A stretch of DNA of 64,000 nt, taken from the NCBI GenBank assembly GCA_001773695.1, contig MEXN01000007.1, positions 115,204 through 179,203 on the forward strand, in the 5' to 3' direction. The notes beneath the pieces are model-generated. The model was given only the letters and a program-made list of their open reading frames with translations. It had not been told where the DNA came from and ran no database searches. Shown here piece by piece: positions 1 through 64,000 of this stretch (position 1 is the first letter of the stretch; each line of letters begins with the position of its first letter). The position numbers and the translations under genes are program-made. This DNA comes from Candidatus Amesbacteria bacterium RIFCSPLOWO2_01_FULL_48_25. GTDB taxonomy: Bacteria > Patescibacteriota > Microgenomatia > CAZETR01 > Amesbacteraceae.

Positions 1-1
1 G

Positions 2-520
2 GGGGCTAAGCTGACGGTGGAAATCAGATCCCAGCATATAATTACCCAAAATGTGACGGTGGATGGAAACGGCGATTTTTCGGTGAGTGTGCCCAAAGAT
101 ATTGAGCCTGGAGAGCATACCATATCCATTTCTGCGGTAATAAACGGGGTTGTGAAAAAAGTGACCCGGACGTTTACTGTTTATGCTATCGGGGAAAGTA
201 ATTTGCCGGCGTTTTCGGCAACACCTTCGGCAACTTTAGTGCCCACTGCCAGGCCGTCCCCCACCTCCACGCCGACACCGACCATAAAGCCCTCCCCCAC
301 ACTGAAGCCGTCCCCGACTCCAACGACTGTGCCTGGAACTACCGTGACGCCCACACTTCGACCTACGGCTACTCCCACACTTGGCCCCACAATTGCCCCG
401 TCTCCGACTCCAATGCCGGTAATTCCTCCGACTGGGAATGATTTGCCGACTTGGATTGTAGTAATTGCTGGCATGCTATTGGTTATAGGCGGGACGCATT
501 TGTACCGAAAAGCGGGTTAG
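2..520 (+). CDS. 5'-truncated secreted/surface protein. Pro/Thr-rich stalk (PSPTPT repeats), then a C-terminal sortase-type sorting signal (IPPTGN + hydrophobic helix + YRKAG tail).
   Basis: Frame is open to the window edge. C-terminus reads ...PVIPPTGNDLPTWIVVIAGMLLVIGGTHLYRKAG*, which resembles LPXTG followed by a TM helix and a basic tail. Confidence 0.45.
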   Translation, partial: GAKLTVEIRSQHIITQNVTVDGNGDFSVSVPKDIEPGEHTISISAVINGVVKKVTRTFTVYAIGESNLPAFSATPSATLVPTARPSPTSTPTPTIKPSPTLKPSPTPTTVPGTTVTPTLRPTATPTLGPTIAPSPTPMPVIPPTGNDLPTWIVVIAGMLLVIGGTHLYRKAG

Positions 521-526
521 GCTACA

Positions 527-1087
527 ATGCGGCAAGTGAAAAAGCTGCGAGTGGGACTAGACTTCGACGGGGTTGTAGCCTACAACCCATTCAGAGTGGT
601 CAGGGCGCCTATTAAGTGGTTTAAGAGAGAAATTTTGGGGATCCGCCGCTTAACTTTTTTCGTGCCAAAAAACTGGTGGCAGAGATTTTTGTGGTCTATT
701 GTTCATGAGTCAAGTATTTGGCCAGCGACAGGAGTGGATCTTTTGAGGATTATGGCCCAAAACCCGCATTTTGAATTCCATTTGATTACGGCTAGGTTTG
801 GATTTTTGAAAGGCAACCTCTACAATTGGCTAGAAAAAAACGACTTAAAAGACATTTTTAAGACGATCAATGTTAACGAGAATTATGAACAGCCGCATGA
901 GTATAAGTTGAGGGTAGTGAAACAACTGCAACTAGATTATTACGTGGAAGATAATTTGGATGTGGTGGTTTTCTTACGGGATAAGGCGAGGGGGAAGGTT
1001 TTTTGGATTTATAACTTCATGGACGTGCGCCACCCGTATCCCCACAAATTCCCCTATCTGAAAAGGGCTCTGGAAGAAATTAAATGA
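527..1087 (+). CDS. HAD-superfamily-like hydrolase/phosphatase (motif I LDFDGVV); function unknown.
   Basis: N-terminal hhhDxDGV motif; 186 aa; first gene of the glycosylation cluster. Confidence 0.35.
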   Translation: MRQVKKLRVGLDFDGVVAYNPFRVVRAPIKWFKREILGIRRLTFFVPKNWWQRFLWSIVHESSIWPATGVDLLRIMAQNPHFEFHLITARFGFLKGNLYNWLEKNDLKDIFKTINVNENYEQPHEYKLRVVKQLQLDYYVEDNLDVVVFLRDKARGKVFWIYNFMDVRHPYPHKFPYLKRALEEIK

Positions 1088-2169
1088 GAGTTTTGTTTTC
1101 AATCACGTATTACACACCCTATGTCTCCGGACTGACAATCTATGTAAAAAGACTGGCCGAAGAACTGGTCAAGAGAGGCCATGAATGTACGGTATTGTGC
1201 ATGCGGCATGACAACAACTTGGCTGATTCGGAGACGATCAACGGCGTCAGAATAGTTAGAGCTAATCCCCTATTTAGAATCAGTAAGGGATTCATCTCCT
1301 GGGAGTGGGTAGTCAAATCCTGGTTGCTAACAAAATCGGCAGACGTAACGATTGTAAACTTGCCTCAGGCGGAAGGGTGGATGCCGGCCATGATGACAAG
1401 GAATAAAGTGGTCGCGATATACCACTGTGAAATCGACTTGCCGAATAGGTTCATCCAAGCAGTCCTGGAGGGACTGAACTGGCTAACCCTGGCAGTAGCT
1501 GACAAGGTGATCACTTATACAGAAGACTACGGCAAGCACAGCAGGTTGTTAAAAAGGTTTTTAAACAAAACTAAATATATCTACCCGCCGATTCCGATTC
1601 CTAAGACCACAGACTTGGGGATTAAAAAACCAAAAGGGGAGACGTGGATCGGGGTGGCGGCGAGATTGGCCCAAGAGAAGGGGATTGAATATCTAATCGG
1701 AGCGTTGCCACTGTTAAAAAATTGTAAGATTGTTGTTGCCGGGCCTGTGGAACCGGTGGGAGAAGAGGAATATAAAAATAGGATTATGAAATTAGTTGAA
1801 AAACATAAAGATAGGGTCAGATTCTTGGGGACGATTGATCCGGAAAAGATGGGCGGGTTTTATAAATTAATTGACGTCTTGGTATTACCGTCGGTAAATT
1901 CGACCGAGGCATTCGGCATGGTTCAGGTCGAGGCAATGATGATGGGGGTGCCAGTTGTCGCTACTGACTTACCGGGCGTCCGAGTACCGATTCTAAAAAC
2001 TGAAATGGGTGAAGTTGTGCCGATTAGAAATCCCCAAGCATTGGCAAGTGCCATTGTTAAGGTTTTAAAGACCGGAAGTTACTTTGCAAAACACAGGGAT
2101 GTCGTGCTAACCGAGTTTAATATTAACAAAACAACAGCTTCATGGGAAAATCTACTCAATGAGATTTAG
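1084..2169 (+). CDS. Glycosyltransferase family 4 (GT-B fold, retaining).
   Basis: C-terminal EAFGMVQVEAMMMGVPVVATDLPG (EX7E-type GT4 motif); 361 aa. Confidence 0.85.
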   Translation: MRVLFSITYYTPYVSGLTIYVKRLAEELVKRGHECTVLCMRHDNNLADSETINGVRIVRANPLFRISKGFISWEWVVKSWLLTKSADVTIVNLPQAEGWMPAMMTRNKVVAIYHCEIDLPNRFIQAVLEGLNWLTLAVADKVITYTEDYGKHSRLLKRFLNKTKYIYPPIPIPKTTDLGIKKPKGETWIGVAARLAQEKGIEYLIGALPLLKNCKIVVAGPVEPVGEEEYKNRIMKLVEKHKDRVRFLGTIDPEKMGGFYKLIDVLVLPSVNSTEAFGMVQVEAMMMGVPVVATDLPGVRVPILKTEMGEVVPIRNPQALASAIVKVLKTGSYFAKHRDVVLTEFNINKTTASWENLLNEI

Positions 2170-2817
2170 GCTCAATAGAATTTTTTATTACTTGAGGTCT
2201 GTTTTTGTGATATTAAAAGAGGTTCCGCCCAAATCATGGCTTGGTCTGTTAAGAAAGAGGGTTTATTTAAGACGCTTTGGGATCAGGCTGGACATTTTAA
2301 ACTTCCTGGACTTGTTGGTGATTAAAGAGGTCGTTGTAGATGACGAATATAGGATTGGCGGCCTAGTTGGCAAGGTCGATAAAAAGATAATTGATATAGG
2401 AGCTGGCCTGGGTGACTGTTCAATTTTAGTAGCGAAGCGTTTTCCCAACTCTATCATTTATTCATTTGAGCCAGATATAAACTATTTTAATTTGTTGAGG
2501 AATAACATTGACCTAAACGGAACTTATAATATTGTTCCCATAAACGCCGCCATTAGTTCATTGAACGACTTATTCACACACACACACACACTAACGTTGA
2601 TGTGTTGAAAATTGACTGTGAAGGTTGTGAGTTTTCAATATTAAAACGTGGATTTAGATATTTAAAAAGGATTAAGAAAATCACCATGGAATATCACAAT
2701 AAATTTGGAGATGTGGATAAGCTGGTCGATTTACTAAAGAAGGCTAAATTCAGCGTGATCCAAATACCTACAGTTGGAGTTCCACAAATAGGTCATATTT
2801 ATGCGTCGCTAAAATGA
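2159..2817 (+). pseudogene. FkbM-family SAM-dependent methyltransferase split by a frameshift inside a (CA)8 tract. Possibly phase-variable, or a sequencing artefact.
   Basis: ORF 2159-2608 carries the SAM motif IDIGAGLGDCSILVAKRF. ORF 2602-2817, read upstream in its own frame, gives NVDVLKIDCEGCE, the FkbM signature. The two frames switch exactly at cacacacacacacacac (2575-2591). Confidence 0.55.
2575..2591. repeat. (CA)8 dinucleotide microsatellite at the frameshift site of the FkbM methyltransferase.
   Basis: Sequence cacacacacacacacac read directly. Confidence 0.9.
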
Positions 2818-3566
2818 AAAAGTACCTAGAATACTATCTAAGATATCGCCCTTTGTTCTTGTCTTTAATCAGAGCCAAGGAGGCTTGGCTGTGGCAGAAA
2901 TATTTACCTCTTAAAAGGCCTGTTTTGGACTTGGGGTGCGGCGATGGGTTTTTTGCAAAAATTACTTTTGGTCACCTGGACATTGGGCTGGATGTCAAAG
3001 AGAGTCGGATTAATGAAGTTAAAGATGGGACTTATAAAAAATTGGTTGTTTACGATGGTCACAAATTTCCCCTAAAGTCGGGGTCGGTAAATACAGTGGT
3101 GAGTAACTGTGTTTTAGAACATATTGAAAATTTGGACGAGGTGTTAAAAGAAGTTTGGCGGGTGCTTAAGCCGGGAGGGGGTTTTTTGACGACAGTGATG
3201 GCCAAACCATGGGAAGAAAATTTGGCGGGAAGTCTACTTCTGGGTAATACATATAAAGCCTGGATGAAGAAAAAACAGGTGCACTTTAATTTATTAGACA
3301 GCGAAGAGTGGAATGGGGAGTTTAAAAAAGCGGGGTTTAAAATTGAGGAGGAAATCGGGTATTTATCCCCTGCAGCCTGTAAGCTAATAGATATCTGCCA
3401 TTATTTGTCCCTGCCGAGTCTGGTTTTATATACTCTGACTGGAAAATGGGTTTTGGGACTGGAACACAAGCTTTATCCAGTAGATTGGTTGGTTAAAGAA
3501 ATTACTGAAAACGCGGAATCGGAAAAATCCGGAGCTATTTTTTTTGAATTAGTTAAACGTGATTAA
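2814..3566 (+). CDS. Class I SAM-dependent methyltransferase (Methyltransf_11-like).
   Basis: Motif I VLDLGCGDGFFA; acidic motif II; 250 aa. Confidence 0.8.
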   Translation: MKKYLEYYLRYRPLFLSLIRAKEAWLWQKYLPLKRPVLDLGCGDGFFAKITFGHLDIGLDVKESRINEVKDGTYKKLVVYDGHKFPLKSGSVNTVVSNCVLEHIENLDEVLKEVWRVLKPGGGFLTTVMAKPWEENLAGSLLLGNTYKAWMKKKQVHFNLLDSEEWNGEFKKAGFKIEEEIGYLSPAACKLIDICHYLSLPSLVLYTLTGKWVLGLEHKLYPVDWLVKEITENAESEKSGAIFFELVKRD

Positions 3567-5148
3567 TCATTTGAAAAAATTGTATACGGTTTCTGGGTTT
3601 GTTGTTTTTGCGTGCATCTCGCTTTTGGACATGTTGGCTTTAAAGAGTCCTTTAGCTGGAAAGGCCGGGGTTGTTTTCTGGCTTTTATCGTTTTCTTATT
3701 TGGGAGTGCTTTGGGGATATTGTTTATTTACTATTCTTAGAAGGTTTAGGGCTCATATTGTTACGATTCTCTCGCTAGTGATAATGGTTGGGTTGGTTTT
3801 AATGAACACATCTAATCCTAGAAATGTAAGTGGAGAAACTACACAAGAGATAAATTGCGCCATGCGACTTTTGAAAACGACAGACCTTGGTTTTCATCAG
3901 ACTTGTCTTTTTGGCTATCCAGCCCGCCAGTTCTTTTTGCCCGCCCTTCCTTCAATCATCTGGGGGAGATCTCTTACTGCTTTGAATCTTGGGGGTGGTC
4001 TATACTTCGTTTTGGGAATAGTGATTTTTTCTTCTGGTGTCCTCAAATTTCTTGATAAGTCTGGGTCTGGCGACTTAATCAACGGCATACTAATGGCTTC
4101 AATCTATCACTTTCACTATTTCAATCATTTCATGTTTTATTACGAACAAAGCGTTTTTCCCCTCAGCCTGGGTCTTATTGTTGTCGGAACACTCTTGCAC
4201 TACTTGGCCACTCATAGCCAGATATTTTTGGTTCTGCTGGCTTTTTCGCTGCTATACCTCATATTTTCATACACTCCTAGCCTGGCATTAGTTTTTCTCG
4301 TTATTGGCGGTTTGTTATATCTTGTTTTCTCACCCAAACATAAGTGGAGTGAAAAGATTCTCTTAATGGCCTTGGTAAATTCGCTTTTATTTTCACTTCT
4401 ATTGTCAACAAAATTCAGGTCTGATATCAACATTTTCTCCCCTCAAACTAGAGGTTCGGAGGAGCTTGTTTCTGACCTCAAACAGGCTTTCTATCTCCTG
4501 GTATTTCAAAAAGGGGGGGTGGTTTTTGTGTCGCCCATGTTTAACTTTGTGTTTGTTTCTATTGTTGTTATGTCATTATTGTTTGTTTTTGGCAATAGAG
4601 TCTTTGTCATCGGATTGTGGATGGTGGCTACGATAGTTATTTCGGTGATTGCCAAGGGGTACACGTACTATGGTGCCGATTTCCGGTTGCATCGAGCCTT
4701 GGTAATAATTCCGATTTTTCTGAGTTTATTGGCGCTTGCGATTAAAAAGTTTCCCCGTAGGCACTTGTTCGTCTTGTGGCTCATTTTGTTGACCACTGGT
4801 TTAAGTGTCACGGGGACATATCTCAAGTCGAAATCTGTCAGCCAGCACTTTAATTTTATCCGCTGGATTCAGCATAATGTTCCGGTAACGAAACTGCAGA
4901 TGGCTCGTAATTTGTATGTAACCACCGGGCCCACTCGGATCGAAAATCTAATTTCGTTCAACGACACCCTCCAATATTTCATCCCCCGACTCACCGCGGT
5001 CACCAATTACGATTGTCAAACGCCAATTGAAAGTGGAGATTATTTAATTACCCTCGAAACTGAGTCCTGTGATCTCGAATCCTACAAAAAACTTGGCATG
5101 TTTCGAGCCAGCCCCGGAGCTGGCTTGGTGGTCTATGAAAAAAAATAG
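3559..5148 (+). CDS. Polytopic integral membrane protein (>=10 predicted TM helices); possible glycosyltransferase/polymerase of the envelope cluster.
   Basis: 529 aa, highly hydrophobic, no recognisable soluble domain; lies within the GT/MT cluster. Confidence 0.4.
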   Translation: MINHLKKLYTVSGFVVFACISLLDMLALKSPLAGKAGVVFWLLSFSYLGVLWGYCLFTILRRFRAHIVTILSLVIMVGLVLMNTSNPRNVSGETTQEINCAMRLLKTTDLGFHQTCLFGYPARQFFLPALPSIIWGRSLTALNLGGGLYFVLGIVIFSSGVLKFLDKSGSGDLINGILMASIYHFHYFNHFMFYYEQSVFPLSLGLIVVGTLLHYLATHSQIFLVLLAFSLLYLIFSYTPSLALVFLVIGGLLYLVFSPKHKWSEKILLMALVNSLLFSLLLSTKFRSDINIFSPQTRGSEELVSDLKQAFYLLVFQKGGVVFVSPMFNFVFVSIVVMSLLFVFGNRVFVIGLWMVATIVISVIAKGYTYYGADFRLHRALVIIPIFLSLLALAIKKFPRRHLFVLWLILLTTGLSVTGTYLKSKSVSQHFNFIRWIQHNVPVTKLQMARNLYVTTGPTRIENLISFNDTLQYFIPRLTAVTNYDCQTPIESGDYLITLETESCDLESYKKLGMFRASPGAGLVVYEKK

Positions 5149-5166
5149 CACCGGAAGAGTCAGGGG

Positions 5167-6813
5167 CTAAATTTTTTGTCTGCCAAAAATGATGGCTTTG
5201 GGGTGGTCGTAGACGGAAAGGGTTTCGTCGGCATAATCGTCGACAAAACTGATGCCCATTTGAGAGCAGTCCTGGAGAGGGCGGGCGGCTTTGCCATAGC
5301 TTATTCCAGGCGAGGTAAGACAGAGGTTAAACCCGGGAATGGGGATATTGGGGCGCGAAGTGAATTGGGCGATAGGGACAAATCCCAGCGAGCCATCGAA
5401 GAGCGATTTATAAAATTGATTGGTGGTGGGGTACTGCTCGGGGACAGTCATTATTGATCCATAAAGCCGGTTGCTCGAAAGCACAATATAGTCTACTTGC
5501 GACAGCCGAGATTGAATCAGTGACCATTTTTGGGGAGAGTCGGGGTCGTAGAGGGGGAATTCTACAAACTGAAAGTTGGGATGTCCTCCCCAGGGCAAGC
5601 AGTCGTCCCAATGCTCGCAGGAGATACGGCTGCCGGGGGGTAGATTTTCAGCTATCCACCGCGAAGCTTCTATCCGAGAGTGAGGGCGGGTATAAATACT
5701 TGTGAAAGAAAAAGGCCAAACTAAAATGAGAATAACGTATAACGTATTACGTATTACGGAGGAGGGGTGCAATATTTTGTAAGCCATAAATCCAGCAAAG
5801 ATAGCCAAAAATGGATAGACAGGATAGAAATAACGCAGGGGCTGGGCGTACTGGAAACTTTGATAGGTGAAAAGCAATAAGGCCCAGAAAAGGGCTAAAA
5901 AAGTGGGGGGGTGACGGTAGTGATAAATCAAAAGGTAAAAAAGACCAAAGATAACAAGCAAGCCCAGAGGAAGGCCTAGTCCCCAGAGGAGATTGTTTTC
6001 CAGAGAGTACCAGGAGGGGATATGGGTCCATTGAACTCCGGGGGGGTAATAGATATAGGGTTTATTGAACGAATTGAGCTGCTGCCAGTTGGCCAAGACT
6101 TTGGGGTTGAGGTGAAAGTTGTCTTGAAAAAGATAAGGCTGAGCGAGCCGAACAGTCAAGTAAAGAGTAATAGTGAATAGTAATAGAGAAAGGATCTTGG
6201 GCCGGGAAAAGATAAAACCCAGAGCGATGACGGGCAGGAATAAAAGGGCGGAGATTTTGGCAGCGACGGCTAATCCGAAAGCGATACCTAATAGTAAATA
6301 GCGTCTAGTGACTAGTGTATAGAAGGTAAGCGACAAGAAAAAGACGAGGAATGAATCGACGGCGAAGAAGTGAGAAAGCTGGATGGAGAGGACTGAAGAG
6401 GCGTAACCTAGTGCCCCCAAAACGGCGATAACACGCTTGCCAAACAGGCGAAAAGAAATCAAATAAACCAAAATCAATGTTCCCAGGTCAAAAACGGCGG
6501 AAATTGCCCGGCCGACGAGAGTAAGCTGGTTGTAGTCCCCTTTGCCTAAAAATTCGGCGATGAACTTGACGAATATTACTGGAAAAGTGCCGTAGACGTA
6601 GAAGCCGTAGCCGATGTTGTGGGGATTGAGGGGGGAGGTGGGCGTATTGAGATAATGAGAGAGATTTCGGGGCCAAGACATGGCATTGGCCACCATTGTC
6701 AGGAAGCGCTCGTCGGGATGGAGATGGCCGTTTTGATCCCAATTAAGGCCATAGAGACGAAGGCCAGCGGCCAAAAGGAAAATGACGGCCAAAACTTTTA
6801 GGTTGCGGGGCAT
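5167..6813 (-). CDS. GT-C family glycosyltransferase, GT39/ArnT/PMT-like (polyprenyl-phosphate-sugar dependent).
   Basis: N-terminal TM followed by the GLNWDQNGHLHPDERFL loop (DE-containing first periplasmic loop typical of ArnT/PMT); 548 aa polytopic. Confidence 0.6.
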   Translation of the reverse strand: MPRNLKVLAVIFLLAAGLRLYGLNWDQNGHLHPDERFLTMVANAMSWPRNLSHYLNTPTSPLNPHNIGYGFYVYGTFPVIFVKFIAEFLGKGDYNQLTLVGRAISAVFDLGTLILVYLISFRLFGKRVIAVLGALGYASSVLSIQLSHFFAVDSFLVFFLSLTFYTLVTRRYLLLGIAFGLAVAAKISALLFLPVIALGFIFSRPKILSLLLFTITLYLTVRLAQPYLFQDNFHLNPKVLANWQQLNSFNKPYIYYPPGVQWTHIPSWYSLENNLLWGLGLPLGLLVIFGLFYLLIYHYRHPPTFLALFWALLLFTYQSFQYAQPLRYFYPVYPFLAIFAGFMAYKILHPSSVIRNTLYVILILVWPFSFTSIYTRPHSRIEASRWIAENLPPGSRISCEHWDDCLPWGGHPNFQFVEFPLYDPDSPQKWSLIQSRLSQVDYIVLSSNRLYGSIMTVPEQYPTTNQFYKSLFDGSLGFVPIAQFTSRPNIPIPGFNLCLTSPGISYGKAARPLQDCSQMGISFVDDYADETLSVYDHPKAIIFGRQKI

Positions 6814-8378
6814 ATGTGGGAAACATTATAAATACTGACTCCGGTCGTAGGGTTGTGATATTGGGGAGAAAAATTGTTTTTCCACAAGTTCCAGTTGGGG
6901 AAGATAAAATTTTCTGGGCGGTTGTTGAGCTCGACAAAAGAGATATTATTCCGGTGTAGCAATCGGCAGGCGGTAATGGAATCCGGGGCACGGTAAATAG
7001 CTAACGCCTGATACTCGCGGGTGGCTTGGTCGTAGCCAAATGACCAGGTGAAGTAGGAATAGCCGTTGAATATTTTACGGCCCGCTAGTGACGCGGGGTG
7101 GTAAAACCAAGTGCTGTTTAAGACAATGGAATCGGGTAGAGTATTTTTTTGGAAATATTGGGCGTCAGGGTTGACGGTAATATCCGGTAAGTGGAAATAA
7201 AAATCATTTTTGACGGGGAAGAAATCTACAATTCCACCCAGAACCAGGAGGGGGAGCAGAAGCAAAAGAGGTTTAATTTTAACCAGGACGTAGGCCGTGA
7301 ACATGGATCCGATGATGAGGAAGAAATTGAAAAATTTATGGTTGTTGATAATGTCGGTAGAAAATTTAATAAGATTGGGGGCAATAAATAGGACGAGCAG
7401 AGGGAAGATTAACTTCCTGGCCTGTTTGGGAGCCATTAAAAATCCCAAGGGGATGAATACGAGATGCAGGCCAATGTTTAGAAACCAGAAGCGCAAAAAG
7501 TTCGACCAGATAACGGGGGGCTTGGTAAGGAATCCCAAATACCAGGCGAGTTGAGAAGTGTCGTTGGATATCAAACGGCTAAAAAACAGCCAGGGAACGG
7601 CGCCGACGGCCGAAAGCAGCAATGGTGTCCTGAGCTTGGGCTGGAAGATAAAATAACTGGCGGCAAATAAGGCGACGATGGCTAGGGCCGCTTGGTTGAG
7701 AAGGACTAGTGAGCCGGCGATAAAGCCAAATAAATATAGGTAGCGGCGATGGTTAAATTGCAATAAATAGATTAAAAGCAAAGCTATAGCAAAGGATAGA
7801 CCTAGGTGGCGCTGGTTAGTGTAAATATTTAGGTTCCAGAAGGCAGTAATTGCCGAACCGTTCCAAGGGCCGAAAGAAGGGAATTGAGTAAGAGATGCTA
7901 GATTAGAGATGCTAGATATTAGATTAAAATTATTGGATTTCAAATAATCCAGCCAGGAGAGGGAGGAGTTGAAGAGAAAAAAAATGACAGATAAGTAAGC
8001 GGTTAGGCGGCTTGTGAATAGACGATAGGTAAAGAGCCAAATCATTATTGTCAGGAGAAAAAATCCAATGGCGCTATTTAGATTCAGGGCCCAGTCTATA
8101 GGCATCCCCAACCGTTCAAAGATGCCGGCTACGAAGTAAAAAAGGAAGTGGTAACGAGTCGGTTCGCCGGGGAATAGGGGGGATTGGGGAGGCCAGTTTG
8201 ATCCCAAAGAGAAAGAGCGAATTTGAGGTAAGTGGCTCCCAAAATCGCTCCAGTACTTGGCAGATATGAGAATATTGTGAGTCGTGGTGTCATAAGACAA
8301 GGTATGCCACATGAGCCAGAAGGAGAAAAAAAGAAGTATGAGGAAGAACGTATAACGTATAACGAGATATTTTGGCAT
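6798..8378 (-). CDS. Polytopic membrane protein, GT-C-like (paralogous organisation to the preceding GT39-like gene).
   Basis: 526 aa, many TM helices. Shares the ACGTATAACGTAT 13-mer and hydrophobic N-terminal architecture with the neighbouring gene. Confidence 0.4.
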   Translation of the reverse strand: MPKYLVIRYTFFLILLFFSFWLMWHTLSYDTTTHNILISAKYWSDFGSHLPQIRSFSLGSNWPPQSPLFPGEPTRYHFLFYFVAGIFERLGMPIDWALNLNSAIGFFLLTIMIWLFTYRLFTSRLTAYLSVIFFLFNSSLSWLDYLKSNNFNLISSISNLASLTQFPSFGPWNGSAITAFWNLNIYTNQRHLGLSFAIALLLIYLLQFNHRRYLYLFGFIAGSLVLLNQAALAIVALFAASYFIFQPKLRTPLLLSAVGAVPWLFFSRLISNDTSQLAWYLGFLTKPPVIWSNFLRFWFLNIGLHLVFIPLGFLMAPKQARKLIFPLLVLFIAPNLIKFSTDIINNHKFFNFFLIIGSMFTAYVLVKIKPLLLLLPLLVLGGIVDFFPVKNDFYFHLPDITVNPDAQYFQKNTLPDSIVLNSTWFYHPASLAGRKIFNGYSYFTWSFGYDQATREYQALAIYRAPDSITACRLLHRNNISFVELNNRPENFIFPNWNLWKNNFSPQYHNPTTGVSIYNVSHICPAT

Positions 8379-8399
8379 TTTTTAATTATAATCTACACT

Positions 8400-10490
8400 G
8401 TGGCGCAGGATTTAGCGACAATTTTGTGGTGGTGGGTAACTTTATTGTTGGTGGGGATAGCAGGTTGGCCATGGTCAAAAAAAATATTTAGGGGTTGGCC
8501 GGACCGTGGTTACTTAATGGCTAAGGCGTTGGGACTGGCAATAGTTACATATGTAATTTGGATCGGGGGAACAATTGGCGTATTTCCATTTATCCAGGCC
8601 TCAACTTGGCTAGTGGTATTGGGGGTGTGGTATTTGGGAAGACGGGTGAGTCGCGGGGAGAAAGGAATAAGTTGGAAGATGATTTTTTGGGAAGAGGGGG
8701 TTTTTTTGGCGGCCTTGATACTTTGGAGTTGGGTAAAGGCACATGAGCCGACGATTAATGGGTTGGAAAAGTTCATGGATTACGGATTTACGAGATCGAT
8801 TTTGCAGGGAAAGTATTTTCCGCCCCTGGATATGTGGTTTGCCGGCAAACCCATCAACTACTATTATTTCGGACACTTGATGATGGCGGCGCTAACCCGG
8901 TTGTCGGGGATGTCACTTGGGTACACTTTTAACTTGATGTTGGCGACTATTTTTGCCATGTGCCTAACCCAGTCGTATGCTATTGGTCGACAGCTTTTGA
9001 ATAAGCTGCCCATAGCATGGGCCATTGGAGGAGCATTGCTAATTGCGTATCTGGTAACACTGGCTGGCAACCTGCACACGATTTATGCCTTTACGTCAGG
9101 GTATGCCGGGCGGGAAGATAATCCCCCGCCATTTTGGGATTTGGAGTTTACATCTGAGGTGGGAAAAAACTACTGGTACCCCAATGCCACCCGGTTTATC
9201 CCGTGGACGATCCACGAATTTCCCAGTTACTCGTTTGTGGTATCGGATGTGCATGGGCACGTGTTGAGTATCCCCCTGGCTTTGTTGGCTATTGCCCTGT
9301 TGGTGAACATGTTTGGCCGGTTGCGGGAAGAAATAAATTGGAAGGAATACGGTTTGTATGGCTGGATCTCGGGCCTCATGTTTATGACGAATGCGCTGGA
9401 TGGAATTATATATGCCGGGCTATTCGCTGTACTGCTCATCGCCCGAAATTTACAATTTTCAATTTCCAATTCACAATTAATTTCTAAATTTCTAAATTTT
9501 CAATTTTTCAAACCGCTGATAGTCGTTGGGATGGTGTTTGCGGTGACAATATCGCCGTTTGTGGCCAGGTTCGAGCCGTTTGTGTCGGGGGTGGCGGTAA
9601 ATTGTCCGCCGGAACAGTTGGCTAACTCAAAAATAGGACCTATAATTTTCGAGGGGGCAGAGAAGTGTCAAAAATCTCCCCTGTGGATGATGTTGGTTTT
9701 GTGGGGGTTTTTCGTCTATTGCGGCTGGTGGTATATAGCTGGAGCCAGAGAAAAGGAATTGTCTGTTGAATCGAAGTTGTTGGGAGCATTTCTGGTGTTT
9801 TCGCTACTGTTAATAACATTTCCGGAGTTTTTTTACTTTAAAGATATTTACCCGTTGCATTTTCGCAGCAACACCATGTTCAAGCTGGGATACCAGGCGT
9901 TTATGCTGTCGGGAATAGCTTCGGGGTATGCCATAACTTACGAGCTATGGCGCAAAAAGCGGGTGGTGTGGCTAACGGGAGCGGTGATATTGGCGTTACT
10001 CGTGATGATTTATCCCAAATTCGCAGTCAACTCATACTTTGGAAACTTAAAAACCTACCAATCAATCTGGGGGTTGGGGTGGTTGTCTTCCCGCTATCCT
10101 GACGACGCCCAGGCCATCGAATGGCTGGAAAAAACGTTGCCGGTGGGGGAACAACCGGTGGTATTGGAAGCAAATGGAGATAGCTACACAGATTTCAACC
10201 GAATATCGGCATTTTCCGGTTTGCCGACTGTGGCTGGGTGGACGGTGCACGAATGGTTGTGGAGGGGGGGGTATGAGCCGATTGCTCTGAGAGCGGAAGA
10301 GGTAAAAAGAGTGTACGAGTCCATCGACATAGAGGAGACTAAGCTACTCCTTAATAAATATGACGTGAGATATATCGTGGTGGGATCAATGGAAAGGCAG
10401 AAATATCCCCAGCTGGACGAAGAAAAGATTAAAAAACTGGGAAGCACGGTGTTTACTACTAATACTTTGGTGATTTACCAAGTTATTTGA
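8400..10490 (+). CDS. Large polytopic membrane protein (~700 aa) with a big extracytoplasmic C-terminal domain; DUF2298/AftD-like candidate glycan polymerase/transferase.
   Basis: The ORF track opens at 8232 but overlaps the minus-strand gene. A TATAAT at ~8385 followed by GTG at 8400 suggests the later start. Contains the motif PINYYYFGH and 12+ TM helices. Confidence 0.45.
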   Translation: MAQDLATILWWWVTLLLVGIAGWPWSKKIFRGWPDRGYLMAKALGLAIVTYVIWIGGTIGVFPFIQASTWLVVLGVWYLGRRVSRGEKGISWKMIFWEEGVFLAALILWSWVKAHEPTINGLEKFMDYGFTRSILQGKYFPPLDMWFAGKPINYYYFGHLMMAALTRLSGMSLGYTFNLMLATIFAMCLTQSYAIGRQLLNKLPIAWAIGGALLIAYLVTLAGNLHTIYAFTSGYAGREDNPPPFWDLEFTSEVGKNYWYPNATRFIPWTIHEFPSYSFVVSDVHGHVLSIPLALLAIALLVNMFGRLREEINWKEYGLYGWISGLMFMTNALDGIIYAGLFAVLLIARNLQFSISNSQLISKFLNFQFFKPLIVVGMVFAVTISPFVARFEPFVSGVAVNCPPEQLANSKIGPIIFEGAEKCQKSPLWMMLVLWGFFVYCGWWYIAGAREKELSVESKLLGAFLVFSLLLITFPEFFYFKDIYPLHFRSNTMFKLGYQAFMLSGIASGYAITYELWRKKRVVWLTGAVILALLVMIYPKFAVNSYFGNLKTYQSIWGLGWLSSRYPDDAQAIEWLEKTLPVGEQPVVLEANGDSYTDFNRISAFSGLPTVAGWTVHEWLWRGGYEPIALRAEEVKRVYESIDIEETKLLLNKYDVRYIVVGSMERQKYPQLDEEKIKKLGSTVFTTNTLVIYQVI
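9453..9512. repeat. AT-rich CAATTT/AAATTT in-frame insertion (encodes NLQFSISNSQLISKFLNFQFFK) inside the membrane-protein gene.
   Basis: Sequence aaatttacaattttcaatttccaattcacaattaatttctaaatttctaaattttcaatttttcaaa. The 24-mer aatttacaattttcaatttccaat is identical at 59471-59494. Confidence 0.7.
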
Positions 10491-11535
10491 GAAGGCTGGA
10501 CACAAAGTCGTATATGGCGTGGGGGTCGTCGCCCTTGGGGACCAGGACCCATTGATTATCGTACTTGGGAGAAACCGGCGGGTGATAAATGTGGTCCGGT
10601 TCAATAAGAGCAGTGGTGGTTTGGGGATTTTTCCGGGCGGATATAGCTAGTCTGCTCAAGGCTATGTATTGGTCACTAGTAATGTCTGTCGTAGTTTGGG
10701 TAAGAAGGATGGTGGCAATTTGGCGGTAGACGGCTGGCTTTGTAAGAATACCTTGGGAGAAGAGTTTGGCCTTGATCGCAGAGATAACTTGGCTTTGGCG
10801 GCGGGAGCGGGCGAAGTCGGTGCCTTCGGTAAGATCGGCAGAATAGCGGGAGCGGACATATTTGAGGGCGGTGCTGCCATCCATGTGTAGAAGACCTTGA
10901 TCAAAAGAGATCGTTTCGTAACGACACTTATAATCAACATCTCCTTCGCACAAATCAGTTTCACGTCCAGCTATGGGATAGCGGTCGTCAACGAAAGATT
11001 TTTCTATTTGGACATTTATACCGCCTAAAGTGTCTATAATTTGAGCGAATGTGGCGAAATCAAAAACGACGGCGAAATCTACAGGTTCACCTAATATTTC
11101 TGAGACTGATGATTTGGCCAGGAGCAGCCCGCCTGATGTCCCGGCTTTGACTCGGCCGTAGTGATAGGTGGAATTAATCTTGGCTCGCATTGAGGGAACC
11201 CATAAATCGCGGGGAATAGAAAGCATGACGGTGGGCTGGCGGTAGCGGGAAACCGACAAAAAGATTATGGAGTCGGTAAGATCCGACCCCTGGTGATTTT
11301 CCCCACCAATTCCCAGGATAAGAAAGTTGGTCCGGCCGGCGTGATTGGGAATAGAACTGGAGGCGACGGCACGAATTAGCTGGTAAGTGAGGTTGGCGGG
11401 AGCGCGCAGGACAAAAACTGTCCCAGTTATCAGCACAATTGCGACTACTAGCAACAGCGCCCTGGCCAAATAGACCCGGGAGAGTAATTGGCGTTTGATC
11501 CGATTGAAGAATGAAGAGAGTCTGGTAAGCTGCAT
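10483..11535 (-). CDS. LytR-CpsA-Psr (LCP) family cell-envelope glycopolymer transferase.
   Basis: N-terminal TM anchor, then NFLILGIGGENHQGSDLTDSIIFLSVS and SIPRDLWV motifs characteristic of LCP. Confidence 0.85.
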   Translation of the reverse strand: MQLTRLSSFFNRIKRQLLSRVYLARALLLVVAIVLITGTVFVLRAPANLTYQLIRAVASSSIPNHAGRTNFLILGIGGENHQGSDLTDSIIFLSVSRYRQPTVMLSIPRDLWVPSMRAKINSTYHYGRVKAGTSGGLLLAKSSVSEILGEPVDFAVVFDFATFAQIIDTLGGINVQIEKSFVDDRYPIAGRETDLCEGDVDYKCRYETISFDQGLLHMDGSTALKYVRSRYSADLTEGTDFARSRRQSQVISAIKAKLFSQGILTKPAVYRQIATILLTQTTTDITSDQYIALSRLAISARKNPQTTTALIEPDHIYHPPVSPKYDNQWVLVPKGDDPHAIYDFVSSLLK

Positions 11536-11537
11536 TA

Positions 11538-13388
11538 GTGGATATTTTGAAGAGCCTAAATCCCCAACAACAAAAAGCGGTGGCTTTCAGTGAGGGGCCC
11601 TTGCTTATTTTAGCAGGAGCGGGAAGTGGAAAGACAAAGGTATTGACTCACCGAGTGGCATATCTCGTTCGCAATAAAAACGTGAGACCTGAAAATATTT
11701 TGCTTTTGACGTTTACAAATAAGGCGGCCGGGGAAATGATGAAGAGGATAATGGGCTTGTTGGGGGCGGAATTTAGAGGATATGGTGGGACTTTTCATAG
11801 TTTTTGTGCCAAGATTTTACGAAAATACGCTGGTTGGGCTCGATTGGATCCCAACTTTGTGATTTTTGACGAGGCGGACCAACTAGACACGGTAAAGCAG
11901 GCCATGGTAGCTGTGGGAGTGGATATAAAATCGGTCAGGCCGGGGTCGGTACTGGGAGCTATATCGGGCGCCAAAAACGAACTAATAACTCCGGCCGAAT
12001 ATGCCGGTTTTGCCAGAGGAAACTTTTCCCAAACTGTAGCCCGAGTATATTTGGCTTACCAACAGTTGCTTCGGCGATATAAAGCTTTGGATTTTGATGA
12101 CTTGTTGGTAGAAACAGTCAGGCTGTTGCAAATCGAGCCGGAGGTGAGGGAGAAATTAGAGGAAAATTTCAAGTTTATATTAGTAGACGAATATCAAGAT
12201 ACGAATAAGGCGCAGTATGAAATTACGAAAGTGCTCTCTAAAAAACACGGGAACTTGACTGTTGTCGGAGACGCGGCACAGGCGATTTACTCGTGGCGGG
12301 GGGCAAATTATCGAAACCTATTGTATCTTAAACAAGACTTCCCCACTCTCACGACTCTAAATTTGGAGCAAAACTACCGGTCTACCCAGATAATTTTATC
12401 GGCAGCCAATGAAGTGGTATCTAAAAACAAAAATCATCCTATATTGAACTTGTGGACGGATAGAGGTGGAGGAGAAAAAGTAACTTTTTACGAGGCAGAG
12501 AGTGAGTACGATGAAGCCCAATTTGTCATAGGACAAATTGCAACAACCAAATATTCGGAATTTGCGGTGCTATACCGGACAAATGCGCAGTCGCGGGTGT
12601 TGGAGGAGGCGTTTTTGCATTCAGGGATCCCTTACTCACTGGTTGGGGGGGTGAGATTTTACGAAAGAAAAGAGATAAAGGACGTGATTGCGTATTTGCG
12701 TTTGGTTTTAAACCCCGAGGATGAAATTTCCAGGAAGAGGGCAGAAAAATTGGGAAAGGGCAGACTACAGAAATTTACAAATTCCAATTTACAATTTTCA
12801 AATAAACTTACCTTGGACATTTTGGATGAGGTGTTGAAAATTACGGGATATTTGGAACAATTTGATGAAATGAATGAGGAAGACGCGGCCAGATTGGAAA
12901 ACATAAAAGAGCTGCGAAGCGTGGCGCAGGAATTTCCTAAATTGCCTGAACTTTTAGAACAGATTGCACTAACCGAAAAAGAAGCGTCTAGGAGTCAGCG
13001 TCTAGCGTCTAGCGGAGAAGGGGCTGTAACTCTGATGACACTACACGCGGCGAAGGGGCTGGAGTTTAAACGTGTGTTTATGGTGGGAATGGAGGAAGGG
13101 TTATTCCCCCACTCCAGATCGCTTATGGATCCCGAACAAATGGAGGAGGAACGACGCTTGTGTTATGTGGGGATGACCCGGGCGATGGATAACTTGTATC
13201 TGACTTACGCCCGGAGGAGGTTATATTTCGGGTCGCGATCCAATAATCCGGTGTCTCGGTTTTTGGCGGATATTCCGGAGGAGTTAATCGAAGTTAACCA
13301 AGAGATTAAGAAGGCTAAGAGATTAAGCTTGGAGCAAAATTGGGGTTTTGATGAAGAGGGAAATTGGCAGTGGACGCCAGACGATTAA
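11538..13388 (+). CDS. pcrA: UvrD/PcrA/Rep-family ATP-dependent DNA helicase.
   Basis: Walker A GPLLILAGAGSGKTKVLT, helicase motifs TFH, VDEYQDT, LEQNYRST, and a C-terminal domain. Carries in-frame AT-rich (12771-12810) and AGAGATTAAG (13302-13333) insertions. Confidence 0.85.
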   Translation: MDILKSLNPQQQKAVAFSEGPLLILAGAGSGKTKVLTHRVAYLVRNKNVRPENILLLTFTNKAAGEMMKRIMGLLGAEFRGYGGTFHSFCAKILRKYAGWARLDPNFVIFDEADQLDTVKQAMVAVGVDIKSVRPGSVLGAISGAKNELITPAEYAGFARGNFSQTVARVYLAYQQLLRRYKALDFDDLLVETVRLLQIEPEVREKLEENFKFILVDEYQDTNKAQYEITKVLSKKHGNLTVVGDAAQAIYSWRGANYRNLLYLKQDFPTLTTLNLEQNYRSTQIILSAANEVVSKNKNHPILNLWTDRGGGEKVTFYEAESEYDEAQFVIGQIATTKYSEFAVLYRTNAQSRVLEEAFLHSGIPYSLVGGVRFYERKEIKDVIAYLRLVLNPEDEISRKRAEKLGKGRLQKFTNSNLQFSNKLTLDILDEVLKITGYLEQFDEMNEEDAARLENIKELRSVAQEFPKLPELLEQIALTEKEASRSQRLASSGEGAVTLMTLHAAKGLEFKRVFMVGMEEGLFPHSRSLMDPEQMEEERRLCYVGMTRAMDNLYLTYARRRLYFGSRSNNPVSRFLADIPEELIEVNQEIKKAKRLSLEQNWGFDEEGNWQWTPDD

Positions 13389-13401
13389 GTATAATTGGAA
13401 T

Positions 13402-14295
13402 ATGAATAGCGATGATTGGAACAAAAATGCTGGGCATCCGATGCAATCTTTCGAGTGGGGGGAGTTTAGGGAGAAGGTGGGGAATAAAATATCGAGGGTT
13501 GTCGGTGACAAGCAATATCAGATAATTTGGAGTCGGATTAAGCCTTTTGATTTGTGGTTTGGATATTGCCCGATGTCTGGGATGCCGAATGAGAAAGATA
13601 TTAAGATACTAAGAGATGAAGCGATTAAGAATAATGGGCTCGGGATAAGATTTGAGCCTAATGAGATGAAGGGCGCGAAAATACCGGAAAGGATGGTGTC
13701 GGGAAGACATTTATTTAAGCCCAAGACTTTTCAGATAGATTTGACCTTGGGTGAAGATGAATTATTAAATAGAATGCATCCGAAGTGTAGATATAATATT
13801 CGGCTGGCACAAAAGCACGGAGTAAAAATTGGGGAAGGAGATATAGAAAGTTATGTGAAATTGATATTTGGAAAGACAGTAAAAAGACAAAAAATTTATT
13901 CACACTCGGAAAAATATCATTGGGAATTGGCACAGCTGGGATGGGTTCATTTGTTTAAGGCAGAATATAAAAATAAAGTGATTGCGAGCTGGATGGTTTT
14001 TGCCTGGAAAAATTTTGTTTACTATGCATATGGTGCATTCGATGATGACTACAAAAACTTGATGGCACCTGTTTTGGGTCTTTGGGAAATAATTAGGTGG
14101 GGAAAAAGAGAAGGATTCAAAACTCTGGATTTGTGGGGGGCCGAAGAGGGGCGCGGATTTAGCAGGTTTAAACAGCAGTTCGGACCAGAACTGGTAGAAA
14201 TGGTCGGAACGTATGATTTACCAATTAATTTTTTGCATTGGCCGTTTAGAATGGCGGAGGAAATAAGATGGAAGATCTTGCGGATATTGAAGTAG
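13402..14295 (+). CDS. FemAB/FemX-family aminoacyl-tRNA-dependent peptidyltransferase (peptidoglycan interpeptide bridge).
   Basis: HPKCRYNIRLAQKHGV (FemABX RYNIRKA motif); ~300 aa; start taken at MNSDDW (13402) directly after the pcrA stop. Confidence 0.65.
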   Translation: MNSDDWNKNAGHPMQSFEWGEFREKVGNKISRVVGDKQYQIIWSRIKPFDLWFGYCPMSGMPNEKDIKILRDEAIKNNGLGIRFEPNEMKGAKIPERMVSGRHLFKPKTFQIDLTLGEDELLNRMHPKCRYNIRLAQKHGVKIGEGDIESYVKLIFGKTVKRQKIYSHSEKYHWELAQLGWVHLFKAEYKNKVIASWMVFAWKNFVYYAYGAFDDDYKNLMAPVLGLWEIIRWGKREGFKTLDLWGAEEGRGFSRFKQQFGPELVEMVGTYDLPINFLHWPFRMAEEIRWKILRILK

Positions 14296-15080
14296 AGGAC
14301 GTGAGGCAGAGCATAGAATACGGCCGATATATTGAGAAAATCGGGTGGAGAGTGGAGAGTGGTATTTTTTTACGAAAGTTGGGGCCGGTGACAATTGCGA
14401 AGATACAAAGAAGGGATCTGCCGCCAGGTTGGGAAAAGATTTTAAAAAGAAACCGAGTTGTGATGTGTAAATATGAGCCATTGAGGACGCCTGTTGGGTG
14501 GAGACAGGATAACTGGCCGTTGTTGGGAACAAAGACGTTGAGAGTTGACTTAAGGCCAAGTGAAGAAAAAATATTTAATTCGTTTAAAAAGGACTGCAGA
14601 TACATCGTGCGGAAATTACAAGATACAACCCGCCTGCCGGACGGGCAGGGATACAAGATACAAACAGATGATTTTGAGGGATTTTATGAGATTTGGAGAA
14701 AATCGGCAAAAAGAAAGCATTTATGGATTCCGGGTAAAAAAGAGTTTGATTTTTTGGTTGACAGTTTTGGAGAAAAGTGTTTTTGTGCGACCATAAACGG
14801 TGAAGCCGGGGCGGTTATTTTGACGCATGAGAAAACGGCGTTTTATTATTACGCAGGGGCGACGGAAGAGGGAAACAGAATGAATTTGCCATATTTAGTG
14901 GTGTGGGAGGCTATGAAGGAAGCTAAAAGGCGGGGTATGAAAGTTTGGGATTTTGAAGGAATATACGATTCCAGATGGCCAAACAAAGGATGGTTGGGAT
15001 TTTCCCATTTTAAGAAAAGCTTTGGGGGAGTGGAAGTGGAATACCCGGGGTGTTTTACTAGATGGCAGGTACCGTTTTAG
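14268..15080 (+). CDS. Second FemAB/FemX-family peptidyltransferase (tandem paralog).
   Basis: FKKDCRYIVRKLQD motif and the same domain layout as the upstream gene; 28-nt overlap with it. Confidence 0.65.
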   Translation: MEDLADIEVEDVRQSIEYGRYIEKIGWRVESGIFLRKLGPVTIAKIQRRDLPPGWEKILKRNRVVMCKYEPLRTPVGWRQDNWPLLGTKTLRVDLRPSEEKIFNSFKKDCRYIVRKLQDTTRLPDGQGYKIQTDDFEGFYEIWRKSAKRKHLWIPGKKEFDFLVDSFGEKCFCATINGEAGAVILTHEKTAFYYYAGATEEGNRMNLPYLVVWEAMKEAKRRGMKVWDFEGIYDSRWPNKGWLGFSHFKKSFGGVEVEYPGCFTRWQVPF

Positions 15081-15427
15081 AATTTAAAAAAATACACCAC
15101 TTCTTTAAAAACAAGGACTAACAGAAGTTGGGCAGCAGAGAAGAAAAGCAGACCGAGGAAGGCTGTTCCCGCGGGGCCATTGTAGCTTTTGATTAGGCCG
15201 GTCTTTTTTTGGCTGAGAGTTAGATTTATTTTGCCGGGCCAAATACGAAAAGTGAAAAGAGGATCTCGGGGCAGGAAGGTAATGGTCGAGCCTGGGTTAA
15301 TGCTGCGCATGAAATGAAGCGAGTGAAAGGCCAAATATAATATTGGGATCCCCGTCAATAGGGTTCGGAGCGGGTGCTCAAGTGGCGAAACTGTGATTAA
15401 TTCGTAGGCCGTCGGGAAAGGAATCAT
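15077..15427 (-). CDS. Small membrane protein (bacterial PH-domain-like?), unknown function.
   Basis: 116 aa, two hydrophobic segments; no motif. Confidence 0.3.
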   Translation of the reverse strand: MIPFPTAYELITVSPLEHPLRTLLTGIPILYLAFHSLHFMRSINPGSTITFLPRDPLFTFRIWPGKINLTLSQKKTGLIKSYNGPAGTAFLGLLFFSAAQLLLVLVFKEVVYFFKF

Positions 15428-15449
15428 GTTTTTTTAATGATGCCGTTAT

Positions 15450-18287
15450 TTACTGGGCGTTGTCAACTTGAGCGTAATCACAGAGGATTTTGTAGTCGCA
15501 GATACGACAGAGTTGGGAACCGGAGCAGTGGAAGTCCGAGCGGGAGATTTGGTCCGCATAAGACATGATCTGTTGTTTGGCTTCTTCCAGCTGAGTGGAG
15601 GTTCTGGTGGTGGAAATTTTTTTCTGCTGGTCAAAAAAATATAAACTCAACAAAACATCCTCTGGTTTACGATTGAAGGGGGGTTCACGAAGAAGTGTGG
15701 CAACAAGAGCGTAAAAAGAAAGCTGGAGATCTTTGTCCGCGTCTTTTTGAGTGGGAAGCGTGACGCTAGTTTTGTAGTCTATTATTTCTATTTTACCGTT
15801 GGGGAGAAGATCCACGCGATCTATTTTGCCGCCGATTTTAAGAAAGACCTGCCTGCCGGCAGGCAGGGGTACAATAAAAGGCTCTTCTAGTTTTATCGGC
15901 AAGTGCTTGGGGTCAAAGTTTTTTTCAAGATATTCGGTCAAATATTTTTGGCCCCGATCAAAATAGGCCTGCTCGTGTTTTTTTGAGGTATAGCCTTCTG
16001 AGGACCAATTTTTCTTTAATAAGTCCAAGACGTCGGTCTGGCCTTTGTTGGTGAAGAATTCTTTTAGTGTGGCGTGGATGGTGTTACCGAAGGAAGAAGC
16101 GGCAGAAGTGGGAGTGGGGATTTTTAAAATATATTTGGCTTTATAGTGCAAGGGGCAATCTAAAAACGTCTGGATTTGGGAATAGCTTAAATAGGTTATT
16201 GGGATAGGCTTCCCGCCTGCAACGCTTTGCGTAGCAATGCGGGCAGGTTGCCAGTCTAATAATGAGGGTTGAATGGCTGGATGTGCTGATGACTGGATGG
16301 GGCCGAGGGTTTCGGCGATGAAGGGGGAGAGTTTCTTGATCCGCTTGCCTTCGCCATAAAAATCCGCAGCAGTAAGAAAGAGAAGATCTTTGGCACGGGT
16401 GAGGCCAACATAAAAGAGGCGACGCTCTTCCTGCAAATGAGAGTCCCCTTCCGGCAATATTTCTTTTATAAGTGCGTCGGGAATGGGAATGGGTTCGGAG
16501 CGGGAGCGGGAAGGAAAACGATCAACAACTAGATTAACCAAAAAGACAACCGGGAACTCCAGACCCTTGGCCGAATGAACCGTTAAAATATTGACAGCGT
16601 CGTTTTGACCCCAATCGACTTCGGCGGCCTGAGGAGATTCGCCCATATCGGAGGAGAGATTGAGCCAATCAACAATGGTGTGAACTGAGGCGTCGGAATT
16701 TTGAGTTTCGAAGGATTTTAGCTTGTTAAAAAATTTCATGATATTTTGAGCTTTGATTTCGTCGATGGGGGTTCGATAGTCAAGTATGGCTTTAAGTAGG
16801 CCCGATTTTTCTAGAAAATCGTAAAGAATTTGCCCGGCGGTTTCTTTGGGAACAAGGTGCAAATGCCGGTCAATTAAATCGACTAGAAGTTTAACCGAAG
16901 GCAAATCCGACTGTTCACTGGCGGCAAACAACGATAAGTTCTGTTTTCGGGCGAGGTTTGTGATTACGGCCAGGTCGCGGGCGGGAATACTAAAAAATTC
17001 CATGGCCAAGACACGATAGAATGAAACGTTGTCCTCAAAGTTGTAGAGGACTTTTAAATAGGCAATAAGATCTTTTATTTCTGGCTGGTGGAAAAGACGT
17101 CCTGGGCCAAGAAACTGATGTGGTATTCCATGATGAGATAGGGCACGGACGAAAGGTTCGGCGTGGGCATTAGCACGCACAAGGATTGCAAAGTCTTTAG
17201 CTGTTAGCTTTGAGTCGTTAGTCAGAATCTCCTTAATTTTCTTGGCGACGGCGTCGGCTTCGGACTCGACGCGGTCGAAATGAAGTAATTCTATTTTTTC
17301 ACCTTTGATTTTTCGGACAGAAGTTAATTTTTTGTCGATTTTTTCTTTGACCTCTAACCGATCCGGGTTGTTGTTTTGGATAAGAGTGTGGGCTTTGTCG
17401 AGAATACCTTGGGTCGAGCGGTAATTTTGCACAAGAGTAATCAACTTGGCATCGGAATAATTTTTGCGAAATTGAATAACATTGGAAATGGCGGCACCGC
17501 GCCATCTGTAAATCGCCTGGTCGTCATCGGCTACAACCGTCAAGTTGCGGTTGCGGCTGGCTAAGAGATTGATGAGTTGATTTTGGGCGTAATTGGTGTC
17601 TTGAAATTCATCCACTAGTATATATTTGAATTTCTGCTGATATAGTTTGAGGACGCTGGGACGGTCGCGGAAGAGTTTGAGAGAATAGGAAATTAAATCC
17701 GAAAAATCTAATACACCCTCTTTGACTTTAAGATCGGAATAGTCGGAATAAAGCCCGGCCAATTCTTGATAATTTGAGTCCTTTTTTTTGGACCATGCCA
17801 AATATTGGGAAGGACTGACGTCCTCGTCCTGAAGGCGGTTGAAATGCTGGAGAGCAGCTGTCAAAAATTTGGCCGGATTGCCCAGAGGGCGATAGTAATT
17901 AAGATCAAAATCAAAAAGGTGGTTTTTGAGAAGAGAAACGGCGTCGGGAGCGGTAAGAAGCTTGTAATTAGTATCTAGGCCCAGATGCAAGCCTTCTTCG
18001 CGTAAGATGCGATCACAAAATGAATGAAAGGTGCTGACCCACATTTGGGTATAACCGTAAGGCAGAGCGACGTCGATACGTTCCTGCATCTGTCCAGCCG
18101 CTTTTTCAGTGAATGTGAGGCATAATATTTCGGAAGGTTGGGCGAGACCTTGGGCTATGAGCCATTTAACGCGCTCGGTGACGACTGTGGTTTTGCCTGT
18201 CCCCGCACCGGCTATTATCAGAAGCGGGCCGGAGCTGTGAGTTACGGCTTCGAGTTGCTGTTTATTGAGGGTTTTTTCTTCGGACAT
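15450..18287 (-). CDS. UvrD-type helicase fused to a C-terminal PD-(D/E)XK RecB-like nuclease with a Cys4 cluster (AddB/Cas4-like).
   Basis: Walker A GPLLIIAGAGTGKTTV, YRWRGA, and a C-terminal ...CSGSQLCRICDYKILC four-cysteine motif after a nuclease-like region. ATG at 18287 is preceded by GAGGTGAGG (12-nt spacing). Confidence 0.75.
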   Translation of the reverse strand: MSEEKTLNKQQLEAVTHSSGPLLIIAGAGTGKTTVVTERVKWLIAQGLAQPSEILCLTFTEKAAGQMQERIDVALPYGYTQMWVSTFHSFCDRILREEGLHLGLDTNYKLLTAPDAVSLLKNHLFDFDLNYYRPLGNPAKFLTAALQHFNRLQDEDVSPSQYLAWSKKKDSNYQELAGLYSDYSDLKVKEGVLDFSDLISYSLKLFRDRPSVLKLYQQKFKYILVDEFQDTNYAQNQLINLLASRNRNLTVVADDDQAIYRWRGAAISNVIQFRKNYSDAKLITLVQNYRSTQGILDKAHTLIQNNNPDRLEVKEKIDKKLTSVRKIKGEKIELLHFDRVESEADAVAKKIKEILTNDSKLTAKDFAILVRANAHAEPFVRALSHHGIPHQFLGPGRLFHQPEIKDLIAYLKVLYNFEDNVSFYRVLAMEFFSIPARDLAVITNLARKQNLSLFAASEQSDLPSVKLLVDLIDRHLHLVPKETAGQILYDFLEKSGLLKAILDYRTPIDEIKAQNIMKFFNKLKSFETQNSDASVHTIVDWLNLSSDMGESPQAAEVDWGQNDAVNILTVHSAKGLEFPVVFLVNLVVDRFPSRSRSEPIPIPDALIKEILPEGDSHLQEERRLFYVGLTRAKDLLFLTAADFYGEGKRIKKLSPFIAETLGPIQSSAHPAIQPSLLDWQPARIATQSVAGGKPIPITYLSYSQIQTFLDCPLHYKAKYILKIPTPTSAASSFGNTIHATLKEFFTNKGQTDVLDLLKKNWSSEGYTSKKHEQAYFDRGQKYLTEYLEKNFDPKHLPIKLEEPFIVPLPAGRQVFLKIGGKIDRVDLLPNGKIEIIDYKTSVTLPTQKDADKDLQLSFYALVATLLREPPFNRKPEDVLLSLYFFDQQKKISTTRTSTQLEEAKQQIMSYADQISRSDFHCSGSQLCRICDYKILCDYAQVDNAQ

Positions 18288-18299
18288 GTCCCAATAATA

Positions 18300-18353
18300 C
18301 CTCACCTCTAACCCCTCTCCTAAATTTAGGAGAGGGGAACCAAAGGGGTGAGG
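18300..18353. repeat. GC-rich nested inverted-repeat element (copy R1): CCTCACC-tctaa-CCCCTCTCCT-aaattt-AGGAGAGGGG-aaccaaa-GGGGTGAGG. It sits in the divergent helicase/rnhB spacer and supplies a Shine-Dalgarno sequence to both genes.
   Basis: Both arm pairs read directly. GGGGTGAGG lies 12 nt before the rnhB ATG, and its complement GAGGTGAGG lies 12 nt before the helicase ATG. Confidence 0.7.
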
Positions 18354-18365
18354 TAAAATCGCGGT

Positions 18366-18911
18366 ATGAGAATCTGTGGATTGGACGAGGTTGGCCGGGG
18401 TTCGTTGGCCGGACCGTTGGTGGCTGCGGCGATCATTCTCAGGGCAAGCATCTCAAATCTCAAGGATTCTAAAAAATTAAACTTGAAACAAAGAAACAAA
18501 CTTTACAAAAAGATATTAAAAAATGCTGAGGTGGTCGAGGTGGAAATAATTTCGGCGAGACAAATTAATAATCGGGGGATGGGATGGGCAAATAAGCAAG
18601 TTTTTAAAAATTTAATTAAACGAATTGAAGCCGACAAATATATTATTGACGGGAATTTAAAAATCAAAAAAACAATTAGTATAGTGAAAGCGGATACAAA
18701 AATTCCGGAGGTGATGGCGGCTTCGATTGTAGCTAAAGTAACCAGAGACATGTTAATGAAGGAACTGCATAAAAAATATCCGAGTTACGGCTGGCGAACA
18801 AATGTGGGATACGGAACGGGCTATCACGTGAGAGCAATAAGAGAATACGGATCAGTCCACTATCACCGGAGTGTGTTTGTAACAACGGCGATAAAAAACT
18901 CTAAATTCTAA
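18366..18911 (+). CDS. rnhB: Ribonuclease HII.
   Basis: MRICGLDEVGRGSLAGPLVAAAII (DEVGRG catalytic motif); 181 aa. Confidence 0.9.
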   Translation: MRICGLDEVGRGSLAGPLVAAAIILRASISNLKDSKKLNLKQRNKLYKKILKNAEVVEVEIISARQINNRGMGWANKQVFKNLIKRIEADKYIIDGNLKIKKTISIVKADTKIPEVMAASIVAKVTRDMLMKELHKKYPSYGWRTNVGYGTGYHVRAIREYGSVHYHRSVFVTTAIKNSKF

Positions 18912-18944
18912 TATCTAAATCCTAAACAATTTATCAAATTCGAA

Positions 18945-19329
18945 ATGGATCATATCGCCATCATGAATCCTAAGTTGAAATTAATAGACAAAACTTTGAG
19001 TGGGGAAAAGAAGGTTGAGTCGAGATGGCTAAAAAATAAATCCGCGCCGTGAGGGAAAATAAAAATCGGCGAGAGGATTTATTTTAAGGACTCAGGAAGG
19101 CCGGTGACTGCCGTGGCGAAAGTTGAAAGAGTGACGGAATTGACTGATATGGAGAAGGCGACCAGGCTGTTTGGGTCGAGGAAGTGGGCAAAAGGTAAAA
19201 ATTATTGTGTTCTAATCTAGCTGAAGAATCCGAAAAAAGTCGCGCCGTTTAAAATTAATAAGACAGGTTTCGGTTCGGGAGCGGCGTGGATGGTTGTAAA
19301 GGATATTGAGAAAATCAGGACAAAATGAG
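18945..19329 (+). pseudogene. ASCH-domain protein gene disrupted by two frameshifts.
   Basis: Three consecutive frames read MNPKLKLIDKTLSGEKKVESRW..., then ...GERIYFKDSGRPVTAVAKVERVTELT...NYCVLI, then ...NPKKVAPFKI...W. Together these resemble an ASCH fold. Breaks occur near A-runs. Confidence 0.35.
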
Positions 19330-19344
19330 TTATTATTCCAGTTG

Positions 19345-19947
19345 ATGTTGGATGAGAAGTGGGTGATATTGGGAGCGGTTTTGAATTTCTCTGGCACGGC
19401 AACCTATTTGATAGAAACTCTAAAAGGCAAGGTTAAACCGAATAAGATGACATGGTTACTATGGGCACTGGCACCGTTGGTCGCATTCAGCGCTGAGATA
19501 AGTCAGGGTGTAGGACTACAGTCTCTGTTGACTTTCATGGTTGGTTTTGGGCCGCTTCTAATATTTATCGCCTCATTTATCAACAAGGAGGCATACTGGA
19601 AAATCAGTCGTCTGGATTATTTTTGCGGAGGGTTTTCTGTGCTGGGATTGTTGCTATGGGCTACAACCAAAAACGGAAATTTGGCGATAGCTTTTAGCAT
19701 CTTGGCGGATGGGTTGGCTGGTGTGCCGACAATCATCAAATCTTGGCGGGCTCCAGAGACGGAGAATGCGACGGTTTTTCTTCTTGCGGGAATAAGTGCC
19801 TTGATTACTCTCCTTACCATAGATGTCTGGAACTTCGAGCATTATGCCTTTCCGGCCTATATTCTGCTAATTTGTGCTTTGTTATTCTCCTTGATTAGGT
19901 TTCGGCTGGGTAAAAAGCTGGACGAGGGGGTAATTGATAGAGGCTAA
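19345..19947 (+). CDS. Integral membrane protein (5-6 TM), unknown function.
   Basis: Hydrophobic 200-aa ORF; start chosen at MLDEKW to avoid the ASCH remnant. Confidence 0.35.
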   Translation: MLDEKWVILGAVLNFSGTATYLIETLKGKVKPNKMTWLLWALAPLVAFSAEISQGVGLQSLLTFMVGFGPLLIFIASFINKEAYWKISRLDYFCGGFSVLGLLLWATTKNGNLAIAFSILADGLAGVPTIIKSWRAPETENATVFLLAGISALITLLTIDVWNFEHYAFPAYILLICALLFSLIRFRLGKKLDEGVIDRG

Positions 19948-20827
19948 AAGTTAGGTCAGAAGTTGTATTTTGGATGAGTATTTTGCCTTGGGTCGGATAG
20001 ATGAGGGCGCGGGCGAGAGTGGAGTCTTGGCAGGCGGTGAGTAATGCCAACACCTCGTCTTGGGTCATGTGATCTTTGGCGAGACGAGAGGCCTTTTGAT
20101 AGCGACTTACCGATTCCGGCGGTTGATAAGTTTCGTTGGCTTGGCCTCGGGGAGTGAGAAAATGGTTAGTGTGAACGTAATGTCCTCCAGTCATTTGAGT
20201 GGTTTCTTGGTAGCTGGGGGAAACGGCAATGTTTAGCAGGTCGTCGCCTTGGACCAGGAAGTGGTTAAAACCAGAAGCGTGGGGAGTTTGTGATAGTAGT
20301 TGTCCGGCTTGGGCAAGAGAGCGACATTCTAAAAGTGCGCGGGCAATAAAATTACGGGGGACTCCTATCTGGGGACGGGAGTGAAGATTGTCGATACATT
20401 GAACTAGACCCCAATTGTTGATGCTGGCAGACGTGCCAATAAACTGATATTTGTAGTGCAACCCCAAAATAGTGGTGTCCCCGATTTTGGCTTTGAGAAG
20501 ATGCAGGTCATTGGCTGTTTCATTGTCGTCTCCCGAGTCTTCGTTGTGGGCAACGACCGGTTGGTTGTCCAGATGGGTAAATATGGTGGTGCAATGAATG
20601 GATTCAGAGCAGTTAAGAAGAAAAAAGTCCTCAAATGAAACTCCGGCTGCTTGGGCCATGTTTTGGGCCTCGATCAAGATTTCAGGAAAGGTTTTTTGGG
20701 CGGCTTGAATATAGGGATCAACGGGGAGGATTTTAAGTTTTTTGACCCGCTGGTTAATTTCTAGGCGAAACTTTTTACCTAAAAAACTACCCAGTTCGGC
20801 GTGGGAACCGGTAAATTCTAAGTACAA
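19895..20827 (-). CDS. Ntn-hydrolase-like protein, peptidase C45 / acyl-CoA:6-APA acyltransferase-like (tentative).
   Basis: ...FFLLNCSESIHCTTIF...VVAHNED... pattern (Cys nucleophile + HNED) ~310 aa. Assignment is by resemblance only. Confidence 0.35.
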   Translation of the reverse strand: MYLEFTGSHAELGSFLGKKFRLEINQRVKKLKILPVDPYIQAAQKTFPEILIEAQNMAQAAGVSFEDFFLLNCSESIHCTTIFTHLDNQPVVAHNEDSGDDNETANDLHLLKAKIGDTTILGLHYKYQFIGTSASINNWGLVQCIDNLHSRPQIGVPRNFIARALLECRSLAQAGQLLSQTPHASGFNHFLVQGDDLLNIAVSPSYQETTQMTGGHYVHTNHFLTPRGQANETYQPPESVSRYQKASRLAKDHMTQDEVLALLTACQDSTLARALIYPTQGKILIQNTTSDLTFSLYQLPPRPAFYPAET

Positions 20828-20847
20828 AAATGGGTGGTTTATTATAT

Positions 20848-21261
20848 TCAGGGTAGTTTATACAAGACTTGGGAGAGGAAGTCGCGGGGAGATAAAATGG
20901 GTATGCCCTTGAATTTTTTGAGGGGGAGAAGATGCTTTTTGTCACCGGTGACAATATAGTCGGCGTTGGCGGCTTGGGCGCAGGCTAATATTTTATTATC
21001 TGTAGGATCAGATTTGACTACGGAGACGGTTGGGGTGGTGGTAATATATTCTCCGACTGTCGATACCAATTTTTCGGCTTCCAAAAGATTATCCTTGTTC
21101 CATTTGAACTTATTGGCGAGAGTCTGAATAACCTCCTTGACTACTTCTTCAGATACACATACGGTAATCTTTCTTTCCTTGATCGCATCGAACATTTTAC
21201 TTATAGCGCCACCGAAATGAAGGTTGGAAACGTAGATGTTGGAGTCAAAAACTACCTTCAT
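20848..21261 (-). CDS. PIN-domain ribonuclease toxin (VapC-like).
   Basis: MKVVFDSNIY...(D) ...ITGDKKHL acidic residues typical of PIN; 4-nt ATGA overlap with the upstream RHH gene. Confidence 0.7.
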   Translation of the reverse strand: MKVVFDSNIYVSNLHFGGAISKMFDAIKERKITVCVSEEVVKEVIQTLANKFKWNKDNLLEAEKLVSTVGEYITTTPTVSVVKSDPTDNKILACAQAANADYIVTGDKKHLLPLKKFKGIPILSPRDFLSQVLYKLP

Positions 21262-21500
21262 GCATCTCCCATGAGCCTGTATACGTCTTCTTCGGAAGTG
21301 ATACCCAATTCCTTCGCCTTTTCGCGACCATACTCGCGGATCTTCTCCCATCTTTGCATCCAAACATATCTTTTCATAAGTTCGGCTAGAGTGGCGCTGC
21401 GTGTCTGGCCCGCGTCTTTAATAACTTCGTCGAACGAGGAGAGAAGTTGGGAGTCCAACGAAAATGAGACTACGGCTGTATTTCTGGTAATTTGGGGCAT
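21258..21500 (-). CDS. Ribbon-helix-helix (CopG/VapB-like) antitoxin.
   Basis: TAVVSFSLDSQLLSSFDEVIKDAGQTRSATLAELM is a typical RHH beta-strand plus two helices; immediately upstream of and overlapping the PIN gene. Confidence 0.6.
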   Translation of the reverse strand: MPQITRNTAVVSFSLDSQLLSSFDEVIKDAGQTRSATLAELMKRYVWMQRWEKIREYGREKAKELGITSEEDVYRLMGDA

Positions 21501-21531
21501 GGTGTTATTATTACACTGTAATACTGGGGTG

Positions 21532-22032
21532 TCAAATAGACTTATTTTTGTGTTTTCCATACTCTTTTGCAATCCAGAGGTTGTTTACCGCAAGTATCCC
21601 CTTGAAAATTCCGGCTAATATGCCAAAATGTGGAACTATAATCGAGGCTGCCATTTTGTTGGCCATAAACAAAGCGTTTTTACCTGAGGTCATTTCACGC
21701 ATTGATGGCCTGGCTGAATGGTAGCGGTTTGCCTCGCGGATTAGAATTACCTGGCCGGTGATTTTTTCGGCGGTGTTAACAGCTTCTATCGCTTTAGCGG
21801 TGCTATAAGTGTCCGCTATTTCCGATAGACAAAAAATCGCTGCGGATGTGAGATGCCATGGAAGAAGCTGCTGGCGATTGATGCCGAGTGCAAAAATTGT
21901 GATTTCGCTGATGACTAACGACAAGGGTATGAGAGGAACTTGATCTAGATATTCATACCACTTACTAACCCTGTGCATGGGCTTTGCGCCTGCTTTTGTG
22001 AACTCTTGGTCTATGTCGACATTGTCTGGCAT
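21532..22032 (-). CDS. Hypothetical protein with central hydrophobic helices (SLATT-like?), unknown.
   Basis: 166 aa, no motif; sits between rmuC and the TA pair on the same strand. Confidence 0.3.
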   Translation of the reverse strand: MPDNVDIDQEFTKAGAKPMHRVSKWYEYLDQVPLIPLSLVISEITIFALGINRQQLLPWHLTSAAIFCLSEIADTYSTAKAIEAVNTAEKITGQVILIREANRYHSARPSMREMTSGKNALFMANKMAASIIVPHFGILAGIFKGILAVNNLWIAKEYGKHKNKSI

Positions 22033-22036
22033 ATTT

Positions 22037-23002
22037 TTACTCTGGACTGGGTTCAGATAATTGGTGGGTGTGATTAAGCTTTTGGCCTAAAAGAGTTGTT
22101 GACGAGGTGACGTGGGACATCTGGTTGAAGGCGTTGGTGAGATGGCGATTTAGGACGCCCATGTTTTCAGAGACACGCTCATAATCTTTTTGGGCGGCGC
22201 GTAAGGTTTTTAAAATCTGGCGAGATTTGACCTCCAGCTCTTTGCCCTGGAGGGACTGCAAAAGCACTTGGAGGTGGGCGTAGAGGGTGTTGGGGGAGAC
22301 AGGATAGACCCGCTGGTCGCGCGAGGCTCTGATAAGTTCGCGATTGTTAACAACTTCATAATAGACACTTTCAGAGGGAATATACATCAAGGCAAAGTCC
22401 ATGGTGTCTTCTTCGGGAAGAATGTATTTCTTGGCAATATCCGTAATATGCTTTTTTACCGCAGACACCTCAAAATCGGGAAATTTAGAATCGATGCACA
22501 GGAGACCGGCGTCGGTTTTGAGAACAGCATCAACAATACTGCCGGTTTTAAAACGGTACTGGAGGTGGAAGGCGTTTTTGGGGAAAGTCGAGCCGATCAT
22601 CTGGCCTAAGATCTCTTCGCCCAGGCCGCCTCTTAATTTGGGACTGGATAGAAAGTCTTGGAGGGACTTAATGCCCCGACCGACTTCGGACATCTCGCCT
22701 AAAGATTTTTGGACGTCTGCCATGAGCCGAGTGGAGCTGTCCAGAGACGAGGAAACAGAGGTTAGCCATTGAGAAAGGAGGGGGTCCTGAGATTTTTGAG
22801 ACAGCCAGCCACGAATTAACCACAGAGTGATTATGAAGCCGGAAATTATTGATAAGATAATAAGCAGTTCAAATGGCACACAGATATTATATATCGAATA
22901 GAAAATGGCGGACACTTGGGGTCGGGGTGGTATTTTGGATAGTACTGATACTTCTGATTTGGAGGTTGCCCCCCGATAAGTGGTGGGTAGAAGTGGCGGC
23001 AA
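22037..23002 (-). CDS. rmuC: DNA recombination protein RmuC (N-terminal TM/coiled coil, C-terminal RmuC nuclease-like domain).
   Basis: RGGLGEEILGQMIG...IVDAVLKTDAGLLCIDSKFP matches the RmuC pattern RGxWGExxL...VDxVIxLPxGxxxxIDAKFP. Exact start uncertain. Confidence 0.6.
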   Translation of the reverse strand: MPPLLPTTYRGATSKSEVSVLSKIPPRPQVSAIFYSIYNICVPFELLIILSIISGFIITLWLIRGWLSQKSQDPLLSQWLTSVSSSLDSSTRLMADVQKSLGEMSEVGRGIKSLQDFLSSPKLRGGLGEEILGQMIGSTFPKNAFHLQYRFKTGSIVDAVLKTDAGLLCIDSKFPDFEVSAVKKHITDIAKKYILPEEDTMDFALMYIPSESVYYEVVNNRELIRASRDQRVYPVSPNTLYAHLQVLLQSLQGKELEVKSRQILKTLRAAQKDYERVSENMGVLNRHLTNAFNQMSHVTSSTTLLGQKLNHTHQLSEPSPE

Positions 23003-23198
23003 ATATGTTTTTGGCTTTGGGATTATTATTTACGACCACGTGGGTATGGGGAAGCGGGAAGTGGGGGTTGATCACGACAACGGGAATAATTGGCCTACTG
23101 TGGATGAGGAGGTGGGGATTGTGGGACGAGGTGACCGTGGGCGGATGGTTAATATTTCTGGGGTTGCTTACTTTAGTTAATTAAAGTAGCATGGGCGG

Positions 23199-23558
23199 GT
23201 GCAAGTTTCCAAACGAAATGTCAGTCCGATTTTAAAAAAACAGATTGAAAAAATGTGGTATCAGTTGGTGGTAGATATCAAAACTCCCCAGGATGCCGAG
23301 GTGATACTGGGAGGGTTATTATCCGAGACTGAACTGGAAGCAGTTACTAAAAGACTGGCGGTGGGTTATTGGTTAAGCAACGGCAGAAGTTATGAAAACA
23401 TAAGAGAGAATCTAAAGGTATCAAGTGCTACGATTGCGGCCATTGCCCAGGAGCTGAAAAAGCCGGAGTGGACGTCTGCACTACAGCGAGTGAAGGCCGA
23501 AGAGTGGGCAACGAAGTGGGAGACGAGGATAAACAAATTATTTAATCCTCGTAGTTAA
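23199..23558 (+). CDS. TrpR-like YerC/YecD family DNA-binding protein.
   Basis: LLSETELEAVTKRLAVGYWLSNGRSYENIRENLKVSSATIAAIAQEL pattern; 119 aa. Confidence 0.45.
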   Translation: MQVSKRNVSPILKKQIEKMWYQLVVDIKTPQDAEVILGGLLSETELEAVTKRLAVGYWLSNGRSYENIRENLKVSSATIAAIAQELKKPEWTSALQRVKAEEWATKWETRINKLFNPRS

Positions 23559-23600
23559 ACAGTTGATCAGTTAATCAGTTTGCCAGTTAAGTTATTAAGT

Positions 23601-24806
23601 TTAGAGAGTAAATTGGCCATTTCTATAAATGATTTTTTGGGTGCCGTCCTCGAGGTGAGCGGTGGCGATACGATTGGTGGTAGAGATAATGTCGGTATGA
23701 ACAGCGGAGTCGTTGAAACCTAATTTAGTCCATTGAGTTTTGGCAACTTTAGCGGGATCGCCAGCATAAGAGTCGTGGTAGGCGGAACCCAGGGCAATGT
23801 GGGTATTACCAAAAGGCCCGGAAATATTCTCGTCGAAAAGAGTCTCTGCCATGAATTTGTCGATGCGAGAGAGACGTTTGTCAGTTAAAGAAAATTCACC
23901 TATTTTGTCGGCATTTTCTGTCGCTATCATTTCCTTGAGAACCGGGTAATTTTTGGAAGCTGTGCTTTTGACTACTTGGCCGTCTTGAAAATCTAACTTT
24001 ATGCCCTCGATTAAATTACCATAGCGATATAAGGGTTGATTGAATTCGATATGTCCTTCGGTACCGCGCCAGTCGGGAGAAATAAACACTTCGAAACTGG
24101 GAATGTTTCTCCCGCCACCGTCCAACCACTTGCGGTGGGGACCGATTTTGATCCAGAGATCGACGCCGTCGCCTTTGACGTGCAGCTTGTCAATTTTCAG
24201 AGCATTAAGCTTGGTTTGGAGACGATGGTTTTCTCGGGCTACTTGGCGCCACTTGGCAATGGGATCGGCGGCATCCAAATAGCAAGCTTTGATGATTTGG
24301 TCCCAATAGTCGGAGGGGGTCATTTTGGCCTCGGCGGCCATCGCAGGAGTGCCATATAGAGCCAGCGTCCAAGTAAATTTACCGGCGTTTTCTTTGGCAT
24401 CGCGCCAGTCTTTGGCAGGTTTGAGGGCCCTACTTTTGGTCATAATTTTTTGGGGGTCGATGCCCTCGAGCTCATGCTTATCGGTCTCGGAAATAATAGC
24501 GATGGAGTGGTCGATTTGGTCAATGAGGCCGCGCATGAATTTAGCCGGGAAGAATTTGAGTTGGTCGGAGTTGGCTAGTTCGTAATACTGCCTGGCCACG
24601 TCGTCCGGTTGATAGTCGGTTAGGGGGATAGCACCGGAGCGAAGAACTTGGTTCCTAAGAGCAATGTAAAGTGGTTTGGCGCATTCGTTGACAATGAGAC
24701 GGACGACTTCGCCTTTTTTAACCCCATTGCCTGAATTGAGGGCAAAATTGACCAACACTTGGGCGTATTTTTGGAGAATCTCGGGCGACGGCTTGTAATC
24801 ATTCAT
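23601..24806 (-). CDS. Aminopeptidase, peptidase family M29 (AmpS/PepS-like).
   Basis: 401 aa with a C-terminal ...ISGPFGNTHIALGSAYHD... metal-binding motif region typical of M29. Confidence 0.7.
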   Translation of the reverse strand: MNDYKPSPEILQKYAQVLVNFALNSGNGVKKGEVVRLIVNECAKPLYIALRNQVLRSGAIPLTDYQPDDVARQYYELANSDQLKFFPAKFMRGLIDQIDHSIAIISETDKHELEGIDPQKIMTKSRALKPAKDWRDAKENAGKFTWTLALYGTPAMAAEAKMTPSDYWDQIIKACYLDAADPIAKWRQVARENHRLQTKLNALKIDKLHVKGDGVDLWIKIGPHRKWLDGGGRNIPSFEVFISPDWRGTEGHIEFNQPLYRYGNLIEGIKLDFQDGQVVKSTASKNYPVLKEMIATENADKIGEFSLTDKRLSRIDKFMAETLFDENISGPFGNTHIALGSAYHDSYAGDPAKVAKTQWTKLGFNDSAVHTDIISTTNRIATAHLEDGTQKIIYRNGQFTL

Positions 24807-24832
24807 ACCCCGAAGTATACTATAGATAGCAC

Positions 24833-25063
24833 ATGACGCTGGCTGAAGTTGTGTTGGGCAGGGCAGGAATGCCGGAGGATAACGTACGGCGTTTGGCTGT
24901 GGGAGTGGGGATGGTAGTTCTTGGATTGGGGTATGGGGTACTATCTGGTAACGATTTCGTTGGTGGGACGGTTATGTTGACCGGCATGGTGTCTGGTGGA
25001 ATTCAAGCTTTGATAACTGCTTTTAACCCGCCTGGTCCGGGATCTAGTTATTTTCGTCGATAG
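24833..25063 (+). CDS. Small Gly-rich hydrophobic membrane peptide (76 aa), hypothetical.
   Basis: ORF followed ~90 nt later by an intrinsic terminator on the same strand. Confidence 0.25.
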   Translation: MTLAEVVLGRAGMPEDNVRRLAVGVGMVVLGLGYGVLSGNDFVGGTVMLTGMVSGGIQALITAFNPPGPGSSYFRR

Positions 25064-25150
25064 TTGATATAATAGCTGCACAATGAAACTGGGTGTTTAC
25101 ATGATGGCGATGGATTCCGCATAGGCGGGTGGTTCGACGTTGTTCACCAT

Positions 25151-25177
25151 TCCGCCGAAAGGCGGATTTTTTATTTC
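25151..25177 (+). terminator. Rho-independent terminator: TCCGCC-gaaa-GGCGGA followed by TTTTTTATTT.
   Basis: Perfect 6-bp GC stem, GAAA tetraloop and a T-tract read directly. Confidence 0.55.
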
Positions 25178-25180
25178 TAA

Positions 25181-25216
25181 CTCACCCCTAATCCCTCTCT
25201 TAATCTAAGAGAGGGA
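25181..25216. repeat. Partial copy (R2) of the GC-rich inverted-repeat element: CTCACCCC-taa-TCCCTCTCTTA-atc-TAAGAGAGGGA. It gives AGAGAGGGA as the Shine-Dalgarno sequence 14 nt before the ATG at 25230.
   Basis: Inner arms complementary; the outer right arm is missing. Confidence 0.5.
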
Positions 25217-25229
25217 CATTACTAAACCT

Positions 25230-25910
25230 ATGAAAAAACCACTCATTACAATCACCACTGACTTTGGGGATGGGTTTGCCACAAGTCAGCTAAAAGTGAT
25301 TGTGGCAGGCTTGGGTTACACTGGTCATCTGGTGGAAAACCACGATGTCAAGCCATATTCGATCGTCGAGGGGGCGTATGGGATATGGCAGCTGGCCAAA
25401 TATTGCCCAAAGGGATCGGTGCATGTGGGAGTAGTAGATCCGGGAGTAGGGTCAGATAGAGCCGGAATAGTAATTAAAACCAAGAATTTCTGGTTTGTGG
25501 GGCCGGATAATGGGCTGTTGTATCCCGCGGCAGTTGCGGATGGAATTGAAAGAATTTGGAAAATTATAGATTTTGAAAATGTTTCAAATACTTTCCATGG
25601 ACGAGATGTGTTTATAAAACAGGCAGTGTGGCTGGCGCAGGGGAAAGAACCAAGAGGGGAAGAGATTGAAGAGATTAAGAGATTAAGTTTCGAAGAAGGG
25701 CAGGTGGTGCATATAGACCATTATGGGAATGCCAAGATTTGGGGGAAAAAGACTTTTGGGCTGCCGGTAGTCAAAACTTTTTCGGATGTGCCCGAGGGGA
25801 GTCCGTTAATTTTTAATGGCAGTAGTGACCTACTGGAGCTGGCAGTGAATCTGGGCAGCGCAGAGGAGCGATTTGGATTAAAATTGGGACAAGTTATAGA
25901 AAAACTGTGA
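25230..25910 (+). CDS. SAM hydroxide adenosyltransferase (DUF62; SAM hydrolase, fluorinase/chlorinase-like fold).
   Basis: N-terminal ITITTDFGDGFA and VGVVDPGVGSDR motifs. Carries an in-frame AGAGATTAAG repeat (EEIEEIKRLS) in the inter-domain linker. Confidence 0.7.
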   Translation: MKKPLITITTDFGDGFATSQLKVIVAGLGYTGHLVENHDVKPYSIVEGAYGIWQLAKYCPKGSVHVGVVDPGVGSDRAGIVIKTKNFWFVGPDNGLLYPAAVADGIERIWKIIDFENVSNTFHGRDVFIKQAVWLAQGKEPRGEEIEEIKRLSFEEGQVVHIDHYGNAKIWGKKTFGLPVVKTFSDVPEGSPLIFNGSSDLLELAVNLGSAEERFGLKLGQVIEKL

Positions 25911-27340
25911 GCAATAAATTTTATATAACCGCCGCGATCCCGTATGTTAACGCCAAGCCGCATATTGGCCATGCCTTAGAATTTACGCAGGCAGATGTGA
26001 TTGCCAGATATCATAAGTTGTTAGGAGAGGATGTGTTGTTGCTATCCGGCGGAGATGAGAACGCTTTGAAAAATGTCCAAGCGGCGGAGAAGGCTGGAGT
26101 ACCGATACAAGAATTTGTGGATAAGAATACGCAGCTTTTCTTTGATCTAACGAAAAAATTGAATGCAGACTTTGATGTTTGGCAAAAAGGAAGCGATAAA
26201 GAACACCACTATGTTTCCAGCCAGGAATTGTGGAAGAGGTGCGAGAAGGACATTTATAAAAAGGCTTATCATGGGCTTTACTGCGTGGGGTGTGAGACTT
26301 TTTACGAAACGGAGGAGCTAGATGAGAAAGGAGAGTGTCTTGAACATCCGGGAAAAAAGTTGGACGAAGTGGAAGAGGAAAATTATTTCTTTAGATTATC
26401 TAAATACCAGGATAAGATTCTGAATTTAATTGAATCTAGAGAGCTAGAAATTGTCCCGAGTGAGAGAAAGAATGAGGTATTGAGTTTTATAAAGGGAGGA
26501 CTAAAGGATATCAGCATTTCGCGAAGTAATGAAAGGGCGAGGAATTGGGGAGTGCCCGTGCCAGGAGATGACAAACAGAGGATATTCGTTTGGTACGATG
26601 CGTTAAACATTTATCAGTCGGGCGTTGGATTTGGGTGGGATGAAGAAAAATATTACAAATGGTGGCCGGCGGATGTGCATGTCATCGGCAAAGGAATAAT
26701 CCGGTTCCATGCGGTGTATTGGCCGGCGTTTTTACTGTCTGCGGGATTGAAATTGCCAAAGAAAATATTTGTGCATGGATATTACACAGTGAACGGACAG
26801 AAGATGTCTAAGACCCTAGGAAATGTGTATGATCCGATTCCCCTGCTGGAAAAATACGGCGCTGATCCGCTGCGTTACTATTGCCTGGCCAAAACTCCCC
26901 CCTTTACCGATGGAGATTTTAGTGAAGAGAAATTTGTCGAGACATACAATGCGGATTTAGCGAATGGGTTGGGAAATCTCGTCGCTAGGGTGGCGAAACT
27001 GTGCGAAAAAGCAAATGTCCAGGGTACAAAGTTTAATGTGGGGTACGGAGATGAGAGTTTGAGTGAAATTAGAAAATATTTAGATGAGTTTAGGTTTGAT
27101 GAAGGCTTTAGATTGGTTTGGGGGTGGATCTCGGAATTGGATAAACAAATAGAAGAGTCTCGGCCGTGGGAACTTGAGGGTGAAAAATTGATAGAAGTGT
27201 TGCAATCGCTGGTTATTGGGATCAAAAAAATCTCGGCTGCTTTGCAACCTTTCTTACCCGAGACAGCTGAAAAAATATTAGACCAGTTCTCGCAGACGCA
27301 GATCATAAGCCAGTCGCCGTTATTTCCGAGGATTAAATAA
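25907..27340 (+). CDS. metG: Methionyl-tRNA synthetase (core form with Zn knuckles, no C-terminal tRNA-binding domain).
   Basis: HIGH motif PYVNAKPHIGHALE, KMSKS motif KMSKTLGNV, and CVGCE...C..HPG knuckles. Confidence 0.9.
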   Translation: MSNKFYITAAIPYVNAKPHIGHALEFTQADVIARYHKLLGEDVLLLSGGDENALKNVQAAEKAGVPIQEFVDKNTQLFFDLTKKLNADFDVWQKGSDKEHHYVSSQELWKRCEKDIYKKAYHGLYCVGCETFYETEELDEKGECLEHPGKKLDEVEEENYFFRLSKYQDKILNLIESRELEIVPSERKNEVLSFIKGGLKDISISRSNERARNWGVPVPGDDKQRIFVWYDALNIYQSGVGFGWDEEKYYKWWPADVHVIGKGIIRFHAVYWPAFLLSAGLKLPKKIFVHGYYTVNGQKMSKTLGNVYDPIPLLEKYGADPLRYYCLAKTPPFTDGDFSEEKFVETYNADLANGLGNLVARVAKLCEKANVQGTKFNVGYGDESLSEIRKYLDEFRFDEGFRLVWGWISELDKQIEESRPWELEGEKLIEVLQSLVIGIKKISAALQPFLPETAEKILDQFSQTQIISQSPLFPRIK

Positions 27341-27500
27341 CTCCCATACTACAGAGTATGGTAGTTAGCGCTTGCAATAAAGTTGGCAGTTTTCGTTGTA
27401 ACCCTCTTCGTGTAATTCATATCCGGCCTCATCACCGGCAAAAATGCCCCAGGCAACTGACCATGTGCAGCTGGCCCATTTATCAGTGATACTTGACATG

Positions 27501-28193
27501 TTAATAGCTTTCGACAAAACGGGTGCTGTCTAGGTAAATAAGTTTTGGGCTGTTTATGACCTCTATCATTTCATCGAAGGTGGCGAAGACATTTTCCAAA
27601 GCCCGGTATTGTTTCTCGGTCATCCAGATGTTTTCACCTTCTGGAATTTTTTCTTTCAGTTTTCCCTTTGTGTTTTCTATTTTATAGACCCAAAAATATT
27701 TGTCTTCGAGCAACTGGCCATTTTTGTGAAAGTGGTGGTAGTGGACGATGCCCTTGTGAATGAAATCCCCCGTTAGACCCGTTTCTTCGAGAAATTCTCG
27801 ATGGGCACAATCCAGGGGGGTTTCTCCCCAGCGGATTTTGCCGGAATGGGAGCCGTACCAACCATAAAACGGTTCTTTCAGCCGGCGGTGGACAAGATAT
27901 TCGGTAATCCCGTTTTTGGGCCTGACGGCGTGGAGAGCGACAGCCAACTTGGCCTGGCGTTCGAGCTTCAGCGAGTCGGTGTCCATACGGTTGGCAAATT
28001 CTTTGCCCTGGGGGGTGAGGGAATACTTGCCCGCGGATTTGGTAATCAGGCCTTCCTGAATGAGCCGGTTGACGTGGAAAGTGAAGTGGTCGTTGGTGAC
28101 GTCAACGGTTTTGAGATCCCTAAATCTGGCATTGGGCTTGAATAATAATTCACGCAGGATCGAGATCTGAAAGTCGTGAATTTTGAGTTCCAT
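27501..28193 (-). CDS. Winged-helix (MarR-like) DNA-binding domain fused to a NUDIX hydrolase domain.
   Basis: N-terminal ISILRELLFKPNARFRDL wHTH region; Nudix box GKIRWGETPLDCAHREFLEETGL. Confidence 0.65.
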   Translation of the reverse strand: MELKIHDFQISILRELLFKPNARFRDLKTVDVTNDHFTFHVNRLIQEGLITKSAGKYSLTPQGKEFANRMDTDSLKLERQAKLAVALHAVRPKNGITEYLVHRRLKEPFYGWYGSHSGKIRWGETPLDCAHREFLEETGLTGDFIHKGIVHYHHFHKNGQLLEDKYFWVYKIENTKGKLKEKIPEGENIWMTEKQYRALENVFATFDEMIEVINSPKLIYLDSTRFVESY

Positions 28194-28260
28194 GGGGCGT
28201 ATTATTTGCTGAAGAGGGGTGATTGTCTAGTAAAGCCGGCTTTACCAATGTTTCCGAGGA

Positions 28261-28821
28261 TTAAATGGGTTGCCAGATAAAGTAGGAGGTTTTGTCGTCT
28301 TGGACTTCAACGTAGCCTTCAGGACGAAAATGGTATGGGGAAAGTCGGGTTTCGTAAATATAAACCTTATATTTGGACCAAAGCCCGGGATAGGATGTGG
28401 AGAGGATTTGCTCACGATCTTCGACGCCAGTGTTGAACAAGGCTACTCCAATGATGCCCAATTCTTCTTTCAAGGTTCTTATCGCGGCTTCGTCGGGTAA
28501 TTCGCCGGGTCGCATCTTTTCACCGATAGAGGTTGACAGACTCCGTCTTCTCTCCCTGCCGTCAGAGAACACTTGTTTTTCCTCGACTAGTTTTAAAACA
28601 CCTTGTCCCTGGCTAAAAAATACGTTTATCCCTACTCCCTTAACACTCCGTAGAACTTTTTTTCCCGAATCTTCTATTTTGACCTCTCCTGATCTTATTT
28701 CGGTCAGCAGGTGCGCTAACGTTTTGCTTTCTCCGGTTCCCCACTCTTCGTACGGAATTTTTCGGGAGTTAAGGAATTCCTTGAGTTCGTTTAAATTCAT
28801 CTGACGTATCTTATCACTCAA
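28261..28821 (-). CDS. NUDIX-fold hydrolase (divergent).
   Basis: GEKMRPGELPDEAAIRTLKEELGI fits GX5EX7REUXEEXGU. Confidence 0.5.
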   Translation of the reverse strand: MSDKIRQMNLNELKEFLNSRKIPYEEWGTGESKTLAHLLTEIRSGEVKIEDSGKKVLRSVKGVGINVFFSQGQGVLKLVEEKQVFSDGRERRRSLSTSIGEKMRPGELPDEAAIRTLKEELGIIGVALFNTGVEDREQILSTSYPGLWSKYKVYIYETRLSPYHFRPEGYVEVQDDKTSYFIWQPI

Positions 28822-28840
28822 GGTCGGGTAAAATGGAGCA

Positions 28841-29533
28841 GTGATAGACTCACATTGTCATTTGTATGAGATTCCGGAGGAGGAATGGGTAGATAACGGA
28901 TTGGAGGCGATGGTTTGCGCGGGGGCGGATGTGGAGACGAGTGAAAAAGCAATTGAGTTGGCGGAAAAGCACCCTAATGTGTATGCCACTGCGGGGATAC
29001 ATCCGGAGGGAATGGGGAAGTTAAGGGATCTCTCGGCGTTGCTCGAGATGACAAAAAAACCGAAAGTTGTGGCGGTGGGGGAATGCGGGTTAGATACAGG
29101 AAGTGAAGCCGAGATTGAATTATTTAAATTTAATATAAATTTGGCGAAGGAGACGGGGTTGCCGGTGGTTGTGCATTGCCGGAATATGTTTGATAGGGTG
29201 TTTGAGGTTTTGAATTACGATAAAGTGCAGATGCATTGTTTTACTGGAAATGAGGAGGAGATGCGGGAGTGTGTGAGGAGGGGGTGGTATATAAGTTTTG
29301 GGGGGATATTAACATTTAAAAAAAGTGAGTATTCGAGAGAGGTGGCAAGATTAGTTCCGGAGGATAAGTTATTGATCGAGACCGACTCGCCATATTTAGC
29401 GCCGGAACCAGTAAGAGGGACTAGAAACACCCCAGTTAATGTAAAATATGTCTTAGACTGCCTGACAAAAGTAAGAGGGACTAGAGTGGAGCAGATAACC
29501 TCTGAAAACGCCAGAAGACTGTTTGGGTTATGA
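28841..29533 (+). CDS. tatD: TatD-family metal-dependent DNase/hydrolase.
   Basis: MIDSHCHL N-terminus, EIGLD-like GECGLD, internal His/Asp residues; 230 aa. Confidence 0.85.
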   Translation: MIDSHCHLYEIPEEEWVDNGLEAMVCAGADVETSEKAIELAEKHPNVYATAGIHPEGMGKLRDLSALLEMTKKPKVVAVGECGLDTGSEAEIELFKFNINLAKETGLPVVVHCRNMFDRVFEVLNYDKVQMHCFTGNEEEMRECVRRGWYISFGGILTFKKSEYSREVARLVPEDKLLIETDSPYLAPEPVRGTRNTPVNVKYVLDCLTKVRGTRVEQITSENARRLFGL

Positions 29534-30999
29534 CAAGAAGACAACGGAGGTTTTTAGAAATATTGCCGGGGTTTGTGAGTTGGAATGTGATTTTGTTTTT
29601 AATTTGGGGTGGTTATTTCATTCCGGTTGTGACGGCCTATTTTATATTGGCTTTTGATGTGTACTGGGTATACAAATCGCTGACCGTGACGGTAGCGGCA
29701 ATCTTATCCCACTTTAAAATGCAGGCGGCTGAGCACCTGGACTGGATGCGGGAAGTCCGGGGGTTTGGGGACTGGGAAAAAGTGAGACATGTGGTTATTG
29801 TCCTGGTTGCTAATGAACCACCGGAGACTTACTCGCGGACACTGGAGGCTTTGTCGAAACAAATGTTTCCATTGAAGCAAGTGGCGGTGGTCATGGCAAC
29901 CGAAGAAAGATTTCCTCAAGCTGCGCTGCAATGCGAGGCATGGCGAGAAAGAATGGGCAAATTGTTTGGGGCATACCTGGTGACTGTCCATCCGGCTAAT
30001 ATCCTCGGAGAAATTAAGGGCAAGTCGTCGAACGAGGCGTGGGGGGCTAAAGAAGCCAAGAGGATCTTGGTTGATGAAATGAAATGGGATATGGAGTTTA
30101 TGACAGCGACATCAAATGACTCAGATGCTATATTGCACACTCAGTATTTGGCTTGTTTGGCGTTTAAGTTTCTGGATGATCCTAATAGATATGAAAAATT
30201 CTGGCAACCGGCTATTGTGTTTTACAATAACATTTGGAGGTTGCCGGCCGTAACCCGAGTGGTAAATACATTGGGAACGTTGTTTCAAATTGCGGTTCTG
30301 ATGAGAAAAGACAAACTTATTAGCTTTTCTAATTATTCTCTTTCTTTCCGGTTGTTAGTGGAGGTGGGATACTGGGATACAGACGTGATTCCGGAAGACT
30401 ACCGGATTTTTTTCAAAGCTTTTTTTGCCAAAGAAGGGCGAGTGGAGGTGGAACCTATTTTTTTACCATCATCGGCGGACGCGGCTGAGTCGACGTCGAC
30501 TTGGAAAACTTTTTTGAACGACTATCAACAAAAAAAGAGGTGGGCGTGGGGAGTGTCCGATATCCCGACTTTCGTCGAGATGTACACCAAATACCGAGGA
30601 GGGTGGGAATTTAACAAGATATTGCGTTTGTGGCGAGTGTTTGAAGATCATTTGTTGTGGCCGGTCAACTGGTTTGTAATCACCGCCGGAATTACGATTG
30701 TCTCCTTGATCAACCCCGAATTTACCCGGACGACTCTTGGCTATTCGTTGCCCAAATTGTCATCGGCTATTTTGTCGGTGACAGTGTTGTTTTTGATTAT
30801 CTTACTTATCATTGACATGAGAAGGAGACCGCCGCGACCAGAGCATATGCCTAAATGGAGGGCGTGGTTAACGCCTCTAGAGTTTGTACTGATGCCTGTG
30901 GTTGGTTTTTTCTTTAATGCACTTCCTGGCTTGGACGCGCACACAAGGTTGATGTTGGGGAAGTATCTTGAATATAAGATCACAGAAAAGGTAAAGTAG
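29530..30999 (+). CDS. Membrane-embedded GT2 glycosyltransferase, processive synthase type (CesA/NodC/HAS-like).
   Basis: TM helices at both ends. ED (EDYRIF) and QQKKRWAWG match the Q(Q/R)xRW motif of processive beta-glycosyltransferases. Confidence 0.6.
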   Translation: MTRRQRRFLEILPGFVSWNVILFLIWGGYFIPVVTAYFILAFDVYWVYKSLTVTVAAILSHFKMQAAEHLDWMREVRGFGDWEKVRHVVIVLVANEPPETYSRTLEALSKQMFPLKQVAVVMATEERFPQAALQCEAWRERMGKLFGAYLVTVHPANILGEIKGKSSNEAWGAKEAKRILVDEMKWDMEFMTATSNDSDAILHTQYLACLAFKFLDDPNRYEKFWQPAIVFYNNIWRLPAVTRVVNTLGTLFQIAVLMRKDKLISFSNYSLSFRLLVEVGYWDTDVIPEDYRIFFKAFFAKEGRVEVEPIFLPSSADAAESTSTWKTFLNDYQQKKRWAWGVSDIPTFVEMYTKYRGGWEFNKILRLWRVFEDHLLWPVNWFVITAGITIVSLINPEFTRTTLGYSLPKLSSAILSVTVLFLIILLIIDMRRRPPRPEHMPKWRAWLTPLEFVLMPVVGFFFNALPGLDAHTRLMLGKYLEYKITEKVK

Positions 31000-31004
31000 A
31001 TATT

Positions 31005-32498
31005 ATGTGGGCGAGGTGGGAGAAATGGCTAAGAGGTCGGGAATGGCTGGTGTTGATCCTGATTGGAGTGGTGGTCATTAGGATTCCCACGTTGTTTGAG
31101 CCGTACTGGTATGGGGACGAGGGTATATATTTGACGGTCGGACAGGCGATGCGCCAGGGAGTCAAATTGTACAGACAAATTCACGACAACAAACCGCCAC
31201 TTTTATATTTGGTGTCAGCGCTTGCTGGAGGAAGTTTATTTTGGTTCAGGTTTCTGGCCGGTGCGTGGAATGTGGCGACGGTGGTGGTGTTCGCCGGGAC
31301 GTTTGATATCATATTCGGCAAGGAGAATCGCTCGTGGAAATATGGGGCAATAATCACCTTCGGTCTAATTACTAACTTGCCGCTATTGGAGGGAAATATT
31401 GCTAACGCCGAAAACTTTTTCTTATTACCGGTGTTGGCAGCGTTTGCTATATTGGGGAAAGAAAGGATCACTAGTGCTGGGATTTGGTGGGCGGGTATAC
31501 TAATCGGATTAGGTGCGCTGTTTAAGGTTCCGGCCTTGCTAGAAGCCGGGGTATGGCCGATTTATTGGCTAATTGAAACTTTAAACAAGAAACTAGGTTG
31601 GGGTGATTGGTGGAAACGGTGTATTATCCTTGGCCTGGCCGCTTTGTTGCCATTGATACTGACTGTGGGATATTATCAATTCACAGGATCTGGGACAAAT
31701 TACCTATCCGCAATTGTCGGACAAAATATTTCATATCTGTCCACCTGGAAAGAAGGTGGGGCAGGGGGTGGTATCTTTGGAGTGAAAGGGAGAGCAGCCG
31801 TGGCTGTAGTGCTGATTGCAGGAATTGTGGTTGTAAATAAGAGACTTAAAAAACAGGCAATAATTGTGGGAACGTGGTGGATAGTAACTCTGTTTGCGGC
31901 TTTGTTGTCCGGACGGCCATATCCCCATTATTTATTGCAAATGGCGGGAGTACTTACTTGCGGGGCAGTGATACTGGCAAGTGGAAAAAGATGGGAGAGG
32001 GGTTTGGTCGCGATCCTCATCGTGGTGTTTGCCGGGGCTATCACTTTTTTCCGGTTTTGGGTTTACCCGGTAGCGGGATATTACCTAAATTTTGCCAAGT
32101 GGGTAATTGGACGACAGACCAAGCAGGAATACTTCGCCTGGTTTGGGCCCGGGGTGTTGCGAAATTATAGAATTTCTGGAATTATCGCAGCGGGAAGTAA
32201 GCCTTCCGATAGGATCTTTGTGTGGGGCGACGAACCGATGATATATGCGCTGACGCGAAGGCTGCCGGCGACAAAATACATGGCCAAATACCATGTGGAA
32301 AGTTTTGCCGCCCAAGACCGGACGATTGAAGAGGTGGAGAGCAATAATCCACGATATATAGTGACTTTTTCTGACATGCGTGAGCTACCAGGGTTGGCTC
32401 AACTAATCTTGAGTAAGTACCTATTGGAGGAAAAAGTAGATGATGTTCGAATTTATCGGCAAATGGTGGGTTTGACGTATATACCCATCATGAGGTAG
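31005..32498 (+). CDS. GT-C glycosyltransferase, GT39/GT83 (ArnT/PMT-like).
   Basis: First loop FEPYWYGDEGIY...HDNKPPLLYL (DE motif and KPPL motif of ArnT/PMT); 497 aa polytopic. Confidence 0.65.
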   Translation: MWARWEKWLRGREWLVLILIGVVVIRIPTLFEPYWYGDEGIYLTVGQAMRQGVKLYRQIHDNKPPLLYLVSALAGGSLFWFRFLAGAWNVATVVVFAGTFDIIFGKENRSWKYGAIITFGLITNLPLLEGNIANAENFFLLPVLAAFAILGKERITSAGIWWAGILIGLGALFKVPALLEAGVWPIYWLIETLNKKLGWGDWWKRCIILGLAALLPLILTVGYYQFTGSGTNYLSAIVGQNISYLSTWKEGGAGGGIFGVKGRAAVAVVLIAGIVVVNKRLKKQAIIVGTWWIVTLFAALLSGRPYPHYLLQMAGVLTCGAVILASGKRWERGLVAILIVVFAGAITFFRFWVYPVAGYYLNFAKWVIGRQTKQEYFAWFGPGVLRNYRISGIIAAGSKPSDRIFVWGDEPMIYALTRRLPATKYMAKYHVESFAAQDRTIEEVESNNPRYIVTFSDMRELPGLAQLILSKYLLEEKVDDVRIYRQMVGLTYIPIMR

Positions 32499-32582
32499 TT
32501 CTTGTGCGTATTAACGCGTTTCGATGGGTATATATCCGTCATAATCGCTGCAAATTCGCAGCATGACAGCTATAATTAGGAA

Positions 32583-32906
32583 GTGGAAAGGGTTTTAAAA
32601 CGGCTAGGGTTATTTAATTTTTTAGTGATGGCGGCGGGGGTAATGGCCGGGTCCGGGGTTTTGATCATCTATGCCAAAAGACTGCCTCCCCAGGTGCCGT
32701 TATGGTACAGCCGGTCGTGGGGAGAAGAGCAGTTGGCAAGTCCGGCGATGCTTTGGGTGTTGGTAGCGTTGATTCTAGTAACCGGAATTGGGGCTGGAAT
32801 CGGGGGGAGAAAGGGAGTGTTGGGAGCAATGGTTTTGGCTGGGGGAATAGTAATCCAGGTGATGCTAATGTTGGCACTACTTAGAATTGTCATGTTGGTG
32901 GTATAA
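32583..32906 (+). CDS. Small membrane protein (3-4 TM; GtrA-like?) of the glycosylation cluster.
   Basis: 107 aa hydrophobic. Confidence 0.3.
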   Translation: MERVLKRLGLFNFLVMAAGVMAGSGVLIIYAKRLPPQVPLWYSRSWGEEQLASPAMLWVLVALILVTGIGAGIGGRKGVLGAMVLAGGIVIQVMLMLALLRIVMLVV

Positions 32907-33983
32907 ATGGAATATCTAATTGGTCCGTTTTTGGTCTCGGCTGGTATCTCGGTCGCGGTGAGTTGGTTGGTAATCAGGTGGGGTCGGGCCATGGGAATAA
33001 TTGACGACCCCAAAAAGCACATCCACCCCAAGGTAGTACATGAAACGCCTGTGCCCCGTGGGGGAGGGTTGCCAATCCTGGCAGCCTGGTTGATATCTGC
33101 GGCACTATTTCTTCCGTGGGAAAAGAAAATTGTCGGAATTGGGTTGGGGGTAATACTTTTGGGAATAATCGGGTTTGTCGATGACAAATTTGAGGAAAAG
33201 GTGTCCCCTCACTTTCGATTAGTTATCAATGTGTTGGCGGCTCTTATGGTAATCGGGGGTGGGGTGGGGATTGCATTTATAACTAGCCCTGGGGGGGGAA
33301 TTTGGGATCTAAGCTCTCCCAGATGGTGCTGGGGGGACCACTGCCTGTGGCTGTTGTCTGATTTATTCGCTTTGGTTTGGCTGGTGTGGACGCAAAACAT
33401 AGTCGGATGGAGCAGCGGGGTGGACGGGCAATTGCCGGGCTTTGTAATTGTGGCGGCGGGGGTGATGGCGGCAATGGGATTGAGATTTGGCACTGATATT
33501 AATCAACAACTTATAATAGTGATGGCGGCAATTGTGGCGGGGGCTTATGCGGGGTTTTTACTTTGGAACTGGTACCCACAGAAGATAATGCCAGGATACG
33601 GGGGAAAGAGCCTGGCTGGTTTTTTATTGGGAGTGTTGGCTATTTTTTCGGGAGCAAAAGTGGGAGCAATGATAATGGTACTTTGCATTCCTTTTATCGA
33701 TGGAGCGGCGGTAATTGTGAAACGGCTGGCCGAGCACCGCAGCCCGGTGTGGGGCGGGAGGGAACACCTGCATCATTACTTGTTGGACAAGGGATGGGGC
33801 AAGAGGCGAATAGCGGTTTTTTATTGGCTGATGTCATTGGTTTTTGGGGTGGGAGCGTTGCAATTGAATAGCCAGTCCAAGTACTTTACAATGGCGACAG
33901 CAGGACTTCTCATCGGGGGGGTCATTTTATGGTTTCACTATTTTTCAACATCCTCAAAACGGCAAGGCCCAGACAATGGGTAA
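32907..33983 (+). CDS. Polyprenyl-phosphate N-acetylhexosamine-1-phosphate transferase family (WecA/TagO/MraY superfamily).
   Basis: IIDDPKKHIHPKVVHETPVPRGGGL matches the DDxxD…H…P.PxxGG cytoplasmic-loop signature of MraY/WecA; 10-11 TM helices. Confidence 0.7.
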   Translation: MEYLIGPFLVSAGISVAVSWLVIRWGRAMGIIDDPKKHIHPKVVHETPVPRGGGLPILAAWLISAALFLPWEKKIVGIGLGVILLGIIGFVDDKFEEKVSPHFRLVINVLAALMVIGGGVGIAFITSPGGGIWDLSSPRWCWGDHCLWLLSDLFALVWLVWTQNIVGWSSGVDGQLPGFVIVAAGVMAAMGLRFGTDINQQLIIVMAAIVAGAYAGFLLWNWYPQKIMPGYGGKSLAGFLLGVLAIFSGAKVGAMIMVLCIPFIDGAAVIVKRLAEHRSPVWGGREHLHHYLLDKGWGKRRIAVFYWLMSLVFGVGALQLNSQSKYFTMATAGLLIGGVILWFHYFSTSSKRQGPDNG

Positions 33984-34870
33984 AAAACCTGACATTGTTT
34001 GCGGCACTTATTTTGACCGGGTATATTTATTCGTCCCAGTTGTGGTGGAGAGATTTTTGGATAGTGGCAGAAGCGGTGGTGATTTTTACACTGGTAGCGT
34101 CGGCTGTTTATTTTTGGAACGATATAATTGACATCAAGGCCGATCAGGCGCATCCGTTTAAGAAAAAAAGGCCGATTGCTTCTGGTAAGATCTATCTCCC
34201 TCTGGCGGTTGTCTTGTTTGGCTTGGGGTCAGTCGTGGGCTTAGGATGGGCATGGAAATTGTCGGGGCTGTTTTTTGGAGTAGTATTTGGGTATTGGGGA
34301 CTACAAATACTATATTCGGTATGGCTGAAAAACATCGAGGTGGTAGATGTGTTTGTGATTGCTATGGGGTTTTTTTTGAGAGTGCTGGCGGGATCGATTG
34401 TGATAAACGCCCACTTGTCTATCTGGTTTCTGTTGTGCGTAATTTCTACATCACTTTTTCTAGCGGTAGGGAAAAGGCGGGCAGAAATGGCAATTTTGAC
34501 TGAACAGGCGGCGTTGCACCGAAAAGTGATGAGTAAATATTCGGCCAGTATTCTGGACTCTTATTTGACCATGTTTGCCACAGCGGCGTTTTTGTCATGG
34601 TCGTTGTTTACCTTCAATTTTTACGAGCAAGGGGGGTTGCAGTTTACACCGACGAGCCTGGTCCTTACCTCTCGGACATTGACTATAAACAAATGGTTGA
34701 TGGCGACTATACCTGTCGTAATTTTTGGCATCATGCGGTACATCAGAATAATCTACGACGGGTCGAGGGCTGAAACTCCGGAGAGAGTAATTTTGTCAGA
34801 TGTGACACTACTTTCTACGGTTGCGGTGTGGGGAGTGTTGGTGATGATAACTCTTTACGGAATTGGTTAA
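33929..34870 (+). CDS. UbiA-family prenyltransferase, decaprenyl-phosphate phosphoribosyltransferase-like.
   Basis: ARPRQWVKNL...FWNDIIDIKADQAHPFKKKRPIASGKI (NDxxDxxxD plus a second Asp-rich motif). Confidence 0.7.
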   Translation: MVSLFFNILKTARPRQWVKNLTLFAALILTGYIYSSQLWWRDFWIVAEAVVIFTLVASAVYFWNDIIDIKADQAHPFKKKRPIASGKIYLPLAVVLFGLGSVVGLGWAWKLSGLFFGVVFGYWGLQILYSVWLKNIEVVDVFVIAMGFFLRVLAGSIVINAHLSIWFLLCVISTSLFLAVGKRRAEMAILTEQAALHRKVMSKYSASILDSYLTMFATAAFLSWSLFTFNFYEQGGLQFTPTSLVLTSRTLTINKWLMATIPVVIFGIMRYIRIIYDGSRAETPERVILSDVTLLSTVAVWGVLVMITLYGIG

Positions 34871-35124
34871 TCTTTGGAGAATTGGCTTTCCAACTGCTTA
34901 ATTCTTTTGAGCCGAAAAAAATTGGTGATGCCCATATAAAGGGTGTAAGCGGGGCCAAGAATAAGTAGGATCGTTATTAATAAACGGTGCCAAGGCGGGG
35001 AAAAGAAAAGATTAACGAATAAAACCATTAATAGGCAAGCCAGATTGATGGCGCAGGCTTCGACGGCATAGATGATTTTGTCGAGACGCAATGCCTGGGG
35101 ATCATCATTCGTACTTTTGAGCAT
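34867..35124 (-). CDS. Small two-TM membrane protein, hypothetical.
   Basis: 85 aa hydrophobic ORF overlapping neighbours by 4 and 20 nt. Confidence 0.3.
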   Translation of the reverse strand: MLKSTNDDPQALRLDKIIYAVEACAINLACLLMVLFVNLFFSPPWHRLLITILLILGPAYTLYMGITNFFRLKRIKQLESQFSKD

Positions 35125-35974
35125 ATTGCGACGAGACCCAGCCTTGCCCGACGGCAGGCAGGCCAGAACTGGTTGACGGCAGGTCTACCTTAATAAGATA
35201 CCACCCAGAATCGGATTTGAGGAGGGGGTAGGTGGCGGCAGGTTTGACCTGACCAAGTTCAGAACTTGTGGTTTTTGGCTCGGAACGGACACGTAAAAAG
35301 CCGGTAGGCGTATCCAAAATGCGCACATAGGGGCGGGCGAGAGTGGCAGAAGGGGTAGCTGGCGAAGCGGTGGGAAGAGGAGTGGGAAGAGGAGCGGGTG
35401 AACCCGATAGCTTGACCGTGAGAGCTAAGCGGTAGCTAGCGACGGCTTGGGCCGTAATTTGGCGATCTGTAAACCCAGGAGCAGAGAGGGTAATGTTGTG
35501 ATCTCCGGGAGTAACCGGAGAAATAAGCAGTGGGGTAAACCCTTGGGGTTGGCCATCGATGGTGACAGAGGCGGAGTCTGGGTAACTGGTAACAATACTG
35601 AGGCTGGCTTCAGACCCACTTTCGCCAAGTAGACTAGTGATGTCTCCGGCCGAAGTGTCGTCCGTTTCGCCAAACTCGCGGTGGATGACAGTGTAGGTAT
35701 CTGGAGTAAGGCGGATTTTGGCTTGATACGGCGAAACGTTGGCCAAAGTGTCAGGGATGATTTTGACGGTCACTTCGCCTGGGGGGAAAAGTTTTTCCAA
35801 TGGGGTGCGGCCGACTTGGGCATTGTCGATAAAAACAAGCGCTGGGGGAGTGGAGAAGACTTTGAGGCCGGCGGTGGGAGTACGGGAACGAATAAATGCG
35901 AAAACGCTGAAACCGACACCGATAATTAGGCCGGCGGCGATGAGGATTAGGCCGATAAGTTTGGTTTTAGGCAC
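35105..35974 (-). CDS. Membrane-anchored protein with two PEGA domains, a Pro/Thr linker and a C-terminal SH3b-like domain.
   Basis: N-terminal TM; PEGA-like segments (...VGRTPLEKLFPPGEVTV..., ...DGQPQGFTPLLISPVTPGDHNITL...); C-terminal ...GWYLIKV...GWVSS. Confidence 0.55.
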   Translation of the reverse strand: MPKTKLIGLILIAAGLIIGVGFSVFAFIRSRTPTAGLKVFSTPPALVFIDNAQVGRTPLEKLFPPGEVTVKIIPDTLANVSPYQAKIRLTPDTYTVIHREFGETDDTSAGDITSLLGESGSEASLSIVTSYPDSASVTIDGQPQGFTPLLISPVTPGDHNITLSAPGFTDRQITAQAVASYRLALTVKLSGSPAPLPTPLPTASPATPSATLARPYVRILDTPTGFLRVRSEPKTTSSELGQVKPAATYPLLKSDSGWYLIKVDLPSTSSGLPAVGQGWVSSQYAQKYE

Positions 35975-36010
35975 GGGCTAATAATAACATAGATGTTAAA
36001 ATGAATGGGC

Positions 36011-36083
36011 GATCCGGTGGCGAAGTGGTAACGCGGCTGTCTGCAAAACAGCTATTGCAGGGGTTCGATTCCCCTCCGGATCT
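36011..36083 (+). tRNA. tRNA-Cys (anticodon GCA).
   Basis: Acceptor stem GATCCGG/CCGGATC, anticodon stem GCTGT/ACAGC with loop CTGCAAA, T-arm AGGGG-TTCGATT-CCCCT, discriminator T. No encoded CCA. Confidence 0.8.
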
Positions 36084-36260
36084 CCCGAATATAATGCGTA
36101 TTTGCATGAGCTTTGGTTGGGGCTTAATGTTTCGACAGAAAAAGTAATTTTTTAAATTATATCCCGATTACACTGGGGGTAATGTTTTGGGCGATGTTTA
36201 GGGTTTTTTTATAAATGATAATAGAGGAAAAAGCGTAATTTGGGTTTTGTTCGGTTGGAG

Positions 36261-36289
36261 TTGACGGGGGAGGGGATTTGGGCTATAAT
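36261..36289 (+). promoter_or_regulatory. Consensus sigma70-type promoter TTGACG-N17-TATAAT upstream of the M23 peptidase.
   Basis: TTGACG at 36261-36266, 17-nt spacer, TATAAT at 36284-36289. Confidence 0.5.
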
Positions 36290-36334
36290 GCGCATATATC
36301 TCTGCGCATTCTGGCGCAGAATTTTTTTTGGTAT

Positions 36335-37009
36335 ATGAAGTGGAATGACCGACTTATAGCTTGGGCCCAGAAGACCATAAACCAGCTGGGGTCTCCCCTA
36401 CTACTTAAAGAGCTGGCATGGCGGGGTGTGGTATTCGTGGTTAAGTGCGGACGGAGTAATCCAATAAGCTTTGCAATACGCCCTGTTTTGTCTCATCCTA
36501 AGGGAAAAACGATTTTAGGAATGGCAATAGCAATGATGGTTTTGGCGACCTCGATTTGGGGACCTATTCCCACAGCGGCTGACGCAGGGGGCAGGTGGGA
36601 GCTACCGGTTATTCCTGAGGGGAAAATAAGCCCTGTGACCGTAGAGTCGGTAGTATTGCCTGTCGAAAATTTCCGCATTTCTCAAGGGTACGGATGGCTA
36701 CACTCAGGAGTGGATATGGCGGCTAAAAAGGGAGAAGCTGTTAAATCGGTTATGGCGGGACAAATAATAGCGGTAAAAAGGGAACGGTGGGGATACGGAC
36801 AGCATGTAATCGTCGGCCACAAAAATGGTTACGAAAGCTTGTATGCTCATCTGTCTAAAATTAGCGTGGCCGAGGGCGATCGTGTGACGACAGACTCGGT
36901 TTTGGGTGAAGTGGGGTCTACCGGCCGATCGACCGGACCGCATTTACATTTGGAAATCCGCCAAGAGGGTAAATTGGTCAACCCGAAGACGGTGTTGGGG
37001 ATGAAATAG
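36335..37009 (+). CDS. M23 (LytM) family peptidoglycan endopeptidase.
   Basis: HxxxD / HxH motifs: GYGQHVIVGHKNGYESLYAHL...GSTGRSTGPHLHLEI. ATG at 36335 is downstream of the promoter (track opens earlier at TTG 36278). Confidence 0.8.
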   Translation: MKWNDRLIAWAQKTINQLGSPLLLKELAWRGVVFVVKCGRSNPISFAIRPVLSHPKGKTILGMAIAMMVLATSIWGPIPTAADAGGRWELPVIPEGKISPVTVESVVLPVENFRISQGYGWLHSGVDMAAKKGEAVKSVMAGQIIAVKRERWGYGQHVIVGHKNGYESLYAHLSKISVAEGDRVTTDSVLGEVGSTGRSTGPHLHLEIRQEGKLVNPKTVLGMK

Positions 37010-37382
37010 GCAGATAAGACTTGATCTTGGCCATAATGTCTGTGGGGGTAATGTCGGTCTTAACCAGGCAATCTACTGCCCCAATAGTTAGGGCAATATC
37101 CCGTTGGTGATCAAGATTGGTGATAACCAGCACGGGAATGGATTTGAGCTGGGGATCGCGTTTGAGCTGCTCTAATACGTCGAAGCCGTTCTGGCCGCCG
37201 GGAAGCATAATATCTAAAATAATAAAGTCGGGATGCGTGTCACGGGCTGACTGGAGACCAGATTGGGCTGAATCGGCCAGAGTCACTACATACCCAACTT
37301 GGGTGAACAAATCCTGATAGAGTCCTTGGAGTTGGTCGTCGTCTTCAATAATTAAAATGGACGGGGAGTTACGGGGTGTCAT
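36978..37382 (-). CDS. Stand-alone response-regulator receiver (CheY-like REC) domain.
   Basis: ILIIEDDD...DFIILDIMLPG...PVLVIT...K; 134 aa with no output domain. Confidence 0.8.
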   Translation of the reverse strand: MTPRNSPSILIIEDDDQLQGLYQDLFTQVGYVVTLADSAQSGLQSARDTHPDFIILDIMLPGGQNGFDVLEQLKRDPQLKSIPVLVITNLDHQRDIALTIGAVDCLVKTDITPTDIMAKIKSYLPISSPTPSSG

Positions 37383-38221
37383 GAAAGAGGAAGGGTAACA
37401 TAAAAGATGGTACCACTTGGAGCGGAAGTGAACCAGATGCGTCCGCCGTAATGATTGACTTGGGACTTAGTCAGATAGAGACCTAGACCTTCTCCTTTGG
37501 TGGTAAAGATGTGCGGTTGGTTATTTTTCGGAATGCCGGGACCGGTATCGGCGACTGTGATGGTTAGATTGTGGTCCTGCGAAATGTCAAATTTCAATTC
37601 AATTCGACCATTGGGAAAAGTGTACTTGATAGCGTTGGAGAGAAGATTGTGGAGAACGGTATGAAAGAACTTCGGGTCAATTATTATTTGAGGTTGGGGC
37701 GGGTACTGAACTTGGATGTGGAGATTTTTCGAAATAATCTGGGGAGAGAGCTCGGTGGTAATTTGTTCCACGACCGTTTTGGGAGATGTAGGCTGAGGAC
37801 TCAGAATAGAAGCGCCAAGCTGAAACCGGGAAATATCCAATATGGTATTGGCTAGATCAATCAAATTTTGGGCGGCCGAGCGGAGATTAGTAAGATAGGT
37901 TTTTTGCTGCACGGTCAGGTTGTTTGAGGTGGAGGGTGACAATAAAACGTCCAGATGCCACTTAAAACTAGCCAGGGGGGAGCGAAGTTGGTGTGAAGCG
38001 AGAGAGATAAATTCGGTTTTGGCCTGGTCCACTTGTTTGAGAGCAGTAATCTGCTCGCGGATGGTTTCCAGCATTAATTGGATGCCAACAAAAATTTCTG
38101 TGAATTCATCGTCGACGTCGGGGATGGGAACATTTTTGGAAAAATCACCGATGCTGGCACTGGCTAATATGGGAAGAAGAGGGGCGAGTTTGTCTGAGGT
38201 GGTAGTCATGATTTGAGCCAA
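37379..38221 (-). CDS. Soluble sensor histidine kinase (HisKA + HATPase_c).
   Basis: H-box FISLASHQLRSPL; N, G1, G2 boxes (NAIKYT, DTGPGIP, GEGLGLYL). Confidence 0.8.
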   Translation of the reverse strand: MAQIMTTTSDKLAPLLPILASASIGDFSKNVPIPDVDDEFTEIFVGIQLMLETIREQITALKQVDQAKTEFISLASHQLRSPLASFKWHLDVLLSPSTSNNLTVQQKTYLTNLRSAAQNLIDLANTILDISRFQLGASILSPQPTSPKTVVEQITTELSPQIISKNLHIQVQYPPQPQIIIDPKFFHTVLHNLLSNAIKYTFPNGRIELKFDISQDHNLTITVADTGPGIPKNNQPHIFTTKGEGLGLYLTKSQVNHYGGRIWFTSAPSGTIFYVTLPLS

Positions 38222-38568
38222 GAAATGGCTTGATCGAAAGCATCGAAATAGCGGACACGGTCGGTTTTACCGGTGGCTTTAATGACCAGATTGACCATGT
38301 GTCTCATAAGCCGGTTACCGCCAAAGATGGCCACCTTGTTCACTTCTGTTTCTTGAATAATATTACTGGCAATGCGCCGAGCATTTGAGTCTACTTTACC
38401 GATATCAGTTAAGTCGCTTAATATTTTGATGGGGCGATTGGAGACTGAAAGTTGGGAAGCAAGTTTGACAGTTTGGTCGTGGATATATTGGGCGGCAGTC
38501 GCGTCCTGATCGCCCTGGACAATATTGTGAATAAATCCGTCTTCACCCAAAAATACTTGGTTGGGCAT
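38206..38568 (-). CDS. STAS-fold-like small protein (anti-sigma-antagonist-like/DUF4325-like), tentative.
   Basis: 120 aa, alternating beta/alpha pattern, in an operon with the HK and REC genes. Confidence 0.3.
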   Translation of the reverse strand: MPNQVFLGEDGFIHNIVQGDQDATAAQYIHDQTVKLASQLSVSNRPIKILSDLTDIGKVDSNARRIASNIIQETEVNKVAIFGGNRLMRHMVNLVIKATGKTDRVRYFDAFDQAISWLKS

Positions 38569-38573
38569 TTGGG

Positions 38574-39128
38574 TTATTGTAGCACCTGTTCAATGGCTGA
38601 TAGCAATTGGGGGGGGCGGGTGAAGCCGGAATCGGAATTGAGGTGGCCACCGTTTTTGATGACTATAAATTCGGCGCTTAATTTGGAGGCGAAATCATGA
38701 GCGATGTCCATGGGAACGTAAGGATCGTTATCGCCAGCAAAACAAATAAATTTATGGCAGTTTAGTTTGACTATGGGCCATTCAATTGGTGCTTTCACAA
38801 ATGGAAGATTTAACGATTTAACTGGCTCGCGGACCGGCAAATCCTGGGCGAAGCCGGCGGCAAAAAAGCAGGCGCGGAGGGGGGCTTTTGCGTTTTGCAA
38901 ATAAAGACAGGTGGCCAGGCAAGACATGGAGTGGGCGACGATTGTTACATCGCCACCTGGATCGCCTACCGACTCCCCTATCGCCCGGATCCAATTGTCG
39001 GGAGTTTGGTCTTTGGGTAGCTGGGGACGAAGAGTCCGATGACCCAGTTTTTCCAACTCCCCGGCCAACCAGGGGAACCAGTTGCCTTCCGGGCTACCCA
39101 GCGTGCCGTGGAGAATGAGAAAATTCAT
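38574..39128 (-). CDS. YdeN/RBBP9-family alpha/beta serine hydrolase.
   Basis: ILHGTLGSPEGNWFPWL...VTIVAHSMSC...GGH pattern matches the YdeN family (HG..S...W.PWL / AHS.GC). Confidence 0.6.
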   Translation of the reverse strand: MNFLILHGTLGSPEGNWFPWLAGELEKLGHRTLRPQLPKDQTPDNWIRAIGESVGDPGGDVTIVAHSMSCLATCLYLQNAKAPLRACFFAAGFAQDLPVREPVKSLNLPFVKAPIEWPIVKLNCHKFICFAGDNDPYVPMDIAHDFASKLSAEFIVIKNGGHLNSDSGFTRPPQLLSAIEQVLQ

Positions 39129-39616
39129 GTCTTTTCCAGGTATTGTTCAAGTTCACTAAAATTGTGAAAATAAACAGTGTTTTTTCCAAATGATTCCGCT
39201 AGTTTTGCGGCTTTTTCTCTCCGACGTGGAAACTTGATAAAAATATAAGGGATAAAGTATTCCAAATTTAATTTGTAATTTTGGCTTCCTATTCTTTTTT
39301 CCCAACCTAATTGTAATTTTATGTACCTGGTTATGTGACGTATAAACGTGATTATCGAATGAGCTTCAAAAATAAATATTAAGTCAGCATTTCTAATACG
39401 ATAATCAGGGTCTTTTGTAAAGGCGTTGCCTTCAATGATCCAGTTGTTTGAATTGACCAGTTTTTTAATCTCTTCCCCAATGTTTATCCTTTTTTCCCTA
39501 CCTATCTGGTCCATAAGTTCATCCAGGTGTATCACCGGAGGCGAAAGTTTTTTCCCTAGACGATCAGCAAAAATAGACTTCCCACTGGCGGTGTCTCCAA
39601 AAATCATGATTTTCAT
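39125..39616 (-). CDS. P-loop NTPase, adenylate/nucleoside-kinase-like (FlaR 'topology modulation'-like).
   Basis: Walker A IFGDTASGKS at the N-terminus; ~160 aa. Confidence 0.45.
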   Translation of the reverse strand: MKIMIFGDTASGKSIFADRLGKKLSPPVIHLDELMDQIGREKRINIGEEIKKLVNSNNWIIEGNAFTKDPDYRIRNADLIFIFEAHSIITFIRHITRYIKLQLGWEKRIGSQNYKLNLEYFIPYIFIKFPRRREKAAKLAESFGKNTVYFHNFSELEQYLEKT

Positions 39617-39680
39617 AAGGGAATTTTAGCATCGACTGGCTGGGTTGTGGTTGATGGAGTAGAATTAGAACAAGAGCCAT

Positions 39681-40127
39681 ATGACAAATCAAGTTAAGCA
39701 CTTTTATGTGGGAGTAAAGGGGTTAATAATTAGGTATGACGGGAAGATATTGCTTCTGAAACCAAAAAGGGACATGCACCCGTTTTTCATAGGTGATTGG
39801 GATATACCGGGAGGGCGAATCTTGAGTCATAGCGAGGGGGAACATAGAATCAGGTCAAAGATAAAGGAAGAGACAGGACTGGAAGATATTTATTCCATAA
39901 AGCCTTTTGGAAGTGGAATAATTCAAGATGCGGAGTTTGCGGAAGAGGGGCAAGTGGTGGGGTTAGTATTGATGGTATACATTTGCCGACTGGGGAATAA
40001 GGACCAAAAGATTAACTTGGACGAAGGCCACTCGGAGTATAAATGGTGCAGTCCTGGAGAAGCGGCGGCAAATCTGTATCAATTTCCCAACGACTTTCGA
40101 GAAAGGCTTGAAGAGATGAGGTTTTAG
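39681..40127 (+). CDS. NUDIX hydrolase.
   Basis: Nudix box GGRILSHSEGEHRIRSKIKEETGL. Confidence 0.7.
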   Translation: MTNQVKHFYVGVKGLIIRYDGKILLLKPKRDMHPFFIGDWDIPGGRILSHSEGEHRIRSKIKEETGLEDIYSIKPFGSGIIQDAEFAEEGQVVGLVLMVYICRLGNKDQKINLDEGHSEYKWCSPGEAAANLYQFPNDFRERLEEMRF

Positions 40128-40140
40128 GGTTAAACCACAA

Positions 40141-40419
40141 CTAGGCGAGTTTGGCGCGGTGGGTTAAGATGCTCGCCCAAGTGAAGGCGGTGTCGGACCA
40201 ATCGGACGAGTTGGGAAGCGTGGATTTGAGATAGAGGAAGTCTTTCATAAAACGATCATAGGTGGGGCGAAAACGGGGATGAAAGTCTTTAAGTTGGTCG
40301 AGATAATTTTGGGTATCTATTAAAAACTGGGAAACGCGGGAGGATTGATGGCCGAATGAATAGCGGCCGAGACGACCCATATTAACGGCGATATTTAAAA
40401 CCAGGTCCCGGGAGGTCAT
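40141..40419 (-). CDS. Hypothetical 92-aa protein (RYSFGH motif; possibly HEPN-like), unknown.
   Basis: No recognisable family; ATGA overlap with the upstream 110-aa gene. Confidence 0.3.
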   Translation of the reverse strand: MTSRDLVLNIAVNMGRLGRYSFGHQSSRVSQFLIDTQNYLDQLKDFHPRFRPTYDRFMKDFLYLKSTLPNSSDWSDTAFTWASILTHRAKLA

Positions 40420-40748
40420 ATTTTGACAAAGAGTTTGTCGACTATCGCTTTCATTTGGGCGCGAATTCCGGGATCGAGAGCCTCGCGACTAGAATTAGTG
40501 GGCGGGCGGATATTGATCATTGATTCATAATCAATTTCTTTGGACTCGAGATCGACTCCCCCACCCCAGAGATCCTTTTGGTAGCTGCCGTCTTGAAGTA
40601 ACAGTTGTTCGCCTAGATAGTGGCGTAGGCCGCCGATGGTCATAACTTCACGCTTAAGATCAACGACAAACTTGACGTAACCTGCTAGATCCTCGGATGC
40701 TTTTGAGATTGAAGTTTTGTCTGCAGGAGAAGTGAGCAGAATGACCAT
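40416..40748 (-). CDS. Hypothetical 110-aa protein, unknown; co-operonic with the AAA+ ATPase.
   Basis: No motif recognised; 18-nt gap after the ATPase gene on the same strand. Confidence 0.3.
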   Translation of the reverse strand: MVILLTSPADKTSISKASEDLAGYVKFVVDLKREVMTIGGLRHYLGEQLLLQDGSYQKDLWGGGVDLESKEIDYESMINIRPPTNSSREALDPGIRAQMKAIVDKLFVKI

Positions 40749-40766
40749 GAGGGGATTTTAACAGAT

Positions 40767-41984
40767 TCACGAGGAGAGGAAGTCGGTGGCGGGAATGGCA
40801 GTAATGGCGGGCGAAAGCGGCAGAATGGCAGGGTGATGAAAGACAAGGTTTAGATTTGTGACTTTGAGTTTTTTGCCGGCTTGAATGAGACTTTTGGTCT
40901 CGCGCTCGAAGGTGTCGGGGTCGGAAAGATCGTAACAAACCTGGTAAAGGCGGCTGTCTTGAACAAAATCGACTTCTTGGCCGGTGTGAGGGTGACGATA
41001 ATAAAAAATGTCGGGATCGCGCCGACGGAGATGCCAATAGATTTGATTTTCCAATAAACGGCCGTAATTTTGAGAGAAGCGAGCGGAAAGGGCGGTAATA
41101 AAGCCGGAGTCAATGACGTAAAGTTTTCTAGAATATAAAAGGCGGTTTTTGGCAGAAGCTGAAAGTCGGGAGACTTCGGCCGTGAAGTAACTGTCCCTAA
41201 AATAGGAAAAATACTGGTTGAGAGTAGTTTTGCCAATAGCTAATCCTAAACTTTTAAGATCGTTGTAGGTTTTGGATACGGTGACAGAGGTGCTATTTAG
41301 TAACAGTTTAAGAACCGTCTTTAGAGGTTCCTCGTTTTTTAAGTGATGCCGGTCGAGAATTTCGCGCTTGACCACGGTTTGGAAATACGACTGTAATAAT
41401 TCAATCTTTTTTTCCTGTGGAGCCAAAACTACTTCCGGGAATCCCCCGTAGATAAGAAAATCGGTAAAACTTGGGCCCTGGAAGCGGGTAAACTCGGGAA
41501 AACTCAGCGGGTAAACGATTTGCTCCCAGGCCCGACCACGGAGTTCGGTGGGAATTTCAAAACTGCTGAGCTGGGAAGAAGATCCGGTGACGACAATTTT
41601 TATGGAACTACTATCCAAAATACGACGTAGCCATTTAGACCAACCGGGCTGGTTTTGCAACTCGTCGAGAAACAGATAGTCCGGGAGAAAGCCGTAAGCC
41701 TTTTCAATTTGGGGTAAAAGCTGAGTGAGGGTGTCTTCTTGTATCGGAATCCGTTCATCTTCGAAGTTCAAGTAGACGACTTTTTGGCGGGGAAGAGTGG
41801 CTAAAAGACGGGAAATGGCGTCGAAAAGGAGATAGGTCTTGCCGGTGCGCCGGAAGCCGGTGACTACCAGAGCTTTGCCTAAAAGCCCGATATTTTCCAG
41901 TTTTACGGGCTGATCACGGTGAATAACCTGAGGCAGGGGGCGGGAGAGCCATTCCTGCAAAAGAGGGCTAAATATGGAGTTCAT
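40767..41984 (-). CDS. AAA+ ATPase of the COG1373 type (AAA_14 + DUF4143-like C-terminal domain).
   Basis: Walker A ALVVTGFRRTGKTYLL, Walker B YLFLDELQ; ~400 aa with a non-ATPase C-terminal domain. Confidence 0.65.
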   Translation of the reverse strand: MNSIFSPLLQEWLSRPLPQVIHRDQPVKLENIGLLGKALVVTGFRRTGKTYLLFDAISRLLATLPRQKVVYLNFEDERIPIQEDTLTQLLPQIEKAYGFLPDYLFLDELQNQPGWSKWLRRILDSSSIKIVVTGSSSQLSSFEIPTELRGRAWEQIVYPLSFPEFTRFQGPSFTDFLIYGGFPEVVLAPQEKKIELLQSYFQTVVKREILDRHHLKNEEPLKTVLKLLLNSTSVTVSKTYNDLKSLGLAIGKTTLNQYFSYFRDSYFTAEVSRLSASAKNRLLYSRKLYVIDSGFITALSARFSQNYGRLLENQIYWHLRRRDPDIFYYRHPHTGQEVDFVQDSRLYQVCYDLSDPDTFERETKSLIQAGKKLKVTNLNLVFHHPAILPLSPAITAIPATDFLSS

Positions 41985-42009
41985 AGTACAGAACTATAGC
42001 GATTCTGTA

Positions 42010-42591
42010 CTACAATGTCAAATTTGAGTCCGGTTTCGACACTCTAAAGATGTGGGGTTTGGCCAGAAGCAGGCTTATTAGAGTCAGGGCGGATGGAAGT
42101 TGCTGGTTGACTAATAAATTATACGCTTGATCGAATGGTAAGGTTTTGATTTCCAATCGCTCGACGGGGTCGTTGGGTAGAGAGTGGGGTTTCAGGTCCG
42201 TGGCCAGCACAACATAGTAATTGCTATCTATATGGATAGTAGGTGTAAATTTGGCCAAGATCACTAGTTTGTCAGCTTTCATTCCGATCTCTTCCTGGAG
42301 TTCACGATTGGCGTTGTCCAATACTTGCTTATCAGATGGATGTTCGGCTTCGACGCCCCCGGCGGGAAGTTCCCAAACATAATCTTTCCTGGTCGGGCGC
42401 CATTGACGGACACAATATACAGAGTTGTCGTCTGTAAGGGCGATGATACCAACCACATCGCGCGATCTAACATACTGCCAGACAGCAGTCTTACCACCCG
42501 GAAGTTTGACTGTGGCGTCTACGAGCTGGTGTTTGTGGTTTGTGGGGGAAGTGATAACCGATTCTGAAATTATTTTATAACCGGTAGGCAT
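42010..42591 (-). CDS. NUDIX hydrolase (ADP-ribose pyrophosphatase-like).
   Basis: ELPAGGVEAEHPSDKQVLDNANRELQEEIGM Nudix box. Confidence 0.7.
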   Translation of the reverse strand: MPTGYKIISESVITSPTNHKHQLVDATVKLPGGKTAVWQYVRSRDVVGIIALTDDNSVYCVRQWRPTRKDYVWELPAGGVEAEHPSDKQVLDNANRELQEEIGMKADKLVILAKFTPTIHIDSNYYVVLATDLKPHSLPNDPVERLEIKTLPFDQAYNLLVNQQLPSALTLISLLLAKPHIFRVSKPDSNLTL

Positions 42592-42616
42592 GAAGGGATT
42601 TTAGCACTTGGGGGGT

Positions 42617-44257
<1,641 letters not shown>

Positions 44258-44575
44258 TTAGCTTATTACAGCTAGGATGTCCTCGAATTTGACAAATAAG
44301 TATTCCTTGTTATCAATCTTGACTTCGTTGCCGCCCCATTTTTTGTAAATCACCTTATCGTTTTTTTTGGCGGGAGCTTTTTTCTTGGCGCCGGAATCGG
44401 TCACGTCGTCATCCCCTACTGCTAGAACTTTGCCTTCTTGGGGTTTATCGCCTTTGGCGGAGTCGGGAAGATAAATGCCGGAGCTGGTTTGGGTAGGTTG
44501 GTCGTCCGGCTCGATAAACAAGTAGCCGGCTGCTGGCTGGATTTGGGAAAGACGGGTTTTATCACTCTTGGCCAT
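44258..44575 (-). CDS. groES: Co-chaperonin GroES with an extended Lys/Ala-rich insertion near the roof hairpin.
   Basis: SGIYLPDSAKGDKPQEGKVLAVG... and ...EYLFVKFEDILAVI. Sits directly upstream of groEL on the same strand. Confidence 0.9.
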   Translation of the reverse strand: MAKSDKTRLSQIQPAAGYLFIEPDDQPTQTSSGIYLPDSAKGDKPQEGKVLAVGDDDVTDSGAKKKAPAKKNDKVIYKKWGGNEVKIDNKEYLFVKFEDILAVIS

Positions 44576-44578
44576 GGT

Positions 44579-44618
44579 TTGCTAGCAATATATACCAGAC
44601 AGCCTAAATTCTTGTCAA
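44579..44618 (-). promoter_or_regulatory. groES promoter: TTGACA-N18-TATATA (minus strand), followed by the 10-bp palindrome TTGCTAGCAA in the 13-nt leader.
   Basis: Complement of 44613-44618 is TTGACA; 44589-44594 is TATATA; the palindrome spans 44579-44588. No CIRCE-like TTAGCACTC-N9-GAGTGCTAA found. Confidence 0.45.
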
Positions 44619-45059
44619 GAGGGAAGATAGTTCGGTCAAAAATTTAGCTTGGGCGGGATGAATTTTGACTTGGGCGATGGAGAGAGAAAACCACTCGCCC
44701 CTGTCGACTTCGGGGTAAGATTTACCAAAGAGGACAAAAGTGTTGCTCTTGAGCTGGGTGGGGTCGAGATTACCTTCCACGGACCAGGCATAAATAACTT
44801 TGCCGCTTTGGATCTTGACTGGAGATAGAGGTACAAAATCGCCGGAGATGATAGCGCCGGTTTCTTCAAAAAATTCTCTTTTGGCAGTCTGAAGCTGATC
44901 TTCGCCGGGGCTAAACTCTCCTTTGGGAATGGACCAGACTCCCATGTTCTTTTTGGCCCAGAACGGGCCGCCGGGATGGACGAGAAAAATTTGCAGGTCG
45001 GGCTGGTGACGAAAAAGCAAGATGCCAGCGCTATTTTTTCTGAGGGTGGAAGAAGGCAT
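44604..45059 (-). CDS. NUDIX hydrolase (HPGGPFWAKKxxGxWSIPKGE subfamily).
   Basis: LLFRHQPDLQIFLVHPGGPFWAKKNMGVWSIPKGEFSPGEDQLQTAKREFFEETG. Confidence 0.7.
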   Translation of the reverse strand: MPSSTLRKNSAGILLFRHQPDLQIFLVHPGGPFWAKKNMGVWSIPKGEFSPGEDQLQTAKREFFEETGAIISGDFVPLSPVKIQSGKVIYAWSVEGNLDPTQLKSNTFVLFGKSYPEVDRGEWFSLSIAQVKIHPAQAKFLTELSSLLTRI

Positions 45060-45888
45060 AGCCTAATCCTACTCTTTCTGTGGTCATTTTGGGTTTCATA
45101 TATAAATATTGCAACCAGAATAGTAATAGATTTATTGGAAACAGTAAATTTGAAATTTTAAATTTTAAATTTGAAATCAAGTCTAAGTTATTAAATTTTA
45201 AATTTTTCAATGATTCTGAATAAGCCACTGGAAGGTAATCTTTGGCCCAGGAGTTGGCGGTTAAAAACCCGTAGTGGGTGCCGCCGCGGTCGAAGATGCA
45301 TTTGGCTTGCAAAATTTCGTGGGCGGTATATAAGTTATTAGCTGTTAGTCGTAAGCTATTAGCATCTAAATAGAGGTTGTCGCAGATGAGGCCGGGGGCG
45401 ATTTTGACTCCCGGTTTGCGGCGAAAAGAATGGATGTTGAGATACACAAGGAGACGGGTGAGCCAGAGGGTGTGGGGAGAGGTAATAATCATCAAATCGA
45501 TGTCGTCGTCTGCGGGGCAGTTGTTCATGGCCAGGGCGCCGGTGACGAAGATGGCCTGGATAAAGGGAATTTTGGAGAGTTTATCCCCTACTCTGCGAGC
45601 GATTAACCATTTTGGTTTACTGAACTTCGCACGTTGTTTTCTGAGATGAATTGAGTTCTGATAACCTGACAAAAAATAAAATCCGTCTTTTTTCTGTACC
45701 TCACCCCATCCCTCTCCTAAATTCTCGCTTTGCTCGTGCCGTTGGCCAGGAGAGGGAGCCAGAGGGAGAGGTTTAGAACTCCAACGGCGGATTTCTGTAT
45801 ACGTTAGCGGGTAGTCGTAGCGGGCGAAGTAGGACAGGGTATTTGCCAGGGAGTTATTTTTGAGTTGGGGGAGCGACGATGAGGCCAT
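45031..45888 (-). CDS. Polymerase-beta-superfamily nucleotidyltransferase-like protein carrying an inserted repeat element. C-terminal extent uncertain because the 3' end runs into AT-rich simple repeats.
   Basis: TGALAMNNCPADDDIDLMII (G[SG]…DxD NTase motif). The N-terminal segment LAPSPGQRHEQSENLGEGWGEV is encoded by repeat copy R3. Confidence 0.4.
   Translation of the reverse strand: MASSSLPQLKNNSLANTLSYFARYDYPLTYTEIRRWSSKPLPLAPSPGQRHEQSENLGEGWGEVQKKDGFYFLSGYQNSIHLRKQRAKFSKPKWLIARRVGDKLSKIPFIQAIFVTGALAMNNCPADDDIDLMIITSPHTLWLTRLLVYLNIHSFRRKPGVKIAPGLICDNLYLDANSLRLTANNLYTAHEILQAKCIFDRGGTHYGFLTANSWAKDYLPVAYSESLKNLKFNNLDLISNLKFKISNLLFPINLLLFWLQYLYMKPKMTTERVGLGYAFFHPQKK
45699..45771. repeat. Full-length copy (R3) of the GC-rich inverted-repeat element: CCTCACCCCATCCCTCTCCT – 29-nt loop – AGGAGAGGGAGCCAGAGGGAGAGG, in frame inside the NTase-like gene.
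   Basis: Both arms are exact reverse complements of the arms of copy R4 (59189-59237). The loop resembles the loop of R5. Confidence 0.75.
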
Positions 45889-47374
45889 ATTGAGTCAAGA
45901 CCTGGGAAATGCCATTGTTTAGAGTCTTGATGGCACTTCCAGGAGAACCGCCATTGACTACATAGTTGACGGCGTCGGCAAAATATGTGGAGAGGCGGGA
46001 GTTGATACCGGAAGAACCATCAAAAGTGTGGGAGGCGATATACCAAGAATGAGAAATCGGGGCTTGGGAAATAATGGCACCTAAATAAGGTGAGCCTTGA
46101 ACTGAACTGGCCAGATCTACCCGGCTATAAGGCTCGCCAAAAGCCCGACCGGAAGAGGTGCTTTGCTGGAAGAATTTTTGTTGTCCATCTTTGGAGCTTA
46201 GGAATTTGATAAAATCCCATGCGGTCCCTTGCTGCGGGCTTTTTTTATTGACTGCTTCTACCCAGTAACTAGCCCAGGCGATAGGTTGTTCACCGCGGGA
46301 TGTGTCGACTGGAAGTTGGGGAATGGGATGGAGACTAAATTTAAGATTGGGGTTTTTGGACTGAATTTCAAAGACACGCCAAGAGGGGGCGAAATAAAAA
46401 CCGACCTTGCCGGCGGCAAATTGGGTAGTGGAACTGGGAAGGGTGGAGTTCCACATCCGGTCAAACTTGGCAAAATTGGTGTAGTAGGTGAGAACGTCTT
46501 CGGCGGCTTTACCGGAAGGGGAATTGAGATTGACTTTGTTTTGGAGCATGATGACGGACAAAATATCTTGCCAGTGATCGATGTTGTCAGCCGTTCCCAT
46601 CGCGGCGCCGGAAATGATAGGCCGGGATTTGGAAGTACAACTGCTATCGGGGGTGTCACACCTGGTCATGGCTTGGGCGGCAACGCGAAAGTCGTCCCAA
46701 TTTTGGGGTACTGAGTGGCCGGACCCACGCAGGAGATCGTCGTTGATGTACATGGCCAGTCCGTCGTATTCCAAGGGAATGGCCAGATACGAACTGCCTA
46801 ATCTCAAATCGGCCCGGGCGGTGGGGTAAAAAGTCGAGTCATACTCTTGGGGTGAGTAAATTTCCGGCGGAACCGGGGCTAGATCTGCCCGAAACATGGG
46901 AATCCAGGAGTTGTGAATGCGGAAAATGTCCGGGCCCTTCGACTGGCTCAAGGCGGCTTGGAGGCGTTCCCTGTATTCGGTAGGAGATTGCTGGGTATAT
47001 TCGATTTTGACTTTGGGGTGACTTGCTTGATATTCCTCTATTAGAGGTTTCATAACCGTGTCCGGCTCCCACAAGCCCCAATATTTAATGGTCTGGGAGG
47101 AGAGGGGGGAAGACTTAAGAAGAAAAAGGGCGGCGAACGCCCCCAGACCAACAACCAACAATCCTGCCAAAGCCAAAAATAGGGCTTTGGTGGGGAAGCG
47201 ACGGGAACTGACTACTTTGACTGGAGCTTGGGGAGTAGGTTGGGAAGCAGCATCTCGGGATGGAGGGGGCGGGGGGGGAGGAGTGGAACTGGATAGTCGG
47301 AAGGGTAAATTGGGTGATTGGTCCGGAGGAGGCGGAGCCGGTGGTACTAGGGTAGGAGGGGTGGTGATGTCCAT
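45854..47374 (-). CDS. Extracellular solute-binding protein (SBP_bac_1, sugar-type ABC substrate-binding) with a poly-proline N-terminal tail and a TM anchor; no cognate permease in the window.
   Basis: MDITTPPTLVPPAPPPPDQSPN...PPPPPPPS...; TM helix; mature domain ...IKYWGLWEPDT...IFRIHNSWIPMF... is typical of family-1 SBPs. Confidence 0.6.
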   Translation of the reverse strand: MDITTPPTLVPPAPPPPDQSPNLPFRLSSSTPPPPPPPSRDAASQPTPQAPVKVVSSRRFPTKALFLALAGLLVVGLGAFAALFLLKSSPLSSQTIKYWGLWEPDTVMKPLIEEYQASHPKVKIEYTQQSPTEYRERLQAALSQSKGPDIFRIHNSWIPMFRADLAPVPPEIYSPQEYDSTFYPTARADLRLGSSYLAIPLEYDGLAMYINDDLLRGSGHSVPQNWDDFRVAAQAMTRCDTPDSSCTSKSRPIISGAAMGTADNIDHWQDILSVIMLQNKVNLNSPSGKAAEDVLTYYTNFAKFDRMWNSTLPSSTTQFAAGKVGFYFAPSWRVFEIQSKNPNLKFSLHPIPQLPVDTSRGEQPIAWASYWVEAVNKKSPQQGTAWDFIKFLSSKDGQQKFFQQSTSSGRAFGEPYSRVDLASSVQGSPYLGAIISQAPISHSWYIASHTFDGSSGINSRLSTYFADAVNYVVNGGSPGSAIKTLNNGISQVLTQYGLIVAPPTQK

Positions 47375-47426
47375 AGTAATGCCAAGTATATACTAACAAT
47401 AGTTGAATTATAATTGCTAGTGAATT

Positions 47427-49169
47427 ATGGGTTTGACTAAAATTAAGTTTTTGATTGCAGCTACAGTAGTTTTGGGAGTGTTTTTGGGCCTGATGTTAGA
47501 GGGAGTTTATTGGGGGCGGGTAGCATGGGGGGTGAGAGTGGGAAGAGTAGAGGTGGGAGGAATGAAAACCGAGGAGGCAAGAGCTAAAATCTTAAACCAG
47601 TTGCGTGTCTCACAAATTGAGGTGGTCTGGGGAACGACAAAAACCGTCATCCCGGCAAATAGAATTGGTCTCTTGTACGAGCCGGATCGTTCTTGGCAAA
47701 AAGCGGTGAGTCTGGGTCATGATAAAGGAATTTTGGTTAATTGGAGCACCAGAGGGCGGGCACTTCGATGGGGGATGGTAGTCGATCCGGTTTTTACCTT
47801 GGATGAGAATCGCCTGGCGGGAGAGATTGCCAGTATCGCCTCATATATCAATATTCCGGCGGTGGAGCCAGAAATTCAGATAGAGACTTTTGGAAAAACC
47901 AAAAGAGTGAATGTGAGTCTGGGGGAAAACGGGCAAGAAGTGGACGAGCAAAAATTGATTTCCCGAGTCCGGGCGGTTGTTGCCGCTGGAGATAATGAGG
48001 AAATAGAAATACCTATTGTACGAATTACGCCAAAATTGTCAGACGATGAAGCTAAAACGGTTTTAACCCGGGCTGAGAAAATCGTCGATAGGATGGTTGA
48101 AGTAAAGTTTGACGAGCTGGCGTTGAAGTGGGATATCGGCGATGAAGAACTAACCAAGTGGATAGACGCAGGGGGCGGATGGAAGAGACCGCTTATAGAA
48201 CTTTGGGGGCAACAGTTGGCCCAGAATGTGGATCGACCGGCACAAAACGCTCAATTACATTTTGTCAGGCCCGGCAGGGTAGAGGAATTTAAGCCCGGCC
48301 GGGATGGGTATCGGGTGGATCAATTGGGGCTGACTGCCAATATCGAGGCGGCCTTAACTCGGCTTCTTTCTGGCAGCCCAAAAGAGGTGGTGGACTTGCC
48401 GGTGGAGAGGACAGCTCCAGAAGTCAAAACCGGGGACGCCAACAATTTGGGGATAAAAGAGCTAATCGGCCGGGGAGAATCGTGGTTCGTAGGATCGATT
48501 ACCAACAGAATTTATAACCTGCAAAAGGCGGCCGCCGAAATAAACGGGGTATTGGTAGCGCCGGGGGAAACGTTTTCATTTAACCAGACTGTGGGAGATA
48601 TATCGTCGGCGACTGGGTACAGACAAGCTTACATCATTAAAGAAGGTAGAACTATATTGGGAGACGGAGGCGGAGTGTGCCAGGTGTCCTCTACTCTATT
48701 TCGAGCAGTCCTTTCGGCCGGACTACCAATTGAGGCGCGAACGGCCCATGCTTTCCGGGTGTCTTATTACGAAGTCAAATACCAACCAGGGTTTGACGCC
48801 ACAGTATTTCAACCGGAACCGGACTTTAAATTCAGAAACGATACGCAGGGGCATATCTTGATCCAGACGGTATATGATGAGAAGACTAAATATCTGGCAT
48901 TTGAAATATACGGCACGTCTGACGGCAGGAAAGTGGAGATTTCCAAAGCCAGGATTTGGGATGTGGTGGCACCGCCTCCGGACTTGTACCAGGATGATCC
49001 AACCTTGGCAGTGGGAGTGGTCAGGGAAGTTGAGCACAAGGCGTGGGGGGCTAAGGTGGCTTTTGATTGGAAAGTGACTCGGGGGGAGGAAATGTTGCAG
49101 GAGCGAACCTTCTATTCCAACTACCGCCCCTGGCAGGCCGTGTTTTTGCGAGGAACGAAGACTAATTAA
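47427..49169 (+). CDS. VanW-family protein (N-terminal TM, C-terminal VanW domain).
   Basis: ...GYRQAYIIKEGRTILGDGGGVCQVSSTLFRAV...PGFDATVF... VanW domain core; 580 aa. Confidence 0.8.
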   Translation: MGLTKIKFLIAATVVLGVFLGLMLEGVYWGRVAWGVRVGRVEVGGMKTEEARAKILNQLRVSQIEVVWGTTKTVIPANRIGLLYEPDRSWQKAVSLGHDKGILVNWSTRGRALRWGMVVDPVFTLDENRLAGEIASIASYINIPAVEPEIQIETFGKTKRVNVSLGENGQEVDEQKLISRVRAVVAAGDNEEIEIPIVRITPKLSDDEAKTVLTRAEKIVDRMVEVKFDELALKWDIGDEELTKWIDAGGGWKRPLIELWGQQLAQNVDRPAQNAQLHFVRPGRVEEFKPGRDGYRVDQLGLTANIEAALTRLLSGSPKEVVDLPVERTAPEVKTGDANNLGIKELIGRGESWFVGSITNRIYNLQKAAAEINGVLVAPGETFSFNQTVGDISSATGYRQAYIIKEGRTILGDGGGVCQVSSTLFRAVLSAGLPIEARTAHAFRVSYYEVKYQPGFDATVFQPEPDFKFRNDTQGHILIQTVYDEKTKYLAFEIYGTSDGRKVEISKARIWDVVAPPPDLYQDDPTLAVGVVREVEHKAWGAKVAFDWKVTRGEEMLQERTFYSNYRPWQAVFLRGTKTN

Positions 49170-49818
49170 TAAATTCAAAAGTTGATAAAATCTGTTCGAG
49201 AATTTCGAAGGCTTCTTTTTGATCGGCTGCGGCTAGATCCCCTTCTTTCGGATCGCTCCTGTCACCGCTTTCAAAATATCGTAAATTGACCTCAAAACAG
49301 TTATCGCCAATGTCTTTGAAGACCTTGTAACCTTGGTTTGCGTTGTGTGTTCCGGCTGCACCTCCACTATCTTTGTCAGAATAATAAAACGCGTTCTCAT
49401 TTATCATTTTGAACTTGGTCAAGGGAGAGCTGTCATTCGTCTTGATATAACATGCGGTGGGGGTGTTAAGATTGGGAATTTGCTGGATCTGAAATATATA
49501 TCTCGTGCCCAGATTGTAACCGGGAAAGGATTTTCGTTTTTCAACGGCGAGCAGCGTTTCGGGAAAATCTGACCCCTCACCACTATTCTCAACTAGAATT
49601 TTGAAGTCACTGGGGAAGAGGACCGAAATTCCGAAGTGATTGTTGGTAAATGTCTGCCAATCGGACGCGGGACTGGCCATGGGAGAAGGGGTGGATCTCG
49701 GGGCCATAAATTTGCCCCAGGCGAAAACTGCAAGGAAGGAGGCGAGAAAGAGAACCAAAATGAAGAGAATTATATATCTTGGAGCAGTTCGTAGTTCCAT
49801 GACGAGATCTGACTGCAT
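49162..49818 (-). CDS. Hypothetical membrane-anchored secreted protein.
   Basis: N-terminal TM, then a 190-aa domain of unknown function. Confidence 0.35.
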   Translation of the reverse strand: MQSDLVMELRTAPRYIILFILVLFLASFLAVFAWGKFMAPRSTPSPMASPASDWQTFTNNHFGISVLFPSDFKILVENSGEGSDFPETLLAVEKRKSFPGYNLGTRYIFQIQQIPNLNTPTACYIKTNDSSPLTKFKMINENAFYYSDKDSGGAAGTHNANQGYKVFKDIGDNCFEVNLRYFESGDRSDPKEGDLAAADQKEAFEILEQILSTFEFIN

Positions 49819-49893
49819 TGTACCACTAATTAGAAAGTTGTGAGGAGTGGGGAAAAGATTGGTAAGAAGTTGTAAAAACAGGTAAAAATAGCT

Positions 49894-50505
49894 TCAGATG
49901 AGTAAATCTTCGCGAAATACGACTTGAGGGTCCCAGTCGGTGTGGAACCGATGCATACACTCTTTCAGATGGTCAAAAACTGCCCGATTGCCACATACAT
50001 GAGCAAGGTCAAGTGGCGACAAGCTCTCGATCTGGGCTATAGTTTGGATACCTTGGCGAACGAGACTCATATACAAAAAGTGGTTGGGGATGAGAGTTTC
50101 GATAGCATCTGGGCCCACAAGGCTGCGGCGACGGATTTTTGCCAAACCGAGAAGAAGATGGTATCTAAACCGGCGAGGCCGGGGGTCCCCCGTGACCTGA
50201 GCTGAGACTTCTTCTTGAGTGAGCCATCGGGCCGATTGTCCTTGAGGAAATAAATATAGCTTGACTTGAGTGACTGTGGAGGGTGGAAGTACTTCCTCCA
50301 GACCAAAGTGTCCATTCTCCATGGTCTGACGGAGCCAGGAGTTAAGTCGGCCACGAAACCCTAGGTCTAAAGAGTGGTAGCGATGTTCAAAAACCGAGGG
50401 GAGAGTTGAAACAACATTTTGGGGCTGGGGAAATCTGGGTCGGATTTTATCGGTCCGGTTGAGCAATTCATCAAAACCTGGAAGAGATTTTTGTTCGGCC
50501 GTCAT
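49894..50505 (-). CDS. Hypothetical protein (203 aa), unknown.
   Basis: No recognisable motif; Arg-rich. Confidence 0.3.
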   Translation of the reverse strand: MTAEQKSLPGFDELLNRTDKIRPRFPQPQNVVSTLPSVFEHRYHSLDLGFRGRLNSWLRQTMENGHFGLEEVLPPSTVTQVKLYLFPQGQSARWLTQEEVSAQVTGDPRPRRFRYHLLLGLAKIRRRSLVGPDAIETLIPNHFLYMSLVRQGIQTIAQIESLSPLDLAHVCGNRAVFDHLKECMHRFHTDWDPQVVFREDLLI

Positions 50506-50540
50506 GATTAAAGCTCTCGTGCGAGAGTATAATCCTCCCT

Positions 50541-50984
50541 ATGATTTCGACGCAAATATACAAGCAAAGCGAGCTGGCGAACGTAGCTAAAAAGGTATTA
50601 CTAATGAGGCCTAATATAATAGCTTTGGAGGGGCCGATGGGAGCCGGTAAAACGACATTGACAAAAGTGTTGGCTAGAACGCTGGGGATAAAAGAGGAAA
50701 TCGTCTCCCCTACTTTCGTCCTGCACCGACCGTATTCTGGAAAAAATGGAATTACTTTTAATCATATTGACTGTTGGAGAATGGAGAAGTTCGGAGAACT
50801 GCAACATATTGGTTTGCAAAAGATGATTGGGGAAAAATCGACTATCGTGATCGAGTGGGCGGATAGGTTTGAGAAAGAGATTAAGAGATTAAGTAAGAAA
50901 GAGATTAAGTTGGTTTGGGTAAAAATTGAATATGGGGAAAAAAAGAATGAAAGGAGGATAAGTTATGAAGATATTGGCTATTGA
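50541..50984 (+). CDS. tsaE: tRNA threonylcarbamoyladenosine biosynthesis ATPase TsaE (YjeE).
   Basis: IIALEGPMGAGKTTLTKVLARTLG...VVSPTF; C-terminal in-frame AGAGATTAAG repeats (EKEIKRLSKKEIKL). Confidence 0.8.
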   Translation: MISTQIYKQSELANVAKKVLLMRPNIIALEGPMGAGKTTLTKVLARTLGIKEEIVSPTFVLHRPYSGKNGITFNHIDCWRMEKFGELQHIGLQKMIGEKSTIVIEWADRFEKEIKRLSKKEIKLVWVKIEYGEKKNERRISYEDIGY

Positions 50985-51993
50985 GACGAGCTGTGATGAG
51001 ACGGCAGCGGCGGTGACTGAGGGAACCGAAATCCTGTCGAGTGTGAAGTGGACACAGGAGATTCACAATCAATATGGCGGCGTGGTGCCTGCCCTTGCCA
51101 AGAGGGCACATGAGGAACGCATCGAGGAGATTATTAATGATGCTTTAAAGCGTTCAGAGACTAGCGTTCAGCGTCTAGGGGCGGTAGCTGTCACGGTCGG
51201 GCCTGGGCTGGCGATTGCGCTCGAGGTGGGTATTAAATGGGCGAGGAAACTGGCCGCCGATTGGCATAAACCGTTGATAGGAATAAATCACATCGAGGGT
51301 CATATACTGAGTGCTCTAAAAAAAGAGGTGACTTTCCCCTGCCAGGCCCTAGTAATCTCAGGTGGACATACGCAGGTAATTAGAGTTGATGGGATTGGAA
51401 AATATGAAATATTGGCGCAGAGCCTGGATGATGATATTGGGGAGGCGTTGGATAAAGGGGCGAGGATGTTGGGACTCCCCTACCCGGGTGGCCCAGCTTT
51501 GGAGAAGTTGGCGGCACAGGGAGATCCAATAAAATATAAACTGCCATTGCCTATGGCGGGGAGAGAAGGAAGGGCATTTAGTTATTCAGGGCTTAAGACG
51601 GCGTTTTACCGTCTAGTTACCCAGTTGCACAGTTACCCAGTTGCACAGTTTGAACCACAGGAAATTTCAGATCTGGCGGCGGGTTATCAAGCGATGGTGT
51701 TTAGACATTTAGTGAGAACCCTTAAAGTGAATGTTCAAAATTCAATGTTCAATGTTCATGACCTTTTGGTGGGGGGTGGGGTGGCAGCAAATATGAAGTT
51801 GAGGGACGAGATTAAGAAATTAAGCAATGAAGTCAGCTTAAACGTTCATTACCCAGCTAATTTAATGCTGTGCACGGATAATGCGGCCATGATCGGAGTA
51901 GCGGCGGGATTTAAGGCGAAAAGGGGCGAGTTTACTGACCCGGAGAGAATTGATCGTCTGCCGAGGTGGAGGGTGGACGAAATTTCCTCTTAA
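50965..51993 (+). CDS. tsaD: tRNA N6-adenosine threonylcarbamoyltransferase TsaD (Kae1/Gcp).
   Basis: MKILAIETSCDETAAAV, HxEGH (INHIEGHIL), GGVAAN. Contains two in-frame simple-repeat insertions (51617-51655 and 51726-51762). Confidence 0.9.
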   Translation: MKILAIETSCDETAAAVTEGTEILSSVKWTQEIHNQYGGVVPALAKRAHEERIEEIINDALKRSETSVQRLGAVAVTVGPGLAIALEVGIKWARKLAADWHKPLIGINHIEGHILSALKKEVTFPCQALVISGGHTQVIRVDGIGKYEILAQSLDDDIGEALDKGARMLGLPYPGGPALEKLAAQGDPIKYKLPLPMAGREGRAFSYSGLKTAFYRLVTQLHSYPVAQFEPQEISDLAAGYQAMVFRHLVRTLKVNVQNSMFNVHDLLVGGGVAANMKLRDEIKKLSNEVSLNVHYPANLMLCTDNAAMIGVAAGFKAKRGEFTDPERIDRLPRWRVDEISS

Positions 51994-52586
51994 GTTGCAT
52001 GTTAGAACTCCTGTGTTAGTATTGCGCTATGGCGACGGAGTCGGGTCAGGATGGCAGTAATCAAAGCGACATTGCAAGACGTGGATTCATGCTTGTTTAC
52101 GCTCCATCTATTATTCCGTTTTTGGAGGTTCCTTCTCGTCCTGGCCACAATTTGTTGTTTGCAGTCGGCACTTGGAGATTGGAAGTTCCCTTTACAACCT
52201 GGGCTCCAGGAGTATTAAACTTGCTGAGCAATTGGGTTGATAGGATGAAGTAGGTTGTGATAGAGTCTCCGGGCTCGCCAAAAATTACCTTCGGGCTCAT
52301 TGTAGCTGGCCTCTCGAGTAGATATAATCGAGGGTGTTTTGTATGGAGATACCAAGAAGAATTATCATGCTACTTGCTCGTGCGACTAGGGCGACGGATG
52401 TGGCAGGCGGGTCAAGTGTGCCTACAGACATTCCGACCAGCAGCTTGATTAGTAATCTTAGCCATGCGTGCTTTGAAGATGGTCCGTGGCCCGCTGATAT
52501 GTTGATTATATCGAGTTCTGGATCAGTATCTATTGAATTGGACCCTAAGCATCCAATTCATTATGCCGATACAGAGATCGGTCGCG

Positions 52587-54785
52587 ATGACTGATATGGA
52601 TAAAAACTACGATCACCGGAAACACGAGAGGGAGATTTATGAGAAATGGGAGCCCTACTTCACCCCCTCCTTCGCCAAGGCTTCGGAGGGCAAGCCGTAT
52701 ACGATCTTGATGCCGCCCCCGAACGCGAATGCGTCGCTGCATGCCGGGCATGCGATGTACACAATCGACGACATAGTGATTCGATGGAAGAGGATGCAAG
52801 GATTTTCTTCCGTGTGGATTCCGGGGATTGATCATGCAGGGTTTGAAACGCAATTTGTGTACGAAAAAGAATTGGCTAAGAAGGGTAAATCCAGGTTTGA
52901 TTTTGATAGACAAACTTTTTATGAAAACGTATATAAATTTGTGGAAAAAAATTCCGGTTTGATCTACGAACAGTTTAAACAACTTGGGTTTTCGGCTGAT
53001 TGGGACAGAAGTGTGTTCACTTTAGATAAAAACGTCATAAGTCAGGTGTTTGAAACTTTTTCCAGATTGGAGAGGGAAGGAAAAGTTTACAGAGACGAAT
53101 ACATCGTCAACTATTGCACCCATTGCGGTACATCGTTGGCTGAACTGGAAGTAGAGCATGAGGAAAGAAACGATCCGCTTTACTATATGAAATACGGCCC
53201 ATTTGTATTGGCTACAGTGAGACCGGAAACCAAATTTGGCGATACTGCAGTGGCAATTAATCCAAAAGACACAAGGTATCAAAAGTATGTGGGGCAAGTA
53301 ATAGAGGTGGAGGGGTTAATTGGTAAGTTTAGGGTGAAAGTGATCGCCGATGATGCAGTGGAGCAGAAATTCGGAACTGGGGTCGTTAAAGTGACGCCTG
53401 CTCATGATCCAAATGATTTTGAAATGGGCAAGCGACACGGATTGGAGATAAAACAGGTAATTGGTTTGGATGGAAAATTGAATGATAAAACAGGACCATA
53501 CAGAGGGTTAAAAGTAAATGAGGCTAGAAAACGGGTGGTTGAGGATTTATATAAGGCGGGGTTGATAGATAGGGTTGATGAAACTTACAAACATTCGGTT
53601 GGTGTGTGTTACCGCTGCAAAAGAACGGTTGAGCCGATGGTTGTCCCAAATTGGTTTATTAAAGTTGACGAACTTAAAGGTCCGGTCATAGAAGCGGTGA
53701 AAAACGACAGGGTGAAGTTTTATCCAAAAAGATTTAAGAAACAAATGTTGAATTGGCTGGAAATAATGCACGACTGGCCAATATCGAGGCAAATTGCTTG
53801 GGGAATAAGAATTCCGGTCTGGTACGAAGTGACTGATCAAGCCAATTTGTATGCCGTTTGGCTAGATAAAAACGGCCAAAAACAGGAGGGGCTGGTGTAT
53901 AAATATAAAGATCGCTTAGCCGAAATAGAGGCGGGGTTGCAAAAAGTTACGGCTGTGACCGGACCCAGTGGGCCGAAATACAAAGTGTCCGCCAACAAAC
54001 CCGGAGACAACTATTTGCCGGAGACCGACACTTTTGACACTTGGTTTTCATCGGGTCAGTGGCCGTTGGTTACGCTTAAAAAAGATGAGTTTGATACAAG
54101 ATTTCCTACGGACATGATGGGAACTCTTGCTGATATTTTAAAGTTTTGGGTTTCTAGGATGATAATGTTTAGTTTATACCTGAAGAACGAAGTCCCCTTT
54201 AAGGATGTTTACTTGTGGTCGATGGTTGCGGATACAAAAGGAGTGAAGATGAGTAAAAGTAAAGGCAATGTGGTTAATCCTATTGATTTGGTTAACAAAT
54301 ATGGCGCTGATGCGTTGAGGGTGGCTTTGGTGTATGGTGTGGCTCCGGGGAGCAAAATTCCATTATCCGAAGAGAAAGTCAGGGGAATGAGAAATTTTGC
54401 CAATAAGATTTGGAATATTGCCAGATTCGTAGAATCTGCAAACCACAGTTCTCAAACCGCAAATCCCGTTGAAGACGATAATTGGATAATGGACGAATTG
54501 AATAAACTGATTAAGTCAGTGACTGTCAGTTTAGAGAAATATAGATTCAATGATGCGGCAGAGAGTATGTATGAATTCGTGTGGCATAAGTTTGCGGATG
54601 TGTATATTGAGAAGGTTAAGGGCCGAAAAGAAGGGGCGTCCCCCACTCTGCGTCACGTCTTGATTACTTGTTTGAAACTCCTACATCCGTTCATGCCGTT
54701 TGTAACTGAGGCGATTTGGTGGGAAATAAAAGATTTAAGGAAATACCCAGATGAGATGTTGATTACAACAGCGTGGCCAGAATAG
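52587..54785 (+). CDS. valS: Valyl-tRNA synthetase (compact form without the C-terminal coiled coil).
   Basis: PPPNANASLHAGHAM (HIGH region, ValRS-type PPPN.TG.LH.GHA), DTWFSS, KMSKSKGNVV. Confidence 0.85.
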   Translation: MTDMDKNYDHRKHEREIYEKWEPYFTPSFAKASEGKPYTILMPPPNANASLHAGHAMYTIDDIVIRWKRMQGFSSVWIPGIDHAGFETQFVYEKELAKKGKSRFDFDRQTFYENVYKFVEKNSGLIYEQFKQLGFSADWDRSVFTLDKNVISQVFETFSRLEREGKVYRDEYIVNYCTHCGTSLAELEVEHEERNDPLYYMKYGPFVLATVRPETKFGDTAVAINPKDTRYQKYVGQVIEVEGLIGKFRVKVIADDAVEQKFGTGVVKVTPAHDPNDFEMGKRHGLEIKQVIGLDGKLNDKTGPYRGLKVNEARKRVVEDLYKAGLIDRVDETYKHSVGVCYRCKRTVEPMVVPNWFIKVDELKGPVIEAVKNDRVKFYPKRFKKQMLNWLEIMHDWPISRQIAWGIRIPVWYEVTDQANLYAVWLDKNGQKQEGLVYKYKDRLAEIEAGLQKVTAVTGPSGPKYKVSANKPGDNYLPETDTFDTWFSSGQWPLVTLKKDEFDTRFPTDMMGTLADILKFWVSRMIMFSLYLKNEVPFKDVYLWSMVADTKGVKMSKSKGNVVNPIDLVNKYGADALRVALVYGVAPGSKIPLSEEKVRGMRNFANKIWNIARFVESANHSSQTANPVEDDNWIMDELNKLIKSVTVSLEKYRFNDAAESMYEFVWHKFADVYIEKVKGRKEGASPTLRHVLITCLKLLHPFMPFVTEAIWWEIKDLRKYPDEMLITTAWPE

Positions 54786-55031
54786 GTTTTGTTTTTTCTC
54801 CCATGAGTCGGGCCCTTTTCTGAGTTTTGAGTTGGGTAATTCGTGCAGCCATTGTGTCCAGTGCATCAAAGACTTGTTTTTCATCGACTTTTTTAACTAA
54901 GTCGTCTTGGGCATTTGTGGATTATTGCTCGTATGGTTTGGCGTCTTCCAGAGCTTTGTCTACTACTTTACCGATGGCGACATCTTCGGAATGAATCCGC
55001 AAGTCTTCGGGGTTGATGTTTTGCCTTGGCA

Positions 55032-55397
55032 CTAGGTGATTTTGGATTTTACTTCGACGTTAATGGGGCGGAGGAGTTGGATGCCGAGAGTGCTGAGTTT
55101 AAAGCCGACCATGACCAAAAAGCTCATAAGAAAATAGTGGAACGAGATGTTGGAGATGGTGTTGATGGTCTCGGCTGACATGATCTCGGTTTTTACGGCT
55201 TCTTTCGGCTTGACTCCAGTTTGGGAGTAGACCGCCTGAGACAAATCGATGCTGATGCCTGGAGAGTTAAACAATTCCACCGGTTTGGCCTTTTTGGTGA
55301 AAACCTGATAGATGCTGAAGGAGGATAGGCCAATAGTCAGTAGGCCAGTGATCAGTAATAGATAGCCGGTGACTTTTTCGGACAGAAATTTAGGCAT
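55032..55397 (-). CDS. Small membrane protein, hypothetical.
   Basis: 121 aa, two TM segments. Confidence 0.3.
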   Translation of the reverse strand: MPKFLSEKVTGYLLLITGLLTIGLSSFSIYQVFTKKAKPVELFNSPGISIDLSQAVYSQTGVKPKEAVKTEIMSAETINTISNISFHYFLMSFLVMVGFKLSTLGIQLLRPINVEVKSKIT

Positions 55398-56067
55398 TGG
55401 GTTTGGCTTCTGGTTTGGTTTGTTCGGTGGTTTCAGTTGGTGTAGGCGTCTCCCCTCCTCCCTCGGTTGGGGCAGCCTCTACTGGGGGCGCTTCTACTTT
55501 CTCTTCTTTGGCCAAGGGCTCGATTTTGGCAATAATGGTCTCAGGGTTAGTCTTGAGAACTAGTTTGGCAGATAATTTGACATCAAGCGCATAAATGGCC
55601 TGGTTGACTTCGGTTAGAGAGGTGACGTCTGCATCGAGATGGTCCGGCATGTCCGTGGGGAGTCCTTCAATTTCTACCTCATCTTGTTGTTGAACCAGAA
55701 TGCCCAGTCCGTCTTTTTCGGCCGGGGCCTCTCCGGTTAGTTTGACGGATACCGGAACAGTAACTTTTTGCTTAAGATCTACCTGGTGGAATGCGATGTG
55801 AAGAATTTGCGCACTTGTGGGGTGATAAATGACCTGTGATACCAAAACCGGACGATTTTCTTTCTCTCCTTCTACTTGGAGATAAAGCAGGGTAGACTCC
55901 CCTACTTCCCGATAAACTTTCTGAAAGTCCTTGGTGTTTAGCTGAACATTTAGGGAGGGGATTTTCTTACCAAAAATATTTGCCGGAACTAACGCTTGTG
56001 ATCTTAAAGTTTTGACTTTCCGACCGAGAATTGTTCGTGGTTGAACAGAGAGTTGTGGCTTATTCAT
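55390..56067 (-). CDS. rplY: Ribosomal protein L25 (Ctc/general-stress form) with a low-complexity Pro/Glu/Thr C-terminal tail.
   Basis: MNKPQLSVQPRTILGRKVKTLRSQALVPANIFGK... typical L25 N-domain plus Ctc beta-barrel domain. Confidence 0.85.
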   Translation of the reverse strand: MNKPQLSVQPRTILGRKVKTLRSQALVPANIFGKKIPSLNVQLNTKDFQKVYREVGESTLLYLQVEGEKENRPVLVSQVIYHPTSAQILHIAFHQVDLKQKVTVPVSVKLTGEAPAEKDGLGILVQQQDEVEIEGLPTDMPDHLDADVTSLTEVNQAIYALDVKLSAKLVLKTNPETIIAKIEPLAKEEKVEAPPVEAAPTEGGGETPTPTETTEQTKPEAKPNA

Positions 56068-58076
56068 GGTAATGGTGTCTGAAAACCAAGTTCCACTTGG
56101 GAAAAGGTGGGGTTATTATATCGGAGTATCCCCGGCTTGGCAAACGAGGGGGGTTGAACCGCGGATAGTGTAATTTCCGGTGGATATTTAATTTCTATAT
56201 CTTGGACAGAGGTGACCCCGGGCTGGCGAGGTATGACCAATGTGTAGTTTGTTAACTTACGTTTGGAGTGCACGTTGATCTTGATGAGAGTTGCGGATTT
56301 AGTCACTGAGTCGAGATCAAGGCTAATCTCCTGGAAGCCGGGTTGGGACAAAAGGGAATACGAGCTGTCTAATAGTTTCTGTCCATTTATTTCAAGATCG
56401 TCTATAACTGCGGACGTTGGCAGTTGCAGACGAAATAATATTGAGGTGGCGGACTGGTCCGGAATTTGAGGAATATCAAAGTCAAGTAAGTATGTGGTCT
56501 GATCGGCTTGAAATTCAACAGTTACTTTTTGGTTGAGGACGGGCTTGGAATTGATTGCTTGAGTGAAGGTGAGTGTGGGATAGAATACGTCCTGGGTGGG
56601 TGAAACTATCGGGTCTGCCCAGGAGGCAAGAATCGGCAGGGGGAGGGTAGGGGAAATACTAGTGATCAGCGCCTGGTGGTTGGCGGCTAAAATGAAAAAA
56701 TTTTGAGCTACAAAACCAAGCTGACCTGGTGACAGAGTCCTTAGTTTATCGATGGCGGAAGTAGTAATTTGAGTAAACAATTGGCTTTTAGCTTCGGGTG
56801 AGCTGGCAGTAAGCTTTGGGTTTTCCAGTCCAATGTCAGCCAGTATTTGAGACAGTGTCGAGGTCTCTATAGCGATCACCAATTCAGGTTGAAACTTAAG
56901 CTCACGGGAAATGAACCAGCTGGCTGCCTGAGCCGACTGAAGAAATGATGAACCCCAGAGCGAATTTCCTAATGACCAACGACTGGTGGGTGTTCTTTTT
57001 GTAAAATCGGCCGGAGAGTCGGGGATTCCCGACATCTGCCGATCCAGCGAGTCGGCGGAATGAACCCGAATTTGGGATAAGCGGCCTTGGGATAGGGTGA
57101 AGGTTATCAGAGCTTGAACCGTGCCCCCTGACGGTCGCGCTTGGGATGAATCTAAAACCAAGATTACGCCATCTATACCGGAAGAGGTTGAAAGAAGGGA
57201 GTTAATCTCCGGAAGTAGAGATTCAAATTTTTTAACATGGGCTAGAATATTCCATTCTATGGACAAAAGATCGAATTGTTTCTTTTGATCTGTGACTGCG
57301 TACCTGGGAAGCGGTTGTGCCAGAAGATCCAAATAGACCTTTTGAGAAATTTCCTCAAATAGAGTTTGAGTCCGAATTATATTTGGGGGGGGAAGCCCCG
57401 GTTTTAGGACGCTAGCCACGACGCCTCCAATTTCGTCTCGAAAGACTCCTAGGCTCCTGGTTGTTTGGATAAGAGCTAATGGCCGAGAGATAATGGTTGG
57501 GTATTTGATATTTAGCGTGTCGGCCAATTTAGTTAAATAAGTTTCGACTGCATTTACTACTGAGTAGCATGCCTTTGATTTAGACTCGGACAAGGCCAGA
57601 GCCTGGCGCATACAAGTGGAAACAGTTAGCAGGGTGATGATTAATATCGCTATTAAAAAAATGGCTGGAATGATCGAGTAGCGAAATTTTTTTGGATTGG
57701 TGGGGGAGATCAGTTTTAGTATCTGCAATTTTTTTTGAACGAATCGTGGTACCAGGCTGTCCGGGAGTAATTTTGGAAGCGAGATGAGTTGATAGTCGAT
57801 AGGATTCGTTCTTGTTATTTTATAAATTTCCTTCTGAATGTCAGGAAGATCACGTCCGGGGCAGAAAATTAGTAATTTAGATTTGCTTGCTTGCGATACT
57901 TTTATTGATGAGAAAAAGAGATCGTATTGCTTGTGTAAACTCTTTAACACCAGCAAAATATAATCAGGTGGGTTTTTTATGTGGCCAGAGGGAATGTTTG
58001 ATTTGGAATTTAAAGTTAAAAATTTAGGAGAATTTACTTCGTGAGAAACTAATATCGTATGTACTTTTCGACCCAT
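56064..58076 (-). CDS. Large (670 aa) membrane-anchored protein of unknown function (DUF4012-like?).
   Basis: Single TM near residue 130, then a long extracytoplasmic domain; no motif recognised. Confidence 0.4.
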   Translation of the reverse strand: MGRKVHTILVSHEVNSPKFLTLNSKSNIPSGHIKNPPDYILLVLKSLHKQYDLFFSSIKVSQASKSKLLIFCPGRDLPDIQKEIYKITRTNPIDYQLISLPKLLPDSLVPRFVQKKLQILKLISPTNPKKFRYSIIPAIFLIAILIITLLTVSTCMRQALALSESKSKACYSVVNAVETYLTKLADTLNIKYPTIISRPLALIQTTRSLGVFRDEIGGVVASVLKPGLPPPNIIRTQTLFEEISQKVYLDLLAQPLPRYAVTDQKKQFDLLSIEWNILAHVKKFESLLPEINSLLSTSSGIDGVILVLDSSQARPSGGTVQALITFTLSQGRLSQIRVHSADSLDRQMSGIPDSPADFTKRTPTSRWSLGNSLWGSSFLQSAQAASWFISRELKFQPELVIAIETSTLSQILADIGLENPKLTASSPEAKSQLFTQITTSAIDKLRTLSPGQLGFVAQNFFILAANHQALITSISPTLPLPILASWADPIVSPTQDVFYPTLTFTQAINSKPVLNQKVTVEFQADQTTYLLDFDIPQIPDQSATSILFRLQLPTSAVIDDLEINGQKLLDSSYSLLSQPGFQEISLDLDSVTKSATLIKINVHSKRKLTNYTLVIPRQPGVTSVQDIEIKYPPEITLSAVQPPSFAKPGILRYNNPTFSQVELGFQTPLP

Positions 58077-58150
58077 GCCTGGTTTGAAAATTTTTTGAGC
58101 TTGGAATAACTCTTATAAGATAATTACACTTTATAACATGAAACCAAAAA

Positions 58151-58573
58151 TTAAAAATTTGCCTTGTTTAAGGTCAGGTTGACCAGTTCGTCTGCTGGAG
58201 AATTTTGCTCCCTGGGGATGTATATAAAGTTAGCAATATTTGATTTACCACTTTCTATTAAATTTTTAATTTCTAAATATTTAAGTTTTAAAATTGTGTC
58301 TTTTATTTTGTATAACCCCTTTAGTTGGTTCACGACGAGAAGAGAGTCGAGATAGTAGTTTACCAGTTGATCAGTTTTACAGTTGTTCAGTAACCATTTT
58401 AGTGATTCGATCACTGCTTGATATTCGGCCTGGTTGTTGGTAGCAGTGCCTAAGTAGAATCCCTGTTTGTGAAGAGTTTTCCCTGTAGAGTCTCGGACTA
58501 CAAAGGCGGAGGCCGCTGGCCCAGGATTGCCGCGGGCACCGCCGTCACAAAAAATACTTAGGGAGTTGTTCAT
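58151..58573 (-). CDS. rnhA: Ribonuclease HI.
   Basis: IFCDGGARGNPGPAASAFV, TNNQAEYQAV, and C-terminal SPADELVN (DEDD catalytic residues). AT-rich and CAGTTGATCAGTT insertions present. Confidence 0.8.
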   Translation of the reverse strand: MNNSLSIFCDGGARGNPGPAASAFVVRDSTGKTLHKQGFYLGTATNNQAEYQAVIESLKWLLNNCKTDQLVNYYLDSLLVVNQLKGLYKIKDTILKLKYLEIKNLIESGKSNIANFIYIPREQNSPADELVNLTLNKANF

Positions 58574-58578
58574 AGTAC

Positions 58579-59802
58579 TTAGTGCTTAGTACTTAGGTTT
58601 TTAGATTGTATATAAATAAGTGACATTAAGATAGTTAGCAGTAGGGTGTTTTGGTGCAGAGTAACCCAATAGTGATCAGCCGCTCCTGTTATTAAGATAA
58701 CCAGAAGCGGAATTTTCAATTTCCTATTTTCAATTTCGATCCATTGATCGCGCTTTGCGAGCAAATAATTTTCAATAATCCAATATCCAATCACCAAAAG
58801 CGCCGGGAGGCCGAGTTCGGAAGCTAGGAGGAGATAAATATTGTGAACCGGTTGTGAAGATAGAGAATAGGGCATAGCGAATAGGTGGTAGGGAGAGGGG
58901 ATGAAGTTGCCGAGACCGACGCCCAGTACAGGATGATTTTTGATAAGTGTGATCGATTTGCCGATAAGAAATAGGCGCTCTGATAAGGAAGAGGGGTTGC
59001 CGGGAATTAGAGTAGAAGAGAAGAAGAGGAGAAGAGTCGAAGAAATAGCAAGGCTAATTTTTAACTTTAAACTTTTAATTTTAAATAGCAGCCAGGTTAC
59101 TAAAAGAGCTGCTTCAAAGAGAATTGCGGTTCGGGAAAAGGTGAGGGGAATGGTTAGAGCTGCTAGCACAATAGCAATGCAAGCAAGACCTCTCCCTCTG
59201 GCTCCCTCTCCTGATTCAGGAGAGGGATGGGGTGAGGTTATTAAGTAAATAACGATTAACCCGCTTACTAATAAAAATCCCGCTAGGGCGTTGGGATGGG
59301 GAAGTGTGGCGTATGGGCGGAGGGTAAGACGGCCATCGATGGCGATTTTGGCTATGCCAGGGGTAGTGATATCGAAGCGGCGTTCGCCTAACCAGTAGAG
59401 GAGACCACCAAGAGAACCCTGTTTGAAAAATTGTAACCAGGCGAGAAGGGAGGTCCAGATCACGCTGGCACTCAATGACCAATTTACAATTTTCAATTTC
59501 CAATCAATTTCAAATGTTAAATATTTAAATATCCAAAAATACTCTAATACTCGGAGCCATTTGTAGAGGGCGATAAAAGGAGATTGAGATATTAGGATAT
59601 TAAGTACAACAAAAATAATTGCCCAAAAGGGAATTTTGATTCGCTGGCGTGATATAAGAACCATGGCTAGAATCAGAATGTCCGTGAAGTAGAGAGTGGG
59701 GGAGAGGTAGTCTACGCGCAAGCCATTGACTAGACTCCAGGATGGCCAGAGGTGAAGCGCGAGTTGGGAAGGAAGAAGTAAGACGAGGAGAAAGAGGATC
59801 AC
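58579..59802 (-). CDS. Polytopic membrane protein, O-antigen ligase/Wzy_C-like (tentative), heavily invaded by repeat insertions.
   Basis: ~12 TM helices plus a periplasmic loop. Contains repeat copy R4 and at least three AT-rich CAATTT-type blocks, all in frame. Confidence 0.4.
   Translation of the reverse strand: MILFLLVLLLPSQLALHLWPSWSLVNGLRVDYLSPTLYFTDILILAMVLISRQRIKIPFWAIIFVVLNILISQSPFIALYKWLRVLEYFWIFKYLTFEIDWKLKIVNWSLSASVIWTSLLAWLQFFKQGSLGGLLYWLGERRFDITTPGIAKIAIDGRLTLRPYATLPHPNALAGFLLVSGLIVIYLITSPHPSPESGEGARGRGLACIAIVLAALTIPLTFSRTAILFEAALLVTWLLFKIKSLKLKISLAISSTLLLFFSSTLIPGNPSSLSERLFLIGKSITLIKNHPVLGVGLGNFIPSPYHLFAMPYSLSSQPVHNIYLLLASELGLPALLVIGYWIIENYLLAKRDQWIEIENRKLKIPLLVILITGAADHYWVTLHQNTLLLTILMSLIYIQSKNLSTKH
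59189..59237. repeat. Copy R4 of the GC-rich inverted-repeat element (reverse orientation, 5-nt loop): CCTCTCCCTCTGGCTCCCTCTCCT-gattc-AGGAGAGGGATGGGGTGAGG.
   Basis: Exact reverse complement of both arms of R3. Confidence 0.75.
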
Positions 59803-59813
59803 TAGTGTTTATT

Positions 59814-60272
59814 TTACGCTTTAGGACTGATGACCACGGAGCGGGACCGGCCGACGCCTTGCGAGGAGGTAGTGACTTGGGGATGTTCGGCCAAATGGAG
59901 ATGGATGATTCGGCGTTCGTTGGCCGGTAGGGGGGGGAGCATGTGGGGCCGGCCCGTAGAAACGACTTGATCGACAACTGAGTCGGCCAGTGAATGAAGA
60001 GTTGTTTCCCGACGTTCTCTATAGTCGTTGACGTTTAGTGAGAGGTTGAGCCATTTGTCGGTCTTGGTATGAAGGTGTAATCCCAAAATCAACTGCAGGG
60101 CGGAAAGCATGTCTCCATGATACCCAATTAATAAGGCAGGATCTTTTGCGGAGAGGGAAATGTGATAGAGATTGTTTGTACTGTCGTACTGGACAGACAT
60201 TTCCACGCCCCCATACCCAACTTGGGTTAATAGGTCTTGAGCTATCTGACTAACTAATTCAACGTCGTCCAT
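59814..60272 (-). CDS. jag: Jag-like KH + R3H RNA-binding protein (SpoIIIJ-associated).
   Basis: KH core LLIGYHGDMLSALQLIL and R3H PPLPANERRIIHLHL; start taken at MDDVEL to avoid overlapping the yidC stop. Confidence 0.75.
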   Translation of the reverse strand: MDDVELVSQIAQDLLTQVGYGGVEMSVQYDSTNNLYHISLSAKDPALLIGYHGDMLSALQLILGLHLHTKTDKWLNLSLNVNDYRERRETTLHSLADSVVDQVVSTGRPHMLPPLPANERRIIHLHLAEHPQVTTSSQGVGRSRSVVISPKA

Positions 60273-60274
60273 GG

Positions 60275-61096
60275 CTACTTTTTTAGGGATTTTAACATTC
60301 CCAGTCTTTTGATCCAAGGAGACAGACCTCCCCAACCCAAAGCATAGTATTGCTGAACGAAGCTGACGGCGGAAAAGACCAGCCAGTAAAGTACTAAACC
60401 AGAAGAAAACTGGTAGCCGATGACCAGAGTCATGAGAGGGAACATGTACATCATTTGTTGCTGCATGGCGACGGCTGTATCGTCGGCTTCTGTGGAGGTT
60501 TTTTGAGCTAATTTTTCCTCGGCAGATATAACCGGAGCCATCATTTTGGCCGTAATAAATTGAAGAACCGCGGAGATGATAAGAAACACCCCAGGCAGAC
60601 CGATGGGAAGGCCAGGGAGATTAATAAGATCCGGCTTAGCTAGGTCCAGATAGAAAAAACTGTTGCCAAGGCTAAAATCACTGGGGATGGAGTTAAATGA
60701 ATATAAAGCCGGCGTCAGACGGGTAACCAAATCACCGTTTGATTTTAGGACCAAATTTAATGAGTTAAATAAAGCGATCAAGACCAGGATTTGGATAATT
60801 TGCGGCAGGCAACCGGAGGCTGGGTTGGCGCCGTGTTGCTTATAGAGTTCGGCCTGGGCGGTGAGCATTCCTTGTTTGTCGTCTTTGAATTTTTCTTTAA
60901 GCTTGGCGATTTCTGGGGCCAGGTCTTGCATCTTTTTACTGAGGCGAAGCCCCGGCAAAACTAGAGGGGTCATGGCAGTGCGTAAACCAACAGTGAGCAG
61001 GACTATCGACCAGCCGAGGTTTCCTGTAAGTTTATGAAGCAGGATAAGAATATTGAGTAAGGGATAAAACAAGATTAAATTCCAGAGTTCGATCAT
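60275..61096 (-). CDS. yidC: Membrane protein insertase YidC (short, Gram-positive/CPR type).
   Basis: ...LLTVGLRTAMTPLVL...ELYKQHGANPASGCLPQIIQILVLIALF... conserved YidC/Oxa1 core. Confidence 0.85.
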   Translation of the reverse strand: MIELWNLILFYPLLNILILLHKLTGNLGWSIVLLTVGLRTAMTPLVLPGLRLSKKMQDLAPEIAKLKEKFKDDKQGMLTAQAELYKQHGANPASGCLPQIIQILVLIALFNSLNLVLKSNGDLVTRLTPALYSFNSIPSDFSLGNSFFYLDLAKPDLINLPGLPIGLPGVFLIISAVLQFITAKMMAPVISAEEKLAQKTSTEADDTAVAMQQQMMYMFPLMTLVIGYQFSSGLVLYWLVFSAVSFVQQYYALGWGGLSPWIKRLGMLKSLKK

Positions 61097-61121
61097 AGTA
61101 CTTAGTTACTTGGTTTATTGT

Positions 61122-61331
61122 TCATCGCAATGGGTCAGGGCCACCAGGGGACCAGGGGTGACAACGAACAATCCTTTTGAGCCCCAACCAGACTCCGGGT
61201 AGAATACCATATTTATCTATGGCTTGATAGGTATATTCTGAACATCGGGGAGTGAAGCGGCAAGCAGAATGACTCTCAAGTAGGGGTAACTTTTGATAGA
61301 AACGAATTGAGAGCAGCACTAATTTCCTCAT
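61122..61331 (-). CDS. yidD: Membrane protein insertion efficiency factor YidD.
   Basis: [37 protein letters not shown]...[12 protein letters not shown]. Confidence 0.85.
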
Positions 61332-61677
61332 TGTTTAAGTTTAACATTGAGGGATGGGGGTAGATAATACAGTTGACCAGTTGACCAGTTGACCAGTTTT
61401 TCAGTTGATCGTAGATGCGGCGGCGAAGGCGGTTCCTGACCACGGCGAGTTTGTGGAGGCGGGAGGAGGTAACGATCGCGAAACGAGGAAATACCTCACC
61501 CGAACTTCGTTCACCCTTTCCTAATTTCTCCCCTTTGGCTCGTGTCTTCGCCGTAGGAGAGGGTTGGGGAGAGGTTAAATACACTGTGGCGGAGAAATGA
61601 AAAAACTTATAAGTTTTGCCCTGGGATTTCGCAATTAAAAAATCTTTGCGGGAAAGCCGCCTGGATTTTGGAAGCAT
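61276..61677 (-). CDS. rnpA: RNase P protein component, carrying two in-frame repeat insertions.
   Basis: N-terminal [13 protein letters not shown] and C-terminal ...[14 protein letters not shown]... are typical RnpA. The central segment [29 protein letters not shown] is encoded by repeat copy R5. [10 protein letters not shown] is encoded by (CAGTTGAC)3. Confidence 0.75.
61494..61574. repeat. Full-length copy (R5) of the GC-rich inverted-repeat element inside rnpA: CCTCACC…CACCCTTTCCT – 32-nt loop – AGGAGAGGGTTGGGGAGAGG.
   Basis: Arms complementary; loop AATTTCTCCCCTTTGGCTCGTGTCTTCGCCGT resembles the R3 loop AAATTCTCGCTTTGCTCGTGCCGTTGGCC. Confidence 0.7.
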
Positions 61678-61686
61678 GAAGATATT

Positions 61687-61824
61687 CTACACCGTAAGGC
61701 GTTTGCGGCCGGTGAGACGGCGACGTTTGAGAAGGTTGCGGCCGGTTCTGGAGGACATGCGAGCCCGGAAGCCATGCTTGCGGGCGCGCTTTATTTTTTT
61801 AGGTTGCCAGGTTCTCTTGGTCAT
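61687..61824 (-). CDS. rpmH: Ribosomal protein L34.
   Basis: Reverse-complement translation gives [45 protein letters not shown]. Below the ORF-track size cutoff; the track shows a spurious plus-strand ORF here. Confidence 0.9.
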
Positions 61825-61896
61825 ATGATCATTATATCAAATTTTTTGAAATGGCTATTGATAAATTGTTGATAACTTGTATAAATCAGGGGCGAT

Positions 61897-63258
61897 ATGG
61901 ATTTAAATCGAACCTGGGAAGGAGTGTTGGGAGGAATGAAAATGGCGGTATCTGCGCCGACCTTTAATATGTATCTGAAGCAGGCAGAGTTAGTGGACAT
62001 AAACGAAGCAGGGGAGAGAGCGATATGTACTATTGGAATCGGATCGGCAATGGTGAGGGACACACTTGATTTGCGATATAAGGGACAAATTATTCAGGAA
62101 TTGGAGAGGGTGTTGGGGAAAAAATGTGAAGTAATATTTAAGATTGAGAACAGGAGAGCGGGAGAGCGGGAGAGCGTAAGTTTAGCCCTGCCGCTGTTTG
62201 AGGAAAAAAAGAAAGATGGGGATGCGATAAGGCGGGCAAATTTGAGAGTTACCAACACATTTGAAAATTATGCGGTGGGAGGATCCAACCAAATGGCATT
62301 TGCGGCGGCTCAGGCTGTCGCCCGTAAACTAGGGGTGGCTTATAACCCATTGTTTATTTATGGCGGGGTTGGGGTGGGCAAGACCCATTTAATGCAGGCG
62401 ATTGGACATGAGGTGTTGGAGAGTGGAGAAACTCGGGTGTTATTTTGCCCTGGAGAGGAGTTTACCAACGATCTGGTTGAGGCGATCCGGTTTAAGACTA
62501 CGGATAAAGTGCGGGCAAAGTATAGAAAGGTCCGCCTGCTTCTAATTGATGACGTGCAGTTTATTGCCGGGAAGCCCACAGTCCAAGAGGAGTTTTTCCA
62601 TACCTTCAATGCCTTACAGCGAGATGGAGGGCAAGTTGTGATGACTTCGGACCGGATCCCTTCTGAAATTGCCAAGTTGGAAGCAAGACTGCGAAGCCGG
62701 TTCGGGGCGGGATTGATTGTGGATATAGGTCAGCCGGATTTTGAACTTAAAACAGCAATTCTTCTTATTAAGGCCTCGCAAAAAGAGTTGGAATTGCCAA
62801 TGAATTTGGCTCAAATGATCGCTGAAAACGTGGAGGGGGTGAGGGAGTTGGAGGGATTTTTGGCAAGATTAAAAACGGAAATTGAAACCAATAAAAAAAC
62901 TCTATCGGAGGAAATTGTGGCTAGTTTACTGCAGATTCAAAGAAGAGGGACGAGGGAGCGTAAAATCGTGACCCCGAACGAAATATTTGCCCTGGTGGGA
63001 AATTATTTCGGGGTGGGGGTGCAACAGCTAAAAGGAGATCGACGGACAAAAAACATTGTCTGGCCACGGCAAATACTCATGTTTTTACTGCGGAAAGATT
63101 TGGACTTGCCACAGGAAGAAGTGGGGAGATTAGTGGGGGGACGGGATCATAGCACGGTCATTCACGCGACAGAAAAAGTCGAGGCGGCGATGAAGCTGGA
63201 TAATAGGACAGAAGGAGTTATCAACGATTTGAGGAAGAGAATGTTGATAATTAGTTGA
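61897..63258 (+). CDS. dnaA: Chromosomal replication initiator DnaA.
   Basis: AAA+ Walker A GGVGVGKTHLMQAIG, box VII, and a C-terminal DNA-binding domain ...DHSTVIHA... Confidence 0.95.
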   Translation: MDLNRTWEGVLGGMKMAVSAPTFNMYLKQAELVDINEAGERAICTIGIGSAMVRDTLDLRYKGQIIQELERVLGKKCEVIFKIENRRAGERESVSLALPLFEEKKKDGDAIRRANLRVTNTFENYAVGGSNQMAFAAAQAVARKLGVAYNPLFIYGGVGVGKTHLMQAIGHEVLESGETRVLFCPGEEFTNDLVEAIRFKTTDKVRAKYRKVRLLLIDDVQFIAGKPTVQEEFFHTFNALQRDGGQVVMTSDRIPSEIAKLEARLRSRFGAGLIVDIGQPDFELKTAILLIKASQKELELPMNLAQMIAENVEGVRELEGFLARLKTEIETNKKTLSEEIVASLLQIQRRGTRERKIVTPNEIFALVGNYFGVGVQQLKGDRRTKNIVWPRQILMFLLRKDLDLPQEEVGRLVGGRDHSTVIHATEKVEAAMKLDNRTEGVINDLRKRMLIIS

Positions 63259-63427
63259 CAGGTTTTTTAATATTTAATAATTAATGTTCAATTTTTAATA
63301 ATAGACAAGTTATTAACAAATTGTTCACGTTTCGGTGATATATAGTGTAAACTAATATTAAACCCGAAAAGTGAATAGGAAAAAATAAAGTTATCTACTT
63401 ATCCACAAGGCCTACTACTATTACTGC
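63259..63427. promoter_or_regulatory. Candidate oriC (dnaA–dnaN spacer): AT-rich unwinding tract plus a perfect DnaA box.
   Basis: TTATCCACA at 63399-63407, overlapping a 7/9 box TTATCTACT at 63391-63399. Tract ttaatatttaataattaatgttcaatttttaataatag at ~63270-63307. Confidence 0.6.
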
Positions 63428-64000
63428 TATTTAATGTAATGAAAGTATCTATATTACAGACTGATTTGAATTTAGGACTGGCTACAGTTTCCAGAGTAGT
63501 AACAGCCAAGGGCCAGTTGCCGGTATTGGCTAATGTTTTGGTTGAAGCTGACCGTGGGGGAATATCTCTGACTGCGACTAATTTGGAGTTGGGGTTAAAA
63601 ATGCGAGTGGGAGGAAAAGTCGTTGAGGAGGGGAGTTTGACAGTGCCGGCGAGAAGTTTGGCTGAGTTTGTGACAACGTTGCCTAGTTCATCGTCAGTAG
63701 AAATGGAAGCCGACGGAGATAAATTGAAAATAAAAGCGGGAGGATTTGGGGCGAAATTTGCCGGAATCGCGGCAACGGAATTCCCAGTCTTTGCTAAAGC
63801 TCCAGGTGGGCAAGCCAATATTGCCATTGGCCAAAAAACAATTTTGGACGTGGCGAAGCAAGTGGCGTATGCAGCGGCGGTGGATGAGAGCCGGCCGGTG
63901 TTGACTGGTGTGCAGTTTAAAACTGACCCTTCGGCATCCTTCGGCCACGCTCAGGACAAGGGCTCAGGGCAAGTGTTGGTGGTGACAGCGACAGACGGAT
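63428..64000 (+). CDS. dnaN: DNA polymerase III beta sliding clamp (3'-truncated by the window end).
   Basis: MKVSILQTDLNLGLATVSRVVTAKGQLPVLANVLVEADRGGISLTATNLELG...; frame open to position 64000. Confidence 0.9.

What the first reader, a model, noticed from the sequence alone, without database searches (positions are those of the whole stretch)
2159..2817. FkbM methyltransferase in the glycosylation cluster frameshifted exactly at a (CA)8 microsatellite
The SAM-binding half (2159-2608) and the catalytic NVDVLKIDCEGCE half (the 2602-2817 frame) are both intact. They are out of frame by one nucleotide across cacacacacacacacac at 2575-2591. Dinucleotide tracts of this length are classic slipped-strand switches, and the gene sits in a surface-glycan modification cluster. 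So this may be an ON/OFF phase-variable glycan methyltransferase rather than a dead gene. A sequencing or assembly indel is the alternative explanation.
Basis: partly seen in the sequence, partly recalled or inferred. Interest (0 to 1): 0.55.

Follow-up and report, generated by a model that had tools for sequence, protein, structure and literature searches.

The report
Methyltransferase gene broken at a CA-repeat
A sugar-methylating enzyme gene in an uncultured groundwater bacterium (Candidatus Amesbacteria) is switched off by one extra copy of a CA repeat; the break is real and probably recent, but there is no evidence yet that the bacterium flips it on and off.

Summary
A perfect (CA)8C tract at 2575-2591 separates two intact halves of one FkbM-family methyltransferase gene. 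It is the only dinucleotide run longer than 4 units in 64 kb. Removing exactly one CA unit gives a 218-aa ORF that passes the TIGR01444 and PF05050 cut-offs.

It is not an assembly error. All 22 other same-species contigs that I fetched, from ENA, JGI, Logan and NCBI, carry (CA)8. One carries (CA)9, which is also out of frame.

A 75%-identical sister species, present in one of the same samples, has a perfect (CA)7 and an in-frame gene in the same GT4–FkbM–methyltransferase operon. A 48% relative has only (AC)4.

The part after the frameshift shows no further decay. All invariant residues are kept, dN/dS is 0.28, and the relative-rate test shows no lineage acceleration.

No in-frame allele of this species exists among about 15 billion public proteins.

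Best reading: a recent slipped-strand +1-unit frameshift, fixed OFF in a clonal Candidatus Amesbacteria population. Reversal is mechanistically possible, but switching is not shown. I put true phase variation at about 0.3. It is a new member of a known kind and of moderate interest.

The parts
2575..2591 (+). Perfect (CA)8C dinucleotide tract. In the in-frame (CA)7 state it encodes T-H-T-H-T. Here it carries one unit too many.
   Evidence: Searches show the tract and its significance. Searches give tract lengths in related contigs: (CA)8 in 22, (CA)9 in L013, (CA)7 in L011/L027 and (AC)4 in L026.
2159..2608 (+). ORF1: N-terminal 139 codons of the FkbM-family methyltransferase (SAM-binding motif DIGAGLGD, FEP), then the tract, then 5 out-of-frame codons (LTLMC) and a premature TGA at 2606-2608.
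   Evidence: TIGR01444 scores 45.1 bits on residues 77-140. The conserved N-terminus M[KR]F..R..YY in relatives confirms the ATG at 2159. The product is identical to P0100 (NCBI OGC98499.1, OGD03347.1, HJZ05301.1, 'hypothetical protein', Candidatus Amesbacteria).
2592..2817 (+). C-terminal 74 codons of the same gene, in the -1 frame (NVDVLKIDCEGCE...MEYH...GHIYASLK, stop 2815-2817). This frame is open with no further lesion. Gene callers report it as a 70/71-aa ORF starting at GTG 2602 or TTG 2605.
   Evidence: PF05050 and TIGR01444 C-terminal motifs match. All invariant columns D147-G211 are retained. dN/dS is 0.28, and the relative-rate test gives 5 versus 7 changes. The ORF2 product is on record on 19 contigs.
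1084..2169 (+). Upstream GT4-family glycosyltransferase. Its stop overlaps the FkbM start by 11 nt, so the two are in one operon.
   Evidence: Glycos_transf_1 99 bits, Glyco_transf_4 51 bits. The synteny is conserved in L011 and L026.
2814..3566 (+). Downstream class I methyltransferase (Methyltransf_11/23). Its ATG overlaps the FkbM stop (ATGA), so its translational coupling depends on ribosomes reading the C-terminal FkbM frame.
   Evidence: The synteny is conserved in L011, L027 and L026.
3559..5148 (+). 529-aa polytopic membrane protein, the last gene of the same-strand run. It has no Pfam hit.
5167..6813 (-). PMT_2/PMT-like (GT-C) membrane glycosyltransferase, part of the envelope-glycosylation context.
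   Evidence: PF13231 28.0 bits, PF02366 27.4 bits.
8232..11535 (.). DUF2298 membrane protein (8232-10490, + strand) and an LCP (LytR-CpsA-Psr) family protein (10483-11535, - strand). This is further cell-envelope glycopolymer context.

Best explanation
The region is a single FkbM-family, SAM-dependent methyltransferase gene. It belongs to a short subfamily of about 205-221 aa and sits in a GT4–FkbM–methyltransferase envelope-glycan operon of a Candidatus Amesbacteria (Microgenomates/Patescibacteria) bacterium.

The ancestral coding tract (CA)7 encodes Thr-His-Thr-His-Thr, at the end of a helix and in the loop just before strand beta-4 (the LKIDCEG motif). The tract gained one CA unit by slipped-strand mispairing during replication. 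The resulting 2-nt insertion shifts the frame. Translation stops 5 codons later, and the catalytic C-terminal third is no longer joined to the SAM-binding part. The enzyme is therefore off.

This OFF allele is real, recent and fixed at consensus level in a clonal population that has been sampled many times. Because the lesion lies in a mutable repeat, loss of one unit or gain of two units would restore the gene. No such revertant has been observed.

Shown: the tract, the frames, the family assignment, the (CA)7 in-frame orthologue, uniform (CA)8 across assemblies, one (CA)9 variant, and the absence of further decay.

Inferred: the slippage mechanism, loss of enzyme activity, glycan methylation as the substrate class, and the possible polar effect on downstream genes.
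For: 1. One CA unit fewer gives a 218-aa ORF that passes the curated FkbM cut-offs.

2. The orthologue in a 75%-identical relative (P0001/P0103; loci L011 and L027, two independent assemblies) has a perfect (CA)7 and reads ...LFTHTHTDIDVLKIDCEGCE. It aligns without gaps to the (CA)7 reconstruction and sits in the same operon.

3. A 48% relative (L026) encodes FTHTNAA with only (AC)4. The tract therefore grew by whole in-frame steps before the +1-unit event.

4. All 22 other same-species contigs, from several samples and assembly sources, carry (CA)8. They are 100% identical to the window nearby.

5. L013 differs from the window over 2.5 kb only by one extra CA, giving (CA)9. Apart from one SNP and differences at contig ends or N runs, the tract is the only site that differs.

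6. There is no further decay. All 23 invariant alignment columns are retained, including 13 after the frameshift. dN/dS is 0.31 for the N-terminal half and 0.28 for the C-terminal half. The relative-rate test on the C-terminal half gives 5 window-specific versus 7 relative-specific changes.

7. An AlphaFold model of P0001 (pLDDT 90.9) is a class I methyltransferase fold. THTHT lies at the helix 119-126 / loop / beta-4 130-135 junction.

8. SSR mutability rises steeply with tract length (PMC3315296). Six or more dinucleotide units is the cut-off used in the field for candidate slippage loci (PMC6321876).
Against: - Assemblies give only the majority allele, so minority in-frame cells cannot be excluded.
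- Many of the assemblies probably derive from overlapping read sets of one aquifer study. The number of truly independent observations is therefore smaller than the number of contigs.
- dN/dS of about 0.3 is higher than in the neighbouring genes (0.08-0.13). The gene may have been under weaker constraint, or intermittently off, for longer than 'very recent' implies.
- The window protein has Lys at a position where the four other short-subfamily members have Gly (G196K).
- Loss of activity is inferred, not measured.
Confidence: 0.6

Rival explanations
1. It is a working contingency locus. The (CA)n tract is maintained as a high-frequency, reversible ON/OFF switch ((CA)7 or (CA)10 ON; (CA)8 or (CA)9 OFF) for methylation of a surface glycan. 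This would give the episymbiotic bacterium surface heterogeneity, for example against phage or for host attachment. The sampled population simply happens to be mostly OFF.
For: - The tract exceeds the 6-unit cut-off used for candidate phase-variable dinucleotide repeats (PMC6321876).
- It sits inside the ORF of a surface-glycan modification gene, which is the classic target class. SAM-dependent methyltransferases are frequent in Campylobacter phasomes. An FkbM-family ORF with a (G)12 tract is noted in H. influenzae strain 86-028NP (PMC2651432).
- Three tract lengths occur at this locus: 7 in the sister species, and 8 and 9 in this one.
- The tract is still a perfect repeat in both lineages.
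- The post-frameshift half shows purifying selection and no decay.
- ON and OFF species co-occur in JGI sample 3300025313.
Against: - No ON allele of this species was found in any public assembly, by homology search or by exact look-up.
- About 47 contigs carry (CA)8 against one with (CA)9. That one is a 2.5-kb contig whose extra unit could be PCR stutter or a low-coverage artefact.
- It is the only dinucleotide SSR of this kind in 64 kb. So there is no sign of a multi-locus 'phasome'.
- The purity of the tract in both lineages is not significant, given the low synonymous divergence of this block (dS about 0.29).
- Eight dinucleotide units may mutate at less than 1e-5 per generation, which is too slow for efficient switching (caveat in PMC6321876).
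Confidence: 0.3
2. Sequencing or assembly artefact: the true genome has (CA)7 and an intact gene.
For: Dinucleotide repeats are prone to PCR stutter. The gene is otherwise perfectly intact.
Against: 22 further contigs from different samples and assembly sources all have (CA)8. In one of the same samples, the sister species' (CA)7 was assembled correctly. In the roughly 5.9 kb these contigs share with the window, the homopolymer runs (G7, T8, A8) show no indel differences.
Confidence: 0.02
3. Recoding: full-length enzyme is still made from the (CA)8 allele. This would happen by RNA-polymerase slippage on the repeat (dropping one CA in the mRNA) or by a ribosomal +2/-1 shift on the repeat.
For: A dinucleotide repeat allows perfect re-pairing after a 2-nt slip. 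A hairpin starts about 10 nt downstream of the tract (-19.5 kcal/mol, z = -2.15).
Against: - There is no X XXY YYZ slippery heptamer. A -1 slip on ACA/CAC codons cannot re-pair.
- The same hairpin is present in the in-frame relative L027, where it is not significant (z = -0.30). It is absent in L026. It is therefore a by-product of the conserved LKID...EFSIL coding sequence.
- The in-frame orthologue shows that the ancestral state needs no recoding.
Confidence: 0.03
4. Split enzyme: ribosomes terminating at TGA 2606-2608 reinitiate at the overlapping TTG 2605 (TTGA) or GTG 2602. The 149-aa and 70/71-aa fragments then assemble into an active two-piece methyltransferase.
For: All gene junctions in this operon are overlapping start/stop pairs (ATGA at 1084 and at 2814). 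The new stop creates the same geometry (TTGA). Reinitiation would also keep the downstream genes coupled.
Against: The break removes NVDV(L) from strand beta-4 and adds a foreign LTLMC tail, within the core sheet of the fold. The split arose from a simple repeat expansion, and no relative has it. No Shine-Dalgarno sequence is visible before 2602 or 2605.
Confidence: 0.05

Closest known systems
SSR (slipped-strand) translational phase variation of surface-glycan modification genes in host-adapted bacteria. Examples are the poly-G tracts in Campylobacter capsule, LOS and flagellar-glycan methyltransferases (PhasomeIt survey, PMC6321876).
   Same: An intragenic perfect simple repeat above the accepted length cut-off. 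Changes in unit number toggle the reading frame. The target is a SAM-dependent methyltransferase in a glycan cluster. The gene is otherwise intact.
   Different: - The repeat is a dinucleotide (CA)n, not poly-G or a tetranucleotide.
- The organism is a free-living or episymbiotic groundwater Patescibacterium. Phase variation is not described for this group in the searched library.
- Only OFF alleles are seen in this species.
- There is no evidence of many such loci in the genome.
H. influenzae 86-028NP ORF ntHI0694: an FkbM-family methyltransferase with a (G)12 tract at its 5' end (PMC2651432).
   Same: The same enzyme family, associated with a hypermutable repeat inside the ORF, and a presumed role in methylating a surface glycan.
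   Different: It has a mononucleotide tract at the 5' end rather than a dinucleotide tract two-thirds of the way into the gene. It is a longer FkbM form. The paper draws attention to the tract but reports no switching, so it is likewise only a candidate.
Dinucleotide-repeat phase variation: the (TA)9-11 tract between hifA and hifB of H. influenzae (cited in PMC2651432).
   Same: Dinucleotide unit; slipped-strand mechanism; tract length of about 8-11 units.
   Different: That tract is in a promoter, where it alters -10/-35 spacing and hence transcription. It is not in a coding frame.
Ordinary SSR-caused frameshift pseudogenes in prokaryotic coding regions (survey in PMC3315296).
   Same: An indel of one repeat unit at a coding SSR disrupts the frame. 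SSR indel variability rises steeply with tract length.
   Different: Here nothing else in the gene has decayed, and the tract is much longer than is typical for coding dinucleotide SSRs. The next-longest dinucleotide run in this window is 4 units.

Membership tests
FkbM-family methyltransferase (TIGR01444 / Pfam PF05050 Methyltransf_21) | The whole-protein score is above the curated cut-offs of the family models. | tested here: met
   The (CA)7 reconstruction scores 71.2 bits on TIGR01444 (cut-off 37.7) and 40.4 bits on PF05050 (cut-off 22.7). ORF1 alone scores 45.1 on TIGR01444. ORF2 alone is below the cut-offs.
FkbM-family methyltransferase (TIGR01444 / Pfam PF05050 Methyltransf_21) | SAM-binding motif I (D-x-G-A-x-x-G) and an acidic residue after strand beta-2 (F-E-P). 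| tested here: met
   D79, G81, G85 and E104 are invariant in a 10-sequence alignment and present in the window.
FkbM-family methyltransferase (TIGR01444 / Pfam PF05050 Methyltransf_21) | C-terminal signature L-K-I-D-x-E-G-x-E followed by E-Y-H. | tested here: met
   D147, L149-G155, E157 and E177-H179 are present, but they are encoded in the -1 frame after the tract.
FkbM-family methyltransferase (TIGR01444 / Pfam PF05050 Methyltransf_21) | Class I (Rossmann-like) SAM-methyltransferase fold. | tested here: met
   Tested on the 75%-identical in-frame relative P0001, not on the window protein itself. The AF2 model has pLDDT 90.9 and pTM 0.88. Foldseek top hits are class I SAM methyltransferases at E about 1e-9.
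FkbM-family methyltransferase (TIGR01444 / Pfam PF05050 Methyltransf_21) | About 35-residue beta-hairpin insert between beta-3 and beta-4, present in typical members of 250-300 aa. | tested here: not met
   TIGR01444 profile positions 69-111 are unmatched. The insert is absent from the window protein and from P0103, P0003, P0004 and P0005. This is a short subfamily, not a lesion of this gene.
FkbM-family methyltransferase (TIGR01444 / Pfam PF05050 Methyltransf_21) | Methyl transfer to a defined (glycan) substrate. | not testable with these tools
   A glycan substrate is inferred only from the operon context.
SSR-mediated phase-variable (contingency) locus | A perfect repeat tract at or above the length associated with hypermutability (6 or more dinucleotide units). 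| tested here: met
   (CA)8. The cut-off is from PMC6321876.
SSR-mediated phase-variable (contingency) locus | The tract is positioned so that changes in unit number switch expression ON and OFF. | tested here: met
   In-silico tract lengths of 5-11 units: 7 and 10 give a full-length ORF, and the others truncate it.
SSR-mediated phase-variable (contingency) locus | Tract-length polymorphism within the species. | tested here: inconclusive
   22 fetched contigs have (CA)8 and 1 (L013) has (CA)9. A single short contig could be stutter or a low-coverage artefact.
SSR-mediated phase-variable (contingency) locus | Both ON and OFF alleles are found in the same species or population. | tested here: not met
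   There is no in-frame product at 90% identity or more among the hits. The exact (CA)7 and (CA)10 products are absent from about 15 billion proteins. The cluster members are only (CA)8 and (CA)9 products. This holds at consensus level only.
SSR-mediated phase-variable (contingency) locus | High-frequency reversible switching within a clonal lineage. | not testable with these tools
   This needs read-level or culture data.
Decaying pseudogene | Additional disabling mutations or relaxed selection after the first lesion. | tested here: not met
   There is no second stop or frameshift. All invariant residues are kept. dN/dS of the C-terminal half is 0.28. The relative-rate test gives 5 versus 7 changes.

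The most novel reading that the evidence does not exclude
The (CA)n tract is a genuine contingency switch. If so, it would be the first simple-sequence-repeat phase-variable locus described in the Candidate Phyla Radiation/Patescibacteria. It would toggle methylation of a surface glycan in an ultra-small, probably episymbiotic groundwater bacterium. The sister species would have been caught ON and this population caught OFF. That would mean bet-hedging by hypermutable repeats is not confined to host-adapted pathogens.
Probability: 0.27. Interest if true: 0.6.

Novelty: new member of a known kind. Interest (0 to 1): 0.35.

Why it matters
If the tract really switches, surface-glycan heterogeneity generated by hypermutable repeats would extend to CPR bacteria. 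These bacteria cannot be cultured, and their cell-surface biology (host attachment, phage escape) is largely unknown. The many public read sets from this one aquifer would make the idea directly testable.

If it does not switch, the locus is still a clean natural example of a repeat-expansion knock-out caught before any further decay. The ancestral (CA)7 allele is preserved in a co-occurring sister species. It also warns annotators that the two 'hypothetical proteins' called here are halves of one FkbM methyltransferase.

Tried and rejected
1. A DNA pattern scan of metagenome contigs, using both flanks and a variable gap, was meant to capture every tract length. It returned only the sister-species contig already in hand. 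The JGI contigs of this species are evidently not in that collection, so it gave no new alleles.

2. The search for related loci on genome contigs with the subfamily alignment returned only distant FkbM homologues of 37% identity or less, mostly Chloroflexota and Acidobacteriota, plus a few Patescibacteria. It returned neither the source genome nor close relatives, so it gave no tract comparison.

3. Foldseek against the PDB gave generic class I methyltransferases, with CbiT, MnmM and O-methyltransferases at the top, and no FkbM-specific match. This is useful only for the fold.

4. Recoding signal: the hairpin downstream of the tract is also present in the in-frame relative, where it is not significant. 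Rejected.

5. Selection for tract purity: the perfect repeat in both lineages is not significant, because local synonymous divergence is low.

6. Dating the frameshift from strain diversity was impossible, because all contigs are 100% identical around the gene.

7. The literature search for 'Patescibacteria' together with 'phase-variable' found no paper that holds both terms. In the three-term search, none of the 15 listed papers mentions 'Candidate Phyla Radiation'.

8. I considered whether the missing profile positions 69-111 meant an internal deletion at the tract. This is rejected, because four intact relatives lack the same segment.
Full report
**1. The observation**

Window 2575-2591 reads CACACACACACACACAC, that is (CA)8 plus C.
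- ORF1 (2159-2608, 149 aa) ends ...AAISSLNDLFTHTHTLTLMC*.
- The frame one base behind it reads ...HTHTHTNVDVLKIDCEGCEFSIL...GHIYASLK* up to 2817.
- I rebuilt the gene with 5 to 11 CA units. Only (CA)7 (218 aa) and (CA)10 (220 aa) give a continuous ORF. The lesion therefore equals exactly one repeat unit.

The tract is not a chance feature.
- The next-longest dinucleotide runs in the 64-kb window have 4 units.
- 300 first-order Markov simulations never exceeded 6 units.
- The expected number of (CA)8/(TG)8 tracts is about 1e-5.
- Dinucleotide-preserving shuffles produced no (CA)6.

**2. What the gene is**

The (CA)7 reconstruction passes the curated thresholds of both FkbM models: TIGR01444 at 71.2 bits against a cut-off of 37.7, and PF05050 at 40.4 against 22.7.

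TIGR01444 matches in two stretches and skips profile positions 69-111, which is right at the tract. This is not a deletion peculiar to this gene. Four intact relatives (P0103 219 aa, P0003 221 aa, P0004 205 aa, P0005 219 aa) lack the same hairpin segment of about 35 residues that longer FkbM proteins carry. The gene therefore belongs to a short FkbM subfamily.

An AlphaFold model of the 75%-identical relative P0001 (pLDDT 90.9) is a class I SAM-methyltransferase fold. It places T-H-T-H-T at the C-terminal end of helix 119-126 and in the loop before strand beta-4 (130-135, IDVLKI).

The gene sits in a run of translationally overlapping genes: a 186-aa ORF, GT4 glycosyltransferase, FkbM, a Methyltransf_11 enzyme and a 529-aa membrane protein. 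Next to this run lie PMT_2/GT-C-like membrane proteins, DUF2298, an LCP (LytR-CpsA-Psr) protein and FemAB proteins. The 'surface-glycan cluster' context is therefore supported by family hits. The substrate itself is only inferred.

**3. Source organism**

ORF1 is identical to P0100. NCBI holds this sequence as OGC98499.1, OGD03347.1 and HJZ05301.1, annotated 'hypothetical protein [Candidatus Amesbacteria bacterium ...]'. That places it in the Microgenomates group of the Patescibacteria. Sample names such as ANAN16-1_SAMN0384243x suggest, from my own knowledge, the Rifle aquifer metagenomes of Anantharaman et al. 2016.

**4. Artefact or real?**

I fetched 23 other contigs of this species through the truncated products: L001-L010 and L013-L025. 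They come from ENA (k141-named contigs and ANAN16 scaffolds), JGI, Logan and one NCBI MAG.
- 22 carry (CA)8.
- L013 (ERZ27254845, 2,516 bp) carries (CA)9.
- The cluster table lists about 47 contigs with the (CA)8 product and one with the (CA)9 product.
- Around the gene, these contigs are 100% identical to the window. The exceptions are one SNP at 5220, differences at one contig end in a Pro/Thr-rich repeat, and an N run.

The frameshift is therefore real, and the population is essentially clonal. An assembly error is excluded for practical purposes.

**5. Where the frameshift came from**

The closest orthologue (75% aa identity) is known from two assemblies, L011 and L027.
- It is in frame and has a perfect (CA)7: TTC ACA CAC ACA CAC ACC GAC.
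- It lies in the same GT4–FkbM–methyltransferase arrangement.
- It co-occurs with the window species in JGI sample 3300025313: L011 on Ga0209431_10022118 and L015 on the 412-kb contig Ga0209431_10000004.

A 48% relative (L026) has only TTT ACA CAC ACC AAC, that is (AC)4 encoding THT.

The simplest history is as follows. The tract grew in frame from (AC)4 to (CA)7 in the ancestor of the two Amesbacteria lineages. It then gained one unit in the window lineage, breaking the frame. It gained a further unit in the population behind L013. Changes by whole repeat units at a perfect repeat are the signature of slipped-strand mispairing. SSR indel variability rises steeply with tract length (PMC3315296).

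**6. Dead gene or switch?**

Against decay:
- There is no second lesion.
- All 23 invariant alignment columns are kept, 13 of them downstream of the frameshift.
- dN/dS against the relative is 0.31 before the tract and 0.28 after it.
- With P0003 as outgroup, the C-terminal part has 5 window-specific and 7 relative-specific replacements.

The frameshift is therefore recent relative to the divergence of the two species, or else selection acts intermittently.

Against a demonstrated switch:
- No in-frame allele of this species appears among the hits to 5.8 billion cluster representatives.
- The exact (CA)7 and (CA)10 products, each tried with three possible N-termini, are absent from about 15 billion proteins. 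The separate ORF2 product is present on 19 contigs.
- The only variant is a second OFF state, on one short contig.
- The window holds no other long dinucleotide repeat.
- The tract meets the field's in-silico criterion of 6 or more dinucleotide units. The same paper warns that such tracts may mutate too slowly for efficient switching (PMC6321876).

I therefore rate 'recent slippage knock-out, fixed OFF, potentially reversible' at about 0.6. I rate 'true contingency switch' at about 0.3.

**7. Other rivals**

Recoding:
- There is no slippery heptamer.
- A hairpin about 10 nt downstream (z = -2.15) also forms in the in-frame relative, where it is not significant, and is absent in L026. It reflects the conserved LKID...EFSIL codons.

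Split enzyme:
- The premature stop creates a TTGA overlap at 2605-2608, like the ATGA junctions elsewhere in the operon. Reinitiation could occur there and might preserve coupling to the downstream methyltransferase.
- However, the break cuts strand beta-4 of the core sheet, and no relative is split.

Both rivals remain at a few per cent.

**8. Comparison with what is known**

The mechanism matches SSR-driven translational phase variation of glycan-modifying genes. Known cases include the Campylobacter poly-G methyltransferases (PMC6321876), an FkbM-family ORF with a (G)12 tract in H. influenzae 86-028NP, and the (TA)n hifA/hifB promoter switch (PMC2651432).

The differences are the repeat type and position, the organism group, and the absence of an observed ON allele. 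No paper in the searched library holds both 'Patescibacteria' and 'phase-variable'.

I file the feature as follows:
- It is a member of the FkbM family. The sequence and fold criteria are met, within a short subfamily.
- It is only a candidate contingency locus. The structural criteria are met. The ON/OFF polymorphism criterion was tested and not met at consensus level.

**9. Verdict**

The feature is a new member of a known kind, of moderate interest (0.35). The decisive test is simple: count (CA)n lengths in the raw reads of the many public samples that contain this organism.

Noticed in passing
window 1-64000: There is a very strong, uniform GC skew on the + strand, about +0.22 (G 18,013 versus C 11,410, with A roughly equal to T). 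It appears in every 4-kb bin (range 0.12 to 0.32), although the long ORFs lie on both strands. Correspondingly there are 11 runs of G>=7 and no runs of C>=7.
   Followed up: partly
window 2095-2680 versus L011/L027: This block is 82-93% identical in DNA (mostly 87-93%) to the sister species. It covers the first ~520 nt of the FkbM gene, including the tract. The flanking GT4 and Methyltransf_11 genes and the FkbM 3' end are only 54-80% identical over most of their length. dS is 0.29 in the block against 1-2 in the neighbours. This may be a recent recombination tract between two Amesbacteria species found in the same sample.
   Followed up: partly
window 23553-23590, 51615-51650, 58359-58391, 61370-61398: Short tandem arrays of an 8-mer, CAGTTGAC / CAGTTNNN (3-4 copies; perfect at 61370-61398), recur at four separate places. 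Their function is unknown.
   Followed up: no
window 13300-13327, 13595-13630, 25659-25687, 50875-50909: Tandem copies of the 8-mer AAGAGATT recur at four sites.
   Followed up: no
window 17-520 (+): This 167-aa ORF has a long Pro/Thr/Ser-rich linker (TPSPTPT-like repeats) and a C-terminal hydrophobic segment. It lies immediately upstream of the glycosylation genes and could be a glycosylated surface protein. It has no Pfam hit. Seven differences from the window at one contig end (L002) fall in this repeat.
   Followed up: no
window 2605-2608: The premature stop produced by the frameshift overlaps a TTG codon (TTGA). This has the same geometry as the ATGA start/stop overlaps at 1084-1087 and 2814-2817. 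Termination-reinitiation could therefore limit the polar effects of the frameshift on the downstream methyltransferase and membrane protein. This is an inference only.
   Followed up: no
window 196th codon of the reconstructed gene (about 2746-2748): The window lineage has Lys where the four other short-subfamily members have Gly (K[SA]GF becomes KAKF). It is the only window-specific change at a subfamily-conserved position after the frameshift.
   Followed up: partly
window 11538-13388 (+) and 15450-18305 (-): Two UvrD-family helicase genes lie close together. One carries a C-terminal PD-(D/E)XK nuclease domain (AddA-like). They flank a pair of FemAB-family genes.
   Followed up: no

Follow-up and report, generated by a model that had tools for sequence, protein, structure and literature searches.

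A family of AT-rich blocks lies within ordinary genes of a tiny, as yet uncultured bacterium (Candidatus Amesbacteria, CPR/Patescibacteria), in a 64,000-nt stretch of its genome (the window). We interpret these blocks, with moderate confidence, as heptanucleotide and in part octanucleotide arrays of the STRR/LSSR kind, which occupy indel-tolerant linkers and turn over by slippage and copying. For the most part they replace an equivalent stretch and add little length, and the orthologous site often carries another 7-nt array. Genes read the arrays in both orientations, so that the phenomenon belongs to the DNA level, and the peptides are passengers that are unrelated between orientations. The wider repeat system, which is seen in many CPR bacteria, is poorly understood.

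Arrays of 7- and 8-nt units in the window

The preliminary description had located the AT-rich blocks to within a few nucleotides. Their GC content is 0.18–0.23 compared to about 0.46 for the window, and every block lies inside an intact ORF, so that the host reading frame is kept as had been proposed. The unit of the family is AATTTNC, or GNAAATT when the opposite strand is read, and some units have 8 nt. The clear members and their hosts are:

8400–10490, + strand: DUF2298/YYY membrane-protein gene, host of the 24-mer copy at 9447–9470
9446–9512, + strand: AT-rich array AATTTAC AATTTTC AATTTCC AATTCAC, then 8-nt AATTTCTA x2.6, in a loop of the DUF2298/YYY gene
11538–13388, + strand: PcrA/UvrD gene
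12766–12810, + strand: array AAATTTAC AAATTCC AATTTAC AATTTTC, located in the 2B-domain linker of PcrA/UvrD, which is shortened
45144–45211, − strand: AAATTTG/AAATTTT array in the NTase-like gene (45031–45888, − strand), linker before the conserved C-terminal segment
58711–58740, − strand: array AATTTTC AATTTCC TATTTTC AATTTCG (as read on the + strand), Wzy C-terminal loop, peptide IEIENRKLKI
59479–59552, − strand: GNAAATT array in loop 1 of the Wzy-like gene (58579–59802, − strand), peptide EIDWKLKIVNW

Two further AT-rich 7-nt arrays are looser:

51730–51759, + strand: weak AATGTTC x4 array in tsaD (50965–51993, + strand), encoding VNVQNSMFNVH
59049–59092, − strand: AT-rich array of the TAACTTT/AAAATTA type in Wzy loop 3, peptide LFKIKSLKLKI

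A 7–8-nt tandem periodicity of the AT-rich blocks was revealed by TRF, which assigned period 7, with at least three head-to-tail 7-nt units, to 9447–9507, 12772–12801, 45146–45177, 58711–58737 and 59480–59504. The blocks are one-armed direct arrays of 25–70 nt and lack the potential to fold into hairpins (z −1.5 to +1.6). In the window, the 24-mer AATTTACAATTTTCAATTTCCAAT has exactly two perfect copies, at 9447–9470 and 59481–59504, and a further one with three mismatches at 12772–12795; none was expected from 100 dinucleotide shuffles. The preliminary description had counted the two copies correctly but placed them about 10 nt away (9458–9481 and 59471–59494) and the second one on the minus strand. 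Both copies are on the plus strand, and only the host genes differ in strand, the word being sense in the DUF2298 gene and antisense in the Wzy-like gene.

A lag-autocorrelation scan of the window agreed with TRF. Only periods 7 and 8 yielded arrays (six observed versus about 0.2 expected from shuffles for period 7, five versus 0 for period 8), and periods 6, 9 and 12 gave none. Nine of these 11 arrays are located in ORFs. In 309 kb of CPR loci, 111 period-7 arrays were observed versus 0.2 expected. Over all loci scanned, 55 of 131 arrays fall into ORFs of at least 150 aa, and a predominantly intergenic location was not found. ORF arrays are sense in 14 cases and antisense in 16, and the orientation of arrays showed no bias relative to GC skew.

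AATTTNC is one unit family of many in this genome, in which units of 8 nt occur as commonly as those of 7 nt. Over the loci scanned, dozens of unrelated unit sequences form arrays. The other families of the window include those of dnaA, rnpA, tsaD and pcrA:

5729–5761, − strand: ATAACGT/ATTACGT x4 array in ORF 5167–6813 (− strand), another unit of the heptamer class
12983–13014, + strand: AGCGTCT x4.6 in pcrA, another unit of the heptamer class, 15 nt longer than the equivalent patch of the relative L046
51615–51650, + strand: perfect 16-nt (2 x 8) array CAGTTACC CAGTTGCA x2.2 in tsaD, heptamer/octamer class
61367–61406, − strand: 8-nt unit CAGTTGAC x3 (as read on the + strand) in rnpA
62145–62181, + strand: 8-nt unit GGAGAGCG x3 in dnaA, domain II linker (aa 83–95)

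GC-rich arrays and arrays of mixed composition (AGCGTCT, GGAGAGCG, CAAGNNT) behave like the AT-rich ones. Perfect matches of two to three units are found at only two loci in the 64 kb of the window. The window contains exactly two perfect 3-unit arrays, both of the A-T-C variant, which was represented by none of 129 tabulated metagenome loci, where homogeneous TTT and CCC arrays prevail. According to TRF the tracts of the window are short and imperfect, and their hosts include essential genes. On these grounds, and since near-identical strains show no length variants, a phase-variable contingency locus was rejected.

Array sites in orthologous genes

The preliminary description regarded the blocks as inserted and expected them to be lineage-specific. 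This does not hold for rnhA, tsaD, PcrA, Wzy and the NTase-like gene, the orthologs of which contain equivalent segments at the same positions, a finding that the description itself had named as a refutation, and it applies only to 21 nt of the DUF2298 gene. The proposed location in variable linkers or loops was confirmed for the PcrA 2B linker, Wzy and the NTase-like gene.

In the DUF2298 gene three units (21 nt, 9452–9472) are missing from the closest relative, L046. These exactly 21 nt, which have 19 bases in common with the shared 24-mer, represent the only net length gain among the AT blocks. The hexamer ACAATT is present at both junctions and is itself an array unit. The difference could equally be due to a loss in L046. 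The PcrA 2B linker carries a 42-nt patch here and a 39-nt CAAGNNT array in L046; the flanks are conserved whereas the 39–42-nt patch is wholly different, and each of four lineages has a heptamer array of its own. The length of this linker is the same in 70 orthologs. In TsaD the block at 51730–51759 corresponds to the equivalent segment of the E. coli protein plus two residues, and the array at 51615–51650 falls together with six residues that are inserted compared to the E. coli sequence. The orthologous rnpA site is occupied by AAGCACT-type units in L258 and by GAACACC x4 in L260, and L261 has no array.

One of the originally listed blocks has to be removed from the family:

58217–58317, − strand: AT-rich stretch of rnhA (58151–58573, − strand), only loosely repeat-like

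It encodes a conserved helix, shared by all relatives and by LC11-RNase H1 (PDB 3u3g), with which RnhA aligns residue for residue and with no gap at the block. An insertion or family member was ruled out for this AT-rich conserved helix. The earlier idea of reused modules was supported, the blocks forming a real family at the DNA level.

Loop 1 of Wzy, which contains the 24-mer copy at 59481–59504 (AATTTNC on the plus strand), has one total length in five lineages, with GAAATTG, CACTATT, GACATTG and CCTTATT/CGTAATT as units. The ortholog L259 keeps a decayed A-T-C copy, and L258, L260 and L261 carry different 7-nt arrays of the same length; an aromatic-x-Leu pattern is kept in the peptides across orthologs. 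Peptides of the K-I-K-x-x-K-L-K-I type, as in loop 3, were found in many orthologs, and at the site of the C-terminal loop orthologs have (CAAATTT)x4, (GAATATT)x4 and other arrays. Lineage-specific unit words are common to different loops of one Wzy gene above the codon-shuffled expectation. This effect is modest, and only three of five genes surpass all of their shuffles. Most orthologs have the loops of Wzy and of the NTase-like gene. The block of the latter, previously placed at the 3′ end of the gene, lies instead in the linker preceding the conserved C-terminal segment, and its peptide LKNLKFNNLDLISNLKFKISN is common to orthologs of about 60% identity.

Small GC-rich palindromes co-occur and nest with the 7–8-nt arrays and are also in frame:

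14629–14649, + strand: 21-nt palindrome CCCGCCTGCCGGACGGGCAGG within a GATACAA heptamer array of the FemAB-like gene, in frame
59188–59238, − strand: hairpin module SPHPSPESGEGARGRG, rich in GC and lying in frame within loop 2 of Wzy, a companion element

The FemAB-like gene of L046 lacks the palindrome, and an inverted copy of the Wzy module is located in the NTase-like gene (45698–45772). Compared to orthologs, the GC-rich modules represent a net in-frame gain (+72 nt in rnpA, +21 nt in the FemAB-like gene).

No array length variants were detected within 90%-identity clusters, the members of which came from dozens of contigs. Near-identical strains being devoid of length polymorphism, the process is not fast, and the "active" process suggested by the preliminary description is not supported. 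Between species, the changes consist of the +21 nt in DUF2298 and of whole-array replacement. A Wzy protein of 407 aa that is identical throughout and has its three AT blocks is indexed in 39 blocks of the assembly collection, and 24 contigs encoding it were read. Every host protein is found again in identical form in NCBI, JGI, ENA and Logan assemblies. Two proteins of the databases have the appearance of chimeras between strains.

Other CPR bacteria and the origin of the arrays

In other CPR bacteria, AATTTNC-type words occur in intergenic hairpins and in an insertion of a 23S rRNA gene. In many CPR loci long AT-rich hairpins directly follow stop codons, with the exact 24-mer as their left arm and often with a GC palindrome nested in the loop; such hairpin versions were only found in loci other than the window. 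One further upstream unit is common to 41 loci, beyond which all similarity is lost at a sharp 5′ edge. Exact words of 24–31 nt are common to 41 species, which belong to many lineages of the CPR and to a few phyla besides, and LeuRS genes of two lineages with diverged flanks contain an identical 36-nt block at the same codon position. Furthermore, the rnhA gene of L260 harbors a complete hairpin in frame, and at locus L025 a 23S rRNA helix is extended at its tip by an AT-rich stem-loop, which is built from heptamer words of the gene arrays. Certain loops and GC modules are shared by only a part of the orthologs.

Turnover of the arrays most likely proceeds by slippage or template switching together with short-patch copying between arrays. 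Slipped-strand misalignment inside arrays would homogenize the units. Between arrays, unit microhomology would prime template switching or short-patch ectopic conversion, by which a patch would be overwritten in place or lengthened by three units in one step. Selection would remove only versions that break the frame or contain a stop, and this filter would lead to length steps divisible by 3 (3 x 7 = 21 nt, 3 x 8 = 24 nt). Steps divisible by 3 were seen as the +21 nt in DUF2298 and the +21-nt palindrome of the FemAB-like gene. We invoke copying of pre-formed arrays because a single step of +7 or +8 is a frameshift, which makes stepwise growth in essential genes difficult to account for. As L259 retains a decayed A-T-C copy, the Wzy copy of the 24-mer is ancestral, and the 21 nt in DUF2298 may have been copied from an array resembling the older Wzy array. 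The two perfect 3-unit arrays, both of the A-T-C variant that is missing from the 129 tabulated loci, the ancestral state of the Wzy copy, the overlap of the DUF2298 copy with the 21 nt missing from L046 and the words shared within Wzy support copying between loci. Against slippage, short imperfect arrays are poor substrates, and slippage has to be slow since no length variation exists within 90%-identity clusters.

A different origin would be mobile elements of the MITE, RPE or REPIN type, with the AT arrays as arms or fragments of palindromes of about 100–150 nt, in-frame insertion and a transposase encoded elsewhere. The 24-mer as hairpin arm behind stop codons, often with a nested GC palindrome, the sharp 5′ edge in 41 loci, the whole hairpins in L260 rnhA and in the 23S rRNA helix, and the presence or absence of loops and GC modules among orthologs are consistent with this origin, for which in-frame RPE insertions provide a precedent (PMC10969869). 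Nevertheless, we consider it rather unlikely: the AT blocks of the window lack hairpin potential, dozens of unit sequences are unrelated, neither a common full-length consensus nor, at the DUF2298 junction that was inspected, a target-site duplication was seen, and a one-off insertion cannot explain equal-length arrays of different units at orthologous sites. Selection or molecular drive acting on a functional DNA motif, such as an uptake signal of competent CPR bacteria or heptads bound by ribbon-helix-helix proteins, which would build up in situ at tolerant codons and behind genes as inverted pairs, appears distinctly improbable. Exact 24–31-nt words in 41 species, the LeuRS block, inverted pairs downstream of genes reminiscent of DUS/USS terminators, and coding copies in both orientations that leave the length unchanged would fit a functional motif, but the density of two perfect 2–3-unit loci per 64 kb is far too low, the same sites harbor many unit families with no relation to each other, the A-T-C word is rare compared to TTT and CCC arrays, and orientation is not biased relative to GC skew.

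Low complexity at the protein or compositional level, with surface loops changing by AT-biased drift or codon slippage, is very improbable. It would account for the variable loops, the N/K/I/L/F-rich peptides and the aromatic-x-Leu pattern of Wzy loop 1; however, the period is 7–8 nt and not 3, the genome has 46% GC, one module gives unrelated peptides in its two orientations, arrays of AGCGTCT, GGAGAGCG and CAAGNNT behave alike, and copies exist outside genes and in rRNA. For the same reasons (period, genomic GC content, intergenic and 23S copies) the likeness to low-complexity inserts of reduced genomes noted earlier was not upheld. Low-complexity sequence is error-prone, and collapsed or chimeric reads could be suspected in view of the two chimeric-looking proteins. 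The probability of such an artefact, which the preliminary description had raised for the 24-mer, is nevertheless negligible given the recurrence of the Wzy protein and the other hosts in several assembly collections and the arrays at the same sites in orthologs of other species.

The identical 24–36-nt words in distant CPR lineages hint at constraint or transfer, which a purely mutational model does not predict. It is conceivable, if unlikely, that CPR bacteria have an active and possibly enzyme-mediated way of writing or copying 7–8-nt arrays and small palindromes wherever genes, rRNA and spacers are permissive, with the loci of one genome evolving in concert and words recurring throughout the radiation, or that the words are recognition signals common to these bacteria. 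If true, the former would be a previously undescribed mode of short-patch genome rewriting or an ultra-small mobile DNA. If the phenomenon is general, a large share of the variation in length and sequence of CPR housekeeping linkers (DnaA domain II, PcrA 2B, RnpA, TsaD, LeuRS, membrane-protein loops) would stem not from selection on the protein but from a repeat process at the level of the DNA. Alignments and phylogenies of CPR proteins are affected, as array patches are not homologous residue by residue, and so is the annotation of "hypothetical" low-complexity peptides. Ideas on the tolerance of streamlined genomes to selfish or mutational repeats must accommodate in-gene arrays. The old question of what makes identical heptanucleotide units recur in distant bacteria now becomes testable. 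Orthologous coding sites, unlike intergenic repeats, offer a clock and are constrained by the reading frame.

Comparison with known repeat systems

Cyanobacterial STRR are repeats of the heptanucleotide kind. Heptanucleotide long simple sequence repeats (LSSR) were described by Mrazek et al. 2007, as summarized in PMC4679880, and TAACTGA repeats occur in Beggiatoaceae, Cyanobacteria and Bacteroidetes (MacGregor 2015, PMC4679880). Like these, the present arrays consist of 2–6 head-to-tail 7-nt units, are dispersed in large number over a genome, share units between distant groups, the transfer mechanism being not known, and have ORF copies in stop-free orientation, which are occasional in those systems. 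LSSR, STRR and TAACTGA repeats are mainly intergenic and their ORF copies lie at protein ends, whereas here many arrays lie within conserved housekeeping genes (pcrA, dnaA, rnpA, tsaD), at orthologous linker positions across species and with lineage-specific units, and 8-nt units are as common. No prior report of such in-gene arrays in CPR bacteria was found in the literature searched.

The DUS of Neisseria and the USS of Pasteurellaceae are based on one motif with about one copy per kb. They likewise occur in both orientations in coding DNA with no change in length, in poorly conserved segments and as inverted pairs behind genes; here, many unit families are present at low density. Intervening sequences of 23S rRNA are AT-rich stem-loop extensions at a helix tip. 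The extension at locus L025, which is the only one compared, is similar but made of gene-array heptamer words. Elhai et al. reportedly described in 2008 cyanobacterial SDR elements of 21–27 nt, mostly outside genes of Nostocales. Their reported nesting of very small palindromes in heptamer arrays and in each other resembles the 21-nt palindrome in GATACAA and the GC palindromes located in AT hairpins of other CPR loci, whereas the elements studied here belong to CPR bacteria and lie in frame within genes.

RPEs are palindromic elements of about 150 bp with a family consensus, which add a conserved peptide (PMC10969869). As short non-autonomous repeats found in frame in permissive protein parts of unrelated metabolic and housekeeping genes, they resemble the elements described here. 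The AT blocks differ from RPEs as 25–70-nt direct arrays with no hairpin, usually no net length and no conserved peptide; it is the GC-rich hairpin modules of the window that fit RPEs best.

Heptamer arrays and GC-rich palindromes in the window

The exact 24-mer AATTTACAATTTTCAATTTCCAAT, an AT-rich word of AATTTNC units in which N is A, T and C in successive units (A-T-C variant), occurs twice in the window, at 9447-9470 and 59481-59504. The duplicate reported in the preliminary description is exact, although its coordinates were about 10 nt off and both copies are on the plus strand. A copy with three mismatches lies at 12772-12795. By chance none of these would be expected. All blocks described as AT-rich are present (GC 0.18–0.23 vs. 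0.46 for the window), and all sit within intact ORFs and keep the host frame. The hosts encode a DUF2298/YYY membrane protein, a PcrA/UvrD helicase, a Wzy_C protein (Wzy), an RNase H, TsaD and the product of gene C (45031-45888, minus strand), which has no Pfam match and whose relatives are annotated as nucleotidyltransferase-like. PcrA, Wzy, DnaA and further proteins of the window are 100% identical to those recorded for Candidatus Amesbacteria bacterium RIFCSPHIGHO2_01_FULL_48_32 (Microgenomates, CPR/Patescibacteria). An assembly artefact was considered as an explanation and rejected, since 39 blocks of the assembly collection index the identical Wzy protein, complete with its three AT-rich blocks.

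The blocks do not represent generic low complexity. Tandem Repeats Finder assigned a period of 7 nt (in some cases 8 nt) to every listed block, which identifies them as tandem arrays; the repeat unit is AATTTNC, with N changing between units. A lag-autocorrelation scan of the window at a lenient threshold yielded six period-7 and five period-8 arrays, for which codon-shuffled controls gave about 0.2 and 0, respectively. Arrays of period 6 or 9, the periods at which coding repeats should appear, were absent. At a strict threshold one period-12 array was detected besides those of periods 7 and 8. Further arrays of like architecture are built from units unrelated to AATTTNC:

5729-5761, ATAACGT array in the ORF at 5167-6813 (minus strand)
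12983-13014, AGCGTCT array in pcrA
61367-61406, three copies of CAGTTGAC in rnpA
62145-62181, three copies of GGAGAGCG in the domain II linker of dnaA
51615-51650, perfect 16-nt array, CAGTTACC CAGTTGCA, 2.2 copies, in tsaD
13300-13333, 13595-13630, 25660-25693, 50875-50909 and 51806-51832, five 8-nt arrays of the AAGAGATT type in several hosts

In 309 kb of CPR loci, 111 period-7 arrays were counted (0.2 expected), and their units comprise dozens of sequences. Of 131 arrays scanned, 55 are located within long ORFs.

The window also holds small GC-rich palindromes, of which those at 45698-45772, 59188-59238, 61486-61578 and 14629-14649 adjoin the arrays and are likewise in frame:

45698-45772 (gene C), 59188-59238 (Wzy), 61486-61578 (rnpA) and 18303-18350, GC-rich hairpin module CTCACC...CCCTCTCC-loop-GGAGAGGG...GGTGAG
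14629-14649, 15848-15867 and 35143-35162, CCTGCC...GGCAGG palindromes

The hairpin modules encode peptides of the 'SPxPSP...GEGxG' type; three of them, those of gene C, Wzy and rnpA, keep the reading frame, and one is intergenic. Those of gene C and Wzy are mutually inverted (26 nt at 100% and 25 nt at 96% identity), and that of rnpA adds 72 nt relative to the related locus L258. Folding of the modules is strong (z −3.7 to −7) with the exception of the rnpA copy (z −1.45). The palindrome at 14629-14649, exactly 21 nt long, is inserted in frame into the GATACAA heptamer array that a FemAB-like gene carries; L046, the locus of the closest relative, lacks it. The AT blocks of the window themselves have no hairpin potential, and no Rfam family matched either these blocks or the AT-rich hairpins of other loci (see below). 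The same CCTGCC...GGCAGG palindrome also sits within the loop of an AT-heptamer hairpin in a Paceibacterota locus (L011). A complete nested element, with AT-heptamer arms around the GC palindrome CTCGCCCCGAGCGGGGTCGAG, is found in frame in rnhA of a Microgenomates relative (L260, 4560-4640), adding about 8 residues as judged from the alignment gap.

Replacement at fixed variable sites

The blocks had been regarded as insertions. For most of them this does not hold, because orthologs contain equivalent segments, the very observation that the preliminary description had named as contrary to insertion. What holds is the presence of lineage-specific sequence at a fixed variable site. The rnhA block aligns residue for residue and without gap to LC11-RNase H1 (3u3g) and is AT-rich in all relatives; it is thus a conserved helix and not an insertion. 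E. coli TsaD has an equivalent of the listed tsaD block that is two residues shorter; the true insertion in this gene, six residues relative to E. coli TsaD, is located 100 nt upstream at the CAGTT-type array (51615-51650). The gene C block is a linker before a conserved C-terminal segment and is common to orthologs of about 60% identity.

In PcrA the block lies in a shortened 2B-domain linker, which in 70 Amesbacteria-type orthologs is of near-constant length and hypervariable in sequence; several orthologs carry other repeat-type peptides there (LIFNIEF, LLVHSSWF, TNFQF). A codon alignment with three syntenic relatives showed conserved flanks around an entirely different patch of 39–42 nt, each lineage having its own heptamer array:

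Window, AAATTTAC AAATTCC AATTTAC AATTTTC
L046, CAAGCCT CAAGCAT CAAGACT CAAGTCT
L048, AGTCCAT AGTTCGT GGTTCGT
L047, AAATTAC TAATTTT TAATATC GAATTTC

In most of 50 Wzy orthologs, repeat-type peptides occupy five or six fixed loop positions. Comparison of five lineages at loop 1 showed DNA of equal length built from different units:

Window, GAAATTG
L259, decayed copy of the window array
L258, CACTATT, four copies
L260, GACATTG, four copies
L261, CCTTATT/CGTAATT

The rnpA site behaves like Wzy loop 1, with different units in relatives. Among the AT blocks the sole net gain was found in DUF2298, where exactly 21 nt (three units, 9452-9472, QFSISNS) are absent from the closer relative L046. The 24-mer copy coincides with this gain only in part (19 of its 24 bases), and ACAATT is present at both junctions. 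The remainder of the block is common to L046, and L047 has a non-repeat loop of similar size. The arrays were rejected as the sole source of variable patches, since many patches that differ from the closest relative represent ordinary divergence in poorly conserved genes.

Occurrence in other genomes

The exact 24-mer was found in 41 species-representative genomes, comprising many CPR lineages, a few Bdellovibrionales and Planctomycetota and one Nitrospiria bin of 64% GC. These loci have one further upstream unit in common, after which similarity ends sharply. In about half of them a stop codon is closely followed by a long AT-rich hairpin whose left arm is the 24-mer and whose loop often holds a nested GC palindrome; the remaining loci are one-armed arrays within ORFs. 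In a Saccharibacteria 23S rRNA gene (L025, 4700-4900) a hairpin with the exact 24-mer constitutes an insertion of about 180 nt at a helix tip (Rfam LSU model positions about 1206–1226), similar to an rRNA intervening sequence. A heptamer block of 36 nt, ELISNLQFSISNY, is identical in a Moraniibacteriota locus (L023, about 5060-5105) and a Giovannonibacteria locus (L024, about 1425-1470), where it sits at the same codon position between diverged flanks. We take the host gene to be that of leucyl-tRNA synthetase, and compared to the B. subtilis enzyme the block presumably causes no net length change.

A MITE- or RPE-like mobile element is a possible, though less likely, rival explanation of the arrays. 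The degenerate pattern AATTTNCAATTTNCAATTTNCAAT revealed a large population of such arrays, and among 129 tabulated metagenome loci homogeneous units dominate (TTT 51, CCC 21), followed by T-A-T (11). The A-T-C variant was absent from viral contigs and from these 129 loci. Given this dominance of homogeneous TTT and CCC units, the exact 24-mer was rejected as a cross-phylum mobile sequence, and the 41 genome matches are a sign of a limited vocabulary more than of demonstrated transfer.

Origin of the arrays and relation to known repeats

A functional DNA motif is another possible rival explanation, of low probability. Low complexity at the protein level was likewise considered and is contradicted by the 7-nt periodicity and by reading in both orientations, which place the phenomenon at the level of DNA and not of the peptide. 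The AATTTNC module is read in sense in DUF2298 and PcrA and in antisense in Wzy, and of 30 ORF-embedded AATTTNC-family arrays across loci 14 are sense and 16 antisense with respect to transcription, so that an RNA-level role found no support. All clear AATTTNC arrays of the window are on the G-rich plus strand. Over 120 genome and metagenome loci orientation split 60/60 and showed no bias relative to local GC skew; a replication-strand orientation was therefore rejected and the window pattern attributed to chance. AATTTNC has no stop in its three sense frames. The A-T-C word is open in five of six frames; for homogeneous AATTTTC every antisense frame is closed. Thus, filtering by frame and stops alone can shape the arrays that survive in genes.

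As a separate observation, GC skew is positive (0.03–0.33) in each 2-kb bin of the window (1-64000), with no sign change across the rnpA-yidC-jag/dnaA locus (61276-63258), the expected origin site. A similar disparity of G and C on one strand has been described in some genomes of Microgenomates (PMC7143001).

Copying between loci is suggested by shared words. Perfect arrays of three units occur at exactly two places in the window, and both represent the rare A-T-C word. The Wzy copy is older than the split from L259, which retains AATTTAC AAGTTTC GATTTCC, and the DUF2298 copy overlaps the 21 nt that L046 lacks. Different loops within one Wzy gene have lineage-specific words in common, namely AAATTG (window), ACTATT (L258), ATATTG (L260) and AATTTC/CAAATT (L261); for three of the five genes, the distant shared 7-mers outnumbered those of every one of 200 codon shuffles. 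As a gain of 7 nt is a frameshift, growth inside essential genes must proceed by frame-preserving jumps, which favours copying of pre-formed arrays. Slipped-strand misalignment inside arrays with mismatch correction would homogenise units at unchanged length. Template switching or short-patch ectopic conversion between arrays via unit microhomology would overwrite a patch or add three units, and purifying selection would act on frame, stops and linker length. We infer that this combination is the most economical reading.

An active process, as originally proposed, is unsupported at the strain level: within 90%-identity clusters of seven host proteins (dozens of contigs, four data sources) no array length differences were found, and the process is thus slow at this level. 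Between species of about 60–80% protein identity whole arrays differ. The single deviant member of a DUF2298 cluster combines two strain types, either as a chimera or as a recombinant. P0368 (DUF2298) and P0242 (a gene C homolog) join segments of the window type to those of another Amesbacteria type, for example that of L046, a mosaic pattern which could stem from recombination between co-occurring strains or from assembly chimeras.

The preliminary observation was largely right and the reading built on it partly so. The phenomenon extends further and is stranger than described, yet it falls within a known repeat class. No description of heptamer arrays in CPR genes was found in the searchable literature. 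Palindromes nested in heptamer arrays recall the small dispersed repeats of cyanobacteria, reportedly treated by Elhai in 2008. Among long simple-sequence repeats, those with heptanucleotide units are the commonest in many bacteria; the TAACTGA family occurs in Beggiatoaceae, Cyanobacteria and Bacteroidetes, its mechanism of transfer is not known and its copies within ORFs lie mainly at protein ends (PMC4679880). Rickettsia palindromic elements (RPEs) are a precedent for in-frame repeats inside unrelated genes (PMC10969869). Unlike all three, the arrays described here belong to a CPR host group, reside in linkers of conserved housekeeping genes at orthologous sites, are replaced in place with lineage-specific units and include a share of 8-nt units.

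Follow-up and report, generated by a model that had tools for sequence, protein, structure and literature searches.

The 10-mer AGAGATTAAG recurs in frame in functionally unrelated genes, and the evidence supports this recurrence as a real DNA-level phenomenon, due neither to chance nor to codon usage. The copies are best explained as a coding 8-nt microsatellite, part of a lineage-wide population of 7/8-nt repeats in a Microgenomates (CPR) clade with one-sign GC skew.

The octamer repeat and its host genes

AGAGATTAAG occurs seven times in the window (the whole stretch of 64,000 nucleotides that was analysed), at positions 13301, 13318, 25670, 25678, 50876, 50884, and 50900, always on the + strand. 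Dinucleotide shuffles give an expectation of 0.20 copies, and none of 100 shuffles reached seven, which agrees with the preliminary description, where the presence of the same motif in three unrelated genes was held to be beyond chance. That description took the 10-mer for the tandem unit; however, successive 10-mers share 2 nt, and both TRF and an offset census give a true period of 8, with the unit AAGAGATT (equivalently written GAGATTAA). The 17-mer GAGATTAAGAGATTAAG is matched exactly at 25671 and 50877; the tsaD copy at 51808, described earlier as partial, differs from it by one mismatch.

Codon usage is no explanation for this recurrence. The probability of the 18-mer given EIKRLS is about 0.001, and five of the eight + strand EIK tripeptides are encoded by GAGATTAAG, against 8.5% expected. 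The EIKRLS peptide itself is found twice, with identical codons in both copies, where 0.0018 occurrences are expected in 19.6 k residues.

Table 1. Short tandem arrays in the window, with the strand of each array and its units or encoded peptide.
Gene or site	Array	Gene	Strand	Array type and peptide
UvrD/PcrA helicase gene, C-terminal tail	13300..13327	11538-13388	+	AAGAGATT array, QEIKKAKRLS
FemAB-like gene	13595..13630	13402-14295	+	degenerate, 4.5 octamer units, DIKILRDEAIK
SAM hydroxide adenosyltransferase, interdomain linker	25660..25687	25230-25910	+	AAGAGATT array, EEIEEIKRLS
tsaE, 3' of EWAD motif	50872..50910	50541-50984	+	AAGAGATT, 4.4 units, EKEIKRLSKKEIKL
tsaD	51808..51832	50965-51993	+	GAGATTAA GAAATTAA GCAATGAA G, DEIKKLSNE
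O-antigen-ligase-like membrane-protein gene	59580..59604	58579-59802 (minus strand)	+	related octamer array
rnpA	61370..61398	61276-61677 (minus strand)	+	second octamer family, (CAGTTGAC)3.6
tsaD, variable loop	51611..51653		+	(AGTTACCCAGTTGCAC)2.2, period 16, CAGTTG family
DUF2298 membrane-protein gene	9447..9511		+	CAATTTN heptamer and AATTTCTA octamer arrays (third family)

Four of these loci were already listed (UvrD/PcrA helicase, SAM hydroxide adenosyltransferase, TsaE, and TsaD), with correct host genes and peptides (EIKKAKRLS, EEIEEIKRLS, EKEIKRLSKKEIKL, and DEIKKLS), while the FemAB-like and O-antigen-ligase-like copies had been missed. In pcrA, two AGAGATTAAG copies spaced by 17 nt stand in different frames, giving EIK and then RLS, and the array consists of GAGATTAAG, an in-frame AAGGCTAAG, and AGATTAAG, that is, of the 17-mer split by 9 in-frame nucleotides. 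The adjoining FemAB-like gene holds the units GATATTAA GATACTAA GAGATGAA GCGATTAA G. The array of the SAM hydroxide adenosyltransferase starts with a 9-nt in-frame duplication (GAAGAGATT twice) followed by AAGAGATT units, and that of tsaE is laid out as AAGAGATT AAGAGATT AAGTAAGA AAGAGATT AAG, with a 24-nt super-period besides. The units of the O-antigen-ligase-like gene are GAGATTGA GATATTAG GATATTAA G, which the minus-strand gene reads as LNILISQS, within a hydrophobic stretch. A short repeated module is thus indeed present in frame across unrelated genes, and in related genomes a longer, four-unit form, GAGATTAA GAGATTAA GNNAYGAA GNNAYTAA G (EIKRL[S/R][D/N]Ex[T/I]K), is also present in RecF, PGK, and TatD.

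Conservation in orthologues

The array segments are kept in orthologues of TsaE, TsaD, the SAM hydrolase, PcrA, and FemAB, and pair with homologous residues of distant homologues, not with gaps, at variable helix or linker positions. The insertion mechanism formerly suggested, or a mobile module, is not supported: it would have left orthologues without the EIKRLS segment and target-site duplications at its flanks; instead, the segment is conserved in PcrA, TsaE, and the SAM hydrolase, and a search for target-site duplications flanking AAGAGATT segments, or for similarity past the array ends, found none. The closest PcrA orthologues retain QEIKKxKRLS, a FemAB orthologue from Patescibacteria H43-bin206_1 (L099) carries a perfect 17-mer at the equivalent position, and the 17-mer is exact in an Amesbacteria TsaD (L060) at the site of the window's tsaD array.

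At the TsaE site, E-I-K-[K/R]-L-S is written as GAG ATT AAG A[G/A]A TTA AGT in six of seven lineages, at 49–72% protein identity, with AGA (R) replacing S in L040; codon identity outside this segment is 50–71%. Besides the seven lineages with AAGAGATT arrays, Amesbacteria have (CAAATCT)3.4 and L004 has (TTTGAAATTAGAAA)2, which overprint this site at unchanged length, and an outgroup has a proto-repeat only. Region 1 of TsaD similarly varies between (CAATGCT)4.6, mixed CAATGCT/CAACGCT units, and period-14 variants, of equal length in all. In the TsaD of L004, (CAATATC)3.6 represents a three-unit insertion (+21 nt, +7 residues). Among eight near-identical contigs, no copy-number polymorphism of AAGAGATT was found.

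A wider population of heptamer and octamer repeats

In this groundwater CPR bacterium and its relatives, genes contain many tandem repeats with units of 7 or 8 bases, of which the AGAGATTAAG family is one. A genome-wide microsatellite process is a better frame for it than the sequence-specific insertion proposed before. In the window, exact runs with 10 or more matches fall at offsets 7 (n=6), 8 (n=5), 14 (n=3), and 16 (n=3), with none at offsets 3, 5, 9–11, 13, or 15; what remains is a run of the dinucleotide CA (offsets 2, 4, and 6) and one array each at a few longer offsets. When codons are permuted inside genes, runs of at least 9 matches exceed expectation at period 7 (8 vs. 0.18), period 8 (6 vs. 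0.20), period 14 (8 vs. 1.3), and period 16 (3 vs. 0.24), which for periods 7 and 8 combined amounts to 14 arrays against 0.38. This period-7/8 excess is common to close relatives with strong one-sign GC skew, whereas E. coli and most CPR relatives without skew lack it. Counts at periods 7 and 8 are 7 + 2 in 36 kb of skewed relatives (identified through protein homology), 1 + 1 in 68 kb of unskewed CPR relatives, and none at either period in 50 kb of E. coli.

Several dispersed unit families are present in the window, each restricted to one DNA strand, whatever the strand of the gene. Nearly all arrays lie inside intact ORFs and are translated straight through (the window has a coding density of about 91%), which is unusual because 7/8-base repeats normally break reading frames. 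The rnpA array has one CAGTTGAC unit fewer in a near-identical strain, resulting in a frameshift of RnpA, and this is the sole indel in about 100 kb compared at 99.9–100% identity. The tsaD loop bearing (AGTTACCCAGTTGCAC)2.2 exceeds that of E. coli TsaD by six residues, and the third family reappears at 12772-12801 (pcrA), and at 58711-58737 and 59480-59515 (minus-strand gene). A different, palindromic element, inserted in frame in genes, is also present in the genome.

Origin and maintenance of the arrays

The arrays are probably non-triplet microsatellites driven by slippage and conversion, filtered by selection for an open frame, and constrained in three frames at once. They occupy structurally permissive helices, linkers, and loops (for AAGAGATT-type arrays, flexible parts of at least five proteins), and translation passes through each of the three frames as one unit follows another, walking from GAG ATT AAG through AGA TTA AGx to xAy GAA (EIK-RL[S/R]-[D/N]E). 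A perfect third unit contains an in-frame TAA, and it is altered in every coding copy (TTAA to TGAA, CGAA, or GAAA). Sister families exhibit whole-unit change (the CAGTTGAC unit lost in rnpA), exact three-unit gain (the TsaD of L004), and length-neutral overwriting of neighbours; unit-length slippage is evident for the sister family CAGTTGAC only, not for the AAGAGATT arrays.

For the origin of the arrays and the recurrence of the unit, we infer the following course. Arrays would arise in place from proto-repeats, such as I-K-K-L written as ATT AAG AAA TTA AG, which is 8-periodic already, and replication slippage or misaligned repair would then homogenise adjacent units. Only outcomes with an open frame and a tolerable amphipathic peptide would survive, and the same unit would be found in unrelated genes for that reason. 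Every base of the unit would be non-synonymous in one of the three frames, and concerted evolution would freeze even "synonymous" sites, resulting in nucleotide-level conservation in orthologues. Homogenisation explains the identity of neighbouring units, but not by itself the persistence of GAGATTAA down to 49% protein identity, including in L151, a relative without GC skew, nor does it account for the constant use of GAG for E, found also where unit 2 has GAA. The recurrence of the unit in many genes, and its presence in Chloroflexota and Bacteroidota within arrays that are non-coding, could have a sequence-specific cause.

It is unlikely that the 17-mer functions as a strand-polar signal in DNA or RNA, selected wherever proteins tolerate it and with the tandem form as part of the signal. 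Such a signal might orient a translocase or recombination in the manner of a KOPS/Chi-type motif, mark DNA for uptake, or be bound by a small RNA or an RNA-binding protein. Such a role would fit the retention of the TsaE-site nucleotides across the seven lineages amid varying flanking synonymous sites, the several exact copies per relative genome (three in H43-bin206_1, two in CAYHNU01), and the confinement of all copies, including one in a minus-strand gene, to the G-rich strand (8:0 for GAGATTAAG). Moreover, the chromosome of this group is probably replicated in one direction, which would render any polar motif single-stranded genome-wide (PMC7143001). However, many 7/8-nt families with unrelated sequences act alike, other lineages hold a different family at the identical TsaE site, the density is low (about 5–6 loci in 64 kb), and sense-strand restriction is accounted for, since two of the three antisense frames contain stop codons. 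In addition, scans of the pcrA/FemAB and tsaE loci placed no promoter-like or terminator-like site over the arrays, and neither a predicted RNA structure in four arrays nor an Rfam match was found.

Just as doubtful is copying between loci, in which ectopic short-patch gene conversion or template switching among dispersed arrays would make them a transposase-free "duplicative module" of shared descent. The four-unit forms of RecF (L107) and TsaE (L150/L003) agree in 32 of 33 nt even though the genes are unrelated and the genomes differ, third-unit variants seem to resemble each other more when they share a genome (in H43-bin206_1, GAGACGAA and GCGACGAA), two of the window's copies lie in adjacent gene pairs (pcrA/FemAB and tsaE/tsaD), and each family keeps to one strand. 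Nevertheless, the loci are conserved in orthologues, so any copying would be ancient; similarity does not extend beyond the array, and sequence is replaced rather than added. Since few third and fourth units are viable, matches between genes are expected fairly often (by estimate, not significant); among the five window copies, these units all differ.

Another reading places the motif in the protein: E-I-K-[K/R]-L-S would be favoured in these K/E/I/L-rich proteins as an amphipathic helix or strand, with the DNA period as a by-product of codon preference. This is very improbable and, as the sole cause, largely refuted. EIK is 3.3-fold over-represented on both gene strands, I and L of the TsaE site are retained whichever repeat family is present, and I-K-[K/R]-L is kept in all SAM-hydrolase orthologues; one of these has VEIKRLEF in other codons, so protein-level constraint contributes. 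Yet the codon choice is far off usage, period 8 runs on through units three and four irrespective of codon boundaries, the substitutions that avoid stops make sense only for a DNA repeat, and peptide selection cannot produce a genome-wide excess that affects periods 7 and 8 but not 3, 6, or 9. Scarcely credible is an origin as the trace of a small mobile element, or of a transposon that repeatedly inserted and excised, with 8 bp target-site duplications: 8 bp is a common target-duplication length and the palindromic element does sit in frame in genes, but orthologue conservation (TsaE, SAM hydrolase, TsaD, PcrA) contradicts it, orthologues lack presence/absence variation, terminal inverted repeats are absent, arrays reach 3–5 units of many distinct sequences, and no transposase gene was seen near the arrays in the window.

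Comparison with known repeat systems

As relayed in PMC4679880, Mrazek, Guo & Shah (2007) found heptanucleotides to be the commonest class of long prokaryotic SSRs of 5–11 nt, and polymerase-footprint slippage was proposed as their cause. These SSRs share with the microsatellites described here the head-to-tail short non-triplet units, the heptamer dominance, and the patchy phylogenetic distribution, although there, in the same relayed account, it is units of a multiple of three that are tolerated in genes (PMC4679880). Here, by contrast, triplet-period repeats are not enriched, and 2–5 units of 7 or 8 nt lie in essential genes, with three-frame read-through and conservation at orthologous sites.

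The TAACTGA heptamers of Beggiatoaceae, Cyanobacteria, and Bacteroidetes (MacGregor 2015, PMC4679880) and the cyanobacterial STRR heptamers are also comparable. The TAACTGA repeats form a single heptamer family of unexplained origin, with 2–6 copies at many loci, occasional ORF copies that yield 7-residue peptide repeats, and an orientation that matters because one strand has stops in all frames; unlike the arrays here, they are mainly intergenic, just 5' of start codons, with ORF copies at the ends of hypothetical proteins (PMC4679880). The CAGTT[G/A]A family of the window resembles TCAGTTA, the reverse complement of TAACTGA, and the arrays here are nearly all coding, in conserved housekeeping proteins.

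In-gene repeat units of Borgs are reportedly multiples of three, the repeats being recent and fast-evolving, whereas here the units are of 7–8 nt, the frame is held by three-unit steps or length-neutral overwriting, and arrays can be old. Common to both are perfect in-ORF repeats, in frame, that build new low-complexity (disordered) protein segments (PMC9879509). USS/DUS, Chi, and KOPS are likewise over-represented strand-biased oligomers at permissive positions of coding DNA, conserved among relatives; however, they are chiefly single copies, much denser, and have a known protein reader, whereas any signal here would be intrinsically tandem and common to many unrelated units. Finally, the contingency loci, or phase-variable SSRs, of host-adapted bacteria are shifted in frame by unit-length slippage, as in the one-unit variant of rnpA. 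Those loci are long tracts, located close to the 5' ends of surface or restriction genes, with switching as the function, whereas the short arrays here belong to essential genes and apparently stay in the ON frame.

Octamer Arrays Inside Coding Sequences

The window contains seven copies of the 10-mer AGAGATTAAG, always on the + strand, against 0.20 expected from dinucleotide shuffles; it is the joint most frequent 10-mer. The 9-mer GAGATTAAG is found eight times on the + strand and never on the - strand. The preliminary description, which had noticed a 10-mer repeated in unrelated genes beyond chance, is borne out by these counts, and the peptides that it gave for PcrA, the SAM hydrolase, TsaE and TsaD are correct. 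The tandem unit, however, does not measure 10 nt, as proposed there. Since neighbouring 10-mers share two bases, the period is 8 (AAGAGATT), on which TRF and an offset census agree. TRF reports 3.4–4.5 copies of this consensus per array, the short units being arranged head to tail as in a microsatellite, and the offset census yields an exact 19-mer, AAGAGATTAAGAGATTAAG, at two loci. All the loci originally listed stand, but two arrays had been overlooked, one in the FemAB-like gene and one in a membrane-protein gene (Table). The core 17-mer GAGATTAAGAGATTAAG, reading GAG ATT AAG AGA TTA AG and thus EIKRL(S), is matched perfectly in tsaE and in the gene of the SAM hydrolase, is interrupted by an in-frame AAGGCTAAG in pcrA, and carries one mismatch in tsaD, where a partial copy had rightly been recorded.

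Table. Positions of repeat arrays, host genes and other features in the window.
Feature	Position	Strand	Unit, peptide or remark
UvrD/PcrA helicase ORF	11538-13388		hosts AGAGATTAAG copies
SAM hydroxide adenosyltransferase ORF	25230-25910		hosts AGAGATTAAG copies
TsaE ORF	50541-50984		hosts AGAGATTAAG copies
TsaD ORF	50965-51993		hosts one-mismatch 17-mer
AGAGATTAAG copies	13301, 13318, 25670, 25678, 50876, 50884, 50900	+	10-mer
Family 1 arrays (TRF)	13300, 13595, 25660, 50875	+	AAGAGATT
Degenerate octamer array	13595-13630		4.5 units; FemAB-like gene adjoining pcrA
Related octamer array	59580-59604	+	within minus-strand membrane-protein gene; LNILISQS
Family 2 arrays	23553, 51611, 58359, 61367	+	CAGTTGAC-like octamers and 16-mers
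Family 3 arrays	9447, 12772, 58711, 59480	+	CAATTTN heptamers
Array outside ORFs	23553-23590		at gene end
Short arrays outside ORFs	58573-58596, 63266-63300
rnpA array	61370-61398		CAGTTGAC; minus-strand gene
dnaA array	62153-62176		(GGAGAGCG)3.0
Dinucleotide tract	2575-2591		(CA)8.5, inside ORF 2159-2608
Overlapping ORFs	6798-8378, 8232-10490	-, +	share 8232-8378
Heptamer array	8347-8364		AACGTAT, within the ORF overlap
dnaA	61897-63258
DnaA box	~63400		TTATCCACA, perfect
dnaN	from ~63440
Palindromic hairpin element	18300-18352, 25178-25216, ~45701-45760, 59189-59240
Complement of octamer motif	25189-25199		TCTCTTAATCT
tRNA-Cys	36011

Neither chance nor codon usage accounts for the repeats; dinucleotide shuffles, permuted codons, a third-order Markov model and codon-usage probabilities all reject them. 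Under the codon usage of the window's own + strand, EIKRLS would be spelled by this 18-mer with a probability of about 0.001. The hexapeptide itself is seen twice, with identical DNA, although 19.6 k residues should contain it 0.0018 times, and GAGATTAAG is used in five of the eight + strand EIK tripeptides, against 8.5% expected. The counts exceed those predicted from composition (7 against 0.2, 9 against 0.24, and 14 against 0.38 for periods 7 and 8 together under codon permutation). A codon-usage-driven k-mer lacking tandem structure, which the preliminary description had named as a refutation, is discarded: the octamer arrays are tandem, and codon usage does not explain them.

The octamers belong to a wider population. 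Exact tandem runs of at least 10 matches cluster in the window at offsets 7 (six loci), 8 (five), 14 (three) and 16 (three), with zero at offsets 3, 5, 9–11, 13 and 15; one CA dinucleotide tract and isolated arrays at some longer offsets make up the rest. When codons are permuted within each gene, runs of at least 9 matches are observed 8 times against 0.18 expected for period 7, 6 against 0.20 for period 8, 8 against 1.3 for period 14, and 3 against 0.24 for period 16. The third-order Markov model agrees on this period excess, and neither the offset census nor the codon permutation reveals any enrichment at periods 3, 6 and 9 among the tandem repeats of the window. About 91% of the window is coding, with equal coding length on both strands, and nearly all of its arrays lie inside ORFs and are translated through without stops. 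At least three dispersed families are recognised, each confined to the + DNA strand regardless of gene strand. Strand counts (+:-) in the window are 12:0 for CAGTT-N3-CAGTT, 7:0 for AATTTNCAATTT and 40:59 for the lone hexamer CAATTT.

Several individual arrays deserve separate mention. The dnaA array is a perfect 24-nt octamer array encoding RRAGERES at DnaA residues ~85–93, presumably the variable linker past the N-terminal domain. The dinucleotide tract, translated as FTHTHTLTL near the C-terminus of its ORF, would be frame-sensitive. The heptamer array at 8347–8364 falls where two ORFs share 147 nt, and the plus-strand gene, called from a GTG start, probably begins further downstream.

Conservation of the Segments in Orthologues

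A duplicative module or an insertion mechanism had been suggested as the origin of the repeats. The segment, however, is present at the same site in the orthologues of all five host genes, including PcrA, TsaE and the SAM hydrolase, where its absence would have been the sign of insertion; such conservation had been named in the preliminary description itself as refuting that origin. Six TsaE orthologues (P0002, P0003, P0005, P0009, P0024 and P0043) retain EIK[K/R]LS; four lineages have EIKKLS[D/N]EV in TsaD, and the 17-mer is exact in one Amesbacteria genome; the SAM hydrolase segment is kept in orthologues of 85–98% identity; PcrA of the closest relatives reads QEIKKxKRLS; and in the FemAB-like gene, the array of another genome (L099) is perfect where that of the window has decayed. 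The TsaE segment, which follows EWAD, aligns to residues in TsaE proteins of known structure and is about three residues longer, TsaD EIKKLS aligns to LRAKLAEMM of E. coli TsaD, and EEIKRLS of the SAM hydrolase aligns to DSIVKLN of PH0463, the window protein being shorter there. Inspection of the flanks of the array loci detected neither repeats nor target-site duplications, and the marks of a mobile element or MITE (presence/absence in orthologues together with target-site duplication or terminal repeats) are not seen. Insertion with target-site duplication is therefore rejected, given the empty flanks and the gapless orthologue and PDB alignments, and a transposon footprint is contradicted by the same conservation and alignments.

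At TsaE, conservation reaches the codons. The gene was compared between the window and stretches L001, L003, L040, L150, L151 and L152 (49–72% protein identity), all chosen by protein homology alone except L040, which the 17-mer scan supplied. All seven genes encode E-I-K-[K/R]-L as GAG ATT AAG A[G/A]A TTA, followed by AGT (S) in six of them and by AGA (R) in L040. The other conserved TsaE residues show a codon identity of 50–71%, the flanking conserved codons being free to vary. The exact 19-mer is present in L151 even though this relative lacks GC skew. The pattern of a conserved peptide with free synonymous codons is thus not observed at TsaE, and its invariant codons contradict a purely protein-level motif. 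In the SAM hydrolase, one orthologue only (L138, 74% identity) holds VEIKRLEF with different codons, and more distant ones read IK[K/S/N]IKKLEF. Since the motif is kept with other codons, this site is also under a protein-level I-K-[K/R]-L constraint.

Stop Avoidance, Overprinting and Unit Steps

A perfect third GAGATTAA unit would place a TAA in frame. In every coding copy, TGAA, CGAA or GAAA replaces it (GAGATGAA, GAGACGAA, GTAATGAA, GTGATGAA, GCAATGAA, GTAAGAAA), and these stop-avoiding third units therefore generate the recurrent module EIKRL[S/R][D/N]Ex[T/I]K, found in TsaE, TsaD, FemAB, RecF, PGK and TatD of several genomes.

Different repeats overprint the same site with no change in length. 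The TsaE site holds (CAAATCT)3.4 in Amesbacteria, encoding QISNLKSQ, and (TTTGAAATTAGAAA)2 in the relative L004, encoding EIRNLKLE, both with the I and L positions unchanged; an unskewed outgroup has a proto-repeat only (CAA ATT ACC GAT CTC AAA TCT CAA). In TsaD region 1, L040 holds (CAATGCT)4.6, the array of L004 combines CAATGCT with CAACGCT units, period-14 variants are found in L003 and the window, and the outgroup has none, all being equal in length. Whole-unit steps are observed as well. At 10773–10797 of L004, TsaD has gained seven lineage-specific residues (ENDQYPISNIQ) through (CAATATC)3.6, whose 21 additional nt correspond to three heptamer units. In ~100 kb compared with eight contigs of the window's species that were assembled independently and are 99.93–100% identical to it, the only indel is a one-unit difference in a sister family: the rnpA array of L134 (sample ERZ27254809) is one CAGTTGAC unit short, a sign of ongoing slippage in that family. 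RnpA is thereby frameshifted and shortened from 133 to 113 residues, and no rnpA is called on that contig. The AAGAGATT arrays do not vary in copy number across these contigs.

Distribution and Genomic Context

By its homologues, the window belongs to the Microgenomates group of the CPR. Its GC skew is +0.2 to +0.3 over all 64 kb. The right end carries, on the minus strand, jag, yidC and rnpA (yidD and rpmH are also called in relatives), then dnaA, a DnaA box and dnaN. The skew remains +0.2 to +0.5 on either side of dnaA and 10 kb beyond (L132/L133, 11400–21362); no switch at dnaA, the presumed origin, that would define leading and lagging strands was found over the window and these 10 kb. This agrees with the Microgenomates order UBA1400, for which a whole-chromosome one-sign skew has been described and one-directional replication proposed, with no mention of tandem repeats (PMC7143001).

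When exact runs of 9 or more matches are counted, skewed relatives (chosen by protein homology; 36 kb) have seven arrays of period 7 and two of period 8, together with nine of period 14; unskewed CPR relatives (68 kb) have one of each of the first two periods, both in tsaE/tsaD of L151; and E. coli K-12 (50 kb) has none, its repeats being of triplet period only. When 185,579 species genomes were scanned for the 17-mer, at least 120 stretches matched, with ~70 expected by chance. Among the matches listed, one class comprises long non-coding arrays that mix GAGATTAA, GAGATTGG, GAGATTG and GGGATTAG units, with several arrays per genome in Caldilineaceae, Anaerolineales, Bacteroidota and others, such as L028 from Algoriphagus and L009, L011, L016 and L042 from Chloroflexota (L007–L126); one 8-kb Algoriphagus stretch contains 23 period-7 arrays. 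The other class among the matches listed is found in skewed Patescibacteria, where the copies are coding, in frame and without exception on the G-rich strand. The mixed arrays indicate that 7- and 8-nt units intermix, and the occurrence of the 17-mer in many non-CPR genomes that the unit is a recurrent microsatellite type well outside the CPR. Phage origin was discarded, as the 12 viral-contig matches to the 17-mer were judged near a rough chance estimate.

Proposed Mechanism and Alternatives

The arrays are probably non-triplet microsatellites residing within genes. They would arise in place from proto-repeats, such as I-K-K-L written as ATT AAG AAA TTA AG, which is already 8-periodic; slippage or misaligned repair would then homogenise adjacent units, and selection would retain the outcomes with an intact frame, no stops and a tolerable amphipathic peptide. 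Each base of the unit is expected to be non-synonymous in one of the three reading frames, and concerted evolution combined with three-frame reading would constrain the whole unit, from which the frozen synonymous sites could follow.

A broader proposal can be put forward only tentatively: that a Microgenomates clade has a distinctive mode of replication or repair, possibly tied to one-directional replication, which continually makes and homogenises 7–8-nt repeats on one strand, that protein loops and linkers, including those of essential genes, owe most of their sequence turnover to such non-triplet arrays read in three frames, and that units such as GAGATTAA have long been fixed through the three-frame constraint or a strand-polar signal. 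A causal tie between arrays and one-directional replication may exist. According to the summary in PMC4679880, heptamers dominate long SSRs, for which a polymerase-footprint idea has been proposed (Mrazek et al. 2007).

A functional strand-polar DNA or RNA signal would best account for the invariance of the unit, and the strand bias and over-representation of GAGATTAAG are those of a polar or uptake motif. It is nonetheless unlikely, considering that only five to six loci are involved, that stop codons limit antisense reading, that many unrelated units behave alike and that other lineages have a different repeat at the same site. Moreover, no promoter, terminator, structure or Rfam match coincides with the arrays: at the two loci scanned, no promoter- or terminator-like site covers an array (the pair of promoter-like matches close to pcrA/FemAB falls outside), fold z-scores at four arrays span -0.95 to +0.63, and the Rfam/tRNA search of the window returned a single tRNA-Cys. 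Ectopic copying between arrays, an equally improbable origin, is not needed for the explanation.

The arrays of the window also differ from known repeat systems. In-gene tandem repeats of Borgs reportedly have unit lengths that are multiples of three in ORFs, unlike the 7, 8, 14 and 16 nt of the window, and TAACTGA/STRR heptamers are mostly intergenic, just upstream of starts, whereas the arrays of the window are nearly all in ORFs. No description of 7/8-nt tandem repeats in CPR coding sequences was found in the full-text literature searched, and as its coverage is incomplete, their novelty is provisional.

A Separate Palindromic Element

The window also holds a palindromic hairpin element with the core TCACCCC..CCCTCTCC-loop-GGAGAGGG..GGGGTGA, located in intergenic DNA and also in frame inside a Wzy_C-like gene, where it encodes TSPHPSPESGEGARGRG. 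Similar peptides form a 14–16-residue insertion in TsaD of L001 and L060, absent from TsaD of the window, and a related stretch is found in RnpA. It is a true in-frame insertion element, resembling Rickettsia palindromic elements. The copy of the hairpin that lies directly before the SAM hydrolase start includes an 11-nt complement (TCTCTTAATCT) of the octamer motif 470 nt downstream in the same transcript. Because it is part of this separate element, the match is probably a coincidence, and an antisense partner of the motif was dismissed.

Significance

Non-triplet microsatellites are usually viewed as on/off switches or as harmful to coding sequence. The arrays described here appear to serve as routine material for protein loops across a whole bacterial clade, including tsaD, tsaE, rnpA, dnaA and pcrA. 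In metagenome-assembled genomes, they can produce false frameshift calls and strain-level "pseudogenes"; they can also mislead homology-based inference because unrelated genes share identical 33-nt modules. If confirmed genome-wide, they would provide a concrete mutational mechanism for loop and linker diversification in streamlined CPR genomes, a natural case of sequence constrained in three frames simultaneously, and a possible handle on the unusual replication associated with one-sign GC skew.
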